A stretch of DNA of 64,000 bases from a virus. Lineage: Duplodnaviria > Heunggongvirae > Uroviricota > Caudoviricetes. Position 1 is the stretch's first letter. Each line of letters opens with the position of its first letter. Where the stretch lies: the IMG/VR virus record IMGVR_UViG_3300028048_001599; one strand, written 5' to 3'. The position numbers and the translations under genes were made by a program. This document shows, in pieces, positions 1-64,000 of this stretch. The notes below the pieces were generated by a model that did no database searches, was not told the origin of the DNA, and saw nothing but the letters and a program-made list of their open reading frames with translations.

Positions 1-33
1 GGGTTTCTAAGAACTAATGTACTTTAATATTTA

Positions 34-1596
34 ATGAAGGAGTATAGTGGTATGAAATTCTATCAGAATCAGTATTATCAGGGAACATTAACAGACCATC
101 AGTGTGATACACTGTTAAGATTACTTGATGAGGAAAAAGTGGACACGCTGAAGCATATTATTAGAAATGCAACAGTAAGTGAAATTGACGAAATAAAAGA
201 TGCATACAAGAATGGAAGTGTACCTCCTGTTATAGAAAACAGGGGTACACTGACTGATGCGCAGACTTTAGGTGTAGCTTTTATGTACTACTCACGTAGG
301 TGTTTAGTTGGTGACCAAGTTGGTTTAGGTAAGACTGTAGAAAGTGCAGGACTTATCAATATAATCAAGCAAGATGGGGTAAAAAATATATTGTTTTTAA
401 CAGAAAAAACAATAGTACCTCAGATAAGGGATAAACTAATCAAGTTCACGGGTGAATATGTAGATATGATTCCGTCTGCAACTAAACCTCAGATTGAGAA
501 GTTCATGAAAAGACATCCTGACGGATTTACATGTCCGATTGTAGGTAGTCACTCACTTTTAGGTTGTGCTGAGTTTTTGTATTATTTAAGTAATCACCCA
601 CTCGGTTGTTTAATAATAGACGAGGGGTATATAATTAAGAACACAACTCACACTTATTACAAGAGTGCAAACGAATTGTCAAAACAGTGTGATTATTTCT
701 ATATACTAAATGCAACTCCACTTGAAACATCGGCAAGGGATTTATACAATCAGTTAAAACTGATTGACAAACCATTCATGCCAACTGTAGCGGAGTTTGA
801 GAGAGCTTTTTGTATAAAAAGACCGAAACGATACGGTTTTGGGTTTGAGGTAGCAGGGTATAAAAACTGTGAAGCTTTCAAGCGTGCTATATCACTTCGG
901 TATATTGCAAGAACAAGAGATGATATATCGGCAGTATTTGCAGATAATGATACAAGAATAATTTATGTTCCAATGTCAAGTGTTCAAAAACATCTCGAGT
1001 CTAAAACATCACTGCATCAAATGGTTGCAGACTATCCCACAGGTGTTGATTTTACTGTGGAGTATACTCCTGAAACAACTGGTAAACTTGCTGCAACCGT
1101 GGAACTTTGTAAAAGAACTAATGGTAAGGTATTGATTTATAGTAGATTTGTACAATGTCAAGCGGGTATCAAGGAGGCACTTGAAAAAGTAGGTAAAAAA
1201 CCTGTAATTTTGAATGGTCAGTGTTCAAGTTCTGAGCGTGACATAATAATTAAGGACTTTAATGTTGGTACATATGATGTAGTAATAACGAACTTAGCAA
1301 GGGGTATTGACCTACAGGATTGTGATACTTGTATTCTTTACACACTTGACCCGAATCCGCAGAATATGGTTCAGACCTTTGGACGTTTAACACGTGATAT
1401 TGACGTTGTAGGTAAAACTCTCTACTTCTTAATATCTGAGGGTCGGGAAAAAAGATTGTTTGAAACTTCATCGAAGGTTCGTGCTACAGCGAGTATGAAG
1501 TTTACTAAAGTTGGTACTAATTTAGTTCTTGAAGCTATTGCTAATGCTGGTAATTCATATCAAGCTCTTGAAACTGATGCAAGTGATATGACATAA
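34..1596 (+). CDS. SNF2/SF2-family helicase
   Basis: GDQVGLGKT motif I, IIDEG motif II, NATP motif III, C-terminal QTFGRLTR motif VI. Confidence 0.85.
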   Translation: MKEYSGMKFYQNQYYQGTLTDHQCDTLLRLLDEEKVDTLKHIIRNATVSEIDEIKDAYKNGSVPPVIENRGTLTDAQTLGVAFMYYSRRCLVGDQVGLGKTVESAGLINIIKQDGVKNILFLTEKTIVPQIRDKLIKFTGEYVDMIPSATKPQIEKFMKRHPDGFTCPIVGSHSLLGCAEFLYYLSNHPLGCLIIDEGYIIKNTTHTYYKSANELSKQCDYFYILNATPLETSARDLYNQLKLIDKPFMPTVAEFERAFCIKRPKRYGFGFEVAGYKNCEAFKRAISLRYIARTRDDISAVFADNDTRIIYVPMSSVQKHLESKTSLHQMVADYPTGVDFTVEYTPETTGKLAATVELCKRTNGKVLIYSRFVQCQAGIKEALEKVGKKPVILNGQCSSSERDIIIKDFNVGTYDVVITNLARGIDLQDCDTCILYTLDPNPQNMVQTFGRLTRDIDVVGKTLYFLISEGREKRLFETSSKVRATASMKFTKVGTNLVLEAIANAGNSYQALETDASDMT

Positions 1597-1657
1597 AATG
1601 ATAAAAAATTTAATAAAAATATGATATAATAAAGGACTTTTAAAAAGTGGTGATGTT

Positions 1658-1984
1658 ATGCAATATAGAGATATTGCTAAGGAAGCTATAAAAGAATATA
1701 CACACTTCCTTGTAGATAGTGGTTATGATTTCCCTGATTATGACGTGTATAAAGATGTATTTTATACGGTACTTTCTGATATTATGAGAGTATCTTATGA
1801 AGATAAGGTATACAATGAGAAAATCAAGGAAATAGAAAAGGGGTATCGAAAAATTCTTAAAGAAAAAGACCTATTAAGACATTTAAAACACAATAAGGAA
1901 ATAACGTTTAACATTGTAAAAGCATTATTTGATATTGTGTTTAGAGACCTGGAAGAGAGTGGGGGATTACATAATGATATGTGA
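1658..1984 (+). CDS. hypothetical protein
   Basis: 108-aa ORF, co-directional, GGTGA RBS-like upstream. Confidence 0.65.
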   Translation: MQYRDIAKEAIKEYTHFLVDSGYDFPDYDVYKDVFYTVLSDIMRVSYEDKVYNEKIKEIEKGYRKILKEKDLLRHLKHNKEITFNIVKALFDIVFRDLEESGGLHNDM

Positions 1985-2768
1985 TTGCTGTGGTGGTAGA
2001 GGTCAAGTTATTGACCGAATTACAGGACGATGGGTAAATTGTCCTAAATGTCAAAGTTTAATTAATGAAGTAAAAAATACAATTAACAGTATAGCAGAAA
2101 ATGATATTACGCCTAATATGTTAGATATTCTTAAAATTCCAAAGGTATATAAGGATATTAAATATAGTGCTGAGTTAATCTTATCTCATGATAGGTTTTT
2201 TAGAGTGACTGACCTTCATGAATTGGCTAATATATGCGATAAGATACGTGATACTTTAAATTATGGTGATTTACCAACGTATAGTTACTATATCCATTGT
2301 CCGCCGGTGATAGACATAAATGTGTGGGTGTATACACTTCAAAGAATTGCTATTACTAAAAATATATCGACTGTTCCGTATATTACAATAAATGAGTTAA
2401 CAATGTATATAGACGATATGGGGTATAAACCAGAATATATTGATTATATAAACGCTAAATTATGTATACTCGATGTATCAGCACGCTTGACTCAGATTTC
2501 TGCAAGTACACTTGCTGACTTGTTGAATGTAAGAGCCAAGAAGGGGCTACCAACAATCGTAACGGGTTATTGGGGTGCTGACACATTGATTAATGGTACG
2601 AGTGCCATGAGGTACCTTATTACTGATGATGAATATCATCTTAATGTTCTTCATGGTAACTCTGTACATTATAAATCTGGTAGGCAAAAGTATAATAATG
2701 TTGTTCAAACAAAGAGTAATGATGTAAAATCTGATGATATTGCTTCTGCAACATTAAAATACATGTAA
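1974..2768 (+). CDS. DnaC/IstB-like helicase-loader homologue with N-terminal CxxC-CxxC Zn finger, Walker A degenerate
   Basis: CDCCGG...CPKC Zn ribbon; LCILDV Walker-B-like; LLNVRAKKGLPTIVT resembles the DnaC/IstB R...PTI.T segment; ATG at 1974 after GGGGGA. Confidence 0.55.
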   Translation: MICDCCGGRGQVIDRITGRWVNCPKCQSLINEVKNTINSIAENDITPNMLDILKIPKVYKDIKYSAELILSHDRFFRVTDLHELANICDKIRDTLNYGDLPTYSYYIHCPPVIDINVWVYTLQRIAITKNISTVPYITINELTMYIDDMGYKPEYIDYINAKLCILDVSARLTQISASTLADLLNVRAKKGLPTIVTGYWGADTLINGTSAMRYLITDDEYHLNVLHGNSVHYKSGRQKYNNVVQTKSNDVKSDDIASATLKYM

Positions 2769-2794
2769 AAATTAAAGAAATAGGAAGGTTACTT

Positions 2795-3268
2795 ATGAGT
2801 TATATTATAGCACGTGTAGAGGATGGTGTAGCTTACCTATGGGGTGAGAGTTTCGCTCTAATAAGTTCTGAGGAGACTTATAAAAATGGTTGGTATTACG
2901 CCACAACTTCAAAGAGTACGTTCAAGGACAAGAAAGGGGTAACAAGACAATATGTTACTATTGTTGCGGAAATATACCCTGAATCTGTTGATGATTATGC
3001 CGAATTGAAGAAACTATTAGCAATCTATTATGGTACATTTGATGGATTGAAGGATATAGTGAATAATTATAATCATCTTATCCCATTTAAAATACGTAAT
3101 GATAGTCGTTTTCATGCTTTTGAATCTGTGATAAACTTGAATTTTGGTTATTCAAGTTGTTTGGCTAAAGAGTATGAAATGTCTAATTTTGTAAGTAAAA
3201 TTTGCTCTATTGTAGCAAGTAGACTTATTAAGGATAAATTTGTTAAGAAGGAGACAGTTGAGGATTAA
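2795..3268 (+). CDS. hypothetical protein
   Basis: 157-aa ORF with AGGAAGG RBS. Confidence 0.65.
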   Translation: MSYIIARVEDGVAYLWGESFALISSEETYKNGWYYATTSKSTFKDKKGVTRQYVTIVAEIYPESVDDYAELKKLLAIYYGTFDGLKDIVNNYNHLIPFKIRNDSRFHAFESVINLNFGYSSCLAKEYEMSNFVSKICSIVASRLIKDKFVKKETVED

Positions 3269-3630
3269 TGAAATACAGAAGTGATTGTGTTTATGTTAAG
3301 AATGATTTAGAGGAAGTGGTTTCAACACCCGTTGATGGTATATTACGGTTGTTACACTGTAAGAAAGGTTATATAGTTGTTAAGATAAAGGTAAAACGTA
3401 GAGAACAGCTATACATGTACCTTAATCAGATAGCATTAGGGGTATCCGCAAATGAGCTGAAGTTTAAGAAGTATTTCCCAGTTTCTATTGACTTGAGTGA
3501 CTACTTTAGTAACATAATTAAAGACCATTGTGTAGATAAAACTGCTGAATATAAATCAAAAAATAAGGATAAAACAACTGTTTCATATCATGAGATTGTT
3601 TTAAAGTACTCGGATGTAATTAATACATAA
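3268..3630 (+). CDS. hypothetical protein
   Basis: 120-aa ORF translationally coupled (TAATG). Confidence 0.65.
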   Translation: MKYRSDCVYVKNDLEEVVSTPVDGILRLLHCKKGYIVVKIKVKRREQLYMYLNQIALGVSANELKFKKYFPVSIDLSDYFSNIIKDHCVDKTAEYKSKNKDKTTVSYHEIVLKYSDVINT

Positions 3631-3691
3631 TTTCATACTTAAATGTTTATTGTTATGAAATTTTTTAAGATGAAAGGTGTGTTTGATTATA

Positions 3692-5674
3692 ATGGAGTAT
3701 AATGATAGTTCTATAAAGGCACTTAAAGGTGCGGATAGAGTACGTCTACGTCCGGCCGTAATTTTTGGTTCAGATGATATCAGGGGTGCATTTCACACTG
3801 TTACAGAGATTCTCGGTAACTCACTTGATGAGGCAAGAGCGGGGTACGGTAATAAAATTTATGTAACTTACCATAGTGATAAATCTATTACAATCAGAGA
3901 TTATGGTCGTGGCGTACCTATGGGTTGGAATGAAGCAGAACAGCAATATAACTGGCATCTGGTTTTCAATGAAATGTACGCAGGTGGAAAATACGGGGTA
4001 GACGATATTTACAAATATTCCGTAGGACTTAACGGTCTTGGCGCAGCATCTGTTCAGTATGTTTCTGAATGGTTTGATGTTGAATCATACACTTCTGATA
4101 AAATTTCTAAAATATCATTCAAGAAGGGTAATCCGGCAAGTGAACTTGACGTTGTTGATAACACAACAGGTGAAACTGGTACTAAGATAACTTGGAAAGT
4201 TGATACTGAGGTATTCAGTAATACTGATTTTACAGAGCAGATGTTTTCTGAGCTGTGCGAATTACAGGCTCATATAGCAGGTATCATTATCTACTTCAAA
4301 GACGAGGTGCATGGGGTAGAACATACCTTCGAGGGTAAAGGACTTCTTGAATATCTTAGAAGTAAGGTTGGTAACAATGAAGTTGAATCTTTCGAGGTTC
4401 ACAACGAGTCTGCAGGTGTTGATGAAAAGGGCAAGGCATTTAAGGCTGAATGTGACATCGTTCTTATGGTTACAGATGAAATGAAATCAAAAAGAATGTA
4501 TTTTCATAATACAGCTATAATGCGTAACCCTAATGGTTATCATCATCTGGCATTTGATGCAGCACTCTCTCAGTTCTTTAAGGAACTTGGTAATCAGATG
4601 GGGTTAAAAATCCTGCCGAGGGACTACGAAGATTATATTTCATGTATTGTATCGACTTATTCAAATACAACAAGTTTTTACAATCAGACAAAAGATGCTG
4701 TATCTTCTCAGTTTATATATGATTTGATTTATAATACAGTTAAGCGTACTCTTGATATTGAATACGCAAAAAGTAATGAATCAATCAAAGCTTTTGTAAA
4801 CAATGTTACTGTCGCTGCACAAGCAAGAGTTAAGGCAAAACAGTTAGAACAGGCAGAACGTCAGGTTAAAAAGAATATTACAGGTAAACGTCACAAGGCT
4901 GAAAAATTTAAGGATTGTGCTGAAAAAGACCCATCAAAACGTGAATTGTATATCGTTGAGGGTGATTCAGCACTTGGTGCTTGTAAGCAGGCACGTGATT
5001 CAAAGTTTCAGGCTCTCATTCCAGTTCAGGGTAAAATCTTGAATTGTCTTAAAGCAAGTATGGAAAAGATACTTGAAAATAAGGTAATTACCGACCTGAC
5101 TTCAACGATAGGTACAGGGGTAGACCTTGGTACATCAAATCTTTTTGATATATCGAAACTGCAGTTTGATAAAATCATCATATGTACTGATGCAGACGTC
5201 GATGGTTTTCAGATACGTGTTCTTCTTTATGCGATGTTCTATCGTCTAATGCCAGACTTACTCAGAACAGGGCATGTGTATATTGCTGATACACCTTTGT
5301 TTGAGCTTGAAACGAATAAGGGTAGTTATTTTGCTTATACTGCCGAAGAAAAAGATAAACTTCTCAAGGAATTACCTACAAAGGGTATTCGTATATCACA
5401 GATAAATCGTTCTAAAGGTCTGGGTGAAAACACAGCACCGATGATGAGACAGACAACAATGTTGCCTGAAACTCGTAAACTTATTCCTTTGAATATTGAT
5501 ATTCGCGACGAAATAGTACGTGAGCTTAGTATTGTACTGTTTGGTAATGACTACAATAATCAGCGTAAGGAATTTGTAAAAGAGCTGTTGGGGGTAAATC
5601 TTGCAGAACTTGTTGATGAGATTGAAACTTTGACTGAGGCTGATAGGAACATGGAAGAAATTGAAGTTAATTAA
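3692..5674 (+). CDS. gyrB: type IIA DNA topoisomerase subunit B (GyrB/ParE)
   Basis: VRLRP..., GHKL motifs (EILGNSLDE, DYGRGVP, GLNGLGA), TOPRIM EGDSA, GKILN, DADVDG, SKGLGE; ATG 3692 after GAAAGGTG. Confidence 0.95.
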   Translation: MEYNDSSIKALKGADRVRLRPAVIFGSDDIRGAFHTVTEILGNSLDEARAGYGNKIYVTYHSDKSITIRDYGRGVPMGWNEAEQQYNWHLVFNEMYAGGKYGVDDIYKYSVGLNGLGAASVQYVSEWFDVESYTSDKISKISFKKGNPASELDVVDNTTGETGTKITWKVDTEVFSNTDFTEQMFSELCELQAHIAGIIIYFKDEVHGVEHTFEGKGLLEYLRSKVGNNEVESFEVHNESAGVDEKGKAFKAECDIVLMVTDEMKSKRMYFHNTAIMRNPNGYHHLAFDAALSQFFKELGNQMGLKILPRDYEDYISCIVSTYSNTTSFYNQTKDAVSSQFIYDLIYNTVKRTLDIEYAKSNESIKAFVNNVTVAAQARVKAKQLEQAERQVKKNITGKRHKAEKFKDCAEKDPSKRELYIVEGDSALGACKQARDSKFQALIPVQGKILNCLKASMEKILENKVITDLTSTIGTGVDLGTSNLFDISKLQFDKIIICTDADVDGFQIRVLLYAMFYRLMPDLLRTGHVYIADTPLFELETNKGSYFAYTAEEKDKLLKELPTKGIRISQINRSKGLGENTAPMMRQTTMLPETRKLIPLNIDIRDEIVRELSIVLFGNDYNNQRKEFVKELLGVNLAELVDEIETLTEADRNMEEIEVN

Positions 5675-5686
5675 GGGGAGATTATT

Positions 5687-6754
5687 ATGTTTAAGAAAAA
5701 GGTTATAAAAGCATTGTGTAAGAATGTGTCATATGAGGATGTAGTGACAACTCTTGGAATGTTAAATTCAACTATTGAACCAGCACTCGAAAGTGATATG
5801 CTCGATGAAATTGTAGAGGTCTTTACTGAAGAGGATAGTCTTTATACTTTGGTACTTTTCTCTTTGGTACTTGAGGGTTTGCTCCGTGACTACGGTCATT
5901 TTAAGGATTATAAGAAAATGAAGGAACGAGTAATACTCGACCTTATTGAACTCAATAAGGGTGATAATAGTATTTTATCAGATATAGACTCTATGTTTGA
6001 TGATACGAAGGATTGGGGTTGTGTTCCTGTGGAAGATGACAATGACGATGATTATGATTTCGACATTGACGAAGATGAGGAGTACGTAGCTGACGATTTT
6101 GATGACAACTTTTTCGATAGTGACTTCGAGGAAGTTTCCGATGACATCGATGACGATGATAACATTGATGCTGAAGACATTTTTGATATAGACGATGACT
6201 TTGATGAAGACGAGGACATTTTTGGTTGTTCCGAGGATGACAGTGACATTGATGATTACACTTTCTTTACATCAGATACTGATGAAGACACGAGTGATTA
6301 CCCTGGTAATTTCGAGATTGTTCTCGACACTGATGACAATATTGGCACAAATGAAGTTGACACAACAAAATACCCTGATGGTTTAATAGAATCGTTGGAA
6401 TCTGCGAAGTGTAATTTGGAGGCTATGGGTTTAGAGGTTGAAGCTCCAATGGACTCAAGTACCTCAAAGAAACCTAAGGAAACCAAAGATACTGAAGAAA
6501 CTAAGGGAGCAAAGAAAAAACGTAGCAGAAAGAAAAAAGACAAGGATATAAAGATAACTACAAGCAAAGAGGATTCAAAAGAAATTGGTGATATGTTTGC
6601 TACTTTTATCGGTGACAAGGTTCAGGACGATTCTACATCCAAATCAACAAAAAAATCCATCGGTCAGAATGGCGACCCGTTTGAAAATGTAGATATTGAC
6701 TTGTCTATCTTTTCAAACTGTATAGAAAGTGAGGATGATACTAATGAAGATTGA
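5687..6754 (+). CDS. hypothetical protein with long Asp/Glu-rich tract and Lys-rich patch
   Basis: residues ~115-215 are mostly D/E/F/I; GGGGAG RBS. Confidence 0.7.
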   Translation: MFKKKVIKALCKNVSYEDVVTTLGMLNSTIEPALESDMLDEIVEVFTEEDSLYTLVLFSLVLEGLLRDYGHFKDYKKMKERVILDLIELNKGDNSILSDIDSMFDDTKDWGCVPVEDDNDDDYDFDIDEDEEYVADDFDDNFFDSDFEEVSDDIDDDDNIDAEDIFDIDDDFDEDEDIFGCSEDDSDIDDYTFFTSDTDEDTSDYPGNFEIVLDTDDNIGTNEVDTTKYPDGLIESLESAKCNLEAMGLEVEAPMDSSTSKKPKETKDTEETKGAKKKRSRKKKDKDIKITTSKEDSKEIGDMFATFIGDKVQDDSTSKSTKKSIGQNGDPFENVDIDLSIFSNCIESEDDTNED

Positions 6755-8192
6755 TATTAACTGGTATCGTTCGGAGGTTACATCCTTTACAATCAAGAAT
6801 GTCGAGCAGTTAATGGGTTTGGCATCCATAGTAACCTCAGAGGGTGGGGTAATTCCTCATGATACATTCCTTAATAAAACAATTACACTTGCTTGTGATT
6901 TAGACCTTTCTCAGATAGGTGACGAATGGAAACCTATCGGTTCACGTGAAAAGCCATTCGAAGGAACATTTGATGGTTGTAAACACAAGCTTAGTGGTCT
7001 AAAAACTTCAAATTCTCTCGCATATAATGGTATTTTCGGTGCAACCGAAGAGAGCGCCTGTATCAAAAATCTCATTGTAAAAGCTGAGTTTTATGAGGCA
7101 CAGTCAATAGGTGGTATTGTAGCAATTAACAGTGGTAACATCACATCTTGTAAATTCTATGGCACAGTCATGGGGTATCACGCAGTCGGTGGCCTTGTAG
7201 GTACGAACACTGGAACAATTTTACGTTCGTCAAATCATGGTAACATTGTATCAAAGAACCAGCACGCAGGCGGTATTGTCGGTGTAAATCAAAATGATAT
7301 TGGTGAAATATCAGATAGTTATAACACTGGAACAATAAGTGGTGTAAATTGTGTAGGGGGTATAACTGGACACAATTCTGGAACACAGATAAAGAACTGT
7401 TTCAACAAGGGTGAGGTTGTTACCTTTGATGGATATGTAAACAGTGAATGTTTCGGTGGTATCTCAGGTTTTAATAACGCAGGTTGTCCTATTAAAAACT
7501 GCTTTAACTCAGCTAATATCACAGGGGGTAAATACACAGGTGGTCTTGTAGGTAAGAACCTCGGAACACTTGACGGTTGCTTTAATGAAGGTATCGTTAA
7601 GGGTTCAAAATCTGTCGGTGGTATATCTGGTGGTAACTTCAATGGTCAGTTTGAGACTTGTAGAAATAAAGGTAACGTATCAGGTAAGGCACAGATAGGT
7701 GGTATTTCAGGTGAGAGTCAGGGTGGTTTTATACAGAACTGTATTAATTCTGCATCAGTAGACGGTGAACAGGGACTTGTTGGTGGTATCATCGGTTCAA
7801 GCAAATGGGGTCAGATTACCAACTCGTCCAATGACGGGGTAGTAAGAAATACTACTGATGAAAAATGTGGTGGTATCTTAGGTGAGATTAGTTACGGTAA
7901 GGTTCGTAACTGTTCAAACACTGGTGCTGTTGTAGGTTCTGCACGTGTCGGTGGTGTTATAGGAAACTGTGTAAATCGTTCCACTGTTGACAGTTGTTCT
8001 AACACTGGTGATGTTCGTGGTAACTCACTTGTTGGTGGTTTACTTGGTTATGCTTATGGTGACATCAAAGATTCCTATAATACAGGAACAATTTATGGGT
8101 ATGAAACATTTTCAAATATTGTGGGATATAATGAGAGTGGTTCTATAAAGGATTGTTATTCAACTGGTAAAATGGTGAATATTAATAGTTAA
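6744..8192 (+). CDS. GLUG-motif beta-helix repeat protein
   Basis: many VGG(I/L)(V/A)G.N...I..(C/S).N.G.V repeats; W.PIG....PFEGTFDG N-terminal motif; no obvious signal peptide. Confidence 0.8.
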   Translation: MKIDINWYRSEVTSFTIKNVEQLMGLASIVTSEGGVIPHDTFLNKTITLACDLDLSQIGDEWKPIGSREKPFEGTFDGCKHKLSGLKTSNSLAYNGIFGATEESACIKNLIVKAEFYEAQSIGGIVAINSGNITSCKFYGTVMGYHAVGGLVGTNTGTILRSSNHGNIVSKNQHAGGIVGVNQNDIGEISDSYNTGTISGVNCVGGITGHNSGTQIKNCFNKGEVVTFDGYVNSECFGGISGFNNAGCPIKNCFNSANITGGKYTGGLVGKNLGTLDGCFNEGIVKGSKSVGGISGGNFNGQFETCRNKGNVSGKAQIGGISGESQGGFIQNCINSASVDGEQGLVGGIIGSSKWGQITNSSNDGVVRNTTDEKCGGILGEISYGKVRNCSNTGAVVGSARVGGVIGNCVNRSTVDSCSNTGDVRGNSLVGGLLGYAYGDIKDSYNTGTIYGYETFSNIVGYNESGSIKDCYSTGKMVNINS

Positions 8193-8214
8193 TATATCAG
8201 GCGGTGCTACAATT

Positions 8215-8487
8215 ATGGATAAAAACAAACGAATCATAATAATATGTGTAGTGATAGCTGTTGTTATACTTGTAGGATTTATTGTTTTATTTGTAAATTT
8301 TGCACACAGTATTTTTGTATATCGACCTTACTCGATAACGGATGATATTAAAAATATGCCATATTACGGTGATGATTATGAAATTTATAGAAAACCTGTA
8401 AATCCAAATGAAACTCCGAAAATAAGTAATGAAAAATTGACCTGTGGTAATGCTACAGGTCAATTATATTTAATACATAGATTGTAA
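8215..8487 (+). CDS. small single-pass membrane protein
   Basis: N-terminal hydrophobic stretch IIIICVVIAVVILVGFIVLFV. Confidence 0.65.
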   Translation: MDKNKRIIIICVVIAVVILVGFIVLFVNFAHSIFVYRPYSITDDIKNMPYYGDDYEIYRKPVNPNETPKISNEKLTCGNATGQLYLIHRL

Positions 8488-8531
8488 CTTTTATATTTGA
8501 TAGTATAAGATTAGTGAAAGGTGGTATAATC

Positions 8532-10616
8532 GTGTCAAAAGTAAATAGTGATATGAATGAAAATGTACCAAGTGGTCTGAGAACATTAATAAAGGGGTAT
8601 GCTGATTATGCATCTGAGGTAGTACTTGAGCGTGCTATTCCGGCTATAGATGGTCTTAAACCATCTCAGCGTAGAATCCTTTATACAATGTATAAGAATA
8701 AAAATACAAGACTTACTAAGTCAGCAAATGTTGTCGGTGAGGTAATGAAACTTCATCCTCATGGTGACATGTCAATCTATGATACACTTGTAAGACTTAC
8801 GGATGATGGTAGATATATGAATGTACCATATCTTACAGGTAAGGGTAGTTTCAGTAAGGTATATTTTACAGAGAAAGCTGCGGCATCGAGATATACAGAG
8901 TGTATGTTATCACCTCAGTCAAAGTTACTGTTTGGTGAAATGAATGGTATCGACATGATTCCGTCATACGATAACAAGTTTAATGAGCCACTTTGTTTAC
9001 CTGTAGCATTTCCTACTATTCTCGCTAATCCAACACAGGGTATCGCAGTTGGTATGGCATCAAATATTCCTGCTTATAACATGATTGAACTCAATAATGC
9101 AGTTATAGAGCTTATAGAAACAGGAACAATCAGTAAGCCACTTGCTCCTGATTATGCAACAGGTAGTGTTTACATCAGAGATGATGACGAGCTTGCAAAG
9201 ATAATGAAAAAGGGTAAGGGTCGAATAAAACTCAGGGGTAAATGGCACGTTGAGGGTAAGTCAATAGTTATTGATGAAGTTCCTTACTATACTAATGTAG
9301 ACGCTATTGGTAAGGTAATGAATGAAGACCCGAATGTTCTTGATGTACGTGATGAATCTGACTTTAATGGTCTTAGACTTGTTATTGAATGTCGTTCAAA
9401 GGCAAGAATGGAAGAAGTACTCGTAGTTCTTCTTAGAGATACTCAGATGCAGATGACAATATCATCTAATATCTCTGTCATCATCAATAATAAACCAAGA
9501 ACTCTGGGTATTGTAGAACTTCTCAAGGAATGGGTAAAATTCAGGAAAAAGGTTCTGCAGAAAAAGTATAGACTTGACCTCACTTCTGTTCAATATGAAA
9601 TTCAGCGTTATGCTTTTCTTCTTAGGTTACTTAGTAATAAGGAAGCATTTGATAATTATATAGAAAACGTCAAAAAATCAGAGGTTGACGGTAGGACATT
9701 TCTTCGTAGCTTTGATAAGACAACCACTGACGATGCTATCGACTGGGTCATGGGATTATCCTTCAAATCTATTTCAAACATTGGTCAGAAACAAAAGCAC
9801 CTTAATGACCTGTATGAACAGGAAAAACAGATTAGGAATAATCTTAATAATCTTGATAGGGTTATTTGTGAACAGCTTCGTGATATCAACGCTAAGTACG
9901 GTACTCCGCGTGCAACCGAGATAGGTACTGACGATTATGTGTTTAACAAGGCTGAAAAAGAGAAACCTGCACCGACTAAGTGTTACATCCAAATAAAGAA
10001 TAAATTTATTTATAAATATCAGACTTATGTTAATGGTGCTATAGAGTGTATGTCAGATGATTATATTCTTGTACTTGACTCACAGAGTAGATTGTTGCGT
10101 ATCAAAGTAGAGGAAGTAGAAAATTATAGGGGTACTCCAGGAACTTATCTTCCTGTGTATGCAGGTGTTCCCGATGACTTTGAGGTTATAGATTATCACC
10201 TTGAAGAGGACGCAAAGACATCATACTTCTATAAGGACGGTTATGTATCAGTTGTAGACTGGGGTAAATCAATGAATAACAGACGTAAGATGCGTGTTCT
10301 TCAGAGAGCTACGTCACAGTTTATAAATGATGCTATAGCATATCTCCCTGAAACTCAGTTTGTTGTATGTTACACAGCACAGGGTAAGTTCGGAATAGTA
10401 CGTAATGAGTTTATGGAAAAGTCAGCAACAGCAAGAACAAAGCTCATAGGGGTAGACACTAATGACTATGTGAAGATTGTTTGTGGTGCTACTATGGAAG
10501 ACCTTTTGAAGTTGCTACCTAACTTTAATAACTATATGGGTAAGTGTAAGAAGATTCAGAAAGGCGACACACTTAATATTGATTACTTTAAGGAGATGTT
10601 GAAGCGTGTACGTTAA
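8532..10616 (+). CDS. gyrA: type IIA DNA topoisomerase subunit A (GyrA/ParC-like)
   Basis: RAIPAIDGLKPSQRR, HPHGD, catalytic A.SRY, GIAVGMASNIP; GTG 8532 after GAAAGGTGG. Confidence 0.92.
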   Translation: MSKVNSDMNENVPSGLRTLIKGYADYASEVVLERAIPAIDGLKPSQRRILYTMYKNKNTRLTKSANVVGEVMKLHPHGDMSIYDTLVRLTDDGRYMNVPYLTGKGSFSKVYFTEKAAASRYTECMLSPQSKLLFGEMNGIDMIPSYDNKFNEPLCLPVAFPTILANPTQGIAVGMASNIPAYNMIELNNAVIELIETGTISKPLAPDYATGSVYIRDDDELAKIMKKGKGRIKLRGKWHVEGKSIVIDEVPYYTNVDAIGKVMNEDPNVLDVRDESDFNGLRLVIECRSKARMEEVLVVLLRDTQMQMTISSNISVIINNKPRTLGIVELLKEWVKFRKKVLQKKYRLDLTSVQYEIQRYAFLLRLLSNKEAFDNYIENVKKSEVDGRTFLRSFDKTTTDDAIDWVMGLSFKSISNIGQKQKHLNDLYEQEKQIRNNLNNLDRVICEQLRDINAKYGTPRATEIGTDDYVFNKAEKEKPAPTKCYIQIKNKFIYKYQTYVNGAIECMSDDYILVLDSQSRLLRIKVEEVENYRGTPGTYLPVYAGVPDDFEVIDYHLEEDAKTSYFYKDGYVSVVDWGKSMNNRRKMRVLQRATSQFINDAIAYLPETQFVVCYTAQGKFGIVRNEFMEKSATARTKLIGVDTNDYVKIVCGATMEDLLKLLPNFNNYMGKCKKIQKGDTLNIDYFKEMLKRVR

Positions 10617-11655
10617 TATAAACCTTACAACTAAAGATTTTGCTGGATTTAATATCAGTGGCTCGAATGATGATGTGGATAGTGCTCATAAAAGTAGTTT
10701 TATAGGTGCTATTCCATCAAGTATAAACCTTGCAGTTGAACAGTTACCTGGTATTTCCAGTGATGACTTTGGTATGCTTGACATGCAGGGTAGTGCAATC
10801 GGTAATATATTGATGAATAATGTAATAAATACATTATGTTTATCACCTCTTATGTTAAGGAGTATGCTACCGAGAGTCGAAATAGAATACAAGGGTTCAA
10901 AGAAAGAATGGGGTAAATTTGCTTGTAACCTGTTTACTGTTGATAGTAAGTTTCAAGGAAGCACATCAAGAGGTGCGGTTCTTGATGATATTCGTAATTA
11001 TGTATTCTATAATAACCTTAAAACTCCTGAGCACTTAATGAAGGGGTTAGGTGGTTGTGTAACTGAAGATTTTTTCCTTTATCGTCAGGAGGTTATACCT
11101 GAGCAAAGTAGAAATCAACGTGTTACTGAACAGCACACTCAGCGTGGTCAAAAAACAATTCAACAAGTATTTCCTACTGAAACAGATAAAAAGCTAATAG
11201 GGATAAGGGCAATGCATTTTGCTGATACAGTAGGTAGAGCTTTAAAACAAATAGGTATTGGAGATTTTAAGGTAGCTAATCGTACTGATGATTCAGGTAA
11301 ACCTTATCAGGAGTTGTTGGTTGAATTATCTTATGATTACGCAAATTCAAAAGGTTTAACATCTTATGGCACTACTGAATCTGGTATTGAAATACCGATT
11401 TCAATGTTGGACTCTATATATTATGAGCTTATGCACTTATGTTCTGATATTACTAAGTATAAGACACACATTCCAATTGTGCTTATCAATTATGCAGACT
11501 ACGCTCAGACGCTCCCGTCGCAGGTTATTCCTGTGCTTAAGGCTTTTAATACATTTATAAAACGTATATCAAATGGTATTGTGATTTACTTTAATGTTGA
11601 CACATCAGTACCGAAATTTTATGATGCTATAATGAATATAGAACGTGTTCAATAA
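10606..11655 (+). CDS. hypothetical protein between gyrA and the helicase
   Basis: 349-aa ORF overlapping gyrA stop. Confidence 0.65.
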   Translation: MYVNINLTTKDFAGFNISGSNDDVDSAHKSSFIGAIPSSINLAVEQLPGISSDDFGMLDMQGSAIGNILMNNVINTLCLSPLMLRSMLPRVEIEYKGSKKEWGKFACNLFTVDSKFQGSTSRGAVLDDIRNYVFYNNLKTPEHLMKGLGGCVTEDFFLYRQEVIPEQSRNQRVTEQHTQRGQKTIQQVFPTETDKKLIGIRAMHFADTVGRALKQIGIGDFKVANRTDDSGKPYQELLVELSYDYANSKGLTSYGTTESGIEIPISMLDSIYYELMHLCSDITKYKTHIPIVLINYADYAQTLPSQVIPVLKAFNTFIKRISNGIVIYFNVDTSVPKFYDAIMNIERVQ

Positions 11656-11724
11656 CTTATATTAATACTTTATGATTTAGTGGTATCTACTCTTTGTGGA
11701 AATAATAAAAAGGAGACAAGCATT

Positions 11725-13179
11725 ATGTTTGTAGAACTGAGTGGAAAAATATTTGCTGGTATCTATTCAAAGAACAACGAAAATGGGGTTCTGAATAGAC
11801 GTAGACAAGACCTTATAACTAACTTTGCGGAGAATATATTCAAGGACGAGTATTTTGTATATTATTCAATTTTGAAAAGGTTTCCGAAGTTGGGTACTGT
11901 TGATGAAAAGTTTTTAGCTTTGTACCTTAATACAAATAAGGCAACATTTTTAAAAGAACGTAGCATAGATTTAGGGAAATATGCAGGGGTAGCCGATAGT
12001 TATAATGAGTTCTGCATAACTTGTATAAATACATATAAGGAATGTATGAATCATCCTGTAATTTCTGACGAGGAGTTCATTCTTGCTATTGAACAGTACA
12101 GGATTGAATACATAAATGAACAGTCAATTATTCTTATGCAGGACTCAGCTGCTATTATGACTGATGGTATGCCTTACGGTAGACGTGTTCTTAATGGTTT
12201 TCATGATATGCAGGCTTATATGAAAAGAGGACTACAAACACTTGAAAATCTCGATAATGGTTCATCACATATAGGTATTATAACTTATGGTGATAATGAA
12301 CCCGAAGACATGTCGAATAATCTTAAAACTATATGTGAATTTGGTATTGAACCACTGGACAAAGCAACAGGGGGTATGACTGAGGGTGATATGATTTCCA
12401 TTCTTGGTGTTGCTAAGGGTGGTAAATCAAGGTTTATGACCTATCTTGTGCATAGAGCACTTATGCAGGGTATCAATTGTGTTGTTTGGTCAGTCGAAAA
12501 CGGGGTAAAAGGTTGGGAAGCACTTTTAAGAGCAAGACATTTTGATTATAAGTATAATTCAACAAATGATATTACGTCACATTGTTTTATATCAGATAAT
12601 GAAATTCGTAAAGGTACATTATCTGGGGTACGTAAAGATAAGGAGGCGGCTTCTTGGCTTGACCTTAGAACGAACAAAGAGTATGGCAAACTTACAGTAA
12701 TTGATGAGCCTTTTGATATTAATTCATACATCGAAACGCTCGACACTGCGGTTAAACAGGGTTCAGCTCAGCTTGTAGCTGTTGACTATCTTCAGTTGAT
12801 TGGCGACAGTAATAATTCACGTAACCGTAATGAAGTTATTGCTGAAGCATATCAGAAATCTTTGAGGTACCTTAAGGCAAATAAACTTGTAGGTCTTTTT
12901 CCTGCACAGATTAAACAAACCTCTGTATCGAGTCTATCTTCATTAAAGACTGAGGAACTTGGTTCTGTTGAAACAAGAGATATTGCTGGTGCATCCTATG
13001 AAGTTGTAAAAACACCGGATATTAATATAGCTCTTATAGGCTCTGTTGAGGATATTAAGGTTGGACATCTTGCACTTGTGTCAATGCCATCAAGAAACTC
13101 AGCTCCGTTTGCACCAACCGATTTAAGTGTAGATTTTGGTGCTTGTAATTATATGGTAATGAATAAAGATAGGGGATAA
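11725..13179 (+). CDS. DnaB-like (SF4) replicative helicase
   Basis: Walker A GVAKGGKS, WSVEN, VAVDYLQL Walker B, PAQ motif; ATG 11725 after AAGGAG. Confidence 0.8.
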   Translation: MFVELSGKIFAGIYSKNNENGVLNRRRQDLITNFAENIFKDEYFVYYSILKRFPKLGTVDEKFLALYLNTNKATFLKERSIDLGKYAGVADSYNEFCITCINTYKECMNHPVISDEEFILAIEQYRIEYINEQSIILMQDSAAIMTDGMPYGRRVLNGFHDMQAYMKRGLQTLENLDNGSSHIGIITYGDNEPEDMSNNLKTICEFGIEPLDKATGGMTEGDMISILGVAKGGKSRFMTYLVHRALMQGINCVVWSVENGVKGWEALLRARHFDYKYNSTNDITSHCFISDNEIRKGTLSGVRKDKEAASWLDLRTNKEYGKLTVIDEPFDINSYIETLDTAVKQGSAQLVAVDYLQLIGDSNNSRNRNEVIAEAYQKSLRYLKANKLVGLFPAQIKQTSVSSLSSLKTEELGSVETRDIAGASYEVVKTPDINIALIGSVEDIKVGHLALVSMPSRNSAPFAPTDLSVDFGACNYMVMNKDRG

Positions 13180-13181
13180 AC

Positions 13182-13700
13182 ATGTATTTAGTGGGTAAAA
13201 CGTATAAAAATAATAAAATAACGGGATATGCGGTAATTACTGTGGATAGAAAGGTTATAATACTCGATGAAACACAGTTTAACAACTATAAGTTTTTAAA
13301 CGACATTCGTAATGTAGATGCTTGTTATTCCGATTTGTTAGTAATAAAAGACGGGGTAGCAACGAATGAAAACATTGCTGTAATATCAATTCACAGTAAT
13401 CGTGCAATGGTACTATCTATAATAAGCGGTTCATTTTGTATTTCGTCAATGTCCTGTGATAAGATTGACAGTGACAGTATAATAAATAAGAATGACTTCA
13501 TAGTATTTGATTATGAAAATTCTTTAGATAGCTACAAAGAATATGCGTACTCAAAATATTTGGAGTACTGCTCCAAAAATTCTAAGAGGGCACCTAAACC
13601 TCGTGAAAAATTTGTTGCTGAAGATTGGACTTATGCTTTTCATATAATGAAAACATTTTATACGGCGGACTACAATGACTGGATGAGATGGTTAGGTTAA
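13182..13700 (+). CDS. hypothetical protein, paralogue of 14476-15108
   Basis: MYLVG start; shared C-terminal PKP....DW....M.TF.TA.YNDW.R.L. Confidence 0.7.
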   Translation: MYLVGKTYKNNKITGYAVITVDRKVIILDETQFNNYKFLNDIRNVDACYSDLLVIKDGVATNENIAVISIHSNRAMVLSIISGSFCISSMSCDKIDSDSIINKNDFIVFDYENSLDSYKEYAYSKYLEYCSKNSKRAPKPREKFVAEDWTYAFHIMKTFYTADYNDWMRWLG

Positions 13701-13715
13701 GGTAGGCGATACAGT

Positions 13716-14438
13716 ATGTGGTGGAGTCGTGAAGATTCACTTTTGGACATAATAAAAGGTACCACACATGAAGAAAGAAGGCCTTATAGGGATAGTCGTG
13801 TAGACACAGATGCAATGCATGACGAAATAGTCAGAAAATTTACAGGTAAATTTGACTTTAAGAAATTCTGTGGTGCTATATCGATTCTTTCAGGTACTGT
13901 ATGTGTTGCGTTGGCTATAGCATTTATGTTTTTCACGGAATATACAGTATTTATAGTAAACGATATAGAAAAAGATGAATACTGGGTGTCAAAAGAAGGT
14001 GTTCATTATGAAGAAGATGAGTACTACCGTCGTGGTTACAGAAAAGGTGACAAGCATAGAGTTAACTACATTTATTATGATAACTATATGGTAGACGGTG
14101 TAGAATACACTCATAAGTCATACGTAGACTTTGGTGATAGGGGTATTCGATACTTTCCAAATAATCCGTCAGTAAGTATAACTGACTCAGAGTTTACCAT
14201 AGTAGTAGGAATATCAGGGGGTATTTGTGTTTTAACCTTAATAATGGTTTTGGTTTTACACTTTGTAGATACAGATATTGACGAGGTTGACTCGCTTTCG
14301 GATGATGAATTAGATAGCTCAGGAGACATTAATGATTTCAACATAGATACTGACGTAGGTAACTTTGACACTGGCATGAATAAGTCTAATTATGATAGTG
14401 GTTATGACTTGGGCGATGAAATAGATTTTGATGATTAG
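13716..14438 (+). CDS. two-TM membrane protein with acidic tail (DUF3592-like)
   Basis: two hydrophobic segments flanking Y.VDGVEY...I.Y.P.NP segment. Confidence 0.6.
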   Translation: MWWSREDSLLDIIKGTTHEERRPYRDSRVDTDAMHDEIVRKFTGKFDFKKFCGAISILSGTVCVALAIAFMFFTEYTVFIVNDIEKDEYWVSKEGVHYEEDEYYRRGYRKGDKHRVNYIYYDNYMVDGVEYTHKSYVDFGDRGIRYFPNNPSVSITDSEFTIVVGISGGICVLTLIMVLVLHFVDTDIDEVDSLSDDELDSSGDINDFNIDTDVGNFDTGMNKSNYDSGYDLGDEIDFDD

Positions 14439-14475
14439 TGCTTAACATAAGTGGTTTAAGAGTGGAGGTAACAAC

Positions 14476-15108
14476 ATGTATTTAGTGGGTTGTAACAGAA
14501 GAATAAACGATGGTTGTTTAAGGCATCCTGTTTATGATTATGCAAATCCGACAGTATTGAGTTTACTGTCAGACGAAGTAATTATTAACATGCATAATAT
14601 AGATGACATTCAAAATGTGGCAATTAAGGACGACATGTTAAGCACTGAAACAAGTTTTGGTGTTATGGATATATTTATAATGTGTCGAATCAATAACAAG
14701 TATAAGGTAGTAATGTACGACAGTGCTACTGAAACAAACAATGGTTTCTATACTGATATGTTTACCTTTGAAGCACTTGATGCTATGGAATGTAACGGTT
14801 GTAACATAGTAAATGCATATGTCAAAGATGGTGAGTACAAAGGAACAGGGGTACATATTCCGAATGTTATTATCGGTAAAGGTGAACCTTGCATGTTTGA
14901 TAGTTATAATGAAATTTATAAGCGTTTTCTGCTAAGAATGTATGATTTGTACTGTATGTACTCAGTTGAAGGTAAGTCAAGTCGGTCGCCCAAACCTTAC
15001 AGTCACTTAGATAGTGGTGATTGGCACTGGTTAAGACAGCGAATGAGGACATTTCACACAGCTGAATATAATGACTGGATACGACTTCTTTCAGCAACAG
15101 TGAAATAG
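14476..15108 (+). CDS. hypothetical protein, paralogue of 13182-13700
   Basis: MYLVG start and same C-terminal motif; GGAGG RBS. Confidence 0.7.
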   Translation: MYLVGCNRRINDGCLRHPVYDYANPTVLSLLSDEVIINMHNIDDIQNVAIKDDMLSTETSFGVMDIFIMCRINNKYKVVMYDSATETNNGFYTDMFTFEALDAMECNGCNIVNAYVKDGEYKGTGVHIPNVIIGKGEPCMFDSYNEIYKRFLLRMYDLYCMYSVEGKSSRSPKPYSHLDSGDWHWLRQRMRTFHTAEYNDWIRLLSATVK

Positions 15109-15119
15109 GGGGAATTACC

Positions 15120-15515
15120 TTGAATAAAGAACTAAGAAATAAAATTGTAGGTCTATGTATGACCGACTTAGAAACTTTAGTAGCTACCAATCCAATAGGT
15201 GCAAAGGATTTAGTACTTGATTATAGAGCCGATGTAATTCAGAGGTTCAATAAAAAGGTCATAACAGGGGTAAGCTACCTTGAATTGAGAATCTTACCCA
15301 TGAATAAACAGTTTGATAGAAACAACTTCTTAGCAAACTTAATTATTCTTTGTAACAATTGTCTTGATAAACACGGTGTTCCGGTTGATACAGTTGTAAA
15401 GGTTCTTGACGATGACGAAAAGGATGGTCACATCATATATGAAATATGGTGTCCTGATGGTAATAAAGAAATTCGAGCAGAGTACGTAAGGAAGTTTACA
15501 AAGTATTTGAAATAG
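15120..15515 (+). CDS. hypothetical protein
   Basis: 131-aa ORF, TTG start after GGGGGA. Confidence 0.6.
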   Translation: MNKELRNKIVGLCMTDLETLVATNPIGAKDLVLDYRADVIQRFNKKVITGVSYLELRILPMNKQFDRNNFLANLIILCNNCLDKHGVPVDTVVKVLDDDEKDGHIIYEIWCPDGNKEIRAEYVRKFTKYLK

Positions 15516-15517
15516 TA

Positions 15518-15961
15518 GTGGTGATAAAAATGAGTAACGAAGAAGTAAAAGTGATGCTTACCAAAATTCAGGTAATAATATTGGTAATTACAGTGGTAAT
15601 GTTAGTAGCAAATAAGGTTGTTGCTAATACATATGATGGTTATGAAACAGTAAAATACGAAATCACAGGGGTAAGAGAAGTTAACAATTACCCCTATAGT
15701 ACAGATGGTTACAGTAGAAATTTCTACACAACAGTAAAGTATTCGGATAAACAAGGGGTAGAATACACAAAGACATTTAACAAGAGATTACAAGATGATT
15801 TCCAAATCAGATGTGATTCTACTGATTATAGCAATTATTTAACATCGGATATGGTAAAAACAAGTAAGGCACAATCTATAATAATGTCTATACTTTGTGT
15901 GTTGTTTAGTTTGATGGTTTGTGTAGCTTATTTTCCGTTTAGAGGTGTAAAACGTAAATGA
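15518..15961 (+). CDS. two-TM membrane protein
   Basis: N- and C-terminal hydrophobic helices; true start may be ATG 15530. Confidence 0.6.
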   Translation: MVIKMSNEEVKVMLTKIQVIILVITVVMLVANKVVANTYDGYETVKYEITGVREVNNYPYSTDGYSRNFYTTVKYSDKQGVEYTKTFNKRLQDDFQIRCDSTDYSNYLTSDMVKTSKAQSIIMSILCVLFSLMVCVAYFPFRGVKRK

Positions 15962-16458
15962 TTAATTGTGAAAATTGTGGTGCTGAAATAGACATCATGG
16001 ATGAATACTGTCCTGTTTGTGGGGCTTCAAACAAAACAATAAAAGATAATATGACATACGGTAGTTATGGTCGAACTGAATGTAATTTACAGTCTGACAT
16101 ATATGAAGAACAGAACGAAGATGGGGTAGCTGTGTTAGCATACTTTGGTTTGTTTGTAATAATCCCTATAATAAAATCAAAGGATTCTGACTTTGTAAGA
16201 TTTCACGCAAATCAAGGTATAATATTAAATATATTTTCAATAATATGCTTTGTTATAATGTATGGTCTATACAATGTAAGTAGTTTATATCTTGGTAATA
16301 TTTCTGAGCACTCTCAATTGATTGCAACTGTCACTGCTATTTGTGCCATATCAATTTTTATAGTACTTTTCGTATGCTGGGTAGTACCTCTGGTTGGAGT
16401 TTTTCATGGTATGAGACGTAAAGCTCCTATAATTGGTAATATACGGATATTGAAATAA
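15958..16458 (+). CDS. zinc-ribbon + DUF4870-like membrane protein
   Basis: CENCG...CPVCG ribbon; LAYFGL....FVRFHANQG motif; three TM segments. Confidence 0.75.
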   Translation: MINCENCGAEIDIMDEYCPVCGASNKTIKDNMTYGSYGRTECNLQSDIYEEQNEDGVAVLAYFGLFVIIPIIKSKDSDFVRFHANQGIILNIFSIICFVIMYGLYNVSSLYLGNISEHSQLIATVTAICAISIFIVLFVCWVVPLVGVFHGMRRKAPIIGNIRILK

Positions 16459-16463
16459 GATAG

Positions 16464-16490
16464 CTGCATGAAATCTTCATGCAGTTTTCT
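16464..16490 (+). terminator. rho-independent terminator
   Basis: CTGCATGAA-atc-TTCATGCAG then TTTTCT. Confidence 0.75.
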
Positions 16491-16500
16491 TATTATAGTC

Positions 16501-16605
16501 TAAAATGGCTCAGAATCGTCTGTAACGGATTTTTCTTTGAAAAATGGGTTGGTAATAGTTTCGGAAAAAAGTTGCTCAGAATGGTTCACAGCTCATTTCA
16601 GGGCA
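16501..16605. repeat. bipartite dispersed element, copy A
   Basis: two GCTCAGAAT half-sites 66 bp apart; related to 30645-30750. Confidence 0.6.
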
Positions 16606-16642
16606 TAGTAAAAATAAATCACATTAGGTTGATAAAAATGTC

Positions 16643-16671
16643 TTGACATTTTTCGACATCTGTGTTATAAT
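16643..16671 (+). promoter_or_regulatory. consensus sigmaA/sigma70 promoter with extended -10
   Basis: TTGACA-17bp-TATAAT with TGn. Confidence 0.85.
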
Positions 16672-16695
16672 AATTCATAAAAGGAGGCAATTACA

Positions 16696-17583
16696 TTGAA
16701 GGACTATAAAAAACTTTTAGAGGACTTGGATAAATACACTAGGTTATTAGTCGTATCATGTGCAATTGTTGATGAACAGTTTACTTTGGAAGGAACCTCT
16801 GATAATATGGACGAGGACAAACGAAAATTCATAGATGAAGTAATTAATTATATTCGTCACGAATGTTTATCTGTGTATTGTGTTGGTATGATACAGGCGG
16901 TTCTCTGTGAACTAAGTGCGAATGAGTCTGTAAATGATATAGAAAAAACCTACAATATAAATTTGAGGGAGCCTATTCTTCATACATTAAAAATTGTTGA
17001 AGCACTTATGGGTATTACATTATCTTCATTAGGTACTGTGATATGTATGCGTGACGAACACATATATTATTGGGATGTGGTCGACGTAGATATAGAAGAA
17101 AATATGGGTTTATTTTTGAACTTCATATGTAATGAAATTAATTCACTTGCTGTTCTAACAATCATAGAGCTAGCATGTTACCTCACAATAGAAACTGGTT
17201 ACGCTTACTCGTCATTCTTCACTGCAGCTTGTATATCACAGCATTTATATGATTACGGGGTAGACAGCCAATTCATTGAATTTGCTCGAAACAGAGCTGT
17301 TGAAAATCTTGAGTTCACTTGTAGGAAGATGGAAGAAGTAGGTAAGTCTAAGCAACTTAAAGAATTGAAAGAGTACGCAAAAAAGCAATATTGGTCTGCA
17401 CCTCGTTTATATTGGTTTGTTAATGTTTTAATTGAGCAAATGCAACTGTACGTAAACGGTTCAGTAAATGATGGTAAAGACGCACAACTTTGTTCCTCAC
17501 TGTATTCTTCTCTTGTTGACAACTTTGGGTCAATTGATGACGAAAGAGCTACTATATTAGCATTGATGGAAGATTATGATTAA
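16696..17583 (+). CDS. hypothetical helical protein
   Basis: 295-aa ORF, TTG start after AAGGAGG, directly downstream of the consensus promoter. Confidence 0.7.
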   Translation: MKDYKKLLEDLDKYTRLLVVSCAIVDEQFTLEGTSDNMDEDKRKFIDEVINYIRHECLSVYCVGMIQAVLCELSANESVNDIEKTYNINLREPILHTLKIVEALMGITLSSLGTVICMRDEHIYYWDVVDVDIEENMGLFLNFICNEINSLAVLTIIELACYLTIETGYAYSSFFTAACISQHLYDYGVDSQFIEFARNRAVENLEFTCRKMEEVGKSKQLKELKEYAKKQYWSAPRLYWFVNVLIEQMQLYVNGSVNDGKDAQLCSSLYSSLVDNFGSIDDERATILALMEDYD

Positions 17584-17637
17584 CACTTGTTTTCGTACTG
17601 TTTAATTTCGTAGTAGAAATTTTATAGGGGTGATGAT

Positions 17638-18594
17638 ATGTCAAGCATTGAAAGTATATCAAAGAACATAAATAAGTGGGGTACTTTGTTGGTTTTGACA
17701 AGGATGATAGAGACAGGTATAATGGAGTTTGGTGCTATACCAACAAAGGATGAACCTGACGACGTTTCTGAATTTGTGTCCGACCTAATTAAAGAGCTTA
17801 ATGAAACTTCATTATTTAGTGAATATACTTTTGCTCGTTTGTTGTTTGAGATGCAAAAGTTGTATAAGTACATTTCAAAGGGAAATGTAGTTGACTCCAT
17901 TCTTGAACAGACGGTGGAGTTGATACATGAAAAAACTGGTATGCTTGTAGCAAAATCGGGATATGTATTATATGAAGACCCGTCACATACACCTGATTTT
18001 AGTATATTCTCAAATGCACTCGCTAATTTCGGAGTATTATCAGAGTTTATATATGAATACGTGGCATCACCGACTGAACTGCATATTATTCAGGCATTTA
18101 CTGATTTAACTAACTGTCTGTGTAGTATAGAACAGCAACTATTTATTTCCTATGTTATAGACAAGCATATAAAATCGGATATAGGAATACCTGATGTTAA
18201 GTTAAAATTAATTGGTCTATCATTCGTCAAGCTTGCAAAAGAACGTATTAAGAAAAGTATAGCAACAGAACAATATGATTTCATAACTGCCACATTTGCT
18301 ATTGCAAAGAAGGAAAAAATTACTGCTACTCCATTCAATGTACCATACATAGAGATGTTATCAAATATACTATTGAAAATGCAAATATATTCTTCCATTT
18401 TGCAATATGACTTGACTTCAACTTTGAACGACACAGAACTTGACTTTTCGAAGGTACCTATATTTACTGAGGATAACTACAATAATACATTTGCGTTCTT
18501 CGACAATTTGTACGAACAGGCGGACATTTATGGTGACTGTAAGGAATGTATTATAGACATAGTAAAGACAGTATACGAAAAAAGTTGTGAATAA
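17638..18594 (+). CDS. hypothetical helical protein
   Basis: 318-aa ORF with GGGGTGA RBS. Confidence 0.7.
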   Translation: MSSIESISKNINKWGTLLVLTRMIETGIMEFGAIPTKDEPDDVSEFVSDLIKELNETSLFSEYTFARLLFEMQKLYKYISKGNVVDSILEQTVELIHEKTGMLVAKSGYVLYEDPSHTPDFSIFSNALANFGVLSEFIYEYVASPTELHIIQAFTDLTNCLCSIEQQLFISYVIDKHIKSDIGIPDVKLKLIGLSFVKLAKERIKKSIATEQYDFITATFAIAKKEKITATPFNVPYIEMLSNILLKMQIYSSILQYDLTSTLNDTELDFSKVPIFTEDNYNNTFAFFDNLYEQADIYGDCKECIIDIVKTVYEKSCE

Positions 18595-18610
18595 GAACTT
18601 TGTGTAGGAG

Positions 18611-19072
18611 ATGTTAAATATGATTATATGGTCAGAATGTGGAAATGATATATTTTATGATAGAATGGTTAAGAAATACGGGACTGACGATACAGGTATA
18701 ATTTATAGAAAACTTGTAAAGAGGGCGAGTAGTAAACCTATTGCAAGAAATGGGAAACCTTGTAAGCTTATTTCCTACATTGTTGGTAAGGATGCCGCTG
18801 TATTAGAAACAGCTGAGGTAACCACATATGGTGATATTCTAAATATTATAGGTTCGCATGCAAACCTGGAAGAAATAGGGGTAGCATACAATCAAATTAT
18901 CGTAAGACGTTTGAATTATCCTTGTATTTTCTATAGTGTATTACATCAATCTTTGACAAAATTAGCTGTTCAAAAATTTGAGGACATGGCATATATGGGT
19001 AAATTTTCAGTGACAGTGCTACCTAGATATGCATATAATATAGGTAGAAAAATGGTGGAGGTTCTTAAGTAA
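18611..19072 (+). CDS. hypothetical protein
   Basis: 153-aa ORF, AGGAG RBS. Confidence 0.65.
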   Translation: MLNMIIWSECGNDIFYDRMVKKYGTDDTGIIYRKLVKRASSKPIARNGKPCKLISYIVGKDAAVLETAEVTTYGDILNIIGSHANLEEIGVAYNQIIVRRLNYPCIFYSVLHQSLTKLAVQKFEDMAYMGKFSVTVLPRYAYNIGRKMVEVLK

Positions 19073-19788
19073 TGACAAAACGTGGTATTTTTTACTTTAC
19101 ACTTGCATTAACAGTGCTGACATTGTGTGGTTGTACCAATGAAATGCAAGAAATAGGGGTATCTGATTATCAATTGGCAGAAACATCGTCAGATACAAGT
19201 TTAAACATACTGTCTGGTGGTTTGATTGATAATAGTAATACAATACATATACCCGAAGGTGAAGAAGAGAATTACAAGGGCGGAACAACATCAAATCCAA
19301 GTGGTAAACCCAAAATAACTGTAACCTACCCTAAGTTATATAAAGTTACAACGCCGGATAAAGCTGAATTTATACAATTGAACCGAGCTGACGACAAATT
19401 ATCTGTAACAATATGTGCTTCTTATTTAGATAAAGACAGTTCTGAGAATGTGTTAAACAAGGATAAATGGTCTAAAGCACATAGTAAATCTTGGGTATAC
19501 GATAAAATAAAGGATGAAAAAATAGGTGATAAAAAAGTAACCTATGTTATTTCGGGTGATTATCAAACGTCTTTGTATCATTCATTAAAAGCAGAGTTTA
19601 AAACCGGGGTAAAATGTAAAGCATATACTGGTGAAACAACAGAACTTATTATTAATGTTATAATAACTCATAAAGATTATGACTTTGATTTTACAGATGG
19701 TGACGCTACTAAAATGATTAACCTGATGTATGATTTAATTCCAACAATAGAAGTTGATACAGATGGTATGAACCTAAACAATGATTAA
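19072..19788 (+). CDS. putative lipoprotein
   Basis: MTKR + hydrophobic core + LCGC lipobox. Confidence 0.7.
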   Translation: MTKRGIFYFTLALTVLTLCGCTNEMQEIGVSDYQLAETSSDTSLNILSGGLIDNSNTIHIPEGEEENYKGGTTSNPSGKPKITVTYPKLYKVTTPDKAEFIQLNRADDKLSVTICASYLDKDSSENVLNKDKWSKAHSKSWVYDKIKDEKIGDKKVTYVISGDYQTSLYHSLKAEFKTGVKCKAYTGETTELIINVIITHKDYDFDFTDGDATKMINLMYDLIPTIEVDTDGMNLNND

Positions 19789-19804
19789 ATACTAATAACG
19801 ATAG

Positions 19805-19847
19805 CACTCTGTATCACATCAAAAAAGATACAGAGTGTTTTCTTTTT
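19805..19847 (+). terminator. rho-independent terminator
   Basis: CACTCTGTATC / GATACAGAGTG stem then T-rich tail. Confidence 0.7.
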
Positions 19848-19879
19848 AGTGTTACATTTATCTATAATAAGCAAAGGCG

Positions 19880-20107
19880 GTGATTAAAATGCGTTTAACA
19901 AAGGATTTTGTATACGAATATTGTTTGAAGCTAAATGAGGATGCTAAACGGTTGCACTTGTATAGGACTTATGGTTACTGGTTGATATCTTGTGGTAATT
20001 CACAGTATACATTATACCATGAGCAACAGCAATTAACAACTGGTTCATTACATGAGGTTTTTGGTGCATTACGAGCTGTAAAATATACATTATCGTTAAT
20101 GGGGTGA
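19880..20107 (+). CDS. small hypothetical protein
   Basis: 75-aa ORF. Confidence 0.55.
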   Translation: MIKMRLTKDFVYEYCLKLNEDAKRLHLYRTYGYWLISCGNSQYTLYHEQQQLTTGSLHEVFGALRAVKYTLSLMG

Positions 20108-20361
20108 TATGTGTGAAAGGGACAGTAAAAGAGATTTGTGACTCTCATTCTGCTATTGCTCACTGTTCTGAATGGAATTTAACATTGAAATATATTGACC
20201 ACTTAGATAATCAAGTTTACTTGGAACAGGGTACTGATCCAAGTAGTAAAACTTACCATAGACTAAAAATCTATTATACACCTGAAGATGCATATGTAGT
20301 TTTAGGTGGGCACAGAATATATTTGTCAGAATTTCTCAGAACCGGGGTACACACTGTATAG
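20104..20361 (+). CDS. small hypothetical protein
   Basis: 85-aa ORF coupled to previous. Confidence 0.55.
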   Translation: MICVKGTVKEICDSHSAIAHCSEWNLTLKYIDHLDNQVYLEQGTDPSSKTYHRLKIYYTPEDAYVVLGGHRIYLSEFLRTGVHTV

Positions 20362-20411
20362 TGATTAGTGGTTCAGGGTGCAACAGCACCCTGATTTTGT
20401 AGGAGATTAAT

Positions 20412-20768
20412 ATGTTTTCGGATATTATAAATGAAATCTGTATGTTTGTAGGTATACTTGCATGGTTTTTTGTTATACTGTTGTTATTTGTTGTATTTTT
20501 TCGACAATTTGCAAGTCAGGGTGAACCTTCAAGAAAGGAACCTGATGAGGACGACCCAGGTATATATGGCAATGTATCAGACGACATGGGTGAATATAAT
20601 GGTACAGAGCAAGAAGATGTATACAGAGCACCAAGTGGTGTTTTACGTGTAATATATGCAATACTTTCATTGGTAGTTATAGTAATATGGTTTATAATGA
20701 CATTCGTTTTGATTGCTAACGGAACAATAACTATAGACTTGTTGCGTTATATATTTCCGAATATTTAA
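20412..20768 (+). CDS. two-TM membrane protein
   Basis: two hydrophobic helices, AGGAG RBS. Confidence 0.6.
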   Translation: MFSDIINEICMFVGILAWFFVILLLFVVFFRQFASQGEPSRKEPDEDDPGIYGNVSDDMGEYNGTEQEDVYRAPSGVLRVIYAILSLVVIVIWFIMTFVLIANGTITIDLLRYIFPNI

Positions 20769-20994
20769 TCTAAACTTTACGAATTATTAGTTAATTCTTC
20801 AAGGTTTCAATAAATGTATATAAGAATTAAATTAGAAAAAATATCAAATTTAGAAGTACATAGTGAAATTTTAGGACACAATGGTTTAAATTTTGATTTA
20901 ACAAGTGTGTAAAATGGGTTACAAGTATGGATTAAAGGTGTGACATATTTTTAATACAAGTTTCAGTACATTTTGTACTTCTAAAATGTGAGGA

Positions 20995-21198
20995 GTGTTA
21001 AGAAAAATGAGGACAAAAATTTATGTAAACGGTGTACTTGTGTCTAAAAAGCATCTCGTTTCAATAATAGGAGTAGAGAAGACAGAGTGGTTTATAAACG
21101 ATGCTAAAAAGTTATATGCGAAAAATATTGTAACACCAGACTATATAATTTCTGTAGACGGTATGATGCAATTACTTTCAATTAGGTTCGATAAATAA
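20995..21198 (+). CDS. small hypothetical protein
   Basis: 67-aa ORF, GAGGAG RBS. Confidence 0.5.
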   Translation: MLRKMRTKIYVNGVLVSKKHLVSIIGVEKTEWFINDAKKLYAKNIVTPDYIISVDGMMQLLSIRFDK

Positions 21199-21223
21199 GA
21201 TATCAAGATACGGAGGTGTTATT

Positions 21224-21415
21224 ATGGCATATTATACGGGTATAAATGGCGGATTACTTCAAGTTGGTTCTGATACAAGATATGTTCGTGTTGAAGATAC
21301 TACGGATGTATACAGGTTTATAGACATTCCTATTGAATACTTGAAGGATTGGTATACGAGCGATATAAAATTGGACTCATCTATATGTAAGAACATAGTG
21401 AGACTTCCGCAATAA
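21224..21415 (+). CDS. small hypothetical protein
   Basis: 63-aa ORF, GGAGGT RBS. Confidence 0.55.
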   Translation: MAYYTGINGGLLQVGSDTRYVRVEDTTDVYRFIDIPIEYLKDWYTSDIKLDSSICKNIVRLPQ

Positions 21416-21437
21416 CATTAAAATAATGAACAAAAGA

Positions 21438-21471
21438 CAAGGGAGTAATAATTACTCCCTTGTAATTTTTT
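21438..21471 (+). terminator. rho-independent terminator
   Basis: CAAGGGAGTAA / TTACTCCCTTG stem plus T run. Confidence 0.75.
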
Positions 21472-21572
21472 TATCTACTTAGATACAGATTTGTAATTTT
21501 TGTGACATTTTTGTTTACCTTTATCTATAATATATTGTCACTGAATAATTAATAGATAAAGGAGTTTTTAAA

Positions 21573-22571
21573 ATGAAAAAAGGATTATGTTTAGTATTGT
21601 CAGCATTAGCAATTGTAGGTGGAACACTACCAACTGTTTCATACACTGTAGATGCTGCATCGAAGGTATCTAAGACTTCAGCTATGTCAAGTACTATGAA
21701 GAAGTCAACCAAATCGTCTGCTAAGGTTAATGTAGTTAAGGTAGAATATAAAACTGTTGAATTAGCAAAAGGTGATGTGTATAGCGTGACTTACTATGGG
21801 TATAACAACTTGACAGGTGTGAATAGTACAAATTCTTCAGTTGCTTCTGCTAAGATTAAAAATCAATCGAGTAAATTAGAAGTAACAATAAAGAATAGGG
21901 GTACTGCTGACGTTACTGCTTCTTTCAAGGATGGTTCAAAGGTAAAAATTCACATTATAGCTACTAATTATAAATATTCCGATGTGTTTAAAACAACAAA
22001 GAAAACAAGTGACAAAACATATTGGTCTACTTGCAAATTAGGGGGTTCTGATAAGAAGATTGTTTACCGTACAGGAAAAAGAATAAAAACAGTGAAGCAT
22101 ATAGACGGCACAAAATCAGTTTTGTCTTGGACTTTAGGTAAATGGGATTCTAAGGAGACTTATAATGGGTATGTAACATTCAAGGTGAACAAGGGTGGGT
22201 ATGAAGTTATCCAGATAGTTTATACCGATGGAACATCTGAAAAGGTTGGTTTTACATGTGATAGTCCGAGACCTGTGTCGTATAGTCCTATGTCAATATC
22301 ATATAATCAGTTTATGAGCATGGGGGTAGTAAACTTTGATGGTAAGAGATTCACATATTATTCTCAGTCAGTTCTTCCGGGCTATGGTTTGAATATACCT
22401 GGTAGGCATGTAGATAATGGGTATGTTTGTGATGGTGATGGTTATATTGTTCTTGCTTCACCTAATCTTACAACTTATCCGCGGTATTCGGTAATAAACA
22501 CACCTTTTGGTAAGAAGGGTAAATTCTACGACTTCTGTCCGGGTGGTAGTTTTGACGTATATGTTCAGTAA
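21573..22571 (+). CDS. secreted protein with C-terminal 3D/DPBB-like (possible peptidoglycan-lytic) domain
   Basis: signal peptide; C-terminal TYYSQ..LPG.GL.IPGRH...DGDGYIVLAS...TP.G..GK.YD....FDVY. Confidence 0.55.
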   Translation: MKKGLCLVLSALAIVGGTLPTVSYTVDAASKVSKTSAMSSTMKKSTKSSAKVNVVKVEYKTVELAKGDVYSVTYYGYNNLTGVNSTNSSVASAKIKNQSSKLEVTIKNRGTADVTASFKDGSKVKIHIIATNYKYSDVFKTTKKTSDKTYWSTCKLGGSDKKIVYRTGKRIKTVKHIDGTKSVLSWTLGKWDSKETYNGYVTFKVNKGGYEVIQIVYTDGTSEKVGFTCDSPRPVSYSPMSISYNQFMSMGVVNFDGKRFTYYSQSVLPGYGLNIPGRHVDNGYVCDGDGYIVLASPNLTTYPRYSVINTPFGKKGKFYDFCPGGSFDVYVQ

Positions 22572-22575
22572 TAGT

Positions 22576-22608
22576 AATGGCACAGTTTTTACTGTGCCAT
22601 TTCTTTTT
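22576..22608 (+). terminator. rho-independent terminator
   Basis: AATGGCACAGT-tttt-ACTGTGCCATT then TCTTTTT. Confidence 0.8.
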
Positions 22609-22677
22609 ATAAAAATTCTGACAAAGGTGTAAAAAGGTTAAAATCCGACAAATGATTTATGATAAATTAGTATCGAG

Positions 22678-24123
22678 GTGATATCAGTGAGTTATAAATT
22701 AATTGGTCGAAAGAAGTATAACTGGCGTAGTATATCTCATTACATGCTATTAGACCCTAACGGTAATATAAAATTAGTACCACCAAATGAAGCTATAGTG
22801 ATGTATGAAAAGGGAGAAATAGACGGGGTAAAATTAATTAACAAGGTATTAAGAATAACTTACACTAACGATCGTTTAGTTCCGTCATTCAATCAAGACG
22901 GCATTGGGAGACAGGATAATTCTGTTGTAATACTGAGGGCTTTGCATAGTAATAGAGAGATTGTAGGCTACACTGTTCTTCTCCCAAGTGGTACACAAAA
23001 GAATTTAAGAACACGAGAAATTATTGACACACTTGTAAACAAATTAAAATTAGGGTTTTTAAATGCTACCGTAGTAAATGGTAGAATAACTGGGTCATTT
23101 CCTCACATTGATATAGATAAAAAAGAACAACCAAAAGTTACTGTTCAAAAACCTGTAAAAAAGGCAACAATTGTAGAAAAACTAAAGTATACAGTTATTA
23201 AAGAAACACCCAAATATCGTTCAAATAATACTCCTATATTTGAGGAGTTTCCGTCTATTTCAAGATATAGTAATCTACGTTATTTTTGTGTAGAATCATA
23301 TCCGTCTGTAATATTTGAAGTGGTAACTTCTGAATTTGTAAATAGTTTAGATTACAAAGAAATACAGGGGGTAGATAGGTTCTCACTTAAATTAATAGTT
23401 CATATAATATTAGATGAAAATACACCTGCGGATTTAATAATAAACCCACCTTTATTAAATAAGCAAATTATATTAGGTTCGGCTATATACCGTGGTCATT
23501 GTTTGATAAATACACTTTCAGTAAAGGCATCTGTTGTATTAGATTCAGCTTTTTGTGATTTAAAAAATGTACTATTTCGTAATATATTTATATATTGTGG
23601 TGAAAATGGTTATATTGGAAATGAATCATTTTATAAAGCTAATATAGAAAACATTGAAATAAATTCTCATAATAGTCTAATTATAGGTGACAGTGCTTTT
23701 GAATGTAGTACATTAAAGTCGTTCAATGGTGGTTTTGATAGTTTAATAGAAGACTATTCGGAGCTATCATTAGGTGTTTCTGTATTCAAGAATTGCATAT
23801 TTTTAAGTAAATTTCAATGGAAAGGAGTAGTTAAATATCTACCTGATAATTTATTTCATAACTGTGTATTTCTTCAAAAGCTACTTATTGACCGTTTTGA
23901 TGACTTAAAGTTAGGGCGAAACGTTTTCTATTATGATGATAATTCCAATAAGACCATTCCAGATAATATAGATAAGGAAAAATTTTTACGATATCTTAAT
24001 CAATGTAAGAAGATTCGTAAAGAGCGTGTTATTGAGGTATTACATCTTAATAATATTGTGGACAATCAAGGTATAAAATTTATTACAGAAAGGGTCGATG
24101 TGAACAATGAAAGCAAGGTTTAG
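22678..24123 (+). CDS. protein with N-terminal duplicated family module and C-terminal BspA-like LRR (LRR_5)
   Basis: IGDSAFECS, LGVSVFKNC, LPDNLFHNC, LGRNVFY repeats; N-terminal YKLIG.../IVGY.. modules shared with 13182, 14476 and 47203. Confidence 0.6.
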   Translation: MISVSYKLIGRKKYNWRSISHYMLLDPNGNIKLVPPNEAIVMYEKGEIDGVKLINKVLRITYTNDRLVPSFNQDGIGRQDNSVVILRALHSNREIVGYTVLLPSGTQKNLRTREIIDTLVNKLKLGFLNATVVNGRITGSFPHIDIDKKEQPKVTVQKPVKKATIVEKLKYTVIKETPKYRSNNTPIFEEFPSISRYSNLRYFCVESYPSVIFEVVTSEFVNSLDYKEIQGVDRFSLKLIVHIILDENTPADLIINPPLLNKQIILGSAIYRGHCLINTLSVKASVVLDSAFCDLKNVLFRNIFIYCGENGYIGNESFYKANIENIEINSHNSLIIGDSAFECSTLKSFNGGFDSLIEDYSELSLGVSVFKNCIFLSKFQWKGVVKYLPDNLFHNCVFLQKLLIDRFDDLKLGRNVFYYDDNSNKTIPDNIDKEKFLRYLNQCKKIRKERVIEVLHLNNIVDNQGIKFITERVDVNNESKV

Positions 24124-27100
24124 AAAATTTGTAGCTGTCGCTTCAGCAGTGACATTGTTAACAAGTAGTGGGGTAAGTACAGTTTTACCTGTGGCTGTTA
24201 CCGCAAGTGCTGCCGAAACAACATCAGCAGGGGTAGCTACAGAAATTAAGGTTTATGATAGTAAGGGTAAGGATGTCAGTGTAAATGTAGTAACACCTAT
24301 ATCAAACACTGAATTAAATCAACCAAATCATGAATTCACTGAAGCAAAGTATTCTTATGATAGCATAGGTCGTAGAGTCTACGTTAAGGAAATGTACGAG
24401 GCATTTACAGTAGTTCTTGATAACCCTGATGATAGTCTTGCTGTAGCACAGGTAGGTTCAGCAAAATTGGGGGTAAAAAACCCTATATCGGTTACTAATG
24501 AGGGTGATGGAGTTTATAAGGTTCGTATTATTACAAAACGTGTAACAGGTTCTTATAGTAATGAAACCGCAACAAGTCAGACTGTAACCACTGAAACAAT
24601 GCCTGAAGGTGAATACACATTTACATTAACAACAGCAAGTGGTAACATTTACAGAGCAATTCATGTATCTGTTCGTTCTGTATTCTCTTCAATTGAAATT
24701 AGTCTTGGGGACAAATCAAAGCTGCTTGAAATTGTAAAATCACAGGGTGACAGTGAAAAAGGTTTTTATGAGCTTCAATTAGGTGGTTTTGTAGCAATAG
24801 CAAATCATCAGATGGAAATATCTAAAAACATTAAAGGTAGTAAATATGACAATGTAAAATATGCTATTGTTGCAGATAAAAACGATACACCTACAAATAT
24901 AGCTGAAATTACTCAGGATGGTGTATTCACTCCGAAGTCAAGTGGAACAGGGTATCTTAAAGTTATGACATCAGATGATAGTGAGCACTGGTGTGCTGTT
25001 ACGGCTTCAGTTGAGGGTGAAACAGTAACGATTCAAGGTAAGGAACGCAAGACTACTTGTAAAGAGCAAAAATATAAGAAATTTGATTATCCTGCGTATA
25101 TTCACTTTATTGTTGTAAAAGAAAACCCAGCAAAAAGTTTGTCATTTATCAATGCTCCGAATACAATTTATAAGGGTTCAGACACAGCTCTAAAGTTGGA
25201 AAAAATTCCTACATACAATAGTAGTGAATATGCAACTAGTGCGACCGATACTATTACATGGACATCAAGTGACCCTAAAGTTGCAACGGTATCAAAAGAC
25301 GGGGTAGTTACTCCAAAAACAAGTGGTAAAGTAGTAATTAGGGCACAGGGTGAAAGTAGTAATGTGTTTGTAGAGCATACAATTACAGTAGTTGCTAAAG
25401 CATCTTCACTTACAATTAATGAGAATCCGATTTTATTAGCAAGTGGTAGTACAATTAATATTTCAGCTACAATGAAACCAGTTGAAGCCAATGAAAAAAT
25501 CACTTGGACTACTGAGGATTCATCCATAGCTAAGGTTGAGGAAAGTAGTAAAGATTTAGGCAACACTCAATCAGTAAAGCTTACTGGTGTATCAGATGGT
25601 GTAACGAAGATTTATGCTCGTACTGCTTCTGGTAAAGAATTTGTTGGTACTGTTACAGTAAATTCAAAGCCTCCTGTTGATAACTTTGAAATTTACAGTA
25701 ACAATAAACAAATAACAAATAATGCTACTCTTGTAGTTTATGATGACCAAACAATAGAGCTGACAGGTAAATCATTTACAAAGGGTACTTTCCTTGATAA
25801 CGAGGTAACATGGGAACTTACAGATTCCTCTGGGGTAGTTAGAGTTCTTGAAAATAGCAATACGTTAAAATTTAAGACTCTTACAACTGGTACTATTAAG
25901 GTTAAGGCAATATGTAATTCAGACTCATCAATAACTAGAACATTTACGATGAAAATTGCGAAGTCTGCAAACGAAATAATACTCTTTGATAAAGATGGCA
26001 ACAGAATAAACTATTCTAAGGACATTATAAAGGGTGTTTCACTTCCTATAACTGTTAAGCTTACAGCTAATGGTTCAGAACAACACAATGATAGCGTTGC
26101 ATCTTGGGAATCTTCTAATAAATCTGTTGCTACCGTATCTTCTACAGGTGTTGTAATTCCTGTTGGTTCAGGTACAACTGATTTGACTGTAACTACCGCA
26201 AGTGGTAGGTCAAAGAAAGTGACAATCAATGTTCGTGTACTTTCAAAGATAGCTATTAAGGAAGTGACTTCTTCTAACTTTGAACTTGTTTATAGTTCTA
26301 CAAGCATGAAGAAACAATTTACCGTCGTTGCTTACGACGACGAGAACAAACGTATCAACGGACTTGACGAGTATTGGACTTCCTCAAATAAGAATGTCGC
26401 AGAAGTAAGTTCTAATGGTACAGTTACAGTAAAGGGTAAAGGTACTTCAAAGATATCTGTTCAGGTAGGTAATCGTAGAACATCTTTTAATCTTATTGTA
26501 AAGGTTTCTCTTAATCAGTGTACTATCAGTCCTATAGGTAACATTGAATATCAACCTGGAAAAACATCATATAACCCTGCAACAACAGTTAAGTACGGTA
26601 ATACAGTTCTTGACCGTGGTAATAAGGGTGACTATGTAGTAAGTTATGAAAACAATAAAGGGGTAGGTAGAGCAACCGCAATACTCACCGGTGTTGGTGA
26701 ATTTGTAGGTACTAAATCAGTTGTATTTAGTATTACTCCGAAGGACATAACTACTGGAACATCAGTTAAGGGTCTTACAAATAAGGTATATACAGGTAAT
26801 GCAATAGCACCTAGTGGTATGCAGGTATACAGTGGCAACTATCTTATGAAACCGGGAACTGATTATACATTTACTGTAAGTAACAACATTAAGGTTGGCA
26901 CAGCAAAAATAGTAATAAGAGGTATGGGTAACTTTAAGGGTGTATACAATGCATCGTTCAACATAACTCCTAAATCTCTTGCTTCAACAAGTGGTTTGTC
27001 AATATCTATTGATAAGTTTACATATGAATACACTGGTAGAGATATCAACCCCAAGGTAACGGCTAAATTAAACGGGGTAGTATTTAAAGACTTTAATGTT

Positions 27101-27757
27101 TCTTACTTAAACAATAAGAATGTTGGTACTGGTACTGTTAAGTTGACTGGTAAGAATAACTACAATGGAACAATTTCAAAGACATTTAAGATTATGCAGG
27201 CTTACCCATCGAAGATTACTTTGAATAAATCATCCTATAGCTTGGGTGTTAATGAAACTGTAACATTGAAGGCTACTATTGATAAAGCTGACTTTACTAA
27301 AAATAAGACTATCAAATGGTCATCTACTAACAATAGTATAGCTGCTGTATCTAATGGTAAGGTTGTAGGTAAAAAGGCTGGTACGGCTACTATTAAAGCT
27401 ACATCGGCTAATGGTAAGGTAGTTGCTCAGTGCAAGATTACTGTAGCAAAAGCTCCTTCAGACATCAAGATATCTTTACCAAAACCGAGTCAAGTAAAAT
27501 CGAAATCTTTCGATAAAAATAAATCACTGACTTCTATTACTGTTAAGGTAGGAACAAAATTCCAGTTAGGAAGTAGTGTTTCAAGTGGTTCAGTTTCCAA
27601 TACACGTGATTGGAGTACAAGCAATAAGTCTGTAGTATCAATTGTCGACAATGCATGGAATAGGTCATTTAAAGCGAATAAAGTAGGTACTGCAACGATT
27701 ACTGTTAAGACTTATAATGGTAAGAAGGCTACTTGTAAAGTAACGGTGGTTAAATAA
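24107..27757 (+). CDS. large secreted Ig-like (Big_2) repeat surface protein
   Basis: signal peptide; repeated W.SS...VA.V...G.V....G...I..T...G....C.VTV; also Y.NN..VG.A...I.G.GN..G modules. Confidence 0.8.
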   Translation: MKARFRKFVAVASAVTLLTSSGVSTVLPVAVTASAAETTSAGVATEIKVYDSKGKDVSVNVVTPISNTELNQPNHEFTEAKYSYDSIGRRVYVKEMYEAFTVVLDNPDDSLAVAQVGSAKLGVKNPISVTNEGDGVYKVRIITKRVTGSYSNETATSQTVTTETMPEGEYTFTLTTASGNIYRAIHVSVRSVFSSIEISLGDKSKLLEIVKSQGDSEKGFYELQLGGFVAIANHQMEISKNIKGSKYDNVKYAIVADKNDTPTNIAEITQDGVFTPKSSGTGYLKVMTSDDSEHWCAVTASVEGETVTIQGKERKTTCKEQKYKKFDYPAYIHFIVVKENPAKSLSFINAPNTIYKGSDTALKLEKIPTYNSSEYATSATDTITWTSSDPKVATVSKDGVVTPKTSGKVVIRAQGESSNVFVEHTITVVAKASSLTINENPILLASGSTINISATMKPVEANEKITWTTEDSSIAKVEESSKDLGNTQSVKLTGVSDGVTKIYARTASGKEFVGTVTVNSKPPVDNFEIYSNNKQITNNATLVVYDDQTIELTGKSFTKGTFLDNEVTWELTDSSGVVRVLENSNTLKFKTLTTGTIKVKAICNSDSSITRTFTMKIAKSANEIILFDKDGNRINYSKDIIKGVSLPITVKLTANGSEQHNDSVASWESSNKSVATVSSTGVVIPVGSGTTDLTVTTASGRSKKVTINVRVLSKIAIKEVTSSNFELVYSSTSMKKQFTVVAYDDENKRINGLDEYWTSSNKNVAEVSSNGTVTVKGKGTSKISVQVGNRRTSFNLIVKVSLNQCTISPIGNIEYQPGKTSYNPATTVKYGNTVLDRGNKGDYVVSYENNKGVGRATAILTGVGEFVGTKSVVFSITPKDITTGTSVKGLTNKVYTGNAIAPSGMQVYSGNYLMKPGTDYTFTVSNNIKVGTAKIVIRGMGNFKGVYNASFNITPKSLASTSGLSISIDKFTYEYTGRDINPKVTAKLNGVVFKDFNVSYLNNKNVGTGTVKLTGKNNYNGTISKTFKIMQAYPSKITLNKSSYSLGVNETVTLKATIDKADFTKNKTIKWSSTNNSIAAVSNGKVVGKKAGTATIKATSANGKVVAQCKITVAKAPSDIKISLPKPSQVKSKSFDKNKSLTSITVKVGTKFQLGSSVSSGSVSNTRDWSTSNKSVVSIVDNAWNRSFKANKVGTATITVKTYNGKKATCKVTVVK

Positions 27758-27779
27758 TACATACAGTAAAACAGCGTTC

Positions 27780-27805
27780 ATAGGGGTAACTTCGGTTACC
27801 CCTAT
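27780..27805 (+). terminator. hairpin terminator
   Basis: ATAGGGGTAAC-ttcg-GTTACCCCTAT. Confidence 0.7.
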
Positions 27806-27826
27806 TATATTAAATTTTAGAAAGGT

Positions 27827-29989
27827 GTGGATATTATGAGAGTTAGGAAGTTTATAGCTACATCGTTAGCAGTAACGATGATAGTAAGTTCCGTAGTAGC
27901 ACTTAGTTCTTCAATTGAAACAATTGGTATAGGCGGTATTGTAGTAAATGCTGCAAGTGATACCGTTCAAATTAGGCTTGATAATGCTCCTTTGGGTAAA
28001 ACTCTTGAATTTGACGCATTAGTTGTTGGTATGGAATTACCTATTGAAGCTGGTACTATTTCGGGTGGTGCATATAAAACATCAAGCAATGTAAAATGGA
28101 CAGTATCAAATTCAAGTGTAATCAAAATAAGTAATGGGACACTTACTATAAAGGGTACAGGTGCATGTAAGATTACTGCAACAATAGGTAGTGCTTCAAC
28201 GTCAGTAAACGTCACAGTGAAAGGGGTAGCCGACTCATTTGATATAGCATACGTTCCTGCACAGGAATACACGGGGTCAGCTATTTGTCCTAAACCTGTT
28301 GTAAAGGCTTTTGGTAAAACATTGACTCTTGGTAAAGATTACACATTGTCTTACAATAATAACAAAGAGATTGGTTTAGCACATTTATATGTAAACGGTA
28401 AAGGTGATTTTAGTGGTGCACATAAGACAGTAAACTTTAATATTGTTGGTAGAAATCTTGGTACTACTTGTGAAATTACAAGTATTGCAAACTATAAATC
28501 TGAAGTTGTTTATACTGGTAAACCAATAACATTTGGAACTGTAAAGATAAGAGATAAGGGTAAAAATAAAGAACTTGTAGCAAATAAAGACTATAAAGTG
28601 GTTTATGAAAATAATACTGCTGCTATAACAAAACGTCCTGATGGTGTTCTTGTGTTTAGATATGGTATTGCTACTATTAAAGTTATGGGAATTGGTGCTT
28701 ATGGTGGTTCATTAAGTAGAACATTTAAGATAGTTCCTTGTGACATTTCTAAAGCAGAGAATAATGTAGTATTTGAGTACTCTAAGCGTGTAGCTTACAA
28801 TGGTAAGGAACAAAAACCGAAAATAACAATGAAGCGAAACGGCATGACCTTATCAGATTCAAGTTTCACAGCATCTTATAGCAATAATACAAAGATTGGT
28901 ACAGCAACAATTGATATCAAGGGTGAGTATAATTACACAGGCTCAAAGAAGTTAACATTTGAGATATGTAAGTATGCCGAACCTGCTGGTATTGCACTTA
29001 ATAAGACTTCCGCAACTTTAAGTAGTTTGGGTAAGTTAAATTTATCGTACACATTCAAAGATGAAAATGGTAAAACAATTGCTGCTAAGGACATTGCAAA
29101 GAATGGTGTTACATGGACTTCAAGTAATACCAAAGTAGCAAAGGTAAGCAACGGGGTAGTAACTCCTGTTTCCGAGGGCAATTGTACTATTACCGTTAAG
29201 ACTCAAAATGGTGAAACTGATGAGTGTGACGTTGACGTTGAAATTGACGCAGCTTCTATTTCTGTAAATAGCACTTATACAATCTACAAGGGTCTTGAAC
29301 GTAAACTTACTGCCAAAACAACACCTGCTAAATTAACTAATGGTGATCTAAAGTGGGTTTCTACTAATACGAAAGTTGTAAAAGTTGATTCAGAAGGTGT
29401 AATAACAGGGGTAAGTAATGGTACAGCTAATGTAGTTGTTTCAACACCAAATGGTAAAAAGGCAACATGTAAGGTTACTGTAGTTACTCCTGCATATGGT
29501 TTGAAACTTGATAAGACTTCATTATCACTTGAAAAAGGTAAGAAATATACTCTAAAAGCAAATTATACAAACTCAGACATATCAAGTACTGAACGTGGAA
29601 TGACTTGGTCTACAAGTAATTCTAAGGTTGCAACTGTATCAAGTGCTGGTGTTGTAACTGCTGTTGGAAATGGTACTTGTAATATCACAGTAAAGTCAAA
29701 GAATGGAAAAACTGCTACTTGTAAGGTAACGGTAAAATCACCCATTCAAAGTGTAAAATTAACTAAGACTTCAATGACTTTAAAGATAGGCAAATCCTAC
29801 ACATTAAGGGGTACGATTAGTCCATCCGATGTTTTTGACAGTAAGTTGACATGGACGACAAGCAATACAAAAATTGCTACTGTTGATAAGAATGGTAAAG
29901 TAGTAGCGAAGGCTGCTGGTTCTTGTAATATTAATGTAAGAACAGCAAATGGAAAAACAGCTACATGCAAAGTAACTGTTACAAAATAA
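27827..29989 (+). CDS. secreted Ig-like (Big_2) repeat surface protein
   Basis: signal peptide similar to 24107 gene; about five Big_2 repeats ending NGKTATCKVTV. Confidence 0.8.
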   Translation: MDIMRVRKFIATSLAVTMIVSSVVALSSSIETIGIGGIVVNAASDTVQIRLDNAPLGKTLEFDALVVGMELPIEAGTISGGAYKTSSNVKWTVSNSSVIKISNGTLTIKGTGACKITATIGSASTSVNVTVKGVADSFDIAYVPAQEYTGSAICPKPVVKAFGKTLTLGKDYTLSYNNNKEIGLAHLYVNGKGDFSGAHKTVNFNIVGRNLGTTCEITSIANYKSEVVYTGKPITFGTVKIRDKGKNKELVANKDYKVVYENNTAAITKRPDGVLVFRYGIATIKVMGIGAYGGSLSRTFKIVPCDISKAENNVVFEYSKRVAYNGKEQKPKITMKRNGMTLSDSSFTASYSNNTKIGTATIDIKGEYNYTGSKKLTFEICKYAEPAGIALNKTSATLSSLGKLNLSYTFKDENGKTIAAKDIAKNGVTWTSSNTKVAKVSNGVVTPVSEGNCTITVKTQNGETDECDVDVEIDAASISVNSTYTIYKGLERKLTAKTTPAKLTNGDLKWVSTNTKVVKVDSEGVITGVSNGTANVVVSTPNGKKATCKVTVVTPAYGLKLDKTSLSLEKGKKYTLKANYTNSDISSTERGMTWSTSNSKVATVSSAGVVTAVGNGTCNITVKSKNGKTATCKVTVKSPIQSVKLTKTSMTLKIGKSYTLRGTISPSDVFDSKLTWTTSNTKIATVDKNGKVVAKAAGSCNINVRTANGKTATCKVTVTK

Positions 29990-30010
29990 TAAAATAAGGG
30001 GACGTCAGTT

Positions 30011-30100
30011 ATGCAAGGGGTAGGTACTGGTTCTGTGCATATCACAGGTATTGGTAATTATACTGGTTCAAAGACAGTGTACTTTAATATAGTTAAATAA
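30011..30100 (+). pseudogene. orphan fragment of the repeat module of the upstream surface protein
   Basis: encodes MQGVGTGSVHITGIGNYTGSKTVYFNIVK, in frame with 27827-29989 after TAA TAA. Confidence 0.6.
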
Positions 30101-30413
30101 TATAGTTAAATAATTTTATTAGGTAAGGGTTGGCATCTAATAGATGTTAGGGTTATACTTAGGTGGTAGATTTAATCTACCACCTTCCTTATTTACAAAT
30201 GAGGTAAATTTGTGCATTAAAAATATTAACATATAATGATAATTTTAGTTATTTTGATTACGATTATTGGCATATTACACAAAACGAATGTTTTTTAGTT
30301 CAGCAAGTTCCACATCGAAGGCTATTGCAATTTATCCAAAAATATGTTATGATATATGTGTCGAAAGACAAAGGGAATAAAAGGATAAGAAAAATAACTA
30401 AGGAGAGATTTAT

Positions 30414-30593
30414 ATGTTTGGAACTAATGTATTTGTAAAGGACTCATGCAAGGTAACGCATGCAAACATTATTAAGACTGAGGGTACTACAGCAATTGCT
30501 GAAATCAACGGCAAATATTATACTGCAACGTATGATAGAGATAGCAAACTGTTTCACGTTGATTGTACCAAAGAAAGGCTTCAGACAGCTTAA
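30414..30593 (+). CDS. small hypothetical protein (59 aa, below ORF-track cutoff)
   Basis: AAGGAG RBS, MFGTNVFVKD..., followed by a terminator. Confidence 0.6.
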   Translation: MFGTNVFVKDSCKVTHANIIKTEGTTAIAEINGKYYTATYDRDSKLFHVDCTKERLQTA

Positions 30594-30606
30594 TGGTCTT
30601 GATATG

Positions 30607-30638
30607 ATGGGAACGACAATTTGTCGTTCCCATTTTTT
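30607..30638 (+). terminator. rho-independent terminator
   Basis: ATGGGAACGACA-att-TGTCGTTCCCAT then TTTTT. Confidence 0.8.
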
Positions 30639-30644
30639 GATAGG

Positions 30645-30750
30645 TCTGGAATTGCTCAGAATGGCTCACAGTCGCTTAAAATAGTTTAGGGGTATAGTTT
30701 CATAGGTAGGTCAAAAAGTCGCTTGTAGGGCTTCACAGCGGATTTTTCAG
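30645..30750. repeat. bipartite dispersed element, copy B
   Basis: TTGCTCAGAATGGCTCACAG nearly identical to 16572-16591; second half ends CGGATTTTT like copy A. Confidence 0.6.
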
Positions 30751-30810
30751 AATTGGTAATTATTGGAAGTATAAGTAAAAATATTTCACAAAAAAATTTA
30801 GAAAAAAGTG

Positions 30811-30839
30811 TTGACAAATTTGGAAATAGGTGTTATAAT
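30811..30839 (+). promoter_or_regulatory. sigmaA promoter P1 of the RNA operon
   Basis: TTGACA-17-TATAAT, TG extension, A-tract UP-like element. Confidence 0.85.
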
Positions 30840-30915
30840 CGTTAATGTAATCGAAAAGGTCAGTACAATTATAGGACAGAGTAAGAATATAAATCAAAAA
30901 TCTTGGTTGTATTGT

Positions 30916-30944
30916 TTGATATATTCTGAAAAAGTTGTTATAAT
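30916..30944 (+). promoter_or_regulatory. sigmaA promoter P2
   Basis: TTGATA-17-TATAAT, TG extension. Confidence 0.7.
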
Positions 30945-31015
30945 CAGGTACGGGGTAAATATCGGTAGAATTTGTCAATCATGAAAAAATCTTGAAAATT
31001 TTTTTGAAAAAAGTG

Positions 31016-31044
31016 TTGACAAAGATGGAAAAATGTGTTATAAT
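31016..31044 (+). promoter_or_regulatory. sigmaA promoter P3
   Basis: TTGACA-17-TATAAT, TG extension, same AAAAAAGTG upstream as P1. Confidence 0.85.
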
Positions 31045-31317
31045 GAAAAAGCGGTAAAAAAGTAGGATGTTTCATGTAAATGGCTTCTTTTTTGGCTTTC
31101 ATTATTCTGTCCTCCGATTTACCAGAGTGATAGAATGTCTGGCATACATCGATTATTCCGCAAATACTCGATGGCAGTTGCTACTGAGCTGCATTTAGTA
31201 CCTTAGACCGCATTGGGTACTACCTCCTTTCTATCGGTAGCTGAACTCGAAAAGATGAGGGTGTCAACCTTATGGTTGACGAGTGTGATGTGGTGGAGGT
31301 TTCACACAGCTAAATAT

Positions 31318-31362
31318 GGTAGTAATGGTACTTTATTACAGGTTCGACTCCTGTAGCTACCT
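31318..31362 (+). ncRNA. armless tRNA-like minihelix 1
   Basis: GGTAGT/GCTACC stem + bulged A + ACAGG-TTCGACT-CCTGT T-arm, no D or anticodon arm. Confidence 0.6.
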
Positions 31363-31522
31363 GTGAACCGCTTGCAATTATGAGAAGTATGTTTTCAAAT
31401 TAGCAAGTAAAACCCAACCGTTGGCACATTGGGGGAGAACACCGGGGGTGTTTGTTGATTACTTGTGACCGGGAACAGTGGGGGAGGCAAGGTTACATGC
31501 TGCGGTTACTTGCCATTTATAT

Positions 31523-31593
31523 GATGGGAATGGATGGTTCTTGCAGACTTTGTTAGCTTTTGGAACTGGTCGGTTCGACTCCGACACCTGTCA
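31523..31593 (+). ncRNA. tRNA-like element 2 (minihelix with an inserted hairpin)
   Basis: GATGGG/CCTGTC stem + bulged A + GTCGG-TTCGACT-CCGAC T-arm. Confidence 0.55.
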
Positions 31594-31597
31594 ATGT

Positions 31598-31639
31598 GGT
31601 GGTGTACAAGTATGGTCGGTGCAACTCCGATAGCCACCT
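31598..31639 (+). ncRNA. armless tRNA-like minihelix 3
   Basis: GGTGGT/GCCACC stem + bulged A + GTCGG-TGCAACT-CCGAT T-arm. Confidence 0.55.
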
Positions 31640-32302
31640 AAAGATTATATATTGTTGATTTAGTAAGTCGCTGCTTTCTGATGTCTATGTGGGGGCTTGC
31701 GGAAGTGCAACAATATGGTAGTGTTCTAAGACACGAGATACGAACACTTTTAACCTGCTTTATAGCTGGTAACATTGGTATAATACCGTGACTTGTCAAG
31801 GATTACCTAAAACAAGGAGATGTTACCGATAGTGAGTGAGTACTTGCTATCCTCAGACTAAAAAATAAAAACTGAGGTATGGTCGGAAACGGCAAACAAA
31901 GCGGTGCTATGAGGTTATACCTACTCTAAGGCACTGTAAGGAAGGGGTTTCAAAACCACCGTTGGAAACATAAATAAACATTGAATAATACAGTATGGCA
32001 AGGTTGGGTCAGTTGTATTAGTGGGCGGTCACTTGAACATAAGGAGTGACAACAGACATAGCGAGGTGGCAGCTATGTTATTATAATTAAATTGCCGGTT
32101 CGTTGAGGTGTTAAGACTGAATGATTTTGCTATGGATTACCTAAAGCAAAAGAGAGGAACCTATGTTGCTCAGAGGTGTACTGAGGATTTGAGAAAGGCT
32201 GTAAACAGTAAATAAACACAAAATCGGAGTTATGCAAGGAGTTAAAATGCCTTTATGATTGTGGTGCATAACAGTAAAGTACAAGGTGGGGTACTTAAAT
32301 AT
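31640..32302 (+). ncRNA. large structured ncRNA, GOLLD-like
   Basis: ~660-nt ORF-free multi-hairpin segment next to tRNAs; motifs GTGGGCGGTCAC...GTGAC, GCGAGGTGGCAGC, GAATGATTTTGCT...AGCAAAAG resemble my recollection of GOLLD; not searched. Confidence 0.45.
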
Positions 32303-32346
32303 GGTAACACTGGTGTCTTGTATGAGTTCGATTCTCATAGTTATCT
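32303..32346 (+). ncRNA. armless tRNA-like minihelix 4
   Basis: GGTAAC/GTTATC stem + bulged A + ATGAG-TTCGATT-CTCAT T-arm. Confidence 0.6.
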
Positions 32347-32525
32347 GCTGGCACTCTGGAAATAGACAGGGCAAGTTTAGTTACTTAGTTCTTGTAAAAA
32401 CTGAGTCTGAATACTTATTATACTTAACGAATGTAGTAATACAGGGGGTAAGTTGCGGTAGCTGCTTGGCAACAGTGGAAACAATGTTCTAAAAGATGCC
32501 ACCTAATAATAATACTGGAAACAGT

Positions 32526-32565
32526 TGACAAAGCGGAAAGACGCTTGGCACTCGGACAGACGGGC
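32526..32565 (+). repeat. tandem GAAAGA-loop hairpin motif, copy 1
   Basis: TGACA-AAGCG-GAAAGA-CGCTT-GGCA-CTCG-GACAGA-CGGG. Confidence 0.7.
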
Positions 32566-32616
32566 TATCTTCGGATAGGTACTTTGAAAGTTAAATAAGT
32601 ACATACTCAAAAATAT

Positions 32617-32691
32617 GGCACCATAGTGGAAGTGGTTTATCACGCCACCCTTTCAAGGTGGAGATTCCGAGTTCGAACCTCGGTGGTGTCA
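32617..32691 (+). tRNA. trnE: tRNA-Glu(TTC)
   Basis: canonical cloverleaf, anticodon loop CTTTCAA; no encoded CCA. Confidence 0.92.
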
Positions 32692-32887
32692 CTAAAGATC
32701 ATTTACTTAGCTGGGAACATGATCTATATATTTAATCAGCTCGGAACTGTGAGAACTGTGCGTTGGACGTCTTACATATCTTACTGAGTAGGTGGTTAGA
32801 GGTAAGATACTTTTAAAAAATAGTTTAAAAAACTATTTATAAAATAAAGTTATTGTGTTATAATATATACATAATAAAAATAAACAT

Positions 32888-33222
32888 GGGGGTATGGTGG
32901 AATTGGCAGACACAAGGGACTTGCTGTTGACTGCTTGGATAAAACCAAGTATACCATAGGAAACTATGGGGAGTGCCTTTGGGGAAACCCTTAGAGTAGA
33001 AGTCGCCTAAACGGGGAATGTGTCAACAAAATCCCGTACCAATGCGAAGTGTAAGACTTCAGAAGTGTGTAGAGGCTATACAGCGACTACCTAAACCACA
33101 ATGTGGCATGGTAAAGAGTGAGTCCAGACTACAACGATATCAGTCGGCTATGGTGACATAGAGTAGTAAGAAAATCCCTCGGAGTAACATCCATACGGGT
33201 TCGAGTCCCGTTACCCCCACCA
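32888..33222 (+). tRNA. trnL: tRNA-Leu(TAA), intron-containing (exons 32888-32922 and 33171-33222)
   Basis: joined exons give AGGGA-CTTAAAA-TCCCT anticodon arm, long variable arm, T-arm, A73 + CCA. Confidence 0.88.
32923..33170 (+). mobile_element. group I intron (248 nt, ORF-less) in the tRNA-Leu anticodon
   Basis: follows U34, ends in omega-G; P3 AGTCGC/GCGACT, P4 CGGG/CCCG, R-like GTAGAGGCTA, S-like GAGTCC, P9 ACTAC/GTAGT. Confidence 0.85.
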
Positions 33223-33259
33223 TAAAAAAGAAGTGTAATTTAGCGAGGATATTAAATGT

Positions 33260-33784
33260 ATGGAATATCAAAGAGTACCTATTAAGACAGAGGGTTTTGA
33301 AGGATGTACTGTTGATACAGATGGTATATTATATAAGAATGATGGTACAAAATTTACATATTATGAAAACCATAAAGGCTATTATATGATATATCAAAGT
33401 GGATATATTCGTAAATCAGTACATAGTATTGTTGCTGAAACATTTATACATAATGATAGACCTGGTATAGCTACTATGGTTAATCATAAAGATGGGAATA
33501 AGCACAACAATTCTGTCGATAATCTTGAATGGGTTACATCATCTGAGAATGTAAGGCATGCAGTAGATGTACTTGGGGTAAATTATTCAAGTAATAACGG
33601 TAATGCAAGGGCAATAAAAGGAATAAATAAGTATGATTGTAGTGTTATATACTTTCCTACTATTGCAGATGCAGGCAGACATTTTAGACCCGATAATCCA
33701 GTTAGAGGAAAGGTTTCTATTTGGCGTGTACTTAAAGGTATGAGAAAATCTGTTTATGACTATTATTGGTATTATGACGATTGA
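33260..33784 (+). CDS. free-standing HNH homing endonuclease (HNH_3 + NUMOD1-like)
   Basis: HSIVAETF...VNHKDGNKHNNSVDNLEWVTSSEN..H; C-terminal F.TIADAGR. Confidence 0.9.
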   Translation: MEYQRVPIKTEGFEGCTVDTDGILYKNDGTKFTYYENHKGYYMIYQSGYIRKSVHSIVAETFIHNDRPGIATMVNHKDGNKHNNSVDNLEWVTSSENVRHAVDVLGVNYSSNNGNARAIKGINKYDCSVIYFPTIADAGRHFRPDNPVRGKVSIWRVLKGMRKSVYDYYWYYDD

Positions 33785-33801
33785 ATAAATCGTTATATAT
33801 A

Positions 33802-34075
33802 TGACTTGTCAATGTCATTAAACTTGATAGGTGATAACTACCTGAAGGGTTCTATTTAGTACATTTCAGCTTGTGTACTACCATTGCGTAGAGTGCTAGT
33901 CGACGGCTTTAGAGCTAACTTTACAATGGGAACAGTGCATATATATTGTTGGAATTGCTAAGTATGACTTAGTGTGAAACCTCGTGCGGTTGTGCTGTAA
34001 CACATGGGCAGAGAGAAACTGCGGAGCGTAGAAAAAGCAAAAATGCCTTTACAGAGGTAGAAGTAGCTTTAGAGA
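33802..34075 (+). ncRNA. unknown structured RNA starting with an H-type pseudoknot, copy 1
   Basis: TGAC-TTGTCAAT-GTCA-TTAAAC-TTGATAG; related to 35480; 3' boundary approximate. Confidence 0.4.
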
Positions 34076-34114
34076 CATCGTTGTGAGGTTACCGATGTCA
34101 ATTTATTAAAAAAT

Positions 34115-34182
34115 TACGGTAGCACATATAACAGTTACTTCAGAAAATATTGAACTATAAACTGTTGTAGATTTTCTCCGTA
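34115..34182 (+). ncRNA. Y-RNA-like motif, copy 1 (short loop)
   Basis: outer stem, TAGCACA, 9-bp stem, TACTTCA ... GATTTTCT. Confidence 0.6.
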
Positions 34183-34278
34183 TACTTTCATGGATTCTCA
34201 GTTAGAAGTGAGGTATTAAAATTAACTGTGACTTATCTGGTTAGTACCGACTTGATAAGTATATAAAGGTACAAATTG

Positions 34279-34501
34279 AATGTGGCAGTGCAGAGGACGG
34301 TTACTTCAGAAGATTTTATGATTGGTGCTCTTTTATGGGTACATGTGATCTACTACTTTAGTGTAGACGTTCTGTAACACGTTATTGCAGGAGCGTCCAT
34401 GGCTCTAATATTGGGGGTTTCGCTTCAGCCTTAGAAGCACTTAAATTTAATAGAGCTGGACTACGGTCTGGTTCATTACTGTTCTCGATTTTATCCACAT
34501 T
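34279..34501 (+). ncRNA. Y-RNA-like motif, copy 2 (~170-nt insert)
   Basis: AATGTGG/CCACATT, CAGTGCA, GAGGACGGT/ACTGTTCTC, TACTTCA, GATTTTAT. Confidence 0.6.
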
Positions 34502-34510
34502 ATTTTTTAA

Positions 34511-34666
34511 ATGGCGACAGCGTAGGAAACAGTTACTTCAAAAATTATAAATTTTTTACATTTAAACAAAGCAGCTATGTCTTATAAGACTATGTTGTAA
34601 GATTAACGGTGGATATATCTGCCGTACATATTAAGATTTTTTACTGTTTTCGATTTTCTTCGCTAT
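34511..34666 (+). ncRNA. Y-RNA-like motif, copy 3 (~100-nt insert)
   Basis: ATGGCGA/TCGCTAT, CAGCGTA, GGAAACAGT/ACTGTTTTC, TACTTCA, GATTTTCT. Confidence 0.6.
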
Positions 34667-34673
34667 AACATTT

Positions 34674-34767
34674 GTTGGTATGACGGAAATATAGACGTGG
34701 GTTCTCGCGTGAGCCTGATGCAGAAAGCTAATGCATCGTACAGGTGTAAATCCTGTTGCCAGCACCA
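34674..34767 (+). ncRNA. aberrant class-II tRNA-like RNA A
   Basis: 7-bp acceptor + A73 + CCA, D loop lacks GG, 6-nt anticodon loop, long variable arm, T loop TGTAAAT. Confidence 0.7.
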
Positions 34768-34813
34768 GTTGCTACTAATTAGTAGTAATGTTTTCACTCA
34801 TTTCCATAGTAGA

Positions 34814-34854
34814 TGACAAATCGGAAAGACGATTGACACTCTGGAAAGACAGGG
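34814..34854 (+). repeat. tandem GAAAGA-loop hairpin motif, copy 2
   Basis: TGACA-AATCG-GAAAGA-CGATT-GACA-CTCTG-GAAAGA-CAGGG. Confidence 0.7.
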
Positions 34855-34891
34855 GTATATACTAAAAAGAAAGAAGATAGGTGAATGTATT

Positions 34892-35146
34892 ATGAGTATG
34901 AATCAGACCTTTTATAAATTTTTGGAAGAGAGTACGACTTCTACGAATACTCAGCTACGAAAATATGCTTCTGCACTTTATGGGTACATCAACACTCTGC
35001 CTAAGTTTCCCAAGAAGAATAAGGATAGGAAAACTGTGGAGCAGTCCTTAAAGGCTTCAATGGGGGAGACTTTTGACAGCTTTATGTTTGAGTATGTATG
35101 GCAGGCGTATGAGCAGAAGAAAATGATGTCCGTGTTCTTTGACTAA
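34892..35146 (+). CDS. YozE-like (SAM-like) small protein
   Basis: TFYKFL...FPK...F...W.AY pattern. Confidence 0.5.
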   Translation: MSMNQTFYKFLEESTTSTNTQLRKYASALYGYINTLPKFPKKNKDRKTVEQSLKASMGETFDSFMFEYVWQAYEQKKMMSVFFD

Positions 35147-35190
35147 AATAGTACGCAGTCGTGTAGTATCGTTTTCTTCTCTATTTTTAT

Positions 35191-35281
35191 GTCACTGTGG
35201 CGAAATTATAGACGCTATACCTTGGGTAGAGATACTTGAAATTGAAGTATCGTACAGGTGTAAATCCTGTCAGTGACACCA
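35191..35281 (+). ncRNA. aberrant class-II tRNA-like RNA B
   Basis: GTCACTG/CAGTGAC + A73 + CCA, D loop lacks GG, truncated anticodon hairpin TACC-TTG-GGTA, 7-bp variable arm, T loop TGTAAAT. Confidence 0.7.
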
Positions 35282-35403
35282 CTAAAATTGTATAGATGAT
35301 AAAAGTAGTTTAAATAAAATTCATTGTGACAAAAGCGATAAGCGAAACTAAGCATGAGATATGAGTAGAATCTCATCTTTTAGTAGTCTATACAATTCTA
35401 TAT

Positions 35404-35476
35404 TCCCTCATAGCTCAGCAGGTAGAGCAAACGGCTGTTAACCGTTGGGTCGTAGGTTCGAACCCTACTGGGGGAG
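35404..35476 (+). tRNA. trnN: tRNA-Asn(GTT)
   Basis: canonical cloverleaf, loop CTGTTAA. Confidence 0.93.
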
Positions 35477-35479
35477 CGC

Positions 35480-35730
35480 CGACTTATCAATGTCGTAAAA
35501 CTTGAGAAGTGTAGCATACTTGAGAGCTTATGGAAGTGTAAAAGTTTGGGGGTATCTATAGGTACCACATGGAAGTAAGTAAAATGTGAATCCGAAGCAG
35601 TCGCCCCTCAGCAAATAGGGGTACATAGAAGGATTGCAAAGACTGAAAGTTAGTGCTGTAATGAGTAAGTCAAGGCACCGTGGGGATGTCGGTGTCAAAT
35701 CCTTGAATAGCATAACTGCAATCGTTCCCT
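35480..35730 (+). ncRNA. unknown structured RNA starting with an H-type pseudoknot, copy 2
   Basis: CGAC-TTATCAAT-GTCG-TAAAAC-TTGAGAA immediately after tRNA-Asn; 3' boundary approximate. Confidence 0.4.
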
Positions 35731-35833
35731 TATATACTTATATAATTGTTGCAGACTGATTTATGTACAATATTCAAAAGGATACGCTTACAGGGAAGTT
35801 TATCCATGCACTATGTAGGATATAGTGCGACAT

Positions 35834-35911
35834 GATTCGGTAGTTCAGCTGGTCGTTAGAACACCGTCTATACCAAGGCGGAGGTCAGGGGTTCAAATCC
35901 TCTCCGAATCA
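35834..35911 (+). tRNA. tRNA-Asp-like body with 8-nt anticodon loop (TATACCAA), identity undetermined
   Basis: arms closely match tRNA-Asp at 42831; loop expanded and altered. Confidence 0.6.
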
Positions 35912-36222
35912 CTACTTATAATCTTTGATAATGGGGATTATAAATATTATACAGACTATCTTGAGTGCTGTTACATTATCTATGATTTATAAGGATGCGA
36001 CATGGAATAGCAAGTTGAATTGGTGGTGTGGAGCTGCAAAGCGTAGAAGCATCAGTGATTAAGGATTTATCCGACTTGTTCCTTATAGATTGAAATTAAG
36101 CTAAGGATGTCAGGGTAACTCTCCATATACATTTGTATATAGGGCAAGATAGTTGGTAACAACTTGAGTATGATATGATGAGAGATAGAGTTACAGATAG
36201 GTAGTGGGAAAGCCTATTATAT

Positions 36223-36293
36223 GCAAGTATGGTGTAGGGGTAACATATCAGCTTCCCAAGCTGAGGTCACGGGTTCAAATCCCGCTACTTGCT
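36223..36293 (+). tRNA. trnG: tRNA-Gly(CCC)
   Basis: cloverleaf, loop TTCCCAA, U73. Confidence 0.88.
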
Positions 36294-36409
36294 CTTATAA
36301 TGTATTGATTTTTTAACAACTCATTTGTTTTCCAATATATTACATTTATGTGTCAGATATACCTCAAAAGGTCGTCCATACCCTTAGCCATATATTTGAC
36401 ACATTATAT

Positions 36410-36479
36410 ACTGTACTAGCTTAAAGGTAAAGCAGTCGATTACAAACGATGGATATTAGTTCAAATCTAATGTACAGTA
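36410..36479 (+). tRNA. aberrant tRNA (4-bp anticodon stem, 8-nt loop ATTACAAA), identity undetermined
   Basis: perfect acceptor ACTGTAC/GTACAGT, D arm, T arm ATTAG-TTCAAAT-CTAAT. Confidence 0.55.
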
Positions 36480-36659
36480 CTTTTGGGTAAGGTGCTTTTG
36501 AAGTGAATATTGCATTTGTGGCTATTTGTCAGTATTGCTAATAGGGGTGGCACCAGTACAGGATAGAAAGAGGTTGATTCCTGTTTACATTGAGGATAGG
36601 TATTTATGAACCTTGAACCGGGTTTTCTCATTATCGGCTTTAACATTTTGCGGACTTGG

Positions 36660-36894
36660 AGAAATGAAGATGCGGCTGGATAAAACCGCCTGCCGACATA
36701 AATACTTAAATAAATACCGCAGTAATGGGTTTGTTCATTTTCTCTTGCCACTGCGGTATTGTATTATGCTGATGTAGCTCAATTGGCAGAGCAGCTGATT
36801 TGTAATCAGCAGGTTATGGGTTCAAGTCCCCTCATCAGCTTTACTTATTATAAGAAATGAAGATGCGGCTGGATAAAACCGCCTGCCGACATAA
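36660..36894 (+). repeat. 42-bp exact direct repeat (36660-36701, 36853-36894) flanking tRNA-Thr
   Basis: AGAAATGAAGATGCGGCTGGATAAAACCGCCTGCCGACATAA twice. Confidence 0.9.
36768..36840 (+). tRNA. trnT: tRNA-Thr(TGT)
   Basis: canonical cloverleaf, loop TTTGTAA. Confidence 0.93.
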
Positions 36895-36925
36895 GTATCT
36901 TTATTTTTTTTTACTATTTTTGCAC

Positions 36926-37465
36926 TTTGACAGTTAAATAAGTTTCATTACACCTAAGTGTATGACATCTGGTAAATGTGCTTAGACATTCGTAGAGTTA
37001 GGTTGTGTAACGATAGCTACACTTCAGTGAACTTTGATGCATGGTGATGTGTATCGTAAATACGAATGGTATTCAAAATACATTGGGGTAGAACACAAAT
37101 ACAGTGGCAACCATAATTCTGACTACCTATGTAGGGATACATAGGGGTAAGAGCCAACTATATAAGCCGTGATGGGCTTGTACCTTATGTTGTTGGTAAA
37201 TGCTAAATAAGGTTGTTAGCCTTGAAATAACATTGTATTTGATACTATTAGCTGAATGGCTGGTATACAAAAGTATTGTGAAAAGTTTTTTTTATTTCTG
37301 AATACTCAGTGAACGTTGCAGACTAAAAATTCTGTTGGAGATAACATGGGTGAAGAAGTCAGGAGGTCGCTTCTTTTGGCTCAGACTTCACTTCTCTATC
37401 GTTTAATAACCTCTGTGTATGGTGATACCTTGAAGGAGGGTAATGAAACTTATTTAACTGTCAAA
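36926..37465 (+). ncRNA. large structured ncRNA, ROOL-like, copy 1
   Basis: closed by a perfect 26-bp inverted repeat; shares CCTAAGTGTATGAC, GTGCTTAGACAT, TACA.TGGCAACC, AAGGTTGTTAGCCTTGAAATAACATTGTA with copy 2; family from memory only. Confidence 0.55.
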
Positions 37466-37486
37466 ACTGTACCTTGATAATTTAAT

Positions 37487-37925
37487 ATGCTGTTTTAGAC
37501 CTAAGTGTATGACGTCTTGTTGGCGTGCTTAGACATCTGTTGTAGGTAGACCTTTAACTGATAGGTTTGGGGTAGTGACTTATGTATACAAGTGATTGAT
37601 ATGCGTTGAAAACAGGTGGTACTAAAATACAGTGACATAAAGCAAAAGTACAATGGCAACCGTAAAGCTGACATTGTGGTCAGAAATGGACACAAGGAAA
37701 GTGACATTAACCTAAAGTGTAGCACCTTTGGGGTAGTAAATGTTAATATCAAAACAAGGTTGTTAGCCTTGAAATAACATTGTACTTTGTACGAGTAGCA
37801 TAAAGGCTGTTGAATTACCATGTGAAAGTTGGGGGTATAGTCCTTCATAAGTTTGCAACTTCGGTTGTGCATAAGACAGTTACGGGATAGCAACCTGTTA
37901 TTGAAATTTATGTCTTATTAGCTTA
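37487..37925 (+). ncRNA. large structured ncRNA, ROOL-like, copy 2
   Basis: same ordered motif blocks as copy 1 with divergent intervening stems; boundaries approximate. Confidence 0.5.
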
Positions 37926-38004
37926 ATAATGTATATGTATGTAGGTACTATGAAGATAGTTAAAACAGTGTATTAAATTATCAAGATTACAAATAATAAA
38001 ATAT

Positions 38005-38089
38005 GCGGATATGGTGAAATCGGCAGACACGCAAGATTTAGGTTCTTGTACCGTAAGGTGTGCAGGTTCAAGTCCTGTTATCCGCACCA
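38005..38089 (+). tRNA. trnL: tRNA-Leu(TAG)
   Basis: class II cloverleaf, loop TTTAGGT, A73 + CCA. Confidence 0.93.
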
Positions 38090-38197
38090 AATGTCAGGTA
38101 GGTTCTACAATTATAAGTTCTTCTCACTTTCTTATTTTTGTAGCTACCTGACATTGTTAATTGAACTAATATTCATGATGCTAAATGGAGTAATATT

Positions 38198-38518
38198 ATG
38201 AGGTTATTTAGTTTAATAATTATAATAATTGAATTGGTACTATGTGTTGTATCTGCATATTTGACTATTTTAGGTTATGTAGAACCAGCACATATTTGTA
38301 TATTTTTGATACTTATACTATCTATATTATATATCATTCTTCATTCTGCTTATGTAGATAAAAAATATGTAATTATAGAAAATAAAATACTACATGAAGG
38401 TTATACTCTATTTTTAGATGGTGTAAAGACAGATATTAGTATGGTAGTATTAGAAGATTATTCTCTACAAAAAATTAATGTTGATAACATTAAAAAAGAT
38501 GTTTATATTACTTTATAA
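38198..38518 (+). CDS. small membrane protein
   Basis: two hydrophobic helices. Confidence 0.55.
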   Translation: MRLFSLIIIIIELVLCVVSAYLTILGYVEPAHICIFLILILSILYIILHSAYVDKKYVIIENKILHEGYTLFLDGVKTDISMVVLEDYSLQKINVDNIKKDVYITL

Positions 38519-38636
38519 TGTGATTATATGGGAAATAATAAACTTCGTAGATATATGAACGAATGTCGCAAATGGACAGATAAATCTACTAAACGTCATA
38601 AACATAATTTTAACCAACAGGGAATAATACATTCAT

Positions 38637-38855
38637 ATGAGTAAATTTGCAGTAGACTTAGTGACTGTGAGGTGTAAAAAGAAGCTTTTCAAGGCAAAAA
38701 GACGTGTTGCTATTGATAAAAGAGATTTCTATGAGTAGATGGTCAAGAAATATTCAAGACTAAGGGATGAAGCTGTTCAGTACGAGAAGGATTGTAGCAA
38801 GTACATAGAACAAGAATATACTAAAATTCTTAAGTTTACATCTGAAAATAATTGA
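38637..38855 (+). pseudogene. small basic ORF interrupted by an in-frame TAG (38736-38738)
   Basis: MSKFAV...DFYE*MVKKYSRL...ENN* in one frame. Confidence 0.35.
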
Positions 38856-39130
38856 TGTTTTAAATTGTGGTCGGTATATTTTATATATATATATCGACCA
38901 TAATTTTATATTATTTACTTTATAAGTCTATAGTTTAACTCATATGAAAAAGCATTGTTGCTGTATTAAGTTAAAACTTATGTATATGTTAATACCTTAA
39001 TATAATTTAGTACATAAATATTAAATCTTCTATTAATAGTCATAATAAGACATAAGATAAAATATCACATTTATTCTTACATATTTTTTAGTAAGTAAAT
39101 ATTAATTTTAATGGAAAGGTGTTAATGATT

Positions 39131-41332
39131 ATGCGGATTATTAAGCGAGATTCTTCAGAAGAGATATTTGACGTTAATAAGATTGTGAACGCTATTTCAA
39201 AGGCTAATTCTGCCACAGATGAAAATAATATAGCACCTGAGAAAATCAGGGATATAGCTGAGTATGTAGAATATAAATGTTCTAAATTAAGTCGAGCTGT
39301 ATCTGTTGAAGAAATTCAGGACATGGTAGAGAATCAGATTATGGCTGTTGGTGCATTTGAAGTAGCAAGAAATTATGTACGGTATCGTTATAAGAGGTCA
39401 CTTGAAAGACAGACTTCTGTTACTGACGCAAAAATTATCAGTCTTATTGAATGTAACAATGAAGAAGCAAAACAGGAGAACAGTAATAAAAACCCAGCTA
39501 TAAATAGTGTTCAGCGAGACTACATGGCAGGTGAAGTAAGCCGTGATTTAACAAAGCGTAAGTTACTCCCACCTGAAATTGTAGAAGCTCACGAAAGGGG
39601 TATTATACATTTCCATGATACTGATTACTATGCTCAGCACATGCACAATTGTGACCTTGTAAATCTTGAGGATATGTTACAAAATGGGACAGTTATTAGT
39701 GGTACAATGATAGAAAAGCCACACAGTTTTTCTACAGCTTGTAACATTGCAACTCAGATAATAGCACAGGTGGCATCTAATCAATACGGCGGTCAGAGTA
39801 TAAGTCTTACCCATCTTGCTCCTTTTGTTGACATTTCAAGAAAAAAGATTAAAAATGCAATTATCGAGGAACTTGAAGTGACTGGAACAGAGATGTCCGA
39901 GGAAAATATAAATAAGATTACTGAAATGCGTTTAAGAAAAGAGATTGAAAAAGGTATTCAGACTATACAGTATCAGGTTGTAACCTTACTCACAACTAAT
40001 GGTCAAGCACCTTTCTTATCTGTATATATGTACCTTAACGAGGCTCGTAATGAACAGGAAAAAGCAGATCTTGCCGTGATTATTGAAGAAACGTTAAAAC
40101 AAAGAATATTAGGGGTAAAAAACGAGAAGGGTGTAAGTATTACACCAGCTTTTCCGAAGTTAATATATGTTCTTGAAGAAGATAATATTCACGAAGGTGA
40201 TAAATATTGGGATTTGACAGTGCTTGCTGCAAAATGCACTGCCAAGAGAATGGTTCCTGATTACATATCAGAAAAGGTGATGCTTGAGTTAAAAGGTGAT
40301 GTATACACATGTATGGGTTGTCGTAGTTTCTTAACACCTGATGATTTTACAGATAAGGGTGTCGGAAACATTGCGAGAGCTAAAAATTATATACCTGGTA
40401 AACATAGATATTATGGTCGTTTCAATCAAGGGGTAGTTACTGTAAATCTTGTGGATATTGGTTTATCTGCAAATAAAGATATGAACAAATTCTGGGAAAT
40501 ATTCGATACAAGAATGGCACTTTGTCACAAAGCTTTAAGATGTAGACATGAGCGTCTAAAGGGTACACTGTCAGATGCAGCTCCTATTTTGTGGCAATAT
40601 GGGGCACTTGCACGTCTTGATAAGGGTGAAAAGATTGACGAATTACTGTATAATGGTTATTCAACAATATCATTGGGGTATGCTGGACTTTGGGAGTGTG
40701 TATACAGTCTTATAGGCAAGAAGTTGACTGAGCCAGAGGGTAAAGAACTCGGACTTGAGATTATGCGTAAACTTAATGAATACTGTGCTAAATGGCGGTC
40801 TGAGGAAAACATAGCTTATAGTTTATACGGTACACCTCTTGAGTCTACCACATATAAGTTTGCAAGATGTTTACAGCAACGTTTTGGTGTCATAAAGGGG
40901 GTAACAGATAAGAACTACATTACTAATTCTTATCATGTACATGTAACTGAACCTATTAACGCATTTGATAAACTTAAGATTGAATCAGAATTTCAGGCTC
41001 TTTCACCAGGTGGTGCTATAAGTTATGTAGAAGTTCCAAACATGACAAATAATATACCTGCTGTGTTAGCAATAATTCAATTTATATACGATAACATCAT
41101 GTATGCAGAACTAAACACAAAGAGTGATTATTGTCAATGTTGTGGGTATGATGGTGAAATTGAGATTGTAAAAGATGATGACAAACTCATTTGGAAATGT
41201 CCTAACTGTGGTAATACTGACCAGGACAAGTTAAATGTTGCAAGACGTACTTGTGGCTATATTGGGACTCAGTTTTGGAATCAGGGGCGTACTCAGGAGA
41301 TAAAAGAACGTGTTATTCATCTTTGTTGTTAA
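39131..41332 (+). CDS. nrdD: anaerobic (class III) ribonucleoside-triphosphate reductase
   Basis: N-terminal ATP cone (IIKRD...FD..KI..AI), HFHDTDY, CMGCRS, FNQGVV, C-terminal CxxC...CxxC and RRTCGYIG glycyl-radical loop. Confidence 0.96.
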   Translation: MRIIKRDSSEEIFDVNKIVNAISKANSATDENNIAPEKIRDIAEYVEYKCSKLSRAVSVEEIQDMVENQIMAVGAFEVARNYVRYRYKRSLERQTSVTDAKIISLIECNNEEAKQENSNKNPAINSVQRDYMAGEVSRDLTKRKLLPPEIVEAHERGIIHFHDTDYYAQHMHNCDLVNLEDMLQNGTVISGTMIEKPHSFSTACNIATQIIAQVASNQYGGQSISLTHLAPFVDISRKKIKNAIIEELEVTGTEMSEENINKITEMRLRKEIEKGIQTIQYQVVTLLTTNGQAPFLSVYMYLNEARNEQEKADLAVIIEETLKQRILGVKNEKGVSITPAFPKLIYVLEEDNIHEGDKYWDLTVLAAKCTAKRMVPDYISEKVMLELKGDVYTCMGCRSFLTPDDFTDKGVGNIARAKNYIPGKHRYYGRFNQGVVTVNLVDIGLSANKDMNKFWEIFDTRMALCHKALRCRHERLKGTLSDAAPILWQYGALARLDKGEKIDELLYNGYSTISLGYAGLWECVYSLIGKKLTEPEGKELGLEIMRKLNEYCAKWRSEENIAYSLYGTPLESTTYKFARCLQQRFGVIKGVTDKNYITNSYHVHVTEPINAFDKLKIESEFQALSPGGAISYVEVPNMTNNIPAVLAIIQFIYDNIMYAELNTKSDYCQCCGYDGEIEIVKDDDKLIWKCPNCGNTDQDKLNVARRTCGYIGTQFWNQGRTQEIKERVIHLCC

Positions 41333-41487
41333 TCAGGTTAAATAATTAGCACATTTTGTTATAACTATTTAGGTTATTAACTTGTAAAGGTGTGTTGATT
41401 ATGTTAAACTGGTTTATAGTCATGGTATTATTCATGTCCGAGAGAAAGCACAGGGGTAGCTAAGTTAATGAGGGCACAGGGTGTCCC

Positions 41488-41555
41488 GCAGGTATACAGG
41501 TTCGAGTCCTGTAAAGACAAGTTCGATTCTTGTCAGTGTATGGTACGAAACCTGC
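41488..41555 (+). ncRNA. element with two tandem T-loop hairpins inside a closing stem
   Basis: GCAGGT/ACCTGC enclosing TACAGG-TTCGAGT-CCTGTA and GACAAG-TTCGATT-CTTGTC. Confidence 0.5.
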
Positions 41556-41560
41556 CTTGA

Positions 41561-41629
41561 TGCAGTATGCGTAGGTCGCACGACATCTTCATACGGTGTC
41601 TTATGCAGGTTCGATTCCTGCTACTGCAA
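41561..41629 (+). tRNA. atypical tRNA with CAT anticodon
   Basis: TGCAGTA/TACTGCA acceptor, mini D arm with no 8-9 linker, 6-bp anticodon stem, loop TTCATAC, canonical T arm. Confidence 0.55.
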
Positions 41630-41636
41630 TTTATCT

Positions 41637-42015
41637 GGGGATGTAACGGTTTCGACAGGGTACGTGAGGTATGTTAAGCAAGCAGGCGGTCAGTCGCCTT
41701 ATATACTGAAACTTCAAAATAAACGCTACTAGAAATAGCAGACCTGTTGCACTTGCTGCCTGATTGGGCAGTAGCAACAGCTTGAGGCATGACCTCAAGT
41801 GCATCTTATGATAGTACCACGGATTGTAAGATGTATGGACAAGTGGTGAACGAAGTAGGGGTATGTCAAGACCACGACTTTGTATATTGACTACTGTGGT
41901 ATAAAACCTGTTTGTCGGTGTTATACTTTGGGAAATTTTAATAGATAAACTAAGCTTGTAGAAAAACATATTGAAGGTATTTTGGACAGGGGTTCGATTC
42001 CCCTCATCTCCACCA
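41637..42015 (+). ncRNA. ssrA: tmRNA; predicted tag (A)ATRNSRPVALAA* at 41725-41763
   Basis: GGGGATGTAACGGTTTCGAC 5' end, G3-U70, GGTTCGATTCC T arm, ACCA end; tag ends ALAA. Confidence 0.95.
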
Positions 42016-42189
42016 TAGTATATGAGGTGATTTACATGAACAAGTATTCTGAAATAAGTTATAACAATAAAAATATGTGTGATACACGATGAAGACTGAC
42101 AGATAAGCATGTTCAAACTTTCGATTTGATGGACTTAAGTAAACACCATTTGCTTATTAAGTATATTAAAATTGAGAAAGGTGGTTCAC

Positions 42190-42408
42190 ATGGCAGATTT
42201 TGAATTTGACATTGTAGAAGAAATAGGGGTACTCTCTGAGAGTAGACGTGGTTGGACTAGGGAACTGAACTTGGTTTCTTGGAATGGAGCTGACCCGAAG
42301 TATGATATACGTGACTGGTCGCCTGACCATGAGCGTATGGGTAAAGGTATTTCATTGAGTGTTGACGAGTTTAATGCTTTAAAAGAGATACTTGCAAATA
42401 CGGATTAA
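42190..42408 (+). CDS. YdbC/PC4-like ssDNA-binding protein
   Basis: FDIVEEIGVLSES.RGW..ELNLVSWNG..PKYDIRDWSPDH.RMGKGISL. Confidence 0.85.
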   Translation: MADFEFDIVEEIGVLSESRRGWTRELNLVSWNGADPKYDIRDWSPDHERMGKGISLSVDEFNALKEILANTD

Positions 42409-42421
42409 CAGGGGTGATTTT

Positions 42422-42667
42422 ATGATTATAGGCTTTGCAACTCAGTCTATGGATTTAACTACAATTTTTGTAGAACTCAGTCGTAAGGTTAGTGCTGAAA
42501 CAATAAAAAAGCTTGAGGGTAACCTTGATAAGTTTGTAGAAAATTACGGAGCACGTAACAATGGTGACTACAGTGGTTTCAATATTTATGCAGCTGTTGA
42601 AACAGTTATGAACAGGTCAAGATTAAAATGGAGATTTTTGAAGCCTGATGTATACATTTACTTCTAA
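42422..42667 (+). CDS. hypothetical protein
   Basis: ATG 42422 after GGGGTGA. Confidence 0.55.
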   Translation: MIIGFATQSMDLTTIFVELSRKVSAETIKKLEGNLDKFVENYGARNNGDYSGFNIYAAVETVMNRSRLKWRFLKPDVYIYF

Positions 42668-42748
42668 TTTGTTAATTTTGGACAAAAATCTGGTCGAAAA
42701 AAGGCATTTTCTTGTTAGATTTTTTCTTAGAATATTTTGAATATCCTA

Positions 42749-42777
42749 TTGACAAAGTTAGAAATTGATGTTATAAT
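42749..42777 (+). promoter_or_regulatory. consensus sigmaA promoter for the second tRNA/ro60 block
   Basis: TTGACA-17-TATAAT with TG. Confidence 0.85.
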
Positions 42778-42830
42778 TAATGTGTTCTTAAAAGTAGGTG
42801 AATTAAATAAGTTATTCGCCTACTTGTTTT

Positions 42831-42904
42831 GGTTCAATAGTTCAGTTGGTTAGAACGCCGCCCTGTCACGGCGGAGGTCAGGGGTTCGACTCCCCTTTGA
42901 ATCG
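42831..42904 (+). tRNA. trnD: tRNA-Asp(GTC)
   Basis: canonical cloverleaf, loop CTGTCAC, G73. Confidence 0.94.
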
Positions 42905-42907
42905 CTC

Positions 42908-42967
42908 ATGTAGGTAGGACAAACGATGTCTGTACGACATATTGGAATAAGTACCTTGTACCTACAT
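42908..42967 (+). ncRNA. small three-stem motif, copy 1
   Basis: AAACG-loop hairpin + GAYATATTGGAATAA-loop hairpin in a closing stem; second copy at 46863. Confidence 0.5.
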
Positions 42968-43025
42968 TTATATAGTAATCACAATCAAGTAGGCTCACGC
43001 CTCTTGATTAGTGTATTACATTTGT

Positions 43026-43112
43026 GGAGGAGTAAGCATAGTTGGTACTGCAGCGGATTGCTAATCCGTTACACTTGTTAAAGTGTCATAGGTTCAAGTC
43101 CTATCTTCTCCG
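43026..43112 (+). tRNA. trnS: tRNA-Ser(GCT)
   Basis: class II cloverleaf, loop TTGCTAA, G73. Confidence 0.92.
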
Positions 43113-43185
43113 TTGTTCATATAACACTCCTAATTTTGTGGTACATTGAGAAATTGGTGTACCACTTTTGAAAGGGTCGATAATT

Positions 43186-43401
43186 ATGGTAAATAAACGT
43201 ATTGTTCAGTATGTTAAATCGGTATACAAGAAGGGTGACAGAGTTGTCTGTTATGATATGACTGACCCTTATGTGCCTATTCAGTATGGTACTGAAGGTA
43301 CTGTAATGTTCGTTGACGATATCGGTACTATCCATGTTTTATGGGATAATGGTCGTACCATAGGTTTGGTATATGGCGAGGATAGCTTCGCAAAATGTTA
43401 G
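43186..43401 (+). CDS. DUF4314-domain protein
   Basis: GDRV...MTDPY.PI..GTEGTV..VDDIGTIHV.WDNG..IGL..GED. Confidence 0.8.
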   Translation: MVNKRIVQYVKSVYKKGDRVVCYDMTDPYVPIQYGTEGTVMFVDDIGTIHVLWDNGRTIGLVYGEDSFAKC

Positions 43402-43523
43402 GGGGTAGTACAAATGCGTAGGTTTTACTACTATGTAGGTATACGTAACCTTAATGGTATTGACTCATTTGTAGTTAAGACTCTTAAAAAGAGTAATGAG
43501 CATCTTACTGTAAGAAAATATTA

Positions 43524-43598
43524 GGATTGTTAGCTCATTTGGTCGAGAGCATTCGGCTCATAACCGAACGGTGGTAGGTTCGAATCCTACACAATCCA
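43524..43598 (+). tRNA. tRNA-CAT, probably Ile2 (lysidine) or elongator Met
   Basis: canonical cloverleaf, loop CTCATAA, G1G2A3 acceptor like Firmicutes Ile2. Confidence 0.88.
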
Positions 43599-43697
43599 TT
43601 AGGGAAAGAGTAATGTCAGGTATTCACGACTTACGAGAGTCTGGGTACGGAATTAGGGTCGCATTACTTAGGCAGGTATGGGGTGAACCTGCTATTA

Positions 43698-43774
43698 TCG
43701 ACATTGTAGACAGAAGTTACTTCACAGCAAATGAAATGGTTTTGAATCCTATTACTTCTGTTGATTTTATTCGA
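43698..43774 (+). ncRNA. Y-RNA-like motif, copy 4, ~80 nt upstream of ro60
   Basis: CATTGTA, GACAGAAGT/ACTTCTGTT, TACTTCA, GATTTTAT; loop has a degenerate T-loop GGTTTTGAATCC. Confidence 0.65.
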
Positions 43775-43853
43775 CTTTATATTAAAATATGACATTGATT
43801 GTCAGTAATATAAAGCCAATCAGACATTGTTTTATTCTGAAAGGGGTAGTAAA

Positions 43854-45311
43854 ATGAGTAAATTTAACAGCACAACTATCGGTAAGTCAAAGACTGTCAA
43901 TAAAGAGGGTCACGTTGCGTACAAGATGGGCGAAAAAGAGAAGTTGGTTTCAATGGTACTAACTTCATTTTTTAACGAATCTAAGTTTTACGGGGACAAC
44001 TCTGAGGAACTTGTAGAGACACTTATAAACGTCATTAAGGAAGACCCGAAATTTGTTTCCAATCTTGCAGTATTTGCACGTAGGGAGTTTAACATGAGGT
44101 CTGTATCTCAGGTACTTACTGCATATCTTGCCAATATTGTAGAGGGAAAACCTTACGTAAAAGAAACGATAAGGGGTATTGTTGGTCGTGGTGATGACAT
44201 AACGGAGTTGCTGTCTTTTTATTTGAGCACATTCGGCAAGCCTATACCTAACTCGTTGCGTAAAGGTATTAATCGTGTTTTCACGTCTTTTAATGAATAC
44301 ACTCTTGCTAAGTACAAGGGTTCAAAGAAGGGCGTTAAAATGAAGGATGTTATTAACATCTGTCACCCATCTCCTAAAAACGAGGAGCAGTCACAGATGT
44401 GGAAACGTTGTCTTGAAGACAGCCTGCAAGTACCGTACACGTGGGAAGTAGAAATAGCAAAGAGGGGTAATACCAAAGAGGTTTGGGAGGAACTTATAGA
44501 CTCAGACAAAGTTGGGTATATGGCACTTCTTCGTAATCTTCGTAACATAGCAAATGCAGAGGTATCAAACCTCGATAAGGTTCTTGATATTATCTCTGAC
44601 CCTGAACGTATCCGTAAGTCGAAACAGTTACCGTTCCGTTATCTGTCAGCTTACTTAGCCTTGAGGGGTAATCCTTGTATTAATGCTAATGTACCTTATT
44701 CTAAGATTTTTTCAGCACTTGAAAAGGCTGTCAATATATCTGCTGAAAATATGCCTAAGTATAAAGGTAGAACAGTTATTGCCATTGATGTTTCGGGTTC
44801 AATGTCGAGGGGAGGGGTAGGTAAACAGTCTGATGTAACTCCTATTCAAATTGCTTCAGTACTTGGACTGCTTGCAAACAAGATGTGTGAAGATAGTATA
44901 GTATACCTATTTAATGACAGCATTAAGACTTTGGCAGTTTCAGAGTACACACCTGTTCTTGAAACGGCAGTAACCATGAATGCAGGTGGGTTTACATATA
45001 TGGAGTTACCCATTATCGAGTTGTGTGAGAGAAACATTAAGGCTGACCGTATTATTTACATTTCTGATAATCAGTCTAACAGTGTGAGCGCACTGGCGGT
45101 ACAGGGTTGGCTTAATGAGTACCGTAAGATTAGTCCTGACTGTTGGCTTCACGCTATTGATATAGAAGGGTACGGTACACAGCAATTTTGTGGTAAGAAT
45201 ACCAATATTATTGCAGGGTGGTCTGAGAAGGTGCTTGACTTTATACCAATGGCAGAACAAGGGGTATCTTCTCTTATAGACGTTATCGAACAATATGTTT
45301 GGTATGACTAA
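43854..45311 (+). CDS. rsr: Ro60/Rsr RNA-binding protein (TROVE + vWA)
   Basis: VNKEGHVAY, FARREFNMRS, LAKYK, TWE, GYMALLRNLRN, QLPFRYLSAY; MIDAS DVSGSM; ATG 43854. Confidence 0.93.
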   Translation: MSKFNSTTIGKSKTVNKEGHVAYKMGEKEKLVSMVLTSFFNESKFYGDNSEELVETLINVIKEDPKFVSNLAVFARREFNMRSVSQVLTAYLANIVEGKPYVKETIRGIVGRGDDITELLSFYLSTFGKPIPNSLRKGINRVFTSFNEYTLAKYKGSKKGVKMKDVINICHPSPKNEEQSQMWKRCLEDSLQVPYTWEVEIAKRGNTKEVWEELIDSDKVGYMALLRNLRNIANAEVSNLDKVLDIISDPERIRKSKQLPFRYLSAYLALRGNPCINANVPYSKIFSALEKAVNISAENMPKYKGRTVIAIDVSGSMSRGGVGKQSDVTPIQIASVLGLLANKMCEDSIVYLFNDSIKTLAVSEYTPVLETAVTMNAGGFTYMELPIIELCERNIKADRIIYISDNQSNSVSALAVQGWLNEYRKISPDCWLHAIDIEGYGTQQFCGKNTNIIAGWSEKVLDFIPMAEQGVSSLIDVIEQYVWYD

Positions 45312-45348
45312 TATTTCAAGACCTTGAGTGTTTCTCAAGGTCACTCGA

Positions 45349-45422
45349 TGAGGTATGGCCTAATGGTAGGGCATCAGACTTTGACTCTGTGTGTATGGGT
45401 TCGACTCCCGTTACCTCAGCCA
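45349..45422 (+). tRNA. trnQ: tRNA-Gln(TTG)
   Basis: cloverleaf, loop CTTTGAC, U1-A72, G73 + CCA. Confidence 0.93.
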
Positions 45423-45489
45423 CGTGTTAGTAATTATGTCAAGCGAGGACTGAGTGATATATTAGAATAAGCTCTTACTAACAAAATAT

Positions 45490-45571
45490 GGGGGTATGCT
45501 GGAATTGGCAGACAGGGAAGACTCAAAATCTTTTGCAGCAATGCGTGTGGGTTCAAGTCCCACTACCCCCA
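45490..45571 (+). tRNA. trnL: tRNA-Leu(CAA)
   Basis: class II cloverleaf, loop CTCAAAA. Confidence 0.93.
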
Positions 45572-45663
45572 CTACAAATTGGATAGATGCACCATTTTGA
45601 TTATGCTATATAAGTAATATTGTTGGAACACATAAAATAGACAATGAGGGACTGGGTGATTAA

Positions 45664-45828
45664 ATGCATTATTATGTATACGGTAGACATTACCAGACAG
45701 GTAGGGAAGAATATATAGGTACTTATGATACTATGTTGGAGGCTATACAGAAAATTGCTTTTTGTTATCATATAGATAGTACTTCAGGTTTTGGTCTGCA
45801 ATATTACTATTTTATGAAACAGCATTAA
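45664..45828 (+). CDS. small hypothetical protein (54 aa)
   Basis: GGGTGA RBS, MHYYVYGRHY... Confidence 0.45.
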   Translation: MHYYVYGRHYQTGREEYIGTYDTMLEAIQKIAFCYHIDSTSGFGLQYYYFMKQH

Positions 45829-46021
45829 GTATATGGGGTATATACCTTTGTACACATTTATTATATTATAAAGAAGTGATTATATGTATATTCTGTATGA
45901 AATCGAATGTATAAAAGGAATACCGTATATAACTTGTAAGGGGTACGCCTCTTGTAAATTTATAGCATCAAATTGGGTATCTGAAAAGCCGGATATTCGT
46001 ATTTATGTAAATTATTAAAAT

Positions 46022-46097
46022 CGGGGTATAGCGCAGTTGGTAGCGCGCCTGCTTTGGGAGCAGGATGTCGGGGGTTCGAGTCCCTCTACTCCGACCA
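46022..46097 (+). tRNA. trnP: tRNA-Pro(TGG)
   Basis: canonical cloverleaf, loop TTTGGGA, CCA. Confidence 0.95.
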
Positions 46098-46236
46098 TAC
46101 AAACTAAGACACCGAGCAAGGCTTAGGAAGTTATCAGTACCGATGTAGTGTCTATCAAGGTATTGGCTCAGGCATACACGAGGTAAAGTGTTCGTACAAA
46201 CGGTATGTTGAATAAGCAGTATGTTAAGAATTACCG

Positions 46237-46275
46237 TGACAAATTGGAGAGTCAGTTGACAGCCGGAAAGACGGC
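46237..46275 (+). repeat. tandem GAAAGA-loop hairpin motif, copy 3
   Basis: TGACA-AATTG-GAGAGT-CAGTT-GACA-GCCG-GAAAGA-CGGC. Confidence 0.7.
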
Positions 46276-46285
46276 ATTTATATAT

Positions 46286-46362
46286 TGCAGAGTAGTAGCA
46301 GTGGTTAGCTCGTCAGGTTCATATCCTAAAGGTCAGTGGTTCGAGTCCATTCTCTGCAACCA
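46286..46362 (+). tRNA. trnM: tRNA-Met(CAT), initiator-like
   Basis: AGCTCGTCAGG-TTCATAT-CCTAA-AGGTC resembles fMet; AACCA end; one anticodon-stem mismatch. Confidence 0.8.
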
Positions 46363-46482
46363 TATAAATTAGGTGCAACTTTTACATAGTTGTTAAATGT
46401 CCAATGAGGTGAAGTACTGAGTTAAACATCGTTAAGCATGGAGTAGCAGGGATACTTAAAGAGGAAACAGCCTATAATACGT

Positions 46483-46555
46483 GTGTCCGTAGCTCAGTGG
46501 GTAGAGTAAAGGACTGAAAATCCTTGTGTGAGTGGTTCAATTCCATTCAGCAGCA
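46483..46555 (+). pseudogene. degenerate tRNA-Phe(GAA)
   Basis: intact D, anticodon (CTGAAAA) and T arms; three acceptor-stem mismatches. Confidence 0.6.
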
Positions 46556-46561
46556 TTAAAA

Positions 46562-46638
46562 GTAATAGTAGCTCAAAGTGGTAGAGCAACGTACACTTGA
46601 ACTGGCGTGTGTTGCAGGTTCGAGTCCTACCTATTACT
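46562..46638 (+). tRNA. aberrant tRNA with extended/bulged anticodon arm (TGA-like loop)
   Basis: perfect acceptor GTAATAG/CTATTAC, D and T arms; anticodon arm ACGT-a-CA-CTTGAAC-TG-GCGT; short variable loop. Confidence 0.5.
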
Positions 46639-46645
46639 TTTATAT

Positions 46646-46717
46646 GCACCATAGATTATACGGTGTGGTAGTTGTCTGCAAAGTAACTTTTAGTAGGTTC
46701 GACTTCCACATGGTGCT
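46646..46717 (+). pseudogene. degenerate tRNA-Cys(GCA)
   Basis: GCACCAT/ATGGTGC acceptor, U73, loop CTGCAAA; weak D and T stems. Confidence 0.55.
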
Positions 46718-46777
46718 TTAATTTAATATTATTTTTTTTTGAGTGCGACTGGATTTTTCCATTTTTTTCATCCTTTT

Positions 46778-46860
46778 GACTGAGTACATCACTGTATTGT
46801 GATGTATTTAGTCTAAAGTATATAAATACTATATACTTTAGACTGAGTACAAAAACTCAG
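46778..46860. repeat. cluster of three overlapping inverted repeats
   Basis: 15-bp stem 46778-46813, perfect 15-bp IR 46810-46844, 6-bp IR 46843-46860; direct repeat GACTGAGTACA. Confidence 0.75.
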
Positions 46861-46862
46861 TA

Positions 46863-46917
46863 GTGGGAATTACGTCAAACGTGGACTGTGCGATATATTG
46901 GAATAAGCACTTCCCAC
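46863..46917 (+). ncRNA. small three-stem motif, copy 2
   Basis: same loops as 42908 with covarying stems (GTAC/GTAC vs GTGC/GCAC). Confidence 0.5.
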
Positions 46918-46928
46918 ATTAATTAGGT

Positions 46929-47189
46929 ATGGTGATAAAAATGAAATCGAATTATACTACAAAACAATTGGATGAAACAGCAGACAATGTTTTATGTAAA
47001 TTCCAAAGTTTGGGGTACTCTGTTGAAATGAAAAAGAACTTTATTTGTGGGAAGTTTGGTTATATTTTCATATTTGACGGTGGAAAGTCTTATATGACGG
47101 GATATGACTCTAAAGATACATGTATGCAAAAATTACTGGATTTATATAAAAATGCTGATGATGTTGTAAATTTGTATGGTGTAAAGTAG
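46929..47189 (+). CDS. hypothetical protein
   Basis: 86-aa ORF. Confidence 0.55.
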   Translation: MVIKMKSNYTTKQLDETADNVLCKFQSLGYSVEMKKNFICGKFGYIFIFDGGKSYMTGYDSKDTCMQKLLDLYKNADDVVNLYGVK

Positions 47190-47202
47190 AGTAGGTGTTA
47201 AT

Positions 47203-47655
47203 ATGGTAATTATATATGCTTTATGCGATAACACAAAAAGCATAGAAGGATACGGGGTATTTGACGGTTCAGGTATTCAGGAGTATAACATTGAGGACAC
47301 TTCGGTTTTAATTCAAACTAAGGAGATACGTAACGCAGAATTAAAAGATGGGGTAATAACTATAATAAATTGTTCCTCAGTTATTCCGACGTTTTATAAA
47401 AATACTTATGAACCTATGTATAGACATTCACCTATATACGTTGTTTGTAGGTGTAGTCAAGATGGGGTTCAAGGTTACTTGATATTAAATCCGATGTGTA
47501 GGCTACAGTTTGTTTCGAGGGATGAATTGGTAGCAATATGCAAAAAGTATATAGTGACAAATGTCAGATTACAAAAGTTGAAGAAATCAAAGAGAATGTT
47601 TCCTGTTCCGAATAAGATACTTTTCAAAAACATTGGTGAGGTTGAATTAGATTAA
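47203..47655 (+). CDS. hypothetical protein of the duplicated-module family
   Basis: two IEGY/VQGY...NA.L/NV.L modules like the 22678 N-terminus. Confidence 0.6.
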   Translation: MVIIYALCDNTKSIEGYGVFDGSGIQEYNIEDTSVLIQTKEIRNAELKDGVITIINCSSVIPTFYKNTYEPMYRHSPIYVVCRCSQDGVQGYLILNPMCRLQFVSRDELVAICKKYIVTNVRLQKLKKSKRMFPVPNKILFKNIGEVELD

Positions 47656-47662
47656 GAATTAT

Positions 47663-47696
47663 GAGGGGAGAGTGTTCTCCCCTCAACTTATTTTTG
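47663..47696 (+). terminator. rho-independent terminator
   Basis: GAGGGGAGA-gtgt-TCTCCCCTC, T-rich tail. Confidence 0.7.
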
Positions 47697-47736
47697 TACT
47701 GTTGTCTATAATATAGAAAGGTTAGGTGGTAGAAAA

Positions 47737-48075
47737 ATGAAGGCATTAAAATTAAGTAACGGGGGATTTTTTGATATTGACATAAAGTCGTATGCGGATA
47801 TTCAGCGTATGTGTGGTAGTTCTTTGGATATTCAGGAATATACTGTATTTACCAAAAGAGGAATAGGGGTACTTAGTAGTAATAGTACTAATATATCACT
47901 TAAAGTTATAAAATCAGATAAATCTACTGATTTTATTTGTGGTGACATCTTCTTTGTAGGTCAGAAAGGTGCCGATGATTCTTATGTACTATCAGAGTTA
48001 ACGTCAGAACAGCGTGATTTTATTATTTCGACTCTTATAAAAGATGGAGATACTTATAAAGTATTGGAGGAATAA
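47737..48075 (+). CDS. hypothetical protein
   Basis: 112-aa ORF. Confidence 0.6.
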   Translation: MKALKLSNGGFFDIDIKSYADIQRMCGSSLDIQEYTVFTKRGIGVLSSNSTNISLKVIKSDKSTDFICGDIFFVGQKGADDSYVLSELTSEQRDFIISTLIKDGDTYKVLEE

Positions 48076-48077
48076 GT

Positions 48078-48932
48078 ATGATAAAAAGAGTAATAGCTTT
48101 ACTTTTGGTTTCTGTTTTATCACTTGGTCTTTGTGCTTGCAATAAGGAGGAACCTGAGGAAGAATCGTCTATTGTCGAGTCAAGTGGACCGAATGTAAAA
48201 GGTGACTCACACTTGGAGGCTGACGAATCATCAGAGAGTGAAGAATCATACAATTTTAGACTTAAACAGCAGGCTGATGAAATACGGTCAACAAATACGG
48301 TGTATACTCAGAGATATAAGGATTTCTTCGATAAATTAACTGGTAGTAATTACTCTATTAGATATCATTATACAACAGATATTAATGCTGATTACGTTTA
48401 TGATGTTGTACACAGTGACTCTGATTTCTACTACAAAATGTCTGTAACCGATGTCGATGGTAGAACTGATGGTTTTGAATACTTTGAATTGAATGGTATT
48501 GGTCATTACTATGATGATAAAAACAAGATATGCGTAGTAATTAAGGATACTATTAAGACTCTGACTGATGTCATTCCTGTTCAATCAGGGGTAAAATTCA
48601 AAGAAAAGAAAACAGCGACTTTTAAGGGTAATACCTATTCTTGTGACGTATTTGACATTATAACAGGTCATTATACTGACGATATGCAGAACCTTGAACC
48701 AAGAGTTTCAGGTTCTTTGACAGTATATTATGACGACAAAGATAATGTTATAGGTATGTATAAAGAGTATATAGATGATTACAGCGAGTTGTTATCAATT
48801 GACAAAATATCGGCTGCTGACATAAGTGTATTCAAGACAAAAGAGGGGTACACAGAACTATCAGTTGAAAAATACTTAGAAAAATACGGTGAAACTTCAA
48901 AAAATGAAGAAACCACAGAAGAGGGAGAATAA
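48078..48932 (+). CDS. putative lipoprotein
   Basis: MIKR + hydrophobic core + LCAC lipobox; GGAGG RBS. Confidence 0.75.
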   Translation: MIKRVIALLLVSVLSLGLCACNKEEPEEESSIVESSGPNVKGDSHLEADESSESEESYNFRLKQQADEIRSTNTVYTQRYKDFFDKLTGSNYSIRYHYTTDINADYVYDVVHSDSDFYYKMSVTDVDGRTDGFEYFELNGIGHYYDDKNKICVVIKDTIKTLTDVIPVQSGVKFKEKKTATFKGNTYSCDVFDIITGHYTDDMQNLEPRVSGSLTVYYDDKDNVIGMYKEYIDDYSELLSIDKISAADISVFKTKEGYTELSVEKYLEKYGETSKNEETTEEGE

Positions 48933-49162
48933 TGGTAACAGGTTATAGAATAACAGTTGTTGGGATAAAACAATATTTTGAGGAGAATTATAAACAGGCA
49001 TTACTGCGATATCATGACATTATTGATAACACTAATAATACATGTAGTATTGAACAATTAACTTATAATGTAAATGGTTCAATATTGAAGTCAAAAGAGG
49101 TACTAAGAGGTGGAACAGATTTAGTGTCAGGTAAAAAGTGGGAGTACCAATTTAAGGAGTGA
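48932..49162 (+). CDS. small hypothetical protein
   Basis: coupled 76-aa ORF. Confidence 0.55.
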   Translation: MVTGYRITVVGIKQYFEENYKQALLRYHDIIDNTNNTCSIEQLTYNVNGSILKSKEVLRGGTDLVSGKKWEYQFKE

Positions 49163-49167
49163 TTTGA

Positions 49168-49728
49168 GTGGTAAAAAGAGTAATGAACATTATTGTAAAT
49201 GTTTTACTTGTGTTAATAGTTTTAGTATGTATAGGAATTTATTGTGCAACCAATTATATGGGGTATTCAATGTATGTTGTATTATCTGGTTCAATGGAGC
49301 CTACAATATGTGTTGATGACCTTGTAGTAATTAAGACCGTTAATATTGAAGATGTTAAGGAAAACGATATTATAACATATACTGAAAATAATTCATATGT
49401 AACGCATAGAGTAGTGGGTATATCGAAAGAAAACGGAATATCACTTACAATGCAAGGTGATAACAACAATACGATAGATAAAACAAAGGTAACTAAGGAT
49501 AATATTGAAGGAATATATGTAACTCATATAACAGGTGGGGGTAACATATTTTACTTCGTTCATTCTCCTTTAGGCACAACAATTCTTATTAGTGTGCCTG
49601 TAGCTTTAATAGCTATATGGTGCTTATTTACATTTGTATTTAAGGATAAAGATGATGACAATAGTGATGATACAGATAGCAATAATGATACAGAAGATAC
49701 AAATACTGATGAGGATTCTGGTACTTAA
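49168..49728 (+). CDS. sipW: SipW-type signal peptidase I
   Basis: VVLSGSMEPT (catalytic Ser), GDIITY-like motif, VTHRVV (His), QGDNN..D; N- and C-terminal TM. Confidence 0.88.
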   Translation: MVKRVMNIIVNVLLVLIVLVCIGIYCATNYMGYSMYVVLSGSMEPTICVDDLVVIKTVNIEDVKENDIITYTENNSYVTHRVVGISKENGISLTMQGDNNNTIDKTKVTKDNIEGIYVTHITGGGNIFYFVHSPLGTTILISVPVALIAIWCLFTFVFKDKDDDNSDDTDSNNDTEDTNTDEDSGT

Positions 49729-49861
49729 TAAGTTTATATAAAATTTTCAGAATTTAATCTTACGTAAGTGAAATTATCATAACTTTTACTTATAATAAAT
49801 ATAACGAGTTACGACTTGTTAAAAAGAAAAAAAATAAAATTTTGTAAAGGAGTTTTGTACG

Positions 49862-51052
49862 ATGGGTAATACAAAACAGAAGAAGAGTAGGAAGAACACG
49901 TTACTGCGTGTTGGCGCAGTAGCAGGGGTATGTGCTATTACAGCAGGTGTAATTGGCGCAGGTACAATGGCACGTTACAGTTCACAGTTTGGTGCTGATG
50001 GTCTTGAAGGTGACGGACATGGTGGGAATCCTGCAAGAGCAGCAGCTTTCCATTTTGTAGGTTCGTATCAGAAAGATGGTACTGGAGATTTTACTGACGC
50101 AACAGGTCACATTTCACTGTTTAGCTCGATGTATAAATCCAGCACAGGTCGTGGTACAGGCACTGATAGTGATGATGTAACAGTTAAGGCTTCACAGCAG
50201 GTTGTAGCACCTGGTACTAACGGTGCACTTTCACTTAAGATGGAAGCAGGTACTGATGCTACTGCTGATAAGAAGTGTTACGCAGAAACAGATACAATCG
50301 TAAAGCTTGATGTAAAACAGCTAGAAACTGGGGTATATACAGATGAGTCAGATGGTTCACATATTCCGATTATTTACAAGCTCAATAATAAGTATTATGT
50401 ATCAAAAGACTCCAATTTAGATAAAGGAAATACATATGTATTCCATAACAATGGCGGTGTAGGTGGATTTACAAAGGATCCTACTGGTAATACTGTTATT
50501 ACTATTGATGGATATCTTGAGGATATGGCTGAGGATAGTGCATATTACTATAAGGCAAAAGATAAGTTCTATAAGATGCAGCTTGGCACAGATGATAAAC
50601 TTACATATACTGCTTCAGATAAAAATTTTATAGTAGATGCAGATACAACAACACCTGCTAAAGATGGTATTACAGAACTTAAGTTTGATCTTGATTGGAT
50701 CTGGAATTATCAGAACCTTGGTGATATTACTGCTTATGTAAATGACTATAAGGATGCTCATAGTGGTGCTTCAACTGCTGCTGCTATTACAGCATTCAAT
50801 AATGAATCTGCAGATACAAAGGCTAAATATTTGACAGAATATTCTGCTCATGCTAATGATGTATGGGATACATTACTTGGTGAGGCTGCTTATCAGAGAG
50901 CTAAGCGGGCTGCAGCAGGTGGTGGTACTGGTGCGCCTATAGTTATAGGTGATGATATAGGTGATGATACAGGTACAGGTACAGATATAGATCTTGGTAA
51001 GGGTAGTGACATCCAGCTTTCAGTTCGTGTAGACGCTACTCAGGTAGACTAA
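49862..51052 (+). CDS. SipW-class secreted fibre subunit (TasA/CalY-like)
   Basis: basic N-terminus, hydrophobic core, GTMARY cleavage motif; VVAPGT.G and C-terminal LSVRVDATQVD. Confidence 0.65.
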   Translation: MGNTKQKKSRKNTLLRVGAVAGVCAITAGVIGAGTMARYSSQFGADGLEGDGHGGNPARAAAFHFVGSYQKDGTGDFTDATGHISLFSSMYKSSTGRGTGTDSDDVTVKASQQVVAPGTNGALSLKMEAGTDATADKKCYAETDTIVKLDVKQLETGVYTDESDGSHIPIIYKLNNKYYVSKDSNLDKGNTYVFHNNGGVGGFTKDPTGNTVITIDGYLEDMAEDSAYYYKAKDKFYKMQLGTDDKLTYTASDKNFIVDADTTTPAKDGITELKFDLDWIWNYQNLGDITAYVNDYKDAHSGASTAAAITAFNNESADTKAKYLTEYSAHANDVWDTLLGEAAYQRAKRAAAGGGTGAPIVIGDDIGDDTGTGTDIDLGKGSDIQLSVRVDATQVD

Positions 51053-51087
51053 TCTATATCATATTTAATATAGTATAATACCTAAAT

Positions 51088-51125
51088 GAGGGCGGTGGAT
51101 GAGGATTCGTCCACCGCTCATTTTG
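51088..51125 (+). terminator. rho-independent terminator
   Basis: GAGGGCGGTGGATGA / TCGTCCACCGCTC plus T run. Confidence 0.65.
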
Positions 51126-51145
51126 TTATAAAGTGGTGATAAAAG

Positions 51146-51952
51146 ATGTATATAAAAAGATACTTATTTTCGTTACTTACCATGTTAATATTAGTATCTG
51201 GGGTAGCACTTAATGCTTATGCATTAGATAGTGGGTTTGGTGCTTCTGATAAAAACGGAGAGTGGTCGACTGAAACACATGCGAATATATTTCATACGAT
51301 GAGATATGACAACAATTTATTATACCCTGGTGCTTCTAATGTATACTCTTTTAAAGTGCAAAATGACGGCTCGAAATATATCAAGTGTCAACTCACAATA
51401 GAGGATAAAAACGATTATAAGATACCGATGGAGTTTAAACTAAAGAAAAACGGTAAATACGTAATTGGTAGTGAAGATACTTGGTATGAATCTCCCAAAA
51501 TGGATACAGGCCTATATGAATTTAGGGGTACTGATGAGTACGAATTAGAGTGGCGCTGGGTTTACCTTTTAGACGACGAAAACTTACGTTCTTCAAGAAA
51601 TGAATATGACACCTCATTAGGGGTAACAGCATTTACAACTGAGGAACCTTACTATTTGAATATAGTATTATATGGTGAGGGTGCAGATGAACCATCAATT
51701 ATCATTCCTGAAGACCCTGACCCATCTAAACCAGAAGAACCATCGAGACCTGATGAATCTTCTATACCTAACGAACCCGAACCATCAAATCCGTCAAACC
51801 CATCAAAACCAACGAGTTTCATAGATACTATTTTAACTGGTGATAGTAGTTATATAGTATGTATTTATTTTGGTTTGATATTAGTGGTTTCATTAACAGT
51901 AATATACATAGGGGGTAGGGTAGATGAAAAAATCAATAAGAATAAACAATAA
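51146..51952 (+). CDS. secreted protein with Pro-rich linker and sortase-like C-terminal anchor
   Basis: signal peptide; LYPG...YSF.V.N; PEEPS repeats; ILTGD + TM + basic tail. Confidence 0.65.
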   Translation: MYIKRYLFSLLTMLILVSGVALNAYALDSGFGASDKNGEWSTETHANIFHTMRYDNNLLYPGASNVYSFKVQNDGSKYIKCQLTIEDKNDYKIPMEFKLKKNGKYVIGSEDTWYESPKMDTGLYEFRGTDEYELEWRWVYLLDDENLRSSRNEYDTSLGVTAFTTEEPYYLNIVLYGEGADEPSIIIPEDPDPSKPEEPSRPDESSIPNEPEPSNPSNPSKPTSFIDTILTGDSSYIVCIYFGLILVVSLTVIYIGGRVDEKINKNKQ

Positions 51953-52610
51953 AACACTACCTATTCTTTCTATATTGTGTGTTATATCTGTTTTGTTATT
52001 AGTGGGTTTCACGGTTGCTAAATTATCTATTGATACTATTAATTCTCGTACAGATAATAGAGTTGCTACATTTGATGTTGTAGTGGACGGTGTTCCGTCA
52101 AGTACCGTTGATTGTAAAATATATGCTACATCTAAGGTTAACGATATTGAAGAAGTAACAGAAAATGTACTATATAATGGCAATAGTTTTATAGACGGTG
52201 CTTATCGCACATATTCTCTTGTAGTGCACAATAACAGTGAAGTAAAGACAAATGTAGAATTAAATATAAACAAGACATTCAATGATGATAGAATATTTTA
52301 CGCTATTCTTCCGAATTGTGCAACGGAGCAAGATATATACAAAAAAATATACGAAAAAACAGGCGGTTCATCTTTATCACTTACTCAGATAAGAGCAATG
52401 TGCGATGAATTTAATAGTACTATTTTTAATGTAGATAACGATGATTATTTAAGACTAACATTAGTAGTTTGGGCAGAACATGACGCTGTGTTTGTAGATG
52501 AAGATAACAATGGGGTAGCTGATGAAGCGAACAAGAAGATATCTGAGCTTACAAATGGTATTCCTACTGAAACATTAAATATAAATTATACTATTGTACA
52601 AAGAGATTAA
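51924..52610 (+). CDS. SipW-class secreted protein
   Basis: hydrophobic core then GFTVAKL; C-terminal Y.I.Q.D end. Confidence 0.55.
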   Translation: MKKSIRINNKTLPILSILCVISVLLLVGFTVAKLSIDTINSRTDNRVATFDVVVDGVPSSTVDCKIYATSKVNDIEEVTENVLYNGNSFIDGAYRTYSLVVHNNSEVKTNVELNINKTFNDDRIFYAILPNCATEQDIYKKIYEKTGGSSLSLTQIRAMCDEFNSTIFNVDNDDYLRLTLVVWAEHDAVFVDEDNNGVADEANKKISELTNGIPTETLNINYTIVQRD

Positions 52611-52618
52611 GAAACGAG

Positions 52619-53278
52619 GTGAGATTAGTGGAGAATAAAGAAATAGAGAGAAAGCGGTTTATTGTATCTTTAATAGTGTATATATTCTGTCTTGTAATTA
52701 TGATTGGGTTTGTGTCCTATCACTATACGATTGCAAGGTATAGTAGAGGTGCAAGTGCAGAGTATACTTCCGAATTAAAGGATTTCGACTTATCATTTCA
52801 GTTAAAATACAATGATGGAACGGATCATGTAGTGGGTCCTGCTGATTTACAAGCAAGTCATGGGGTAGTGCGGTTAACCTCTGCTCAGTACGAATCATTA
52901 AAACTTGATACAATGTATACAGGTGAGGGTAAATGTTATTATCGTTTTAAGATAACTGAGAGTTGGTTACATAAGGATGCAAGTGATAAAGATGTACTAA
53001 CTCCACGTTCTCTATCGGATTATAACTTGAGTGACGACTTTTATGATAATCGTTCATATGATGGTTACATTTACTGTAAAAATGCCGTTAATGGTAGTTC
53101 ACCAACGGATACAATAACTACTCAGGCAATAACAAACTGTGTTCCGGGTTCTGACGCTGTTGACTTGTTAGACCCTGCTGATGCTGCAACATTAGTTGAT
53201 ATATCTGTGGAAGTAGAAGGGGTACAATGGAATAGGGCTAAAGAAATATGGGGTTTATCAAAACTACCTTGGGAATAA
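52619..53278 (+). CDS. SipW-class secreted protein
   Basis: hydrophobic core then YTIARYS; C-terminal VEVEGVQ...A...WG; start may be GTG 52628. Confidence 0.6.
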   Translation: MRLVENKEIERKRFIVSLIVYIFCLVIMIGFVSYHYTIARYSRGASAEYTSELKDFDLSFQLKYNDGTDHVVGPADLQASHGVVRLTSAQYESLKLDTMYTGEGKCYYRFKITESWLHKDASDKDVLTPRSLSDYNLSDDFYDNRSYDGYIYCKNAVNGSSPTDTITTQAITNCVPGSDAVDLLDPADAATLVDISVEVEGVQWNRAKEIWGLSKLPWE

Positions 53279-53321
53279 CGGATAAAATTACGAAACAGTG
53301 AATAACATTGAGGTGTTGTAA

Positions 53322-56300
53322 ATGAATTTAAGAAATAAGAGGTTTTTAAGCGGTTTACTTTCAGCGTCTATCATAATAACTAGTTTACCTTTAATGAATG
53401 TAGGGGTAACTGCAGCGACTCCGAATAGTGTTAATATTAGTGTTCCTGAGAAGTTATCTAAAACGGACGACCCTGACTACAATCCTACTTTTAATTTTGA
53501 GTCAAGTGAGTGGAAAACAAAATATGACACAATAGTGGCTGCATCATCTGACATTCATGACATAGGTAGATTACCTAATCTTGAAGAGTTTCGGTCATTA
53601 TATGGATATACTAGTCCTGATAGAATGACACTTACTAGGTTTAGACAAACATATGGTGAGGGTTCTGAATTTATAGAACCATCAGAAGTTATTACTATTT
53701 ATATTGCTAATGAAACCGAACTTGATTTGATGTCAAATCTTGTAAATAATACAGCAGATTCAGAAACAGCAACAGAACAAGCTTATTATTCTACTTGTGG
53801 TTATAAGTTGATGTCTGAAATAGATTATACTGGTACAACTTATCAACCTATCGGTACGTATGATTATCCGTTTAATGGTACTTTTGACGGTGATGGCTAT
53901 GAATTAGTTGATGTGAAACTAATTGATGACGTTGAAAGTAGAGCAATATACAGTGGTTACGACTACTTAGGTATATTTGGTTATACAGGCACATCGGCAG
54001 TAATAAGAAATCTTGGGGTATCAGCCATGACTCTTACTGCAAATTATGTACTTGGTGGTGACGCTGCTTTCTTATGTGCAAGAAATAATGGTACTATTGA
54101 AAACTGTTATGTAAATGGTAAAACTACATCCAAACTTACAATTTCTAACTCAACAGCCGGTGGTATCTGTGGTGAAAACTATGGTACAATCAGGGGCTGT
54201 TATGCTGATGCTTGGGTTGATGTTGCTACGCATAGTGGAACATATTCTGAACCTCAGCCGATAGCAACTGTAAACCACACATCGGACGGTGCTGTTGTAG
54301 AAAATTGTTACTACATTCGTCAAGCATATAAGGACTTGGTAGTTCCTAAGGATATTATGGTAACATCACCATTTTACAAGACATTAGCAGATGATAACAA
54401 TGATGGAACAATAATGGGATGGAAATATACGGGAGACATTTCTCAGATTAATGGTACTCCATTAAATTATAAGACATTTGTAGAGAATATGTCATCACAG
54501 ACAGGGGTAAGTTTCGGAAATGGAAAAGTGACTGGTACCACTAAAAATATGTGGGCGTACGGTCATTTGTATACTTTGAATGATTTGAGACAGACCGTTG
54601 GTTCTTGTGTCGACTTTGATTTACAATATATAACTCCTGGTATATCTTCTTCTATTACAGGTAATTCAGGTAAGGGTTGTGTTCTGGAGATTAGAACAAA
54701 TGATGAATGGAATACATATTGTAAATTAGTAAACAAAACAATGTCCAATGAAACTGATGAAGAACAAGCATTTTGGGCTTCAATGTGTGTGACATTTAAG
54801 GGTAGTGAAACAATAACTTTGAATGGTAAGACAGTTGAGGTTTTTGACCTATATCAAGATGATGAACCACTTGGTACTGAAACTTATCCTTTCACTGGTT
54901 ATTTAAACTACAATAGAAACACATTAATTAGACTTCATCTTGAAAATAGACATTCAGGGGTAGTAACACCTGTAATCGGTTATAACAAAGGTAATATCAT
55001 ATTTACAAATATGATAATTGATGGTAATGATATATCAGGATATATGGAAAAATCCATACTATGTGGCATAAATGATGGTTATTTGAGAGGTGACATTCGA
55101 GATAACAGTTATAGGGCTACGAATGACAGTCAGGGGGTAAACATATACAGTGATAATCCGAATTATTCTACATTAGCCAATAAAGACTATGATGGTATAA
55201 CAATAGTTGGAATAATGAGAAGTGGTACAATAGGGGTGAATATGGGGTTTGCATACCAATGGTATTCTGCCGATGATACTACAGTTCCTGCTGGTTATAA
55301 CTATTTACCTCTTACTTTGGTAAAAGAAAGTGGCACTATAGATTCTGGTAAGTATGTAAAGTATATGTCTGATGAAACATTTCAGGGGTATGGTTCAAAG
55401 ACAACTAATAATACCAATTTAATTACTGATATTAATGCAAATTCTACATCTGTGTCAACTTTTAATGGTCAGGAATTTAAGACCTATGCTAATATGACTA
55501 TATCTGCATATCCTTCTCTTGTAGCACCTGAAAAAGATGCAGATGGTAATTACTTGATAAGAAATGATAGAAACCTTGTATGGCTTATAAGGTATGCATC
55601 TGGTGAAAATGCAAAGCTCATGAACACTATCGACATGAGCGACTATACATTTAAAGGTACTCCATTCACAGGTAGTTTTACATTAGATGGTACACTAACA
55701 GATACTTCCGATATATGTAACAACATAGATTTGGGGGTAACAAAGTGCTATGGTATTATAAACTTGCAGGTATATGATACAAAGCTTTCTTCAAATGTTA
55801 TAAATTGGAACAACGTATACTTTATTGGTGGTACTTTCACATTAGGTGACCAGATGGGTACTAAATTTACAGGTGTCAAATCTCACTGGTTAGGTGAAAC
55901 TGTTTCAAATATTCATTTATCTAATGATTATATAGTTAATAGGGCTAATGGTAGTAGTACATGGTGGTCACCTACACAAACAGCTACAGGTTGTTCAGTA
56001 TCAGGTAGAATTATAATAAACAGAACAAACTATTCATGGAACTATCCTCTAAGTTTCACAGCTGAGGATTGTGTAACCTATGAGACCATAGTTTACAATG
56101 TGGATTCTTCTAATGTTACGGCTTTGGCAGATACAGTTAATCATTCTATTTGTAGACAGTCGGCAATAAAGACTGGTTCATTTACTTCTACTACATATAT
56201 GCATAATGGCGGTGGTATAGGTAGAACAGTTAGAAACTGTTTAGCCGATTGGACATATAATCAAAAAGGTAATGATAAAGCACCTATTAAAATATTTTCT

Positions 56301-59300
56301 TGTGATGGTATAGCAACAAATTGTACATTTACTGGTACTTATATAGCAGATGAAAATAGACAAAATACTAATGTATCTTTATCTAATATAGCAGTTAATT
56401 TAGTTTGTACACCAGAAAGTATAATAGATGGAAATTTTGCACTAACTTCTGCAAACAGTGAATATGTAATATTTAGAGGTACTCTTAAGGCATATGTGCC
56501 ATATAATTTAAAGTTTATTGGAAATTCTACTAAAAATGCTTATATAGATGGTAATATAGATTTATATAAAATGACAGAAGATAGTTATTATACTAATATA
56601 TCAAATACTAATGAACTTAAAACTAGATTTGGCTTTACTAAATTAAATGAAGCAGAAAATGGTTTAAATATTTTTAGTTATGGTACTAGAGATAGTATAT
56701 TCAATGGTAATATTAATTTTATAGATTTTGATGACACTTGTGCTTTTACTAAATATAATATAAGAATGTTTGAATCAAATTTATATGGAACATGCATAAA
56801 TTATTCTAATATTAATATAAATAGTAAAATTATGTTAAATTCTTTGACTATATTTGGTAATGGTTCTGGTAGTGGTAATTTAAATACAAAAGCATATAAT
56901 TATGGAAATATTAATATTGGATCAAATACTTATTTTAAAAATATAAATGTTATAGGAAGTTCTTATGGTATTAGTAAAAATTATGGAAATGTTAACGTTA
57001 CTGATGGAAATAATTTATCTATAATATTAATGTCAGGTTCAACCTATGGACAAACTGGCGAAAAATATAAAAATTATGGCAATATTACTGTAAATAAGAC
57101 TGGATTAGCTGGTGGTATACAAAATGTTTATGCTTTAAATAAAGTATACGCTGGTATAAATTATGGAGACATTTTAGTAGATTTTCATAATAATAGAAAT
57201 TATAATACAAACAATAGTGATATAAGAGATTGTAATATATGTGGTAATAATGCTAGTATTAATGTTGGTAATATTGAAGTAAAGAATTATACTTCTACTG
57301 ATAATTCTTATATGGATAATATTAATGTATATGGCGGTGGTACTGAAAACTATGGTAGTATAAAAGTACATGATATAAATTCAATAAATGGAACAAATGT
57401 TACTATACAGTCTTTAACTAATCCATCTTATTTTTCTACTCATTGGTATGGCATATCTAAATGTAAAGTAGAAATAAATAATATAAATATTAAAAATAAT
57501 CTGTCATATAGTGGAGCGCATAGATATGTTAGGTCTACAGATCAATTTGACCCAGAATATTATATAAGTAACGTAGATTTAGACATAAATAATATAACTT
57601 GCCAAAGATGTGTAATAAGAGGCGGTTATGTTACTAGTAGTTATTATTCAGAAAGTGGTACTTATGAACCACTCATAAAAGTATCAATAAATAGTAATAT
57701 TATAAATGATATTGATATTAATAATGTAACTACTAATAAAGATTTTAGATATTATGGAGTAACTGATTGGTATTGTACGAGTGATCATGGTTATAGATAT
57801 AATAGTTCTACTATTGATATTAATAATTGTAATTTTAATACATTGCTTTATTCTGGAGTATGTAATAAAGAAAGTTCATATCATGATGCCTGGATAAATA
57901 ATGCTTCGCTTAATATAGATAATACTGTAATTACTAAAGATAGTATTATAAATGGTGTAGCATTAAATTATAATAATAGTTATAATAGAACTACTTCAAG
58001 TAATGAATATAAAGCTATATCAAATGCATATTCATTTGGACCTATGAATATTAATATTACTGGTGCTCCAATAACTATAAATGGTATAAGTAACGGTGTT
58101 AAAATAAATGCTGAAGCAACCAATAAAAATTTAATTGTATTTAATAGTAGTGATATTCATGTAACAAGTGACAATAATATAAAAATAAACGGCATATTTT
58201 CAAATGATAATTATAAAGTATCAGACTCAGTAATATATAATGCAATAAATTGTGGTAATTTAACTGCTACGCAGACTGGAGATGGAATAGTACAAATATG
58301 TGGAATAGCAGATAAGGTAGCACGTCTTGAAAGTGTTGAGAACTTTGGTAATATATCGACTAACGCATCAAATGGTGAGGTATATGCTATATGTGGTGCT
58401 GTAACACAGGCTGCCATAGGTTGGGTTAATTACGGTGATGTATCAGCACCTAATCTAGGAGCGTATAAGACAGTATCAACAATAAAAGCTGACAGTGCAT
58501 CCGCTAATTTGACCTATGGTATTAATTACGGGGTATTTGACCATGCATTAAGCAGTAATGTTGGTGAAACATTGTTCTTGGTTGACCTATCAGGTAACTG
58601 GAGGACAATTCCTTATGGTGAAAATACATTCTCTACTGACTCTACTGTATCTGGTGTTACTACAAAGCAGGCTAAGGGGTATAATGATTTCGATAGTGTT
58701 ATAAATAACTATGATGCAGTAGGCACAGACGATGTAATACCAACGCACATTACATATGAAGATTTTATAAGTCCTGACTTTGGTATTCGTTATTGTAATT
58801 ATATTACAACAAACTATATAACCTCAACAACAAAACAGAATTACAATAGTGAAAATCTTTTTGAATATGTAACGGTAGCAAAGGCTACTGGGCGACTTCG
58901 TGAAGAAATTGACGAGCGTGATGGTGCTGGCGGTTACGTATTATGCTGTGTAACTGCTGATGGTAAAAACTTGATGGGTAAAGAGTTAGAGTCAAGATTA
59001 TATGCTGAAAATACTATAAAGGATGTTAATAGGTGTAGTTGGTGGTCTGATTATGAGGTTCACGATGTAGGGTTTAACTCATATATAGACGGTACTCTCA
59101 AACAAAGAGACCAGGGGTCATTAGCTGAGTTGTTCTCAATGTCAATTACCTCAACTGGTACTTATGAAACAACAGAAGGAAATCAACAAAATATAAGAAA
59201 TATTTCAATGTTGAATCCTTTCCAAGCACCTGTAAAAGTTAATAATACATATGCGAATGATAACATTGTAACAATAGTTGATTTATATGTTTTAGCTAAC

Positions 59301-61856
59301 ACTTATAAGAATATTGAGAATACTGATATAAGTTGGGATGTAAATGTTACAGGCGTTGCTGCACAGAAACTAAGATTGTACAATAATCCACTTGTATACT
59401 CTGACCATACAACATTTAAGGCTGGTATAGAGTCAGTGAGTTCAAATCTTAGTACAACAAATATTTCCGGTGATACTGCAACGACATTGCACTTAGGTGA
59501 GATAGGTGAGACAACTTATGCTATTATAGGTTATCTTGAATCAGAGGATGGTACATTCTATGACATTCTTGCCGTAAGGTTGCACTGTACCACAACTCAA
59601 CCTATGGGTTGGGTAACAGGTTTCTCATACGCCTATAAAACAAAGGATGACTTAGGTAAAACTCTTGATTATACTCAGGCATTTAACGGTTCAAGAATGT
59701 TCTATGCTACCTCAAAGGGTGCTGAGAAGTTTGATACTGATGGTTATACATTATCGAAAGGTCAGGAAGAGGGGTATAGTTACCCAATATACACAATGAC
59801 AGTTCCAATGATTCATTCAACTAATGGTACGAGGGGATATTCTGATGATGGTATTCAAAATACTGGTAATGTTACATTAAATTTCGATGTTCAAAACATT
59901 AAGAGTTACAGGTCTTTGATATCTGGAGATAATGCTGAGGAGTTTGAAGCTTCTTCTTCTACTCCGACAACAGGTAGTGCTTCTGCCGATGGTACTGTTA
60001 TAATTAAAGATAATACTTCATATGTTAAACGTTACACTAATGGTGATGGTGCTATATATTATAAAAAGTCTGATGGTACTACACAAATTTCTATAAAGTA
60101 TAACGAGAACAATCCATTCTACCATGGCGGAAATAAAAAAATAGAAGTATTTGGGGTATCTGAAGACAATGACGATGAAATCAAATTGTTTGAAATCAGA
60201 CTTGCTAAGACATATAGCTTTGAGAACTATGTAAGAAATAGCTCATTAACAAACAGATATTGGTTTGGTAATCAGGATAATTCACCTGATGGTGAAACAA
60301 CTGAGACACTTGATATTCCTAGTTTCCATGAAAATTATTTTAGTAGAAGTGGTGCTAAAATATCGTCACTGGGTGAAGTTACTGACGAGCACATAGACTT
60401 TTCAGAGTGTCGCAAAAGGGGTTCATATACAACATATCCTGATTATATGACACACTATAAAACCATAAAGGCAGAGGATGGCTCAGAAGCTACTTATACT
60501 GAAAAGATAAACTTCGTAGATTTCAATATACTTGATTATACAGGTTTAGGTGTATCGGATTCATATTGTTACGAAAAAGACGGGATAGTAGTAATAAAGG
60601 ACGAATCAGAGCGAATGTATTTTCACCGAGTAGTAAATAGTGCAAAGACAGCAAGTATAGCTTCATATCGTTATGGTAAGTTTATAGTGGAAAAGTTTGA
60701 TATATTTGTAGGCGGTACTTATATGAGAACTGTTGATACATTGAAATCGGCTAATAATGCAGGTCAAGGTGTATATGACTCACAGTGGGGTTTAACAGTT
60801 TATGTCGAAAGCTACGACTCAAATTACGCAGTAAGGCGTATATGTATTGCAAAAGATGATACAGTAGCAAAAGCTGATTTACCTGACGAGCCTATCTCAA
60901 TTAAACCATATATTAAGTATGAATTACCTGATGGGCAGACTGTAAAGATAGAATGTGCAGAAACAACGTTTGTAAAGTCATTAAACCCTGATAGACAGCT
61001 GTTAAGTGTTAAGACACAAAAAGTGTTGACATCAACATATATTTCAGAGTTTCCTGACGCTGAGGCTGTAAATGTTGATTTTAATGGTAACAATGTAGTA
61101 TATGGGGTAGATTACACAACACTTCCTAATTTGTATATTACAGATGTCGTAGAGCCTAACTGTACTAATTCAAATGTATCGTATAGTATTTCGCCTTGTG
61201 CAACACTTGAACAAAAAGTTGGTGGTACTTGGACTAAGGTATTCACTGCAGCATCAGGTGCTAATGTATACACAACAAATTATACGTTCACTTCCGATGG
61301 TTTGGGAGCGGGGTATGTGTATGAATATCGAATAGTTGCTCAAGATTATACTACTGAGGACCCTGCTAAAATGACACATATAACTTATTTCACACATTTT
61401 ATAGGGGCAGCTACAAGAAATAAAACGATATCAATAGATTTTAAGGAAGACGATGTTGAAACAATGGCACTATATCATGAGATATTAAGTACTGATGGTA
61501 ACTTATCAATTCAACTTAAAAATATGAATGTAGACCAAATAAAGATGCAACAGACAAAGTTCTATGTTGATGATACGTCACTTGAAAGTAATTACTATAA
61601 CATATCTCAAGGTGACTATGCAATTCTTGTAAATTTGCCCGATGGATATACTGCTAAAGTAAAAATCAGAGGTGGTTCAACAGAGGGTTACCTTACTGAA
61701 AACTCGAATGTAAGGGGTAAACGATTAAGACTACCGTTTGCAAATTCACAAAATATAAAGCTTGAGGTAACACTTGAAAGAACGGATATCGCAACACATT
61801 GGGGTATTCAGCAACGAAGAACTTCATATAAGTCTGTACGTGAAAATAAGATTTAA
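53322..61856 (+). CDS. giant (2844-aa) secreted surface protein with GLUG/beta-helix repeats
   Basis: signal peptide; PIGT...PFNGTFDG; GGICG.N.GTI..CY; long Asn/Ile-rich beta-helix-like middle. Confidence 0.8.
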   Translation: MNLRNKRFLSGLLSASIIITSLPLMNVGVTAATPNSVNISVPEKLSKTDDPDYNPTFNFESSEWKTKYDTIVAASSDIHDIGRLPNLEEFRSLYGYTSPDRMTLTRFRQTYGEGSEFIEPSEVITIYIANETELDLMSNLVNNTADSETATEQAYYSTCGYKLMSEIDYTGTTYQPIGTYDYPFNGTFDGDGYELVDVKLIDDVESRAIYSGYDYLGIFGYTGTSAVIRNLGVSAMTLTANYVLGGDAAFLCARNNGTIENCYVNGKTTSKLTISNSTAGGICGENYGTIRGCYADAWVDVATHSGTYSEPQPIATVNHTSDGAVVENCYYIRQAYKDLVVPKDIMVTSPFYKTLADDNNDGTIMGWKYTGDISQINGTPLNYKTFVENMSSQTGVSFGNGKVTGTTKNMWAYGHLYTLNDLRQTVGSCVDFDLQYITPGISSSITGNSGKGCVLEIRTNDEWNTYCKLVNKTMSNETDEEQAFWASMCVTFKGSETITLNGKTVEVFDLYQDDEPLGTETYPFTGYLNYNRNTLIRLHLENRHSGVVTPVIGYNKGNIIFTNMIIDGNDISGYMEKSILCGINDGYLRGDIRDNSYRATNDSQGVNIYSDNPNYSTLANKDYDGITIVGIMRSGTIGVNMGFAYQWYSADDTTVPAGYNYLPLTLVKESGTIDSGKYVKYMSDETFQGYGSKTTNNTNLITDINANSTSVSTFNGQEFKTYANMTISAYPSLVAPEKDADGNYLIRNDRNLVWLIRYASGENAKLMNTIDMSDYTFKGTPFTGSFTLDGTLTDTSDICNNIDLGVTKCYGIINLQVYDTKLSSNVINWNNVYFIGGTFTLGDQMGTKFTGVKSHWLGETVSNIHLSNDYIVNRANGSSTWWSPTQTATGCSVSGRIIINRTNYSWNYPLSFTAEDCVTYETIVYNVDSSNVTALADTVNHSICRQSAIKTGSFTSTTYMHNGGGIGRTVRNCLADWTYNQKGNDKAPIKIFSCDGIATNCTFTGTYIADENRQNTNVSLSNIAVNLVCTPESIIDGNFALTSANSEYVIFRGTLKAYVPYNLKFIGNSTKNAYIDGNIDLYKMTEDSYYTNISNTNELKTRFGFTKLNEAENGLNIFSYGTRDSIFNGNINFIDFDDTCAFTKYNIRMFESNLYGTCINYSNININSKIMLNSLTIFGNGSGSGNLNTKAYNYGNINIGSNTYFKNINVIGSSYGISKNYGNVNVTDGNNLSIILMSGSTYGQTGEKYKNYGNITVNKTGLAGGIQNVYALNKVYAGINYGDILVDFHNNRNYNTNNSDIRDCNICGNNASINVGNIEVKNYTSTDNSYMDNINVYGGGTENYGSIKVHDINSINGTNVTIQSLTNPSYFSTHWYGISKCKVEINNINIKNNLSYSGAHRYVRSTDQFDPEYYISNVDLDINNITCQRCVIRGGYVTSSYYSESGTYEPLIKVSINSNIINDIDINNVTTNKDFRYYGVTDWYCTSDHGYRYNSSTIDINNCNFNTLLYSGVCNKESSYHDAWINNASLNIDNTVITKDSIINGVALNYNNSYNRTTSSNEYKAISNAYSFGPMNINITGAPITINGISNGVKINAEATNKNLIVFNSSDIHVTSDNNIKINGIFSNDNYKVSDSVIYNAINCGNLTATQTGDGIVQICGIADKVARLESVENFGNISTNASNGEVYAICGAVTQAAIGWVNYGDVSAPNLGAYKTVSTIKADSASANLTYGINYGVFDHALSSNVGETLFLVDLSGNWRTIPYGENTFSTDSTVSGVTTKQAKGYNDFDSVINNYDAVGTDDVIPTHITYEDFISPDFGIRYCNYITTNYITSTTKQNYNSENLFEYVTVAKATGRLREEIDERDGAGGYVLCCVTADGKNLMGKELESRLYAENTIKDVNRCSWWSDYEVHDVGFNSYIDGTLKQRDQGSLAELFSMSITSTGTYETTEGNQQNIRNISMLNPFQAPVKVNNTYANDNIVTIVDLYVLANTYKNIENTDISWDVNVTGVAAQKLRLYNNPLVYSDHTTFKAGIESVSSNLSTTNISGDTATTLHLGEIGETTYAIIGYLESEDGTFYDILAVRLHCTTTQPMGWVTGFSYAYKTKDDLGKTLDYTQAFNGSRMFYATSKGAEKFDTDGYTLSKGQEEGYSYPIYTMTVPMIHSTNGTRGYSDDGIQNTGNVTLNFDVQNIKSYRSLISGDNAEEFEASSSTPTTGSASADGTVIIKDNTSYVKRYTNGDGAIYYKKSDGTTQISIKYNENNPFYHGGNKKIEVFGVSEDNDDEIKLFEIRLAKTYSFENYVRNSSLTNRYWFGNQDNSPDGETTETLDIPSFHENYFSRSGAKISSLGEVTDEHIDFSECRKRGSYTTYPDYMTHYKTIKAEDGSEATYTEKINFVDFNILDYTGLGVSDSYCYEKDGIVVIKDESERMYFHRVVNSAKTASIASYRYGKFIVEKFDIFVGGTYMRTVDTLKSANNAGQGVYDSQWGLTVYVESYDSNYAVRRICIAKDDTVAKADLPDEPISIKPYIKYELPDGQTVKIECAETTFVKSLNPDRQLLSVKTQKVLTSTYISEFPDAEAVNVDFNGNNVVYGVDYTTLPNLYITDVVEPNCTNSNVSYSISPCATLEQKVGGTWTKVFTAASGANVYTTNYTFTSDGLGAGYVYEYRIVAQDYTTEDPAKMTHITYFTHFIGAATRNKTISIDFKEDDVETMALYHEILSTDGNLSIQLKNMNVDQIKMQQTKFYVDDTSLESNYYNISQGDYAILVNLPDGYTAKVKIRGGSTEGYLTENSNVRGKRLRLPFANSQNIKLEVTLERTDIATHWGIQQRRTSYKSVRENKI

Positions 61857-61860
61857 TATT

Positions 61861-61899
61861 AAAAGGTCTATTATCTAATGATAGTAGACCTTTTTACTT
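61861..61899 (+). terminator. rho-independent terminator
   Basis: AAAAGGTCTATTATC / GATAGTAGACCTTTT. Confidence 0.75.
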
Positions 61900-62086
61900 T
61901 TTAATAAAAATTTAAAAATGGGATAAAAAAATTATACTATCGTTTATAATATTATATGAAAATGATTTAATCATTTTCGGTGTAAGTGGTTCAGGGGCAG
62001 GACTACTTTACAAAAAATCAAGTTTCGGCTTGATTTAAAGTTGAACGTTGAACTTTAAATTTAAGAAAGAAAGGTTGCGATATGTA

Positions 62087-64000
62087 ATGAATAAGAAAGT
62101 GCAAAAAGCATTGTCACTTATTATTTCTGCTGCAACTATCGGAGGTATGGGAGCAAGCGCAGCTCTTGTAGCCGATGCAACTACAGCAGTAGAAGTGACT
62201 CCGAAGTCAGGTGTTTATGTAGCATCTGATGGCACAATAACAGATAAAGCTGGTAACGTATTTAAGCTTATTAACTCAGAAACAAATGAGGTAGCTTTAG
62301 TAAGAATTGGTGACCCATCAAATGGTGGAAAAACAACAAGTTGGGGTAAAAATTACGTTGTGCCTGATGTAGTAACAGGTGGGGGTAAAACTTATACGGT
62401 TGTTCAAGTAGGTACTGGTTCTTCTATAGCTCCTAAGAATGGTTCTAAGGTAGTAAGTGCTGGTTATACAAGTATAACACTTCCTAATTCTATTAAGACT
62501 GTTTCTTCAAAGGCATTTGACACAAATGTTCTTGGAGAAAATGCAACAATTACTCTTGGTTCAGACAAGAATTTTAAGGGTCTTTATTTTGAATCATTTG
62601 CTGCTGGTGCTTTTGGTAACTATGATACGAGTAAGCTTACAATTCAGACCTATAAGTTGTATGTAAGTACTGCTTATAATTCAACTTATGGTTATATTCG
62701 TTCACTTCCCACTAATTGTACGTTTAAGTCTTATTTCTTGAGTGCTTCATTCTTTATGCTTGACGCTCTGAAAGCAGCGGATACGTCATTTAGCAATTTA
62801 AAATGGGAACCTGTTGAGGCTATCAACTTTGCAGCAGGTGTAAAGACAGATGCACAGGGGTGTAAGTTCTATTATGGTATTTCTCCTATGGGTAATAAAT
62901 TGATGTCTGAAACACAACTTCCACAGGTATATGTAAGAGCTACAGGTACTGCTGGTGATTTCACAGTACGTACACTATCTGGTGCAACGCTTAATAAGTA
63001 TTTTAAGAAAACAGCAGATTTTGATGATTTTTCAATAACTCTTACACCGAGGGATAATAAAATTGCACAGGGTTCACAGACTGTATCTGGTCTTAATAAA
63101 GCCATTGATATAACTCCACAAAGTATTACGGGTAGTGATGATAAAACATCTTTTGTATATCTACCAACTACTGTAAAATTTAGTTCAGGTTATGCTACAG
63201 ATGGATACAAAATATCCACTGCTAACTACTGTAACTCAGCTATTATTGTTAAGCAGGCTAAGGGTTATGTATTTGTTCCTTGGAGTTACATGACTTGGAC
63301 TTATGATAAAAATAAGGCACCTGGAATATCAACTGTGAAAGCTGTTGCCGATACTTCTGCATCTCCGTTATATTCTGGTTCTACTTCAGCTAAGTTCTCT
63401 CTGATAAATGCATCGTTGGCATCTACAGATAAGACTTATATAAATGTTGTGGAATCAGAAGATGGTAAACAAAAAATAAATGTTGTACCTAATGCTGACT
63501 ACTATTATGTTGTAGATTATAAACCAATAGGTACTACTTCTACTAAGTTTGTAACACTTTGGAATGGTATAACACAGGATAAGAAGGGGTATATTATGAC
63601 ATCTGACGATGTTAAATCTGCTAGTGTACCTGCTAATTACGCTTCACTTGTAAGAGTTCGTGCTTATTCTGCTAAGTCAACTTCTGCTTTAGTTGATAGT
63701 TCATATACAATAATTCATCCTGAATCACTTATGGTTCAGCACACAGAATATGATAGTAGCGGAGCATCTAAAACTGTATATAACACATTGATGAAGCCTG
63801 TTGTTAGAGTAAATAAGTCTTTCAGGGTTGTATATTTTGCAAAAGATATAAGGGTTAACAATGTTGTTGACACAAATCAAAAGTATTATATCACCATTTA
63901 TAAGTCAAATAATGGTACAGCTCCTAAAGTGCTTAAAGATAAGGAGTTAATGACTGCTCATAGTGGTTATTATAATCATGCTTATTACTATGATGCAAAG
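62087..64000 (+). CDS. secreted surface protein with BspA-like LRR, truncated by the window end
   Basis: ATG 62087 after GAAAGG; MNKKVQKALSLII... signal peptide; VVPDVV...YTVVQVG...SITLPNSIKTVSSKAF; appears open to 64000. Confidence 0.7.
   Translation, partial: MNKKVQKALSLIISAATIGGMGASAALVADATTAVEVTPKSGVYVASDGTITDKAGNVFKLINSETNEVALVRIGDPSNGGKTTSWGKNYVVPDVVTGGGKTYTVVQVGTGSSIAPKNGSKVVSAGYTSITLPNSIKTVSSKAFDTNVLGENATITLGSDKNFKGLYFESFAAGAFGNYDTSKLTIQTYKLYVSTAYNSTYGYIRSLPTNCTFKSYFLSASFFMLDALKAADTSFSNLKWEPVEAINFAAGVKTDAQGCKFYYGISPMGNKLMSETQLPQVYVRATGTAGDFTVRTLSGATLNKYFKKTADFDDFSITLTPRDNKIAQGSQTVSGLNKAIDITPQSITGSDDKTSFVYLPTTVKFSSGYATDGYKISTANYCNSAIIVKQAKGYVFVPWSYMTWTYDKNKAPGISTVKAVADTSASPLYSGSTSAKFSLINASLASTDKTYINVVESEDGKQKINVVPNADYYYVVDYKPIGTTSTKFVTLWNGITQDKKGYIMTSDDVKSASVPANYASLVRVRAYSAKSTSALVDSSYTIIHPESLMVQHTEYDSSGASKTVYNTLMKPVVRVNKSFRVVYFAKDIRVNNVVDTNQKYYITIYKSNNGTAPKVLKDKELMTAHSGYYNHAYYYDAK

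Follow-up and report, generated by a model that had tools for sequence, protein, structure and literature searches.

GGGGTA is a selected, strictly polar word in a giant mobile element related to the Bacillus thuringiensis plasmid pXO16

The window, by which we mean the whole stretch of 64,000 nucleotides analysed here (64 kb, 35% GC), carries a series of replication genes on its + strand. A SNF2/ResIII-type helicase (34..1596), syntenic with a DEAD/DEAH helicase of pXO16, is followed by the B subunit of a type II topoisomerase (GyrB/ParE-like, 3677..5674; 38.5% identity to the pXO16 protein), the topoisomerase A subunit (8514..10616) and a DnaB-like replicative helicase (11680..13179; Pfam DnaB_C). 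This is the one-strand module typical of pXO16-type carriers. The DnaB-like helicase, which served as the marker defining the family, has 125 homologues with identities graded from 100% to 30%, and its gene sits in a conserved module across the family. The AlphaFold model of the window protein shows a helical N-domain and a RecA core, and on this model the helicase is of the DnaB type and not a gp4-type primase fusion. The window is part of a giant plasmid- or phage-like element, belonging to a family that includes pXO16, a conjugative plasmid of Bacillus thuringiensis. All genes of the window, as well as its tRNAs and tmRNA, lie on one strand, and no gene of substance was found on the - strand of either the window or the whole 350-kb pXO16.

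It is on this same strand that the hexamer GGGGTA recurs, in an array of 128 exact words spanning 242..63591 (+) at a mean spacing of 499 bp (first bases 242, 376, 624, 1301, 1840, 2420 ... 62343, 62382, 63586). An earlier note on this DNA had estimated by eye about 127 copies, about four of the reverse complement TACCCC and a handful of each near-miss word; exact counting bears this out, with 128 GGGGTA on the + strand and 4 on the - strand, next to 16 GGGGTT, 11 GGGGTG and 3 GGGGTC. GGGGTA ranks at the top of all hexamers in the window, where base composition would predict 12.8 copies and an order-2 Markov model 30. The flanking bases hold no information, indicating a clean hexamer, and all of its single-base variants are 2.4 to 40 times rarer.

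As the same note had claimed, the word falls in all three reading frames and in non-coding DNA: 67 copies read GGG GTA, 26 xGG GGT Axx and 15 xxG GGG TAx, and 20 are non-coding. Its density is one per 493 bp in coding and one per 535 bp in non-coding sequence (10.7 kb), and the non-coding DNA alone holds its 20 copies against an expected 2.1 to 7.1. The enrichment persists through the shuffling and Markov controls that had been suggested, the 108 copies within genes comparing with 21.6 +/- 4.1 (maximum 34; z = 21) in within-gene synonymous shuffles and with 14.7 when codon order is shuffled. GGG makes up 13% of glycine codons, yet GGG GTA is used in 67 of 131 Gly-Val pairs (51%). New sites are gained through amino-acid changes and synonymous changes alike. 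The reverse word is not depleted in genes, with one TACCCC seen and 1.8 expected from the synonymous shuffles. We conclude that GGGGTA is a selected, strictly polar signal in the window. Of the claim that selection acts at the DNA level, the selection itself thus stands, while the DNA level and the level of RNA or transcription are not separable here, all genes being co-oriented.

Each of the four reverse copies is the 3' arm of a stem in which GGGGTA provides the 5' arm, two of the stems being tRNA acceptor stems and two hairpins. Within the ORF 15518-15961, the copy at 15689..15694 (-) and its forward partner at 15668 close a hairpin of 7 bp, and the copy at 27797..27802 (-) pairs with the forward copy at 27783 in a terminator-like hairpin directly after an ORF of 1216 aa. 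The copy at 33212..33217 (-) forms the 3' acceptor end of a tRNA-like, putatively intron-bearing gene, with the forward copy at 32889 as its partner, and the one at 45564..45569 (-) is the 3' acceptor arm of a tRNA-Leu(CAA) (45490-45572), paired with the forward copy at 45491. The stem partnership had been proposed before for tRNA and terminator stems, though for three copies where all four are involved.

The word extends to the family. In pXO16 there are 657 forward and 5 reverse copies of GGGGTA, with 37-54 forward and 0-2 reverse copies in every 25-kb bin, and no flip of polarity or of G/C skew was found around the 350-kb circle. About 25 metagenomic relatives carry a polar word with the common core GGGTA, which varies between lineages as GGGGTA, GGGGTAG, GGGTA, GGGTATT or GGGTACT. 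One relative (L027) has a G/C skew of -0.03, yet carries GGGTACT in 41 forward and 2 reverse copies against 1.2 expected, which argues that the polarity of the word is independent of base skew. No enrichment of GGGGTA was evident in the two giant plasmids that share Bacillus thuringiensis AM65-52 with pXO16 (15 forward and 21 reverse copies in 235 kb, and 55 and 54 in 360 kb), nor was a polar word enriched around distant DnaB homologues; a distant plasmid of B. velezensis has the same pair of helicase and zinc-binding genes but shows no word with strong enrichment. The idea of an element-specific polar signal is therefore upheld by pXO16, the relatives and the two co-resident plasmids; as to its presence in host and relatives, the relatives have it and the two co-resident plasmids, which are the host replicons covered, show no enrichment. 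Given that the word is family-wide, variable between lineages and unenriched in co-resident plasmids, its reader is most likely encoded by the element. Our literature search found no description of a polar GGGGTA word in this element family.

The copies are also spaced more evenly than chance would have it. The coefficient of variation (CV) of the spacing is 0.79 in the window (P = 0.004 against random placement) and 0.71 in pXO16, where the largest gap is 2071 bp, whereas in 3000 random placements the maximum gap never fell below 2395 bp. pXO16 has no gap longer than 2.1 kb, with 12.7 expected, and gaps below 100 bp number 31 against 112.6 expected. Positions turn over between relatives while density is maintained, which together with the even spacing fits a requirement for density and not for position. 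Across three genes with good conservation, a relative retains 11 of 14 sites even though identity at synonymous third positions is only 53-58%. With an assumed neutral retention of 0.30 per site, approximately 0.55 squared because a frame-0 word includes two third-codon positions, the binomial P is 2.5e-4. The sites are thus under selection, surviving at saturated synonymous positions and yet turning over with divergence. The longest word-free stretch of the window (55740..58529, +; 2796 bp) has a GC content of 27% and forms a core segment of an ORF of 2844 aa (53322-61856); no tandem repeat was found in it, and this low-GC segment has probably been exchanged recently. A second stretch (37838..39596, +; 1765 bp) has 29% GC. 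The reported loss of the word in compositionally foreign patches holds for these two against 35% overall, but not for 50340-51190, where GC is normal and a gap of 870 bp is unremarkable.

Which machinery could read such a word? A zinc-binding protein of about 190 aa (Zn_ribbon_DnaG) is encoded near the helicase in 17 loci including pXO16, where the CHC2 zinc-binding protein lies at 33700-34272. pXO16 also encodes a Toprim_2 protein (162086-162886), which scores 33.6 bits where the cut-off is 22.1 and corresponds to the catalytic portion of those phage primase families that the zinc-binding protein matches as well, so that pXO16 holds the parts of a DnaG-type primase, as separate zinc-binding and Toprim proteins, together with the DnaB-like replicative helicase. 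Within the 64-kb window neither a zinc-binding nor a Toprim gene was found, and of this set only the helicase is present. Alignment of the 17 zinc-binding proteins showed that word types switch within one clade and that no residue tracks the word consistently.

We tentatively propose that GGGGTA is the preferred start site of this element-encoded, split DnaG-type primase on the lagging or the transferred strand, a reading that we regard as quite possible although still short of probable; we infer that a primase is the reader, in which direction replication runs and which strand is transferred. DnaB-family helicases follow the lagging-strand template 5'->3', and primers of T7 gp4, whose zinc-binding domain sets specificity, start at 5'-GGGTC-3', which has the GGGT core of GGGGTA. 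On our proposal, the replication proteins of the element itself would recognise GGGGTA as a signal on a single strand. The DnaB-like helicase would travel 5'->3' on the + strand, which would serve as lagging-strand template, provided that forks and transcription run the same way, and/or be the strand that enters the recipient single-stranded in conjugation. The zinc-binding protein may recognise 5'-GGGGTA-3', with the 3' A as the uncopied ('cryptic') base, and the primer would start opposite T to give pppACCCC, mirroring the pppACCC that T7 gp4 makes at 5'-GGGTC-3'. In AT-rich DNA a six-base site would occur by chance every 3-5 kb; such sites being sparse, selection would, on this proposal, have seeded one per ~500 bp and purged the long gaps. 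Unidirectional replication round the 350-kb circle would be required, which for pXO16 we infer solely from the absence of a flip in polarity or skew. pXO16 is transferred as single-stranded DNA (PMC6199540). Once in the recipient, the incoming strand must be primed many times over. Neither a relaxase nor an oriT is known for the plasmid (PMC6199540, PMC9673590). In a stricter form, which we put forward with somewhat more reserve, the split hexamer-specific primase may start primers only at GGGGTA (or at lineage variants such as GGGTATT and GGGTACT), so that selection would maintain roughly one site per 500 bases of the discontinuously copied strand, and the same sites would serve the replication fork and complementary-strand synthesis after entry into a new host.

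The likeness to T7 gp4 would lie in a short exact word, a single-stranded template and a zinc-binding domain riding with a hexameric helicase, all of them on the element's side as proposed here. T7 gp4 recognises 5'-(G/T)(G/T)GTC-3' and makes the primers pppACCC, pppACCA and pppACAC. The family core GGGTA differs from the best T7 site GGGTC just in the 3' uncopied base, and genes for a zinc-binding protein of the DnaG type, for a Toprim protein and for a replicative helicase occur in the family. However, the element's putative primase is split, and its helicase is of the DnaB type and unfused; the word has 6-7 bases, lies to 99% on one strand at even spacing and is in five- to ten-fold excess, whereas T7 shows no polarity and no strong enrichment of its sites in its own genome (GGGTC 39/55, TGGTC 79/62, GTGTC 43/42, a mild enrichment only). 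A genome-wide primase code would therefore be without precedent. A looser parallel is found in the DUS of Neisseria and the USS of Pasteurellaceae, which are likewise short exact words at about one per kb in coding and non-coding DNA with a function linked to DNA transfer; these are chromosomal signals for transformation occurring on both strands, whereas GGGGTA is a single-strand word on a mobile element.

Other readers would account for part of these observations. The co-orientation of genes in the window and throughout pXO16 explains the polarity equally well if the signal is read during transcription, on the non-template strand of the bubble, or as GGGGUA in very long co-oriented transcripts, and with the genes so arranged all facts cited for the primase fit equally. 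Sigma, NusG and RfaH read short single-stranded words on the non-template strand; here the element itself would supply the reader, a factor for processivity, anti-termination or RNA binding that has to engage anew at intervals of a few hundred bases, and the even spacing and equal coding and non-coding density suit a factor that reloads as transcription proceeds. The variant GGGGTAG also matches the ops word (GGCGGTAG) at seven of eight positions, but ops itself is not enriched (0 in the window, 4/1 in pXO16) and pXO16 has no NusG/NGN-domain gene above threshold (best match 14 bits), for which reason loading sites of the ops/RfaH type were rejected. With no candidate reader found, and with the word in the ribosome-binding region of 20 of 68 pXO16 genes, where a tightly bound RNA factor would hinder translation, we consider this reading unlikely. 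Internal sites resembling Shine-Dalgarno sequences were also rejected. Position 6 is A in 128 copies and G in 11, even though the 16S 3' end should pair more strongly with GGGGTG; a single called start in the window is preceded by GGGGTA, and while in pXO16 the word precedes those 20 of 68 genes, 57 of its 77 sites are at other positions. Codon use, Gly-Val content, G/C skew or strand-biased mutation could in principle yield the word as a functionless by-product, the + strand being G-rich (skew +0.20) and 67 of the 128 sites encoding Gly-Val. This is already refuted, and practically without any remaining likelihood, by the excess over synonymous shuffles and the use of the rare GGG codon, the equal density in non-coding DNA, the even spacing, the retention of sites where synonymous positions are saturated, and the polar 7-mer of the skew-free relative.

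The near-absolute, flip-free polarity round pXO16 would also suit one-way transfer from a single origin, with the word marking 'self, this way' for a motor or nuclease that the element encodes. An FtsK/SpoIIIE-family ATPase (motor domain only) and a single UvrD-like helicase occur in pXO16, so that an FtsK-like coupling ATPase or a UvrD/PcrA-like helicase of its single-strand conjugation system are candidates, and the single-stranded transfer with no known relaxase or oriT (PMC6199540, PMC9673590) is in keeping with this. KOPS/SRS resemble GGGGTA as strictly polar words able to steer a DNA motor, but the word has no polarity switch at a terminus in pXO16, and the KOPS-reading gamma domain (PF09397) was not found anywhere in the plasmid, nor an FtsK homologue in the 64-kb window. 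KOPS and SRS are octamers every 5-15 kb, and GGGGTA is a hexamer every 0.5 kb. Chi is similarly short, polar and over-represented, and it too runs with the presumed direction of replication; it is, however, set by a host enzyme and host-wide, whereas GGGGTA is unenriched in the two co-resident plasmids and identical in elements from B. thuringiensis and assorted metagenome assemblies, and no AddB/RecB-type PD-(D/E)XK nuclease (PDDEXK_1) was found in pXO16. The suggestion in the earlier note that the word behaves like Chi or KOPS/SRS is accordingly not borne out. Its density is about ten times that of Chi, or 10 to 20 times higher when set against either Chi or KOPS, with a far stricter polarity than Chi, and a shortage of gaps below 100 bp as well as of long gaps makes no obvious sense for a translocase; a direction signal of this kind thus seems improbable. 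Restriction offers a further parallel, since Type III enzymes cut only between head-to-head sites and so spare any genome whose sites all point the same way, T7 and EcoP15I being an example. The element encodes a SNF2/ResIII-type helicase, and its four reverse copies are each forced by an RNA or hairpin stem, so the word might be a Type III site or a one-strand methyltransferase site used for self-marking. However, T7 lost one orientation, whereas the element gained an evenly spaced forward word and keeps the reverse word at its expected level; a five- to ten-fold forward excess is beyond what avoidance can yield, and we judge this explanation very unlikely.

The word surpasses Chi and KOPS, the polar words that showed how recombination and segregation motors read chromosomes, in density, strictness and evenness of spacing, and its carriers are a family of mobile elements rather than a host. 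That it drifts between lineages points to a reader evolving along with it. The conjugative plasmid pXO16, from a commercial Bacillus thuringiensis strain, is largely unexplained in its replication and transfer, and being cultivable it makes the word directly testable. Whatever reads it, GGGGTA provides a simple metagenome marker for an otherwise unannotated family, and word-free low-GC patches flag recently acquired DNA within its members. If the priming proposal is true, priming would favour the element's own DNA, as the sites are rare in host DNA, and the word would represent the first genome-wide, sequence-coded system for the initiation of Okazaki fragments or of complementary strands.

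An exact count gave 128 copies of GGGGTA on the + strand of the window and four of its complement TACCCC, with the sister words GGGGTT, GGGGTG and GGGGTC at 16, 11 and 3, in close agreement with the counts made by eye in the earlier note (about 127, about 4 and a handful each). GGGGTA is the top hexamer of this 34.8% GC sequence, commoner than every A/T-rich word, against an expectation of 12.8 by base composition and 30 by an order-2 Markov model. Information around the word is approximately nil at positions -12 to +12, so that the signal is a clean hexamer, and all of its single-base variants are 2.4 to 40 times rarer. The reverse copies had been explained in part as partner arms of stems; this origin holds, for all four copies and not just three, each being the 3' arm of a stem with a forward copy as its 5' arm (two tRNA acceptor stems and two hairpins), and no free, unpaired reverse copy was found in the window. 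One of the only two non-tRNA sites with the reverse word is a perfect 7-bp hairpin (GGGGTAA ... TTACCCC, 14-nt loop) at 15668-15694, within the ORF 15518-15961.

The 66 long ORFs, the 15 tRNAs and the tmRNA of the window all lie on the + strand. As previously claimed, the word occurs in all three reading frames and in non-coding DNA: 67 copies read GGG GTA, 26 read xGG GGT Axx and 15 read xxG GGG TAx, while 20 fall in the 10.7 kb of non-coding DNA, where 2.1 to 7.1 would be expected, and its density is equal in coding and non-coding DNA. The excess also persists in the codon-preserving comparison that the earlier note had called for, with 108 copies observed vs 21.6 ± 4.1 in within-gene synonymous codon shuffles (maximum 34, n = 1000; z = 21) and 14.7 in codon-order shuffles. 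GGG is a rare glycine codon (13%), yet GGG GTA writes 67 of the 131 Gly-Val pairs, and these pairs themselves exceed expectation (131 vs 95). A codon artefact is ruled out by the synonymous shuffles and the non-coding density.

At 27% and 29% GC, the two longest word-free stretches of the window seem to be recent acquisitions; of the three patches previously described as compositionally foreign (55740-58520, 50340-51190 and 38000-39500), two show these low values and the third is ordinary. The 2844-aa ORF 53322-61856, for which no Pfam or PHROG match was found, lacks the word in its central 2.8 kb (55740-58520), where GC is 27% vs 35% in the flanks, as if the middle of the gene had been swapped in recently.

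The window has genes for an SNF2-type helicase, the two subunits of a type II topoisomerase, a DnaB-like helicase and NrdD, together with a Ro60 homologue and large surface proteins of the Ig/LRR/GLUG types. The Ro60 homologue (TROVE plus vWA, 43827-45311) lies inside a 16-kb zone of tRNAs and the tmRNA, throughout which GGGGTA is at normal density. No close relative was found among sequenced phages by megablast of the window, none in IMG/VR by an exact 42-mer or the topoisomerase protein, and exact protein look-up for close relatives returned no record. The 350-kb conjugative plasmid pXO16 of Bacillus thuringiensis israelensis (NZ_CP013277.1) shares gene order with the window and matches its topoisomerase at 38% and its helicase at 31% identity; the pXO16 helicase is encoded at 24894-26339. 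Among plasmids the helicase otherwise has only two weak Bacillus matches, and among phages one weak match of approximately 22% identity (Microbacterium phage Magritte), while metagenomes yielded 125 homologues, with identities grading from 100% to 30% and many of the contigs 100-350 kb long; profile scans of species genomes and of IMG/VR each gave one distant locus, without the word. The DnaB-like helicase is thus specific to the pXO16-like kind of element. Topoisomerase matches from Monoglobus and a Ruminococcus albus "plasmid" were rejected as relatives, having only a generic GyrB/ParE in common and no word. The latter (pRUMAL01 of R. albus 7, NC_014824.1) carries at 12500-18420 of the fetched locus an iteron-like array of unusual size, in which TCCGTTAAT recurs approximately 75 times with a spacing of 22/44 bp; the array lies immediately upstream of a replication initiator gene and is unrelated to GGGGTA. 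A locus whose helicase is 93% identical to that of the window (L113) has an IS605-type insertion at 19904-21263, with a Y1 transposase and an OrfB/TnpB-like gene, which is absent from the matching place in the window.

Across the whole of pXO16, GGGGTA occurs 657 times forward and five times in reverse, with 37-54 forward copies in each 25-kb bin; there is no flip of polarity around the plasmid, and the G/C skew is constant at about +0.2. Nine loci were fetched by exact protein look-up and approximately 30 by profile scan, and in nearly all true relatives a polar word recurs 1.5-6 times per kb and hardly ever in reverse. The word is GGGGTA in most loci, including the high-GC L035, L044 and L049, and is extended to GGGGTAG in L049, L054, L057, L058 and partly in pXO16. 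Other lineages use plain GGGTA (L037, L040, and L050 with 127 forward and 4 reverse copies), GGGTAT(T) (L028), or GGGTACT and GGGTATC (L055, L042), leaving GGGTA as the invariant core. In the 224-kb contig L027 (ena:ERZ27253191:k141_687392), with 46% GC and a G/C skew of -0.03, GGGTACT is found 41 times forward and twice in reverse (1.2 expected) and a second form, GGGTATT, 22 and 3 times; since this contig lacks skew and still has a polar word, skew does not account for the polarity. No such word was seen in approximately 45 loci around distant DnaB homologues, which served as a negative control. Two other giant plasmids in the B. thuringiensis strain that holds pXO16 are not enriched (GGGGTA 15 forward and 21 reverse, and 55 and 54), and therefore the word is not selected by the host cell. 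A more distant 215-kb plasmid of Bacillus velezensis (NZ_CP076292.1, 13224-54576) has co-oriented genes and the same pair of DnaB-like helicase and CHC2 zinc-binding genes; no polar word is strongly enriched in it (GGGGTA 21 and 2; top word TGAGGA, 53 and 2).

The sites are spaced more evenly than chance in both the window and pXO16. The coefficient of variation of spacing is 0.71 in pXO16 vs 1.00 at random (minimum 0.88 in 3000 trials) and 0.79 in the window vs 0.99 (P = 0.004); pXO16 has no gap above 2.1 kb (largest 2071 bp; 12.7 expected) and 31 gaps below 100 bp vs 112.6 expected. The sites are also conserved beyond neutrality: in three well-conserved genes compared with a relative with a 93% identical helicase, in which identity at the third positions of conserved four-fold-type codons is only 53-58%, 11 of 14 sites were at the same place (binomial P = 2.5e-4, assuming a neutral retention of 0.30 per site, approximately the square of 0.55, as a frame-0 word has two third-codon positions). 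With increasing distance, 12 of 19 sites are common to a relative of approximately 80% amino-acid identity (L022) and one of 18 to another of 41-63% identity over four genes (L024), and the number of words per gene stays at 4-9 despite this turnover. Amino-acid changes also create new sites, for example from Gly-Ile, Gly-Thr or Pro-Val to Gly-Val. The word lies within the ribosome-binding region (AGGAGGGGTA) of 20 of 68 pXO16 genes, and rarely so in the window; this region is a cheap location for the word in pXO16.

A double-stranded DNA-binding protein would have no reason to prefer one orientation, and the reader of the word should therefore be directional or single-strand-specific. We tentatively suggest that GGGGTA provides the priming sites of the element's replication apparatus, a reading that we rank above its rivals and consider quite possible but short of probable. 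The primers of T7 gp4 start at 5'-GGGTC-3', in which the 3' C is uncopied, and their specificity is set by the zinc-binding domain; the family core GGGTA differs from this best T7 site only in the uncopied base. The helicase itself is not a gp4-like primase fusion, as its modeled N-domain is all-helical and, with the RecA core, of DnaB type. Close to it in 17 loci including pXO16 is a primase zinc-binding protein of approximately 190 aa without a catalytic domain, and in pXO16 a separate 266-aa Toprim_2 protein (162086-162886) is encoded 128 kb from the zinc-binding gene (33700-34272). The zinc-binding protein matches the N-terminal part of phage primase families and the Toprim_2 protein their catalytic part, so that the DnaG-type primase of pXO16 appears, from these matches, to be split in two. 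Several results speak against the priming reading: neither a zinc-binding nor a Toprim gene was found within the 64-kb window, zinc-binding protein sequences from the 17 loci showed no clean co-variation with word type, and the B. velezensis plasmid with the helicase and zinc-binding pair lacks a strong word. DnaB-type helicases travel 5' to 3' on the lagging-strand template, which would be the + strand if forks move with transcription. Chance alone would give a six-base site too rarely, so selection would be expected to keep one every few hundred bases and to remove long gaps. Unlike these elements, T7 has primase sites that are non-polar and little enriched in its own genome, and a genome-wide primase code is without precedent. 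pXO16 is reported to transfer single-stranded DNA (PMC6199540), and repeated priming of the incoming strand would be needed in the recipient.

A signal that is read from the transcription bubble or the RNA is equally compatible with all of the sequence data, since in each family member seen the genes all lie on the strand of the word; we consider it rather unlikely. pXO16 has no real opposite-strand gene, and a search for inverted genes that covered 28 relatives as well as pXO16 and the window yielded only antisense ORFs, judged spurious as they carry the G-rich skew of the + strand or overlap a + strand gene. A Shine-Dalgarno-like role was rejected because the A at the sixth base is highly specific although the 16S 3' end would pair better with G, and an ops-like role because the true ops sequence shows no enrichment and the search for a NusG paralogue gave nothing above threshold. 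A transfer or processing signal read by the element is less probable again. The likeness to Chi and to KOPS/SRS proposed in the earlier note did not survive comparison with pXO16: a host-read Chi is ruled out by the co-resident plasmids, and pXO16 has no AddB/RecB-type nuclease; a KOPS-like role is contradicted by the constant polarity and by an FtsK-family ATPase without a gamma domain. Restriction or self-marking is very improbable, given that avoidance cannot yield evenly spaced sites in five- to ten-fold excess and that the reverse word occurs about as often as expected, and an artefact is scarcely credible.

No literature was found that mentions both GGGGTA and pXO16, in a search that did not cover the 2015 pXO16 sequence paper, which may mention the word; the shared orientation of the genes is pointed out in two reviews of pXO16, neither of which notes such a word. 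Signals in the form of polar, skewed words are already known, and GGGGTA is unusual among them as a hexamer that is owned by the element, lies 99% on one strand and recurs evenly at 0.5 kb.

What the first reader, a model, noticed from the sequence alone, without database searches (positions are those of the whole stretch)
30811..46920. A ~16-kb RNA factory: Ro60, Y-like RNAs, tmRNA, tRNAs, tRNA decoys and ornate RNAs in one co-oriented zone
Between the triple promoter and 46.9 kb most of the sequence outside nrdD and ro60 is structured RNA: 13 canonical tRNAs, about 8 aberrant or degenerate tRNAs, 4 minihelices, tmRNA, 4 Y-like RNAs, GOLLD-like and 2 ROOL-like RNAs, and at least 3 repeated unnamed motifs. 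Established: Ro60/Y RNA handles damaged or misfolded RNA (with PNPase in Deinococcus; linked to RtcB tRNA repair in Salmonella), tmRNA rescues stalled ribosomes, and phage tRNAs counter anticodon nucleases. Inference: this is an integrated translation-protection / RNA-quality-control system against host tRNA- and mRNA-targeting defences, using decoy tRNAs and Ro60 RNPs.
Basis: partly seen in the sequence, partly recalled or inferred. Interest (0 to 1): 0.8.

Follow-up and report, generated by a model that had tools for sequence, protein, structure and literature searches.

The report
Phage tRNA, tmRNA, ROOL, Ro60 island
A giant rumen phage or plasmid packs about 22 tRNA-like genes, a tmRNA, two ROOL RNAs, a Ro60 protein with four partner Y-type RNAs and several unnamed folded RNAs into one 16-kb same-strand block; this is a rich example of a known kind of phage RNA island, and nothing shows it is a decoy-based defence machine.

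Summary
The inventory is real. Standard tools confirm 15 tRNAs, tmRNA, two tandem ROOL RNAs, nrdD and a Ro60 (TROVE plus vWA) protein. All are on the + strand, behind three near-perfect tandem promoters.

I added five things:
- A tRNA-Leu(UAA) split by a 248-nt intron, which a relative lacks.
- Four Y-type RNAs of a family with strong covariation, found upstream of Ro60 in about 40 phage loci and in Bacillus phage G.
- Two CCA-ending tRNA mimics that directly follow Y RNAs.
- A two-T-loop element conserved with compensatory changes.
- A new two-hairpin motif ("D7") that sits in or next to tRNA arrays, often just after a tRNA, in unrelated metagenome contigs.

"GOLLD-like" has no support.

The "decoy" reading is not supported. 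Several aberrant tRNAs are decaying or chimeric paralogues of normal tRNAs kept in a relative, and I found no RNA-repair genes among the proteins I scanned.

Each named part is already known to sit in phage tRNA islands. Phage G has tRNAs, tmRNA, TROVE and Y RNAs together, and this scan has met similar islands in at least 14 other genomes.

Verdict: a new member of a known kind that carries several undescribed RNA motifs. About 5 kb of conserved non-coding sequence, including a roughly 660-nt RNA, remains unclassified.

The parts
30811..31044 (+). Three tandem sigma-70-type promoters about 100 bp apart (30811-30839, 30916-30944, 31016-31044), placed just after the terminator at 30606-30634
   Evidence: 12/12, 11/12 and 12/12 hexamer matches, each with a TG extension. 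repeat family D5.
31236..31362 (+). tRNA-like element with a 7-bp acceptor stem, a T arm and extra inserted hairpins
   Evidence: Rfam tRNA at 24.4 bits, below cut-off. The fold shows an acceptor stem plus T arm, z -2.7. A diverged homologue in L162 has a compensated T stem.
31523..32346 (+). About 660 nt of unclassified RNA (31640-32300), bracketed by acceptor-plus-T-arm minihelices whose T arms lie at 31569, 31615 and 32322
   Evidence: T-arm scan. Minihelix folds. The large-RNA fold has z -2.45. Few of the 43 differences from L161 across 31045-32616 fall between about 31200 and 32100 (3 of the 28 at paired positions). The region is absent from L162. No Rfam family matches.
32350..32616 (+). 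Conserved unclassified block that ends in a hairpin with a GAAAGA loop (32526-32548)
   Evidence: 92% identical to L162, whose proteins are only about 70% identical at the DNA level. Motif counts.
32617..32692 (+). tRNA-Glu(UUC)
   Evidence: 60.6 bits.
32888..33222 (+). tRNA-Leu(UAA) interrupted by a 248-nt intron (32923-33170) between anticodon positions 34 and 35
   Evidence: ARAGORN with introns allowed. L162 4589-4674 carries the same gene without the insert, with junctions at 32922/33171. Ten compensatory pairs between the window and L161 copies. No Rfam group I hit.
33260..33784 (+). Free-standing HNH endonuclease gene next to the intron-bearing tRNA
   Evidence: Pfam HNH_3. The whole 33223-33800 segment is missing from L161, which is otherwise 95-97% identical.
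33801..34112 (+). Unclassified conserved RNA block
   Evidence: 86% identical to L162, with a long stretch (about 60 nt) identical in all three genomes. Mostly one-sided, pair-keeping changes.
34113..34184 (+). Y-type RNA 1
   Evidence: Model R1, 59.6 bits. This copy was in the seed alignment. Fold z -3.1.
34279..34501 (+). Y-type RNA 2, with about 170 nt of cargo
   Evidence: 15 of 15 closing pairs in my script. The cargo is too long for model R1 to find it.
34511..34666 (+). Y-type RNA 3
   Evidence: Model R1, 53.4 bits; not in the seed alignment.
34674..34767 (+). CCA-ending class II tRNA mimic 1. T loop TGTAAAT, no GG in the D loop. Starts 8 nt after Y RNA 3.
   Evidence: ARAGORN at a relaxed threshold. 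Cloverleaf fold, z -2.3. Paralogue and orthologue alignment.
35191..35281 (+). CCA-ending class II tRNA mimic 2
   Evidence: z -3.4. 100% identical in L162, where it starts 5 nt after a Y RNA.
35404..35477 (+). tRNA-Asn(GUU)
35478..35833 (+). Unclassified conserved RNA block
   Evidence: 84% identical to L162. 91 predicted pairs: 4 compensatory, 15 one-sided, 8 broken.
35834..35912 (+). tRNA-Asp paralogue with an 8-nt anticodon loop
   Evidence: Rfam 49.8 bits. The L162 orthologue is a canonical tRNA-Asp.
36223..36294 (+). tRNA-Gly(CCC)
36410..36480 (+). Odd tRNA with a conserved TTACAAA anticodon loop closed by an A/C mismatch
   Evidence: 53.4 bits. The loop is conserved while the stems covary, in L162 and in a paralogue at L161:6372.
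36768..36840 (+). tRNA-Thr(UGU), flanked by a 45-nt repeat (36660-36704 and 36853-36897)
   Evidence: repeat family D15.
36930..37978 (+). Two tandem ROOL RNAs (36930-37458 and 37477-37978)
   Evidence: Rfam RF03087 at 173.1 and 150.4 bits against a cut-off of 99.1; full model length in both.
38005..38089 (+). tRNA-Leu(UAG)
39119..41332 (+). Anaerobic ribonucleotide reductase nrdD
   Evidence: Pfam NRDD, E 6e-193.
41463..41556 (+). Two-T-loop element: a closing stem around two tandem T-arm hairpins
   Evidence: Fold z -2.5. Four further copies in L161 and L162 with compensatory changes, each just upstream of a tRNA.
41561..41629 (+). Short tRNA(CAU) with a reduced D arm, 7 nt upstream of the tmRNA
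   Evidence: 36 bits. Identical in L162.
41637..42015 (+). tmRNA with a 12-residue tag ending ALAA
   Evidence: ARAGORN. Rfam 158 bits.
42749..42777 (+). Fourth perfect promoter, at the head of the tRNA-Asp to Ro60 unit
   Evidence: The promoter block is repeated in tandem in relatives L168 and L170.
42831..43113 (+). tRNA-Asp(GUC), D7 motif copy 1 (42908-42967) and tRNA-Ser(GCU)
43524..43598 (+). tRNA-Met(CAU). The order tRNA-Met, Y RNA, Ro60 is kept across the element family.
43695..43777 (+). Y-type RNA 4, directly upstream of Ro60
   Evidence: Model R1, 58.5 bits (this copy was in the seed alignment).
43854..45311 (+). Ro60 orthologue (TROVE ring plus vWA domain with a D-x-S-x-S motif)
   Evidence: Pfam. 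4876 homologues. Invariant D312, S314 and S316.
45349..45572 (+). tRNA-Gln(UUG), D7 motif copy 2 (45423-45482) and tRNA-Leu(CAA)
46022..46362 (+). tRNA-Pro(UGG), an unclassified 188-nt block, and a CCA-ending tRNA(CAU)
   Evidence: 95% identical to L162.
46483..46717 (+). Three degenerate tRNAs: a Lys/Phe chimera with a broken acceptor stem (46483), a tRNA with an 8-nt anticodon loop (46561), and a weak tRNA-Cys (46646)
46858..46916 (+). D7 motif copy 3, the last RNA element before the next protein genes

Best explanation
The zone is a phage-type tRNA and non-coding-RNA island, made of a few long, same-strand transcription units.

Shown:
- What the island contains.
- All of it lies on one strand.
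- Consensus promoters sit at 30811-31044 and 42749.
- The Y-type RNAs, the D7 motif and the two-T-loop element show covariation.
- The tRNA-Leu intron is an insertion.

Inferred:
1. The promoters make long precursor transcripts.
2. Host RNase P and RNase Z cut at the true tRNAs and at the acceptor-plus-T-arm minihelices. This releases the RNAs lying between them: the 660-nt RNA, the ROOL pair, the Y RNAs, the tmRNA and the D7 units. It would be a 'tRNA punctuation' scheme. A CCA-ending tRNA mimic placed 5-8 nt after a Y RNA would set that Y RNA's 3' end, much as mascRNA does for MALAT1.
3. The products keep translation and RNA turnover going while the AT-rich element replicates. The tRNAs top up or replace host tRNAs. 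The tmRNA frees stalled ribosomes. Ro60 with its Y RNAs recruits a host exoribonuclease to structured RNA. What ROOL and the unnamed RNAs do is unknown.

The parts sit together because they share expression and processing and are exchanged as cassettes, not because they form one machine.
For: - Content.
- Strand bias and promoters.
- Boundaries:
  - The ROOL pair lies between tRNA-Thr and tRNA-Leu.
  - The tmRNA starts 7 nt after a tRNA(CAU).
  - Y4 follows tRNA-Met, an order kept in five lineages.
  - The large RNA lies between T-arm minihelices.
  - A Y RNA is followed within 8 nt by a CCA-ending mimic in the window, L161 and L162.
  - D7 copies 1 and 2, and some other contigs' copies, follow a tRNA within about 20 nt.
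- Y RNA family:
  - 73 of 111 5' motifs have at least 14 of 15 closing pairs, against 24 of 555 mismatched controls.
  - Covariation score 0.69 against 0.24 in shuffles, 0 of 500 as high.
  - 107 model hits, all in Ro60 loci, 106 on the Ro60 strand, none in 43 control loci.
- Precedent:
  - Bacillus phage G carries TROVE, four tandem hits of the same model, a tRNA array and a tmRNA within 9 kb.
  - ROOL is 'often near tRNA islands' (10.1101/2024.12.08.627333).
  - Phage Ro60, Yrl RNA and host PNPase form a complex (PMC12135203).
- Conservation: RNA blocks are 84-95% identical to L162, while the Ro60, PC4 and DUF4314 genes are 69-78% identical.
Against: - There are no expression or end-mapping data. 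Transcription units, processing sites and RNA stability are all inferred.
- The short minihelices do not fold better than shuffled sequence (z -0.1 to -0.6). Their identity rests on the T-loop sequence.
- nrdD and several small ORFs interrupt the zone, so it is not one operon.
- The island's tRNAs read only about 38% of the element's codons and include rare ones (GGG, CUA). Simple matching to codon usage is therefore not evident.
- High identity of RNA blocks between lineages could reflect recent exchange rather than selection.
Confidence: 0.6

Rival explanations
1. The zone is one integrated counter-defence system. Aberrant tRNAs and minihelices act as decoys that soak up host anticodon nucleases and tRNA-targeting toxins. 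Spare tRNAs, the tmRNA and Ro60 particles repair or clear the damage.
For: - Some odd tRNAs are under selection, not decaying. The 36410 type keeps its unusual anticodon loop while its stems covary in three genomes and in a paralogue. The two CCA-ending mimics are conserved (100% in L162 for mimic 2).
- Altered anticodon loops are a reported way for phage tRNAs to escape anticodon nucleases (from my own knowledge, not checked here).
- A comparative review of jumbo phages places TROVE among RNA-repair systems (PMC7824862).
Against: - Several 'decoys' are decaying or chimeric paralogues of tRNAs that are normal in L162: 35834, 46483, 46286, 46561 and 46646.
- No RNA ligase, RtcB or polynucleotide kinase appeared among the window proteins scanned.
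- The content of the zone varies between relatives, and ROOL is absent from five other Ro60 phage genomes. The parts are therefore not an obligate set.
- No host defence gene or target is known.
Confidence: 0.15
2. Accretion zone. This is a permissive, highly transcribed stretch where RNA genes, mobile elements (an intron, an HNH gene) and stray genes (nrdD) pile up by duplication and recombination. Much of the unnamed sequence would be spacer or dead copies with no function of its own.
For: - Gain or loss of the HNH gene, of extra tRNAs and of the 1.25-kb region between genomes that are 95-97% identical, or across lineages.
- Chimeric and degenerate tRNAs.
- A duplicated unit of Y RNA 3' end plus mimic.
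- The unnamed blocks and the CCA-ending mimic have no relatives outside this element family in IMG/VR.
Against: - The unnamed blocks are better conserved than the neighbouring protein genes (84-95% against 69-78%).
- Substitutions in them mostly keep the predicted pairs.
- D7, the Y RNAs and the two-T-loop element show clear covariation.
Confidence: 0.25

Closest known systems
Bacillus phage G (JN638751): region around TROVE gp540, the tRNA array and tmRNA gp553
   Same: - A TROVE/Ro60 gene sits inside a same-strand tRNA array, with a tmRNA about 3 kb downstream.
- Four tandem RNAs upstream of the TROVE gene match my Y RNA model.
- Y-like RNAs of phage G are already cited in the literature (PMC12135203, citing PMC4201824).
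   Different: - No ROOL in phage G.
- I examined only this 9-kb region of phage G and did not look there for the other features: the intron-bearing tRNA-Leu, the CCA-ending mimics, D7 or the 660-nt RNA.
- Its Ro60 is only about 28% identical to the window's.
YrlA/YrlB Y RNAs with Rsr (Ro60) of bacteria and mycobacteriophages (Rfam RF02553; PMC4201824)
   Same: - Encoded next to Ro60 on the same strand.
- The 5' and 3' ends form a long stem with a conserved internal loop.
- In relatives, about half of the copies carry a nested T arm, D arm and closed acceptor stem, and these get significant sub-threshold YrlA hits.
   Different: - The window's four copies have no tRNA-like domain and no RF02553 hit.
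- The conserved words (GTTACTTC on the 5' side, GATTTYAT on the 3' side) differ from the published GNCGAA motif.
- There are up to 8-10 copies per locus.
- Here the tRNA-like module sits after the Y RNA, not inside it.
Thermus phage phiLo Ro60 with Yrl1 and Yrl2 (PMC12135203)
   Same: A phage Ro60 with Y-like RNAs just upstream. That system binds host PNPase, which gives the most likely mode of action here.
   Different: The host phylum and the sequence motifs are different. No tRNA, tmRNA or ROOL context is described there. Binding was not tested for this protein.
ROOL RNA (Rfam RF03087), which forms RNA-only nanocages (10.1101/2024.12.08.627333)
   Same: Two full-length matches above the curated cut-off, inside a phage tRNA island, which is the typical setting.
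   Different: There are two diverged copies in tandem. Function is unknown in every case.
Group I intron of cyanobacterial and plastid tRNA-Leu(UAA)
   Same: Same tRNA and same insertion point (between anticodon positions 34 and 35). Similar size (248 nt). U before the 5' splice site and G as the last intron base. An intron-less allele exists in a relative.
   Different: It lies on a mobile element whose nearest Ro60 relatives are named Ruminococcus. No Rfam group I hit. An HNH gene lies beside the tRNA rather than inside the intron, and a near-identical genome lacks it.
MALAT1 and mascRNA, and mitochondrial tRNA punctuation (processing analogy only)
   Same: A tRNA-like element directly downstream of another RNA would let RNase P define that RNA's 3' end.
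   Different: Those are eukaryotic systems. Here the idea rests on adjacency alone.

Membership tests
ROOL RNA (RF03087) | Score at or above Rfam's gathering cut-off over the full covariance model | tested here: met
   173.1 and 150.4 bits against 99.1; model positions 1-574 in both copies.
tmRNA (RF00023) | tRNA-like domain plus an internal tag reading frame ending in a stop codon | tested here: met
   ARAGORN reports a 12-residue tag ending ALAA. Rfam 158 bits against 47.
Ro60 / Rsr | TROVE HEAT-repeat ring followed by a vWA domain with a metal-site motif | tested here: met
   PF05731 at E 8.5e-35 and PF25045 at E 1.2e-8. D312, S314 and S316 are invariant among 25 homologues.
Ro60 / Rsr | Binds Y RNA and single-stranded ends of misfolded RNA | not testable with these tools
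   Needs pull-down or gel-shift experiments.
Bacterial Y RNA (YrlA, RF02553) | Encoded within a few kb of Ro60, on the same strand | tested here: met
   Y4 ends 77 nt before the Ro60 start codon. Across relatives, 106 of 107 model hits lie on the Ro60 strand, mostly within 1.5 kb upstream. Y1-Y3 lie 9 kb upstream; L162 has a similar distal cluster.
Bacterial Y RNA (YrlA, RF02553) | The 5' and 3' ends pair into a long stem with a conserved internal loop | tested here: met
   15 pairs, 83.6% paired, 13 pairs with changes on both sides, covariation 0.69 against 0.24 in shuffles.
Bacterial Y RNA (YrlA, RF02553) | A nested tRNA-like domain (T arm, D arm, closed acceptor stem) | tested here: not met
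   None of the window's four copies has one. 51 of 93 copies in relatives have a T arm, and 28 of those also have a D arm.
Bacterial Y RNA (YrlA, RF02553) | Match to the Rfam model | tested here: not met
   No hit in the zone at E<=1. Relatives that carry a tRNA domain score 32-41 bits against a cut-off of 69, with E between 1e-5 and 4e-3.
GOLLD RNA | Match to the Rfam model | tested here: not met
   No GOLLD row at E<=1 over 30000-47500 or at E<=10 over 31040-33260.
Group I intron | An insertion that interrupts an otherwise intact gene, with an intron-less allele elsewhere | tested here: met
   ARAGORN predicts a 248-nt intron. L162 has the uninterrupted tRNA, and its junctions fall exactly at 32922/33171.
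Group I intron | Conserved catalytic core (P3-P8, guanosine site) | tested here: inconclusive
   No Rfam hit. There is a U before the 5' splice site and a terminal G. Ten compensatory pairs between two alleles that are 83% identical. I did not map the core helices reliably.
Group I intron | GTP-dependent self-splicing | not testable with these tools
   Needs an in vitro splicing assay.
tRNA (decoding) | Cloverleaf with a 7-nt anticodon loop and intact stems | tested here: met
   Met by about 13 genes. Not met by 31236, 34674, 35191, 35834, 36410, 41561, 46483, 46561 and 46646.

The most novel reading that the evidence does not exclude
The island may hold at least three undescribed functional RNA classes, tied together by tRNA-guided processing:
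1. The D7 two-hairpin motif, placed in or next to tRNA arrays, often just after a tRNA 3' end, in unrelated phage-like contigs.
2. A Y RNA followed by a CCA-ending tRNA mimic whose D loop and T loop are both altered. This would be a split version of YrlA, matured by RNase P in the way mascRNA matures MALAT1.
3. A roughly 660-nt ornate RNA cut out at T-arm minihelices.
In addition, hairpins with a GAAAGA loop may act as boxB-like antitermination sites that let polymerase read through this long structured operon.
Probability: 0.3. Interest if true: 0.75.

Novelty: new member of a known kind. Interest (0 to 1): 0.5.

Why it matters
Phage tRNA islands are usually annotated as tRNAs plus empty spacers. 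This one shows how much folded RNA the spacers can hold, and it gives concrete, testable units:
- A Y RNA family that reaches a cultured phage (Bacillus phage G), so Ro60 biology in phage infection can be studied at the bench.
- A new motif (D7) linked to tRNA arrays.
- A two-T-loop leader element.
- Tandem units of a Y RNA followed by a tRNA mimic, which suggest processing guided by RNase P.

It also tempers the popular 'decoy tRNA' idea: comparison with a relative shows that several odd tRNAs here are simply decaying copies.

Tried and rejected
- **GOLLD:** no Rfam support, even with lax filters on 2.2 kb. A genome search aimed at GOLLD used the wrong accession (RF01998 is a group II intron domain) and says nothing about GOLLD.
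- **Close relatives in curated collections:** only the tRNAs match in phage and plasmid records.
- **Single-protein Ro60 scans:** IMG/VR and JGI metagenomes returned nothing.
- **No whole genome is held for this window**.
- **Pattern scans for unnamed blocks:**
  - The 33.9-kb core had no hit.
  - The 35.7-kb core had 5 hits, all by chance, with no similarity beyond the 18-mer.
  - A strict D7 pattern found nothing in IMG/VR.
  - The mimic's T arm found nothing in species genomes, and 120 chance hits in IMG/VR, none with a CCA end or the D-loop motif.
- **Intron similarity search in phage records:** only a weak 72-nt hit to an uncultured 735-kb phage.
- **Hidden genes under recoded stop codons:** no long ORFs appear in the tested stretch 30800-39100.
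- **Compensatory-change test on the large RNA against L161:** too few substitutions to decide (2 compensatory, 11 kept, 12 broken).
- **My first Y RNA pairing score:** it used the wrong register and did not separate real pairs from controls. This was corrected.
- **Codon usage:** no clear match between the island's tRNAs and the element's preferred codons.

Full report
**What is in the sequence**

ARAGORN finds 15 tRNA genes and a tmRNA, all on the + strand between 32617 and 46717. Rfam at curated cut-offs adds:
- two tandem full-length ROOL RNAs (36930-37458 and 37477-37978);
- the tmRNA;
- three more tRNA-like hits at 35834, 46483 and 46562.

Pfam identifies nrdD (39119-41332), a Ro60 orthologue with TROVE and Ro60-type vWA domains (43854-45311), an HNH endonuclease (33260-33784) and a PC4-like protein.

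The only 12/12 promoter matches in 18 kb are on the + strand, at 30811, 31016 and 42749. An 11/12 site lies at 30916. A strong terminator at 30606-30634 precedes the first three.

A simple search for T-arm hairpins gives 24 on the + strand of the zone and none on the - strand. Shuffled sequence gives 0.17. Six of these hairpins belong to no called tRNA.

No long ORFs appear in the gene-free blocks of 30800-39100, the part tested, if TAG or TGA is read as sense.

The exception is the "GOLLD-like" RNA. Rfam gives no GOLLD match at E<=1 over the zone or at E<=10 over 31040-33260.

**Setting**

Earlier notes of this scan call the replicon a giant rumen element of about 324 kb, related to pXO16 or a jumbo phage. 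I did not re-test that. The window's other genes are helicases, topoisomerase II subunits and Ig-domain structural proteins.

Relatives come from ENA metagenomes:
- L161/L001 is 95-97% identical and has the same layout.
- L162/L003 is a distant lineage.
- L165, L167-L170 are further lineages whose Ro60 is 61-65% identical.

In L162 the RNA blocks are 84-95% identical to the window, whereas the Ro60, PC4 and DUF4314 genes are 69-78% identical. The order promoter(s), tRNA-Met, Y RNA(s), Ro60, tRNA-Gln is kept in all lineages.

**tRNA-Leu intron**

With introns allowed, ARAGORN calls a tRNA-Leu(UAA) at 32888-33222 with a 248-nt insert after anticodon position 34. L162 carries the same gene uninterrupted, and the alignment breaks exactly at 32922/33171.

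The L161 allele of the intron is only 83% identical, inside flanks that are 97% identical. It differs by ten compensatory pairs.

The site, the size, the preceding U and the terminal G all fit the classic tRNA-Leu(UAA) group I intron. Rfam's model does not match, so I leave the catalytic class open.

The neighbouring HNH gene (33223-33800) is missing from L161. It is a separate mobile insertion.

**Y-type RNAs**

A word shared by four sites in the window (GTTACTTC) also occurs in 1-8 copies upstream of Ro60 in most of 37 IMG/VR Ro60 loci. The units have this architecture:
- 5' stem strand S1;
- a conserved internal loop;
- a variable helix strand S2;
- the conserved word;
- cargo;
- the S2 partner strand;
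- a 3' loop (GATTTYAT);
- the S1 partner strand.

Evidence for the two closing helices:
- Of 111 5' motifs, 73 have at least 14 of 15 closing pairs downstream. Only 24 of 555 controls with mismatched partners do.
- On 22 aligned short copies, the two helices are 83.6% paired. 13 of 15 pairs change on both sides. The covariation score is 0.69 against 0.24 in shuffles (0 of 500 as high), and at most 0.25 when the partners are slid by 1-3 columns.

A covariance model built from that alignment finds three window copies and nothing else in 64 kb at E<0.1. The copy at 34511-34666 was not in the seed. The fourth copy (34279-34501) has 170 nt of cargo and was found only by my script, with 15 of 15 pairs.

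Over 85 loci the model gives 107 hits. All are in Ro60 loci, 106 are on the Ro60 strand, and none is in 43 control viral loci.

About half of the relatives' copies carry a nested T arm, often with a D arm. Three such copies and one site in phage G get significant but sub-threshold hits to Rfam YrlA (32-41 bits). The family is therefore a divergent branch of known bacterial Y RNAs. The window's four copies are of the type without a tRNA domain.

Bacillus phage G has four tandem hits just upstream of its TROVE gene, inside a tRNA array that also holds a tmRNA. Y-like RNAs of phage G are already cited in print.

**tRNA mimics and odd tRNAs**

Two elements of 91-94 nt (34674-34767 and 35191-35281) fold as class II cloverleaves with an encoded CCA end. 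They share an unusual T loop and have a D loop without GG.

Each mimic directly follows a Y RNA or a Y RNA 3' remnant. The gap is 8 nt in the window, 7 nt in L161 and 5 nt in L162. I found no copy outside this element family.

The odd tRNA at 36410 keeps its anticodon loop while its acceptor, D and T stems covary, in L162 and in an L161 paralogue. It is likely functional.

The two-T-loop element at 41463-41556 recurs four more times in L161 and L162 with compensatory changes. Each copy sits just upstream of a tRNA.

Other odd tRNAs look like decay (all):
- 35834 is a diverged copy of a tRNA-Asp that is canonical in L162.
- 46483 is a Lys/Phe chimera with a broken acceptor stem; the L162 orthologue is a normal tRNA-Lys.
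- 46286, 46561 and 46646 carry stem mismatches that L162 lacks.

This mix argues against a designed set of decoys.

**Unnamed motifs**

*D7.* Three window copies, plus one each in L162 and L165, share two small hairpins inside a variable outer stem. One metagenome scan found the core in nine further contigs that share nothing else with the window except tRNAs. In those contigs the motif lies in or next to a tRNA array, often 5-20 nt after a tRNA. On 11 sequences the two hairpins are 94.8% paired. Six of seven pairs change on both sides. Covariation is 0.74 against 0.23 in shuffles (0 of 500 as high). Rfam has no match for it in the window.

*GAAAGA-loop hairpin.* This motif occurs at 32526, 34814, 34834 and, read by eye with a shorter spacer, about 46256. 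Many of the IMG/VR matches could arise by chance, by my own rough estimate. However, 85 of 124 instances extend the stem by three more pairs, where about 5% would be expected. From memory it resembles lambda boxB. That resemblance is a lead, not a test.

*The 660-nt RNA and other blocks.* The stretch 31640-32300 lies between T-arm minihelices and is nearly invariant between the window and L161. L162 lacks it, and it has no other relatives. I cannot classify it. Blocks at 33801-34112 and 35478-35833 were folded against relatives, and there substitutions mostly keep the predicted pairs; with three genomes that is weak evidence. Blocks at 36481-36767 and 46098-46285 are also conserved in L162, but I did not test their structure.

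**Reading**

Every named component is already known to sit in phage tRNA islands:
- ROOL "often near tRNA islands";
- Ro60 with upstream Y-like RNAs in phages, engaging host PNPase;
- TROVE counted among jumbo-phage RNA-repair parts;
- phage G, which combines TROVE, Y RNAs, tRNAs and a tmRNA.

This scan has reported similar islands in at least 14 other genomes.

ROOL is absent from five other Ro60 phage genomes, and the zone's content differs between relatives. The set is modular, not obligate.

The most economical model is a small number of long precursor transcripts, cut at tRNAs and tRNA-like minihelices. The products support translation and RNA turnover. The processing steps and the functions are inferred, not shown.

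I rate the umbrella finding as a new member of a known kind. Its real value lies in the sub-elements: the D7 motif, the tandem of Y RNA and tRNA mimic, the two-T-loop element and the 660-nt RNA.

Noticed in passing
window 42908-42967, 45423-45482, 46858-46916; L162:8732-8804; L165:340-412; L178-L186: The D7 motif has two covarying hairpins: one with a loop AARCGNN and one with a 17-nt conserved loop. It lies in or next to tRNA arrays, often 5-20 nt after a tRNA 3' end, in unrelated metagenome contigs. It has no Rfam family.
   Followed up: yes
window 32526-32548, 34814-34851, about 46256-46275; IMG/VR loci L043-L160: A hairpin with a GAAAGA loop, preceded by TGACA, is widespread in viral contigs. 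85 of 124 instances have three extra stem pairs. It often lies just upstream of tRNA-Leu-like 5' ends that ARAGORN does not call; those may be intron-bearing tRNAs. It looks like lambda boxB (from memory).
   Followed up: partly
window 33223-33800 against L161:4381-4382: The HNH endonuclease gene beside the intron-bearing tRNA-Leu is present in the window and absent from a genome that is 95-97% identical. The intron itself is only 83% identical between the two.
   Followed up: partly
window 32297-32635, 35172-35401, 36217-36846, 46017-46359 against L162: Non-coding RNA blocks are 92-95% identical between lineages whose neighbouring protein genes are 69-78% identical at the DNA level. This reflects either strong constraint or recent cassette exchange.
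   Followed up: partly
window 33801-33830 and 35478-35507; L161:5934-5960; L162:6325-6353: The unnamed RNA blocks begin with the same word of about 30 nt (GACTTGTCAATGTC...AAACTTGA). It may be a processing site or an internal start signal.
   Followed up: no
window 36660-36704 and 36853-36897: A 45-nt repeat (98% identical) flanks tRNA-Thr. On the - strand each copy reads as a terminator-like hairpin followed by a T run.
   Followed up: no
L161:5932-6588 and L161:12436-13124, compared with window 35281-35396 and 41557-41633: The close relative has extra tRNA genes, including a good tRNA-Phe, at two points where the window has none. The window keeps only a broken Phe-like chimera at 46483.
   Followed up: partly
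window 36223-36294; whole window: The island encodes tRNA-Gly(CCC), although GGG is only 12% of Gly codons. Earlier notes report a one-strand GGGGTA word about every 500 bp in this replicon, which would add GGG codons. Separately, AUA makes up 46% of Ile codons and there are three tRNA(CAU) genes, so one of them may be a tRNA-Ile2.
   Followed up: no
L171 (Bacillus phage G) 3025-3529 and 1548-1705: Four tandem hits of the Y RNA model lie upstream of TROVE gp540. A separate site upstream gets both a weak R1 hit and a sub-threshold Rfam YrlA hit. This gives a cultured system for the family.
   Followed up: partly
window 46787-46867: A long, near-perfect inverted repeat just before the last D7 copy draws weak chance hits to microRNA precursor families in Rfam. 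It may be a terminator or a processing hairpin at the end of the zone.
   Followed up: no

Follow-up and report, generated by a model that had tools for sequence, protein, structure and literature searches.

Four short tRNA-like elements, designated E1 to E4, were found in a noncoding region of a 64,000-nt stretch of viral DNA (IMG/VR record IMGVR_UViG_3300028048_001599; this whole stretch is called the window below). We propose, with about an even chance of being right, that E1, E3, and E4 act as t-element-like signals for RNase P and RNase Z processing within one promoter-driven noncoding transcript, and that E2 possibly does so too. They would be tRNAs reduced to a minimum, the acceptor/T-arm half. 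The host RNase P would cut them 5′ of G+1, after the U at position −1, giving the 3′ end of the upstream RNA; the host RNase Z would cut after the unpaired discriminator base, because no CCA is encoded, and so form the 5′ end of the RNA downstream. The expected products are RNA-A, RNA-B, RNA-C, and RNA-D as separate molecules, together with minihelices of 42–45 nt. Punctuation of this kind appears the most economical reading because of the geometry of the elements, the combination of U−1 with a G1–C72 pair, the lack of CCA, and the location in a single transcript with conserved boundary positions.

RNase P measures the stack of T-stem-loop and acceptor from the elbow (PMC4919913), and RNase Z clamps the acceptor/T-arm "minihelix" (PMC11996679). 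On our analysis, the architecture of E1 to E4 matches what these two enzymes would read; counting against punctuation is that the acceptor has 6 pairs and a mismatch, not 7 pairs. In plant mitochondria, t-elements direct RNase P and RNase Z cuts at the ends of mRNAs (PMC1920247), and a Haloferax t-element located upstream of the 5S rRNA has been used for release of an engineered crRNA (PMC4326828).

Architecture of the elements and their relation to tRNAs

In each element, an acceptor stem of 6 bp is joined by a purine-purine mismatch, as layer 7, to a T stem of 5 bp that closes a T-loop of 7 nt; the linker between acceptor and T stem is 9–16 nt long, extending in E2 to 40 nt with a hairpin (Table 1). 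Both sequence reading and our own pattern scan placed four elements with a common architecture where the initial annotation had located them, with paired parts at 31318–31361, 31523–31592, 31598–31638, and 32303–32345 and one unpaired base after each. Its description of three elements as having no anticodon arm, and of the hairpin inserted in E2 as non-canonical, also proved correct. The "bulged A" reported there is indeed an unpaired A but is better read as one side of a purine-purine mismatch at 7:66 (A·A in E1, E2, and E4; G·A in E3). On this reading the acceptor/T stack stays at 6 + 1 + 5 = 12 layers, which is the length of the tRNA acceptor/T-arm helix.

Table 1 Predicted features of the RNA operon in the window
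Feature	Position	Strand	Sequence	Evidence or remarks
Three tandem consensus promoters	30811–30839, 30916–30944, 31016–31044	+		Hexamer matches 12/12, 11/12, and 12/12; all with extended −10 TG
RNA-A, structured leader RNA	31050–31317	+		Fold z −2.69
E1, armless tRNA-like minihelix	31318–31362 (including discriminator T)	+	GGTAGT / 14-nt linker / ACAGG-TTCGACT-CCTGT / A / GCTACC	Pattern scan, fold, 61.2 bits with model R1; in 19 loci
RNA-B, 160-nt structured RNA between E1 and E2/E3	31363–31522	+		Kept in lineage B
E2, tRNA-like element, 40-nt linker with irregular hairpin	31523–31593	+	GATGGG / 40-nt linker with hairpin / GTCGG-TTCGACT-CCGAC / A / CCTGTC	Scan, fold; lineage A only
E3, armless minihelix, unusual T-loop TGCAACT	31598–31639	+	GGTGGT / 11 nt / GTCGG-TGCAACT-CCGAT / A / GCCACC	Scan, fold, 51.8 bits
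RNA-C, unclassified large RNA	31640–32302	+		Fold z −2.63 against shuffles
E4, armless minihelix	32303–32346	+	GGTAAC / 13 nt / ATGAG-TTCGATT-CTCAT / A / GTTATC	Scan, fold, 59.1 bits
RNA-D, spacer RNA between E4 and next tRNA	32347–32616	+		First 200 nt 92% identical to lineage B
tRNA-Glu(UUC), first canonical tRNA of array	32617–32692	+		ATAT leader as in the elements

Minimum free energy folding yielded the proposed structure for all four elements. Since the fold energies by themselves were not significant (z −0.3 to −1.7), the case for the elements rests on comparison and not on thermodynamics. The T-arm motif GGTTCRANYCC by which t-elements are recognized is carried by E1 and E2 (GGTTCGACTCC); E4 (GAGTTCGATTCTC) and E3 (CGGTGCAACTCC) deviate from it, with the 5-bp stem and 7-nt loop retained. 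E1 to E4 also show the other characteristic of t-elements, a tRNA-like fold that does not decode but includes an acceptor stem and a T arm. No CCA is encoded in any of the four, and by our reading of the trailers most true tRNAs of the phage likewise have none. The elements were confirmed to share their leader with true tRNAs: ATAT precedes E1, E2, and E4, and ATGT precedes E3, with ATAT also present at −4 to −1 in six true tRNAs of the window. U at −1 is common to nearly all elements and true tRNAs in the window and is kept in the copies of the related contig L085. E3, with G at T-loop position 55 and a linker containing no GG, may lack a tRNA-like elbow.

Both strands were scanned with a pattern that combined a stem of 5 bp, a T[TG]C[AG]A.. 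loop, a closing stem of 6–7 bp, and a linker of 5–60 nt. On the plus strand of the window it matched only E1 to E4 and true tRNAs, the latter closing with seven standard acceptor pairs and the elements with only six plus a mismatch; the minus strand of the window gave no match. The same scan of 1.55 Mb of other phage loci gave about six distinct matches, mostly pieces of real tRNAs. The occurrence of three armless copies inside 1 kb is far beyond chance. ARAGORN and the Rfam tRNA model did not call E2, E3, or E4. No cloverleaf reaching 29 bits with the tRNA model (RF00005) was found at the elements, E1 being reached only within a composite of 24.4 bits, and seven standard acceptor pairs were absent from all variants, which have six pairs plus A·A, G·A, or G·G at 7:66. 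With a covariance model made from the E1, E3, and E4 sequences, scores in the window were 61 bits for E1, 59 for E4, and 52 for E3, everything else scoring 20 bits or less; a weak match inside RNA-C (31768–31808, 19.6 bits) has no T arm and was dropped. A search with such a model, as the initial annotation had suggested, was run on 1.59 Mb of other phage loci and gave no genuine match. The best match in IMG/VR loci linked by NrdD was the 3′ part of a real tRNA-Leu and was rejected.

Related lineages and conservation of the stems

The window comes from a large phage-like element present in rumen samples of cattle and sheep. Its NrdD is 80–81% identical to proteins named as Ruminococcus sp., a hint of a host among the Bacillota. 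No close relative was found in IMG/VR or INPHARED: the Big_2 protein query returned one, unrelated, IMG/VR locus and the Ro60 query none, the 80 IMG/VR loci reached via NrdD contained no such element, and the match in INPHARED phages was confined to the tRNA-Glu part. An exact 26-mer of the RNA-A motif had 0 matches in IMG/VR. A 21-mer of this motif had two matches in JGI metagenomes, which resembled part of an unrelated coding gene and were discarded as chance matches.

Relatives were obtained from ENA rumen assemblies. Contigs L082–L084 were 97–99% identical to the window, and L085, representing a sister lineage and reached by its 93% identical NrdD, was about 75–92% identical in this region; further contigs of both lineages were collected via a small upstream gene. 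The layout in lineage A (15 loci) is E1, 160 nt, E2, E3, 663 nt, and E4, and that in lineage B (4 loci) is E1, 169 nt, E3, 467 nt, and E4, with E1, E3, and E4 occupying the same RNA boundaries in both. E2 was present in 15 loci and missing in 4, E2 and its leader corresponding to an exact cassette-sized gap in L085. A role in punctuation for all four elements, as initially suggested, did not hold for E2, which abuts E3, separates nothing, and is missing in the sister lineage.

Homology between the window and L085 is lost within RNA-C, at about 32008, and picks up again 10 nt ahead of E4, indicating that the elements act as module boundaries at the DNA level too. In contig L095, a module consisting of a 93-aa ORF and a lineage-B RNA tail is inserted after E4 and ends in a second E4, of the lineage-B type. 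The tRNA-Glu(UUC) is missing from genomes of the L082 and L085 types (joint 32614>32886).

Covariation was assessed on 13 distinct sequences of E1, E3, and E4 aligned on the 11-pair structure. Standard pairs filled 99.3% of the cells, 7 of the 11 pairs varied on both sides, and the covariation score was 0.641, compared with at most 0.40 when the partner was slid, with 0 of 500 shuffles reaching the observed values; these figures overstate independence, as the signal lies largely between paralogues and the structure was read from the same sequences. The covariation of the stems noticed earlier was upheld by the score and by the two-sided changes. The window and L090 differ at 3 of 66 stem bases, and in each case a G·U pair is turned into A–U; the stems are 95% conserved between lineages. 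Within lineage A, one G·U changed to G–C in E4 and one U·G to U–A in E3. Variation by element was as follows: acceptor pair 6 of E1 is U·G in lineage A and U–A in lineage B; pair 6 of E3 is U·G or U–A, and its 7:66 position G·A or G·G; pair 2 of E4 is G·U, G–C, or A–U. The sole break in pairing was a C·A in E1 of a single contig, L085.

The pair G1–C72 is kept in 13 of 13 variants, and pair 3 is U–A in all of them. Other positions are free to change: about half of those in the E1 linker differ between lineages, the E3 linker is not of constant length, and either T or A serves as discriminator in each of the three elements. The AATGG linker that had been noted is present in the window, but E1 orthologues have AGGGAT instead. 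Over whole elements, identity between lineages was 81%, 88%, and 96% for the three, compared with 74–76% for the adjoining RNA-A and RNA-B. The sequences thus compared fit a constraint falling on helix geometry and not on sequence identity, a pattern that would also argue against aminoacylation identity.

It is most unlikely that the elements are functionless, decaying remnants of tRNA genes left after internal loss of the D and anticodon arms. They do lie where a tRNA array begins, several tRNAs of this array are aberrant, E2 has been gained or lost as a cassette, and the T-loop of E3 is degenerate. However, three independent deletions would not be expected to produce the same 6 + 1 + 5 layout with a purine-purine mismatch, every fixed change in the stems (95% conserved, next to RNA that is 74–76% identical) keeps pairing, and all copies lie on the strand that is transcribed, within a unit of high expression.

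Instead of a minihelix, E1 could also form the 3′ portion of a composite tRNA-like RNA of 127 nt (31236–31362). The acceptor of this composite (GGTAGCT/AGCTACC) would have 7 bp, its 5′ strand lying inside the invariant 29-nt motif of RNA-A, and there would be a D arm, a hairpin at the anticodon position, and a 58-nt insert. The Rfam tRNA model scored it at 24.4 bits for the window and at 24.3 bits for L090, of lineage B, and in lineage A the 3′ strand of E1 forms seven perfect pairs with GGTAGCT at 31236. We nevertheless regard it as very unlikely: the model rates it under the gathering score of 29, the "anticodon" loop is 6 nt long and lacks U33 in the paralogous copy, and a G-to-A change in the 3′ strand of lineage B gives C·A with GGTAGCT but U–A with the local GGTAGT. 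Moreover, L085 repeats the invariant motif and both hairpins of RNA-A at about 700–770 with no T arm or 3′ strand behind them. We prefer the local E1 minihelix on these comparisons; a switch of E1 between local and distal pairings is possible. We also rejected E1 as part of a D-arm-swapped tRNA-Ile(UAU), since the loop of the hairpin is 6 nt here and U33 is missing in the paralogue.

The noncoding transcript and its expression

The tandem promoters (Table 1) are the predicted start of the RNA operon, and a terminator at 30606–30634 closes the preceding gene. No promoter above chance and no terminator was found in 31044–32836, the next promoter-like site above chance being at 32836. E1 to E4 and the flanking RNAs would therefore be in one transcript that needs cutting. 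From about 30.8 kb to 47 kb, the plus strand is nearly devoid of protein genes and dense in RNA genes, with 16 ARAGORN calls, a tmRNA among them; the only large ORFs there encode a Ro60 homologue (TROVE plus vWA_Ro60) and NrdD. A Pfam search of ten neighbouring ORFs revealed no tRNA-processing enzyme.

RNA-A contains an invariant 29-nt motif (31233–31261), identical in three copies in the window and L085, followed by two hairpins with covarying stems. In the RNA-B fold, 5 predicted pairs are preserved via two-sided changes between lineages. RNA-D contains no promoter or terminator.

E3 and E4 were claimed to flank a GOLLD-like RNA of about 660 nt exactly. The flanking is exact, the bracketed ORF-poor stretch being 663 nt, but a single RNA of that size was not supported, since only the first 370 nt or so are common to the sister lineage. 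The 5′ domain of RNA-C, from 31640 to about 32008, is conserved, and its initial 270 nt are 93% identical between lineages, well above RNA-A and RNA-B; the tail (32009–32292) is lineage-specific and is replaced in L085. Comparison with Rfam gave no GOLLD match at E ≤ 10 (1.6 kb, lax filters) or E ≤ 5 (6.5 kb), and among all families scanned over 31040–32620 there was only the sub-threshold tRNA match; ROOL, in contrast, was found twice elsewhere in the window (150–173 bits). GOLLD has a conserved 3′ domain and a variable 5′ region (10.1101/2024.12.08.627333), the reverse of RNA-C, where conservation is at the 5′ end and variation at the 3′ end. With no Rfam match and the polarity of conservation reversed, the label "GOLLD-like" should be dropped.

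The stretch was present in four metatranscriptomes from four studies. The RNA evidence consists of assembled (Logan) contigs of the runs, which show neither ends nor proportions. In run X2, whose contigs are identical to the window, one contig covering 31084–33175 had a depth of 212, compared with 9.8 over the upstream Big_2 gene; in X17 the depth was 459, compared with 9–10 for Big_2. The RNA stretch was thus 20–45 times deeper than the neighbouring gene in these two runs. Because contaminating DNA would give equal depth, the region appears to be strongly expressed, and because a single contig spans 31084–33175, it appears to be expressed as a unit. Location inside a longer transcript next to other RNAs, as is typical of t-elements, is indicated by this contig, by the lack of internal promoters and terminators, and by the conserved RNAs abutting each element; the mature ends are predicted.

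Contigs spanning the junctions of every element were found in at least one run, which indicates the presence of precursors or of forms that stay joined permanently. In X18, the contig of greatest depth in the region (31607–32066, depth 70, adapter at both ends) runs from position 10 of E3 into RNA-C, indicating that molecules with E3 and RNA-C uncut exist. It is unlikely, yet conceivable, that the elements remain on the large RNAs as tRNA-like end caps after a one-sided cut, such as one by RNase P only; the products would be E3-RNA-C and E4-RNA-D, in which the paired 5′ end would shield the RNA from 5′ exonuclease. The unbroken X18 contig is in keeping with this, as are the contigs of X2 and X17 that also bridge E3 and RNA-C, and a conserved RNA body lies directly 3′ of each conserved element. 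Contigs, however, show neither ends nor proportions, and those of the same runs bridge the 5′ sides as well; RNase Z should accept the stack that RNase P accepts, with no CCA to block it.

The adapter-flanked contig ends, at 31084 in X2 and at 31607 and 32066 in X18, lie off the element boundaries. A contig of X20 also stops at 32066, and the stops at this position in two RNA studies may mark an internal boundary of RNA-C. A gap at E4 in X17, where one contig ends at 32304 and the next starts at 32357, was considered as evidence of cleavage and rejected, since 32304 is a G/A polymorphism and the gap was seen in one study only. Positions 32344, 32346, and 32351 are also polymorphic among strains, and such sites break unitigs.

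Comparison with known tRNA-like RNAs and possible functions

The closest likeness is to the t-elements (PMC1920247, PMC4326828), which like E1 to E4 are non-decoding and tRNA-like, carry a T-arm motif, and lie within longer transcripts beside other RNAs. In t-elements, RNase P and RNase Z make the ends of the neighbouring RNAs and the element, once excised, can survive as a small RNA; E1 to E4 are known from sequence. Known t-elements are organellar or archaeal, mostly form a non-canonical cloverleaf, and flank mRNAs or the 5S rRNA, whereas the present elements belong to a phage of a probable Bacillota host, lie between large noncoding RNAs, and have a fixed 7:66 mismatch, with no D and anticodon arms in E1, E3, and E4. 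The published literature describes t-elements, mascRNA, and Y RNAs, but we found no description of armless minihelices as spacers of a phage RNA operon.

If the cuts are confirmed, the arrangement would be a bacterial-virus counterpart, in minimal form, of organellar tRNA punctuation, in which several large structured RNAs are matured from one phage transcript by host tRNA enzymes only. At least three unclassified, highly expressed phage RNAs would then also have their true ends defined, and known ends are a precondition for structural study such as that done for ROOL and GOLLD. As a compact natural processing tag, the 42–45-nt design could be of use for RNA release in Bacillota. Because tRNA finders miss such elements, phage tRNA arrays are probably under-annotated for them.

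Phage RNAs that do not decode are also matured by host RNase P in other systems, namely the stable species 1 and 2 RNAs of T4, which lie inside the phage tRNA cluster and are about 120–140 nt long, and the C4 RNA of P1 and P7. Compared with E1 to E4, these are longer, have other folds, and are not repeated spacers between large noncoding RNAs. Synthetic acceptor/T-arm minihelices were reportedly established as minimal substrates by McClain, Guerrier-Takada and Altman in 1987 and by Francklyn and Schimmel in 1989. Minihelices of this kind are substrates of RNase P, RNase Z, CCA-adding enzymes, and synthetases (see also PMC11996679, PMC9976931). Like E1 to E4, they are coaxial hairpins of 12 layers, sufficient for the end-processing enzymes, but they are laboratory constructs with no linker bulge, while the natural elements have a 5′-strand bulge of 9–16 nt and a mismatch at the junction.

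In mascRNA and the MEN-beta RNA (RF01684; PMC8457004), a tRNA-like element likewise stands at the end of a long noncoding RNA; the cut by RNase P forms the 3′ end of the long RNA, after which mascRNA is cut by RNase Z and receives CCA (PMC8457004). These RNAs are eukaryotic and have a cloverleaf with a reduced anticodon loop. The RF01684 model did not match E1 to E4, its only, weak match in the region (21 bits) being the true tRNA at 35834. YrlA-type Y RNAs (PMC4201824) resemble the present case in mimicking tRNA with a T arm and in occurring in a genome that encodes Ro60, and YrlA of M. smegmatis is cut by RNase P and receives CCA (PMC4201824). YrlA is circularly permuted, keeps the D arm, and carries a Ro60-binding stem, all three of which are missing from E1 to E4; their parts follow the order of a normal tRNA with open acceptor ends, and the Rfam scans gave no YrlA match.

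Another reading is that the free 42–45-nt minihelices are themselves the functional product, as CCA-bearing tRNA mimics that act as decoys or competitors of a host acceptor-end reader (candidates are a toxin, a defence nuclease, the CCA-adding enzyme, and EF-Tu), with RNA release as a by-product. Conservation of the structure and the Ro60 gene of the phage are compatible with this, and E2 is kept in 15 loci despite having no role in punctuation. The purine-purine mismatch at 7:66 in four of four elements, where true tRNAs have seven pairs, also suggests a feature beyond simple mimicry. The variation of the discriminator between T and A and the roughly 50% divergence of the E1 linker, on the other hand, disfavour a sequence-specific partner or an aminoacylation identity; no G3:U70 is present, and E2 is dispensable in lineage B. 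We judge this reading rather unlikely and retain processing signals as the preferred explanation.

Both functions would be joined if giant phages of rumen Bacillota ran an "RNA factory" resembling an rRNA operon. In such a scheme, natural armless minihelices, as the smallest substrates possible for RNase P and RNase Z, would be the exchangeable boundaries of cassettes, releasing unclassified large noncoding RNAs and accumulating as CCA-tagged acceptor-end mimics, and the fixed 7:66 mismatch would bar them from translation yet let them engage or soak up a host acceptor-end reader. Taken with all its parts, this scheme is quite unlikely.

The tRNA-like domain of tmRNA shares with E1 to E4 an acceptor stem stacked on the T arm and an unpaired substitute for the D loop. 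It differs in having 7 acceptor pairs, the alanine identity pair G3:U70, and an encoded CCA (ACCA in the copy of the window), with a large body and a tag reading frame where the minihelices have 9–16 nt. In E1, E3, and E4, pair 3 is U–A, there is no CCA, and the short linker takes the place of an mRNA-like body with pseudoknots. One copy of tmRNA (RF00023) is located in the window at 41637–42015.

RNA-C and a stop of RNA contigs within it

RNA-C, the large RNA located between the armless tRNA-like minihelices E3 and E4, is a phage RNA with high expression and counts as unclassified because no family in Rfam matches its 5′ domain. The first 270 nt of this domain were 93% identical between the two sub-lineages, far exceeding the surroundings, and L085, a related contig of the sister sub-lineage, has unrelated sequence in place of the 3′ tail. 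Inside RNA-C, assembled RNA contigs from two studies (metatranscriptome runs X18 and X20) ended at 32066, and the X18 contig had adapter sequence immediately behind this stop. Either an RNA end within RNA-C or an effect of the nearby ACATAAGG repeat on assembly may account for the stop.

Coordinates of features in the window and in related contigs
Feature	Window	Related contig	Remark
RNA-C, 5′ domain	31640-32008		
RNA-C, 3′ tail	32009-32292		
29-nt motif and two hairpins	31233-31310	L085 697-770 and 1184-1262	
tRNA-Glu and flank	32614-32886		
HNH endonuclease ORF	33260-33784		within 33223-33800
Module flanked by two E4 copies		L095 5778-6429	inserted
NrdD	39119-41332		
Two tandem T-arm-like hairpins	41495-41533	L085 13063-13100	upstream of tRNA-Met and tmRNA

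Other conserved hairpin elements

A 29-nt motif (ATCGGTAGCTGAACTCGAAAAGATGAGGG), of which the window has one copy and L085 two, was invariant across copies and followed by two hairpins. The hairpin stems displayed covariation between copies, the loops (TTATG and GGTGGTGG) were conserved, and a consensus promoter was located upstream of each of the three copies; the motif with its hairpins had no match in Rfam. The tandem T-arm-like hairpins, which read 5′ to 3′ ACAGG-TTCGAGT-CCTGT and GACAAG-TTCGATT-CTTGTC, were both kept in L085, and a pattern scan of the window found no acceptor stem for them.

Gains and losses near the array head

The tRNA-Glu gene is a cassette-like gain or loss, since it was missing, together with its flank, in L082-, L083- and L085-type genomes and was also skipped by RNA contigs in two runs (joint 32614>32886). 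The HNH endonuclease ORF was absent from L082 and present in L085 and L098, a distribution that fits a mobile insertion adjoining the reported tRNA-Leu intron. In relatives (L082, L098, and others), an additional gene of 413 aa, with no match in Pfam, separated the Big_2 gene from the 59-aa gene; this gene is missing in the window (30002-30025), and at this joint, an RNA contig from run X17 contained 1173 additional letters. The module inserted in L095 contained a 93-aa ORF, which looks like a membrane protein, and the tail of the lineage-B RNA; two E4 copies surround the module, an arrangement that suggests recombination at this minihelix.

NrdD and the host

The phage NrdD was 80-81% identical to many NCBI proteins named Ruminococcus sp. 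(MAG proteins), a similarity that gives a hint of the host's identity and of recent gene capture.
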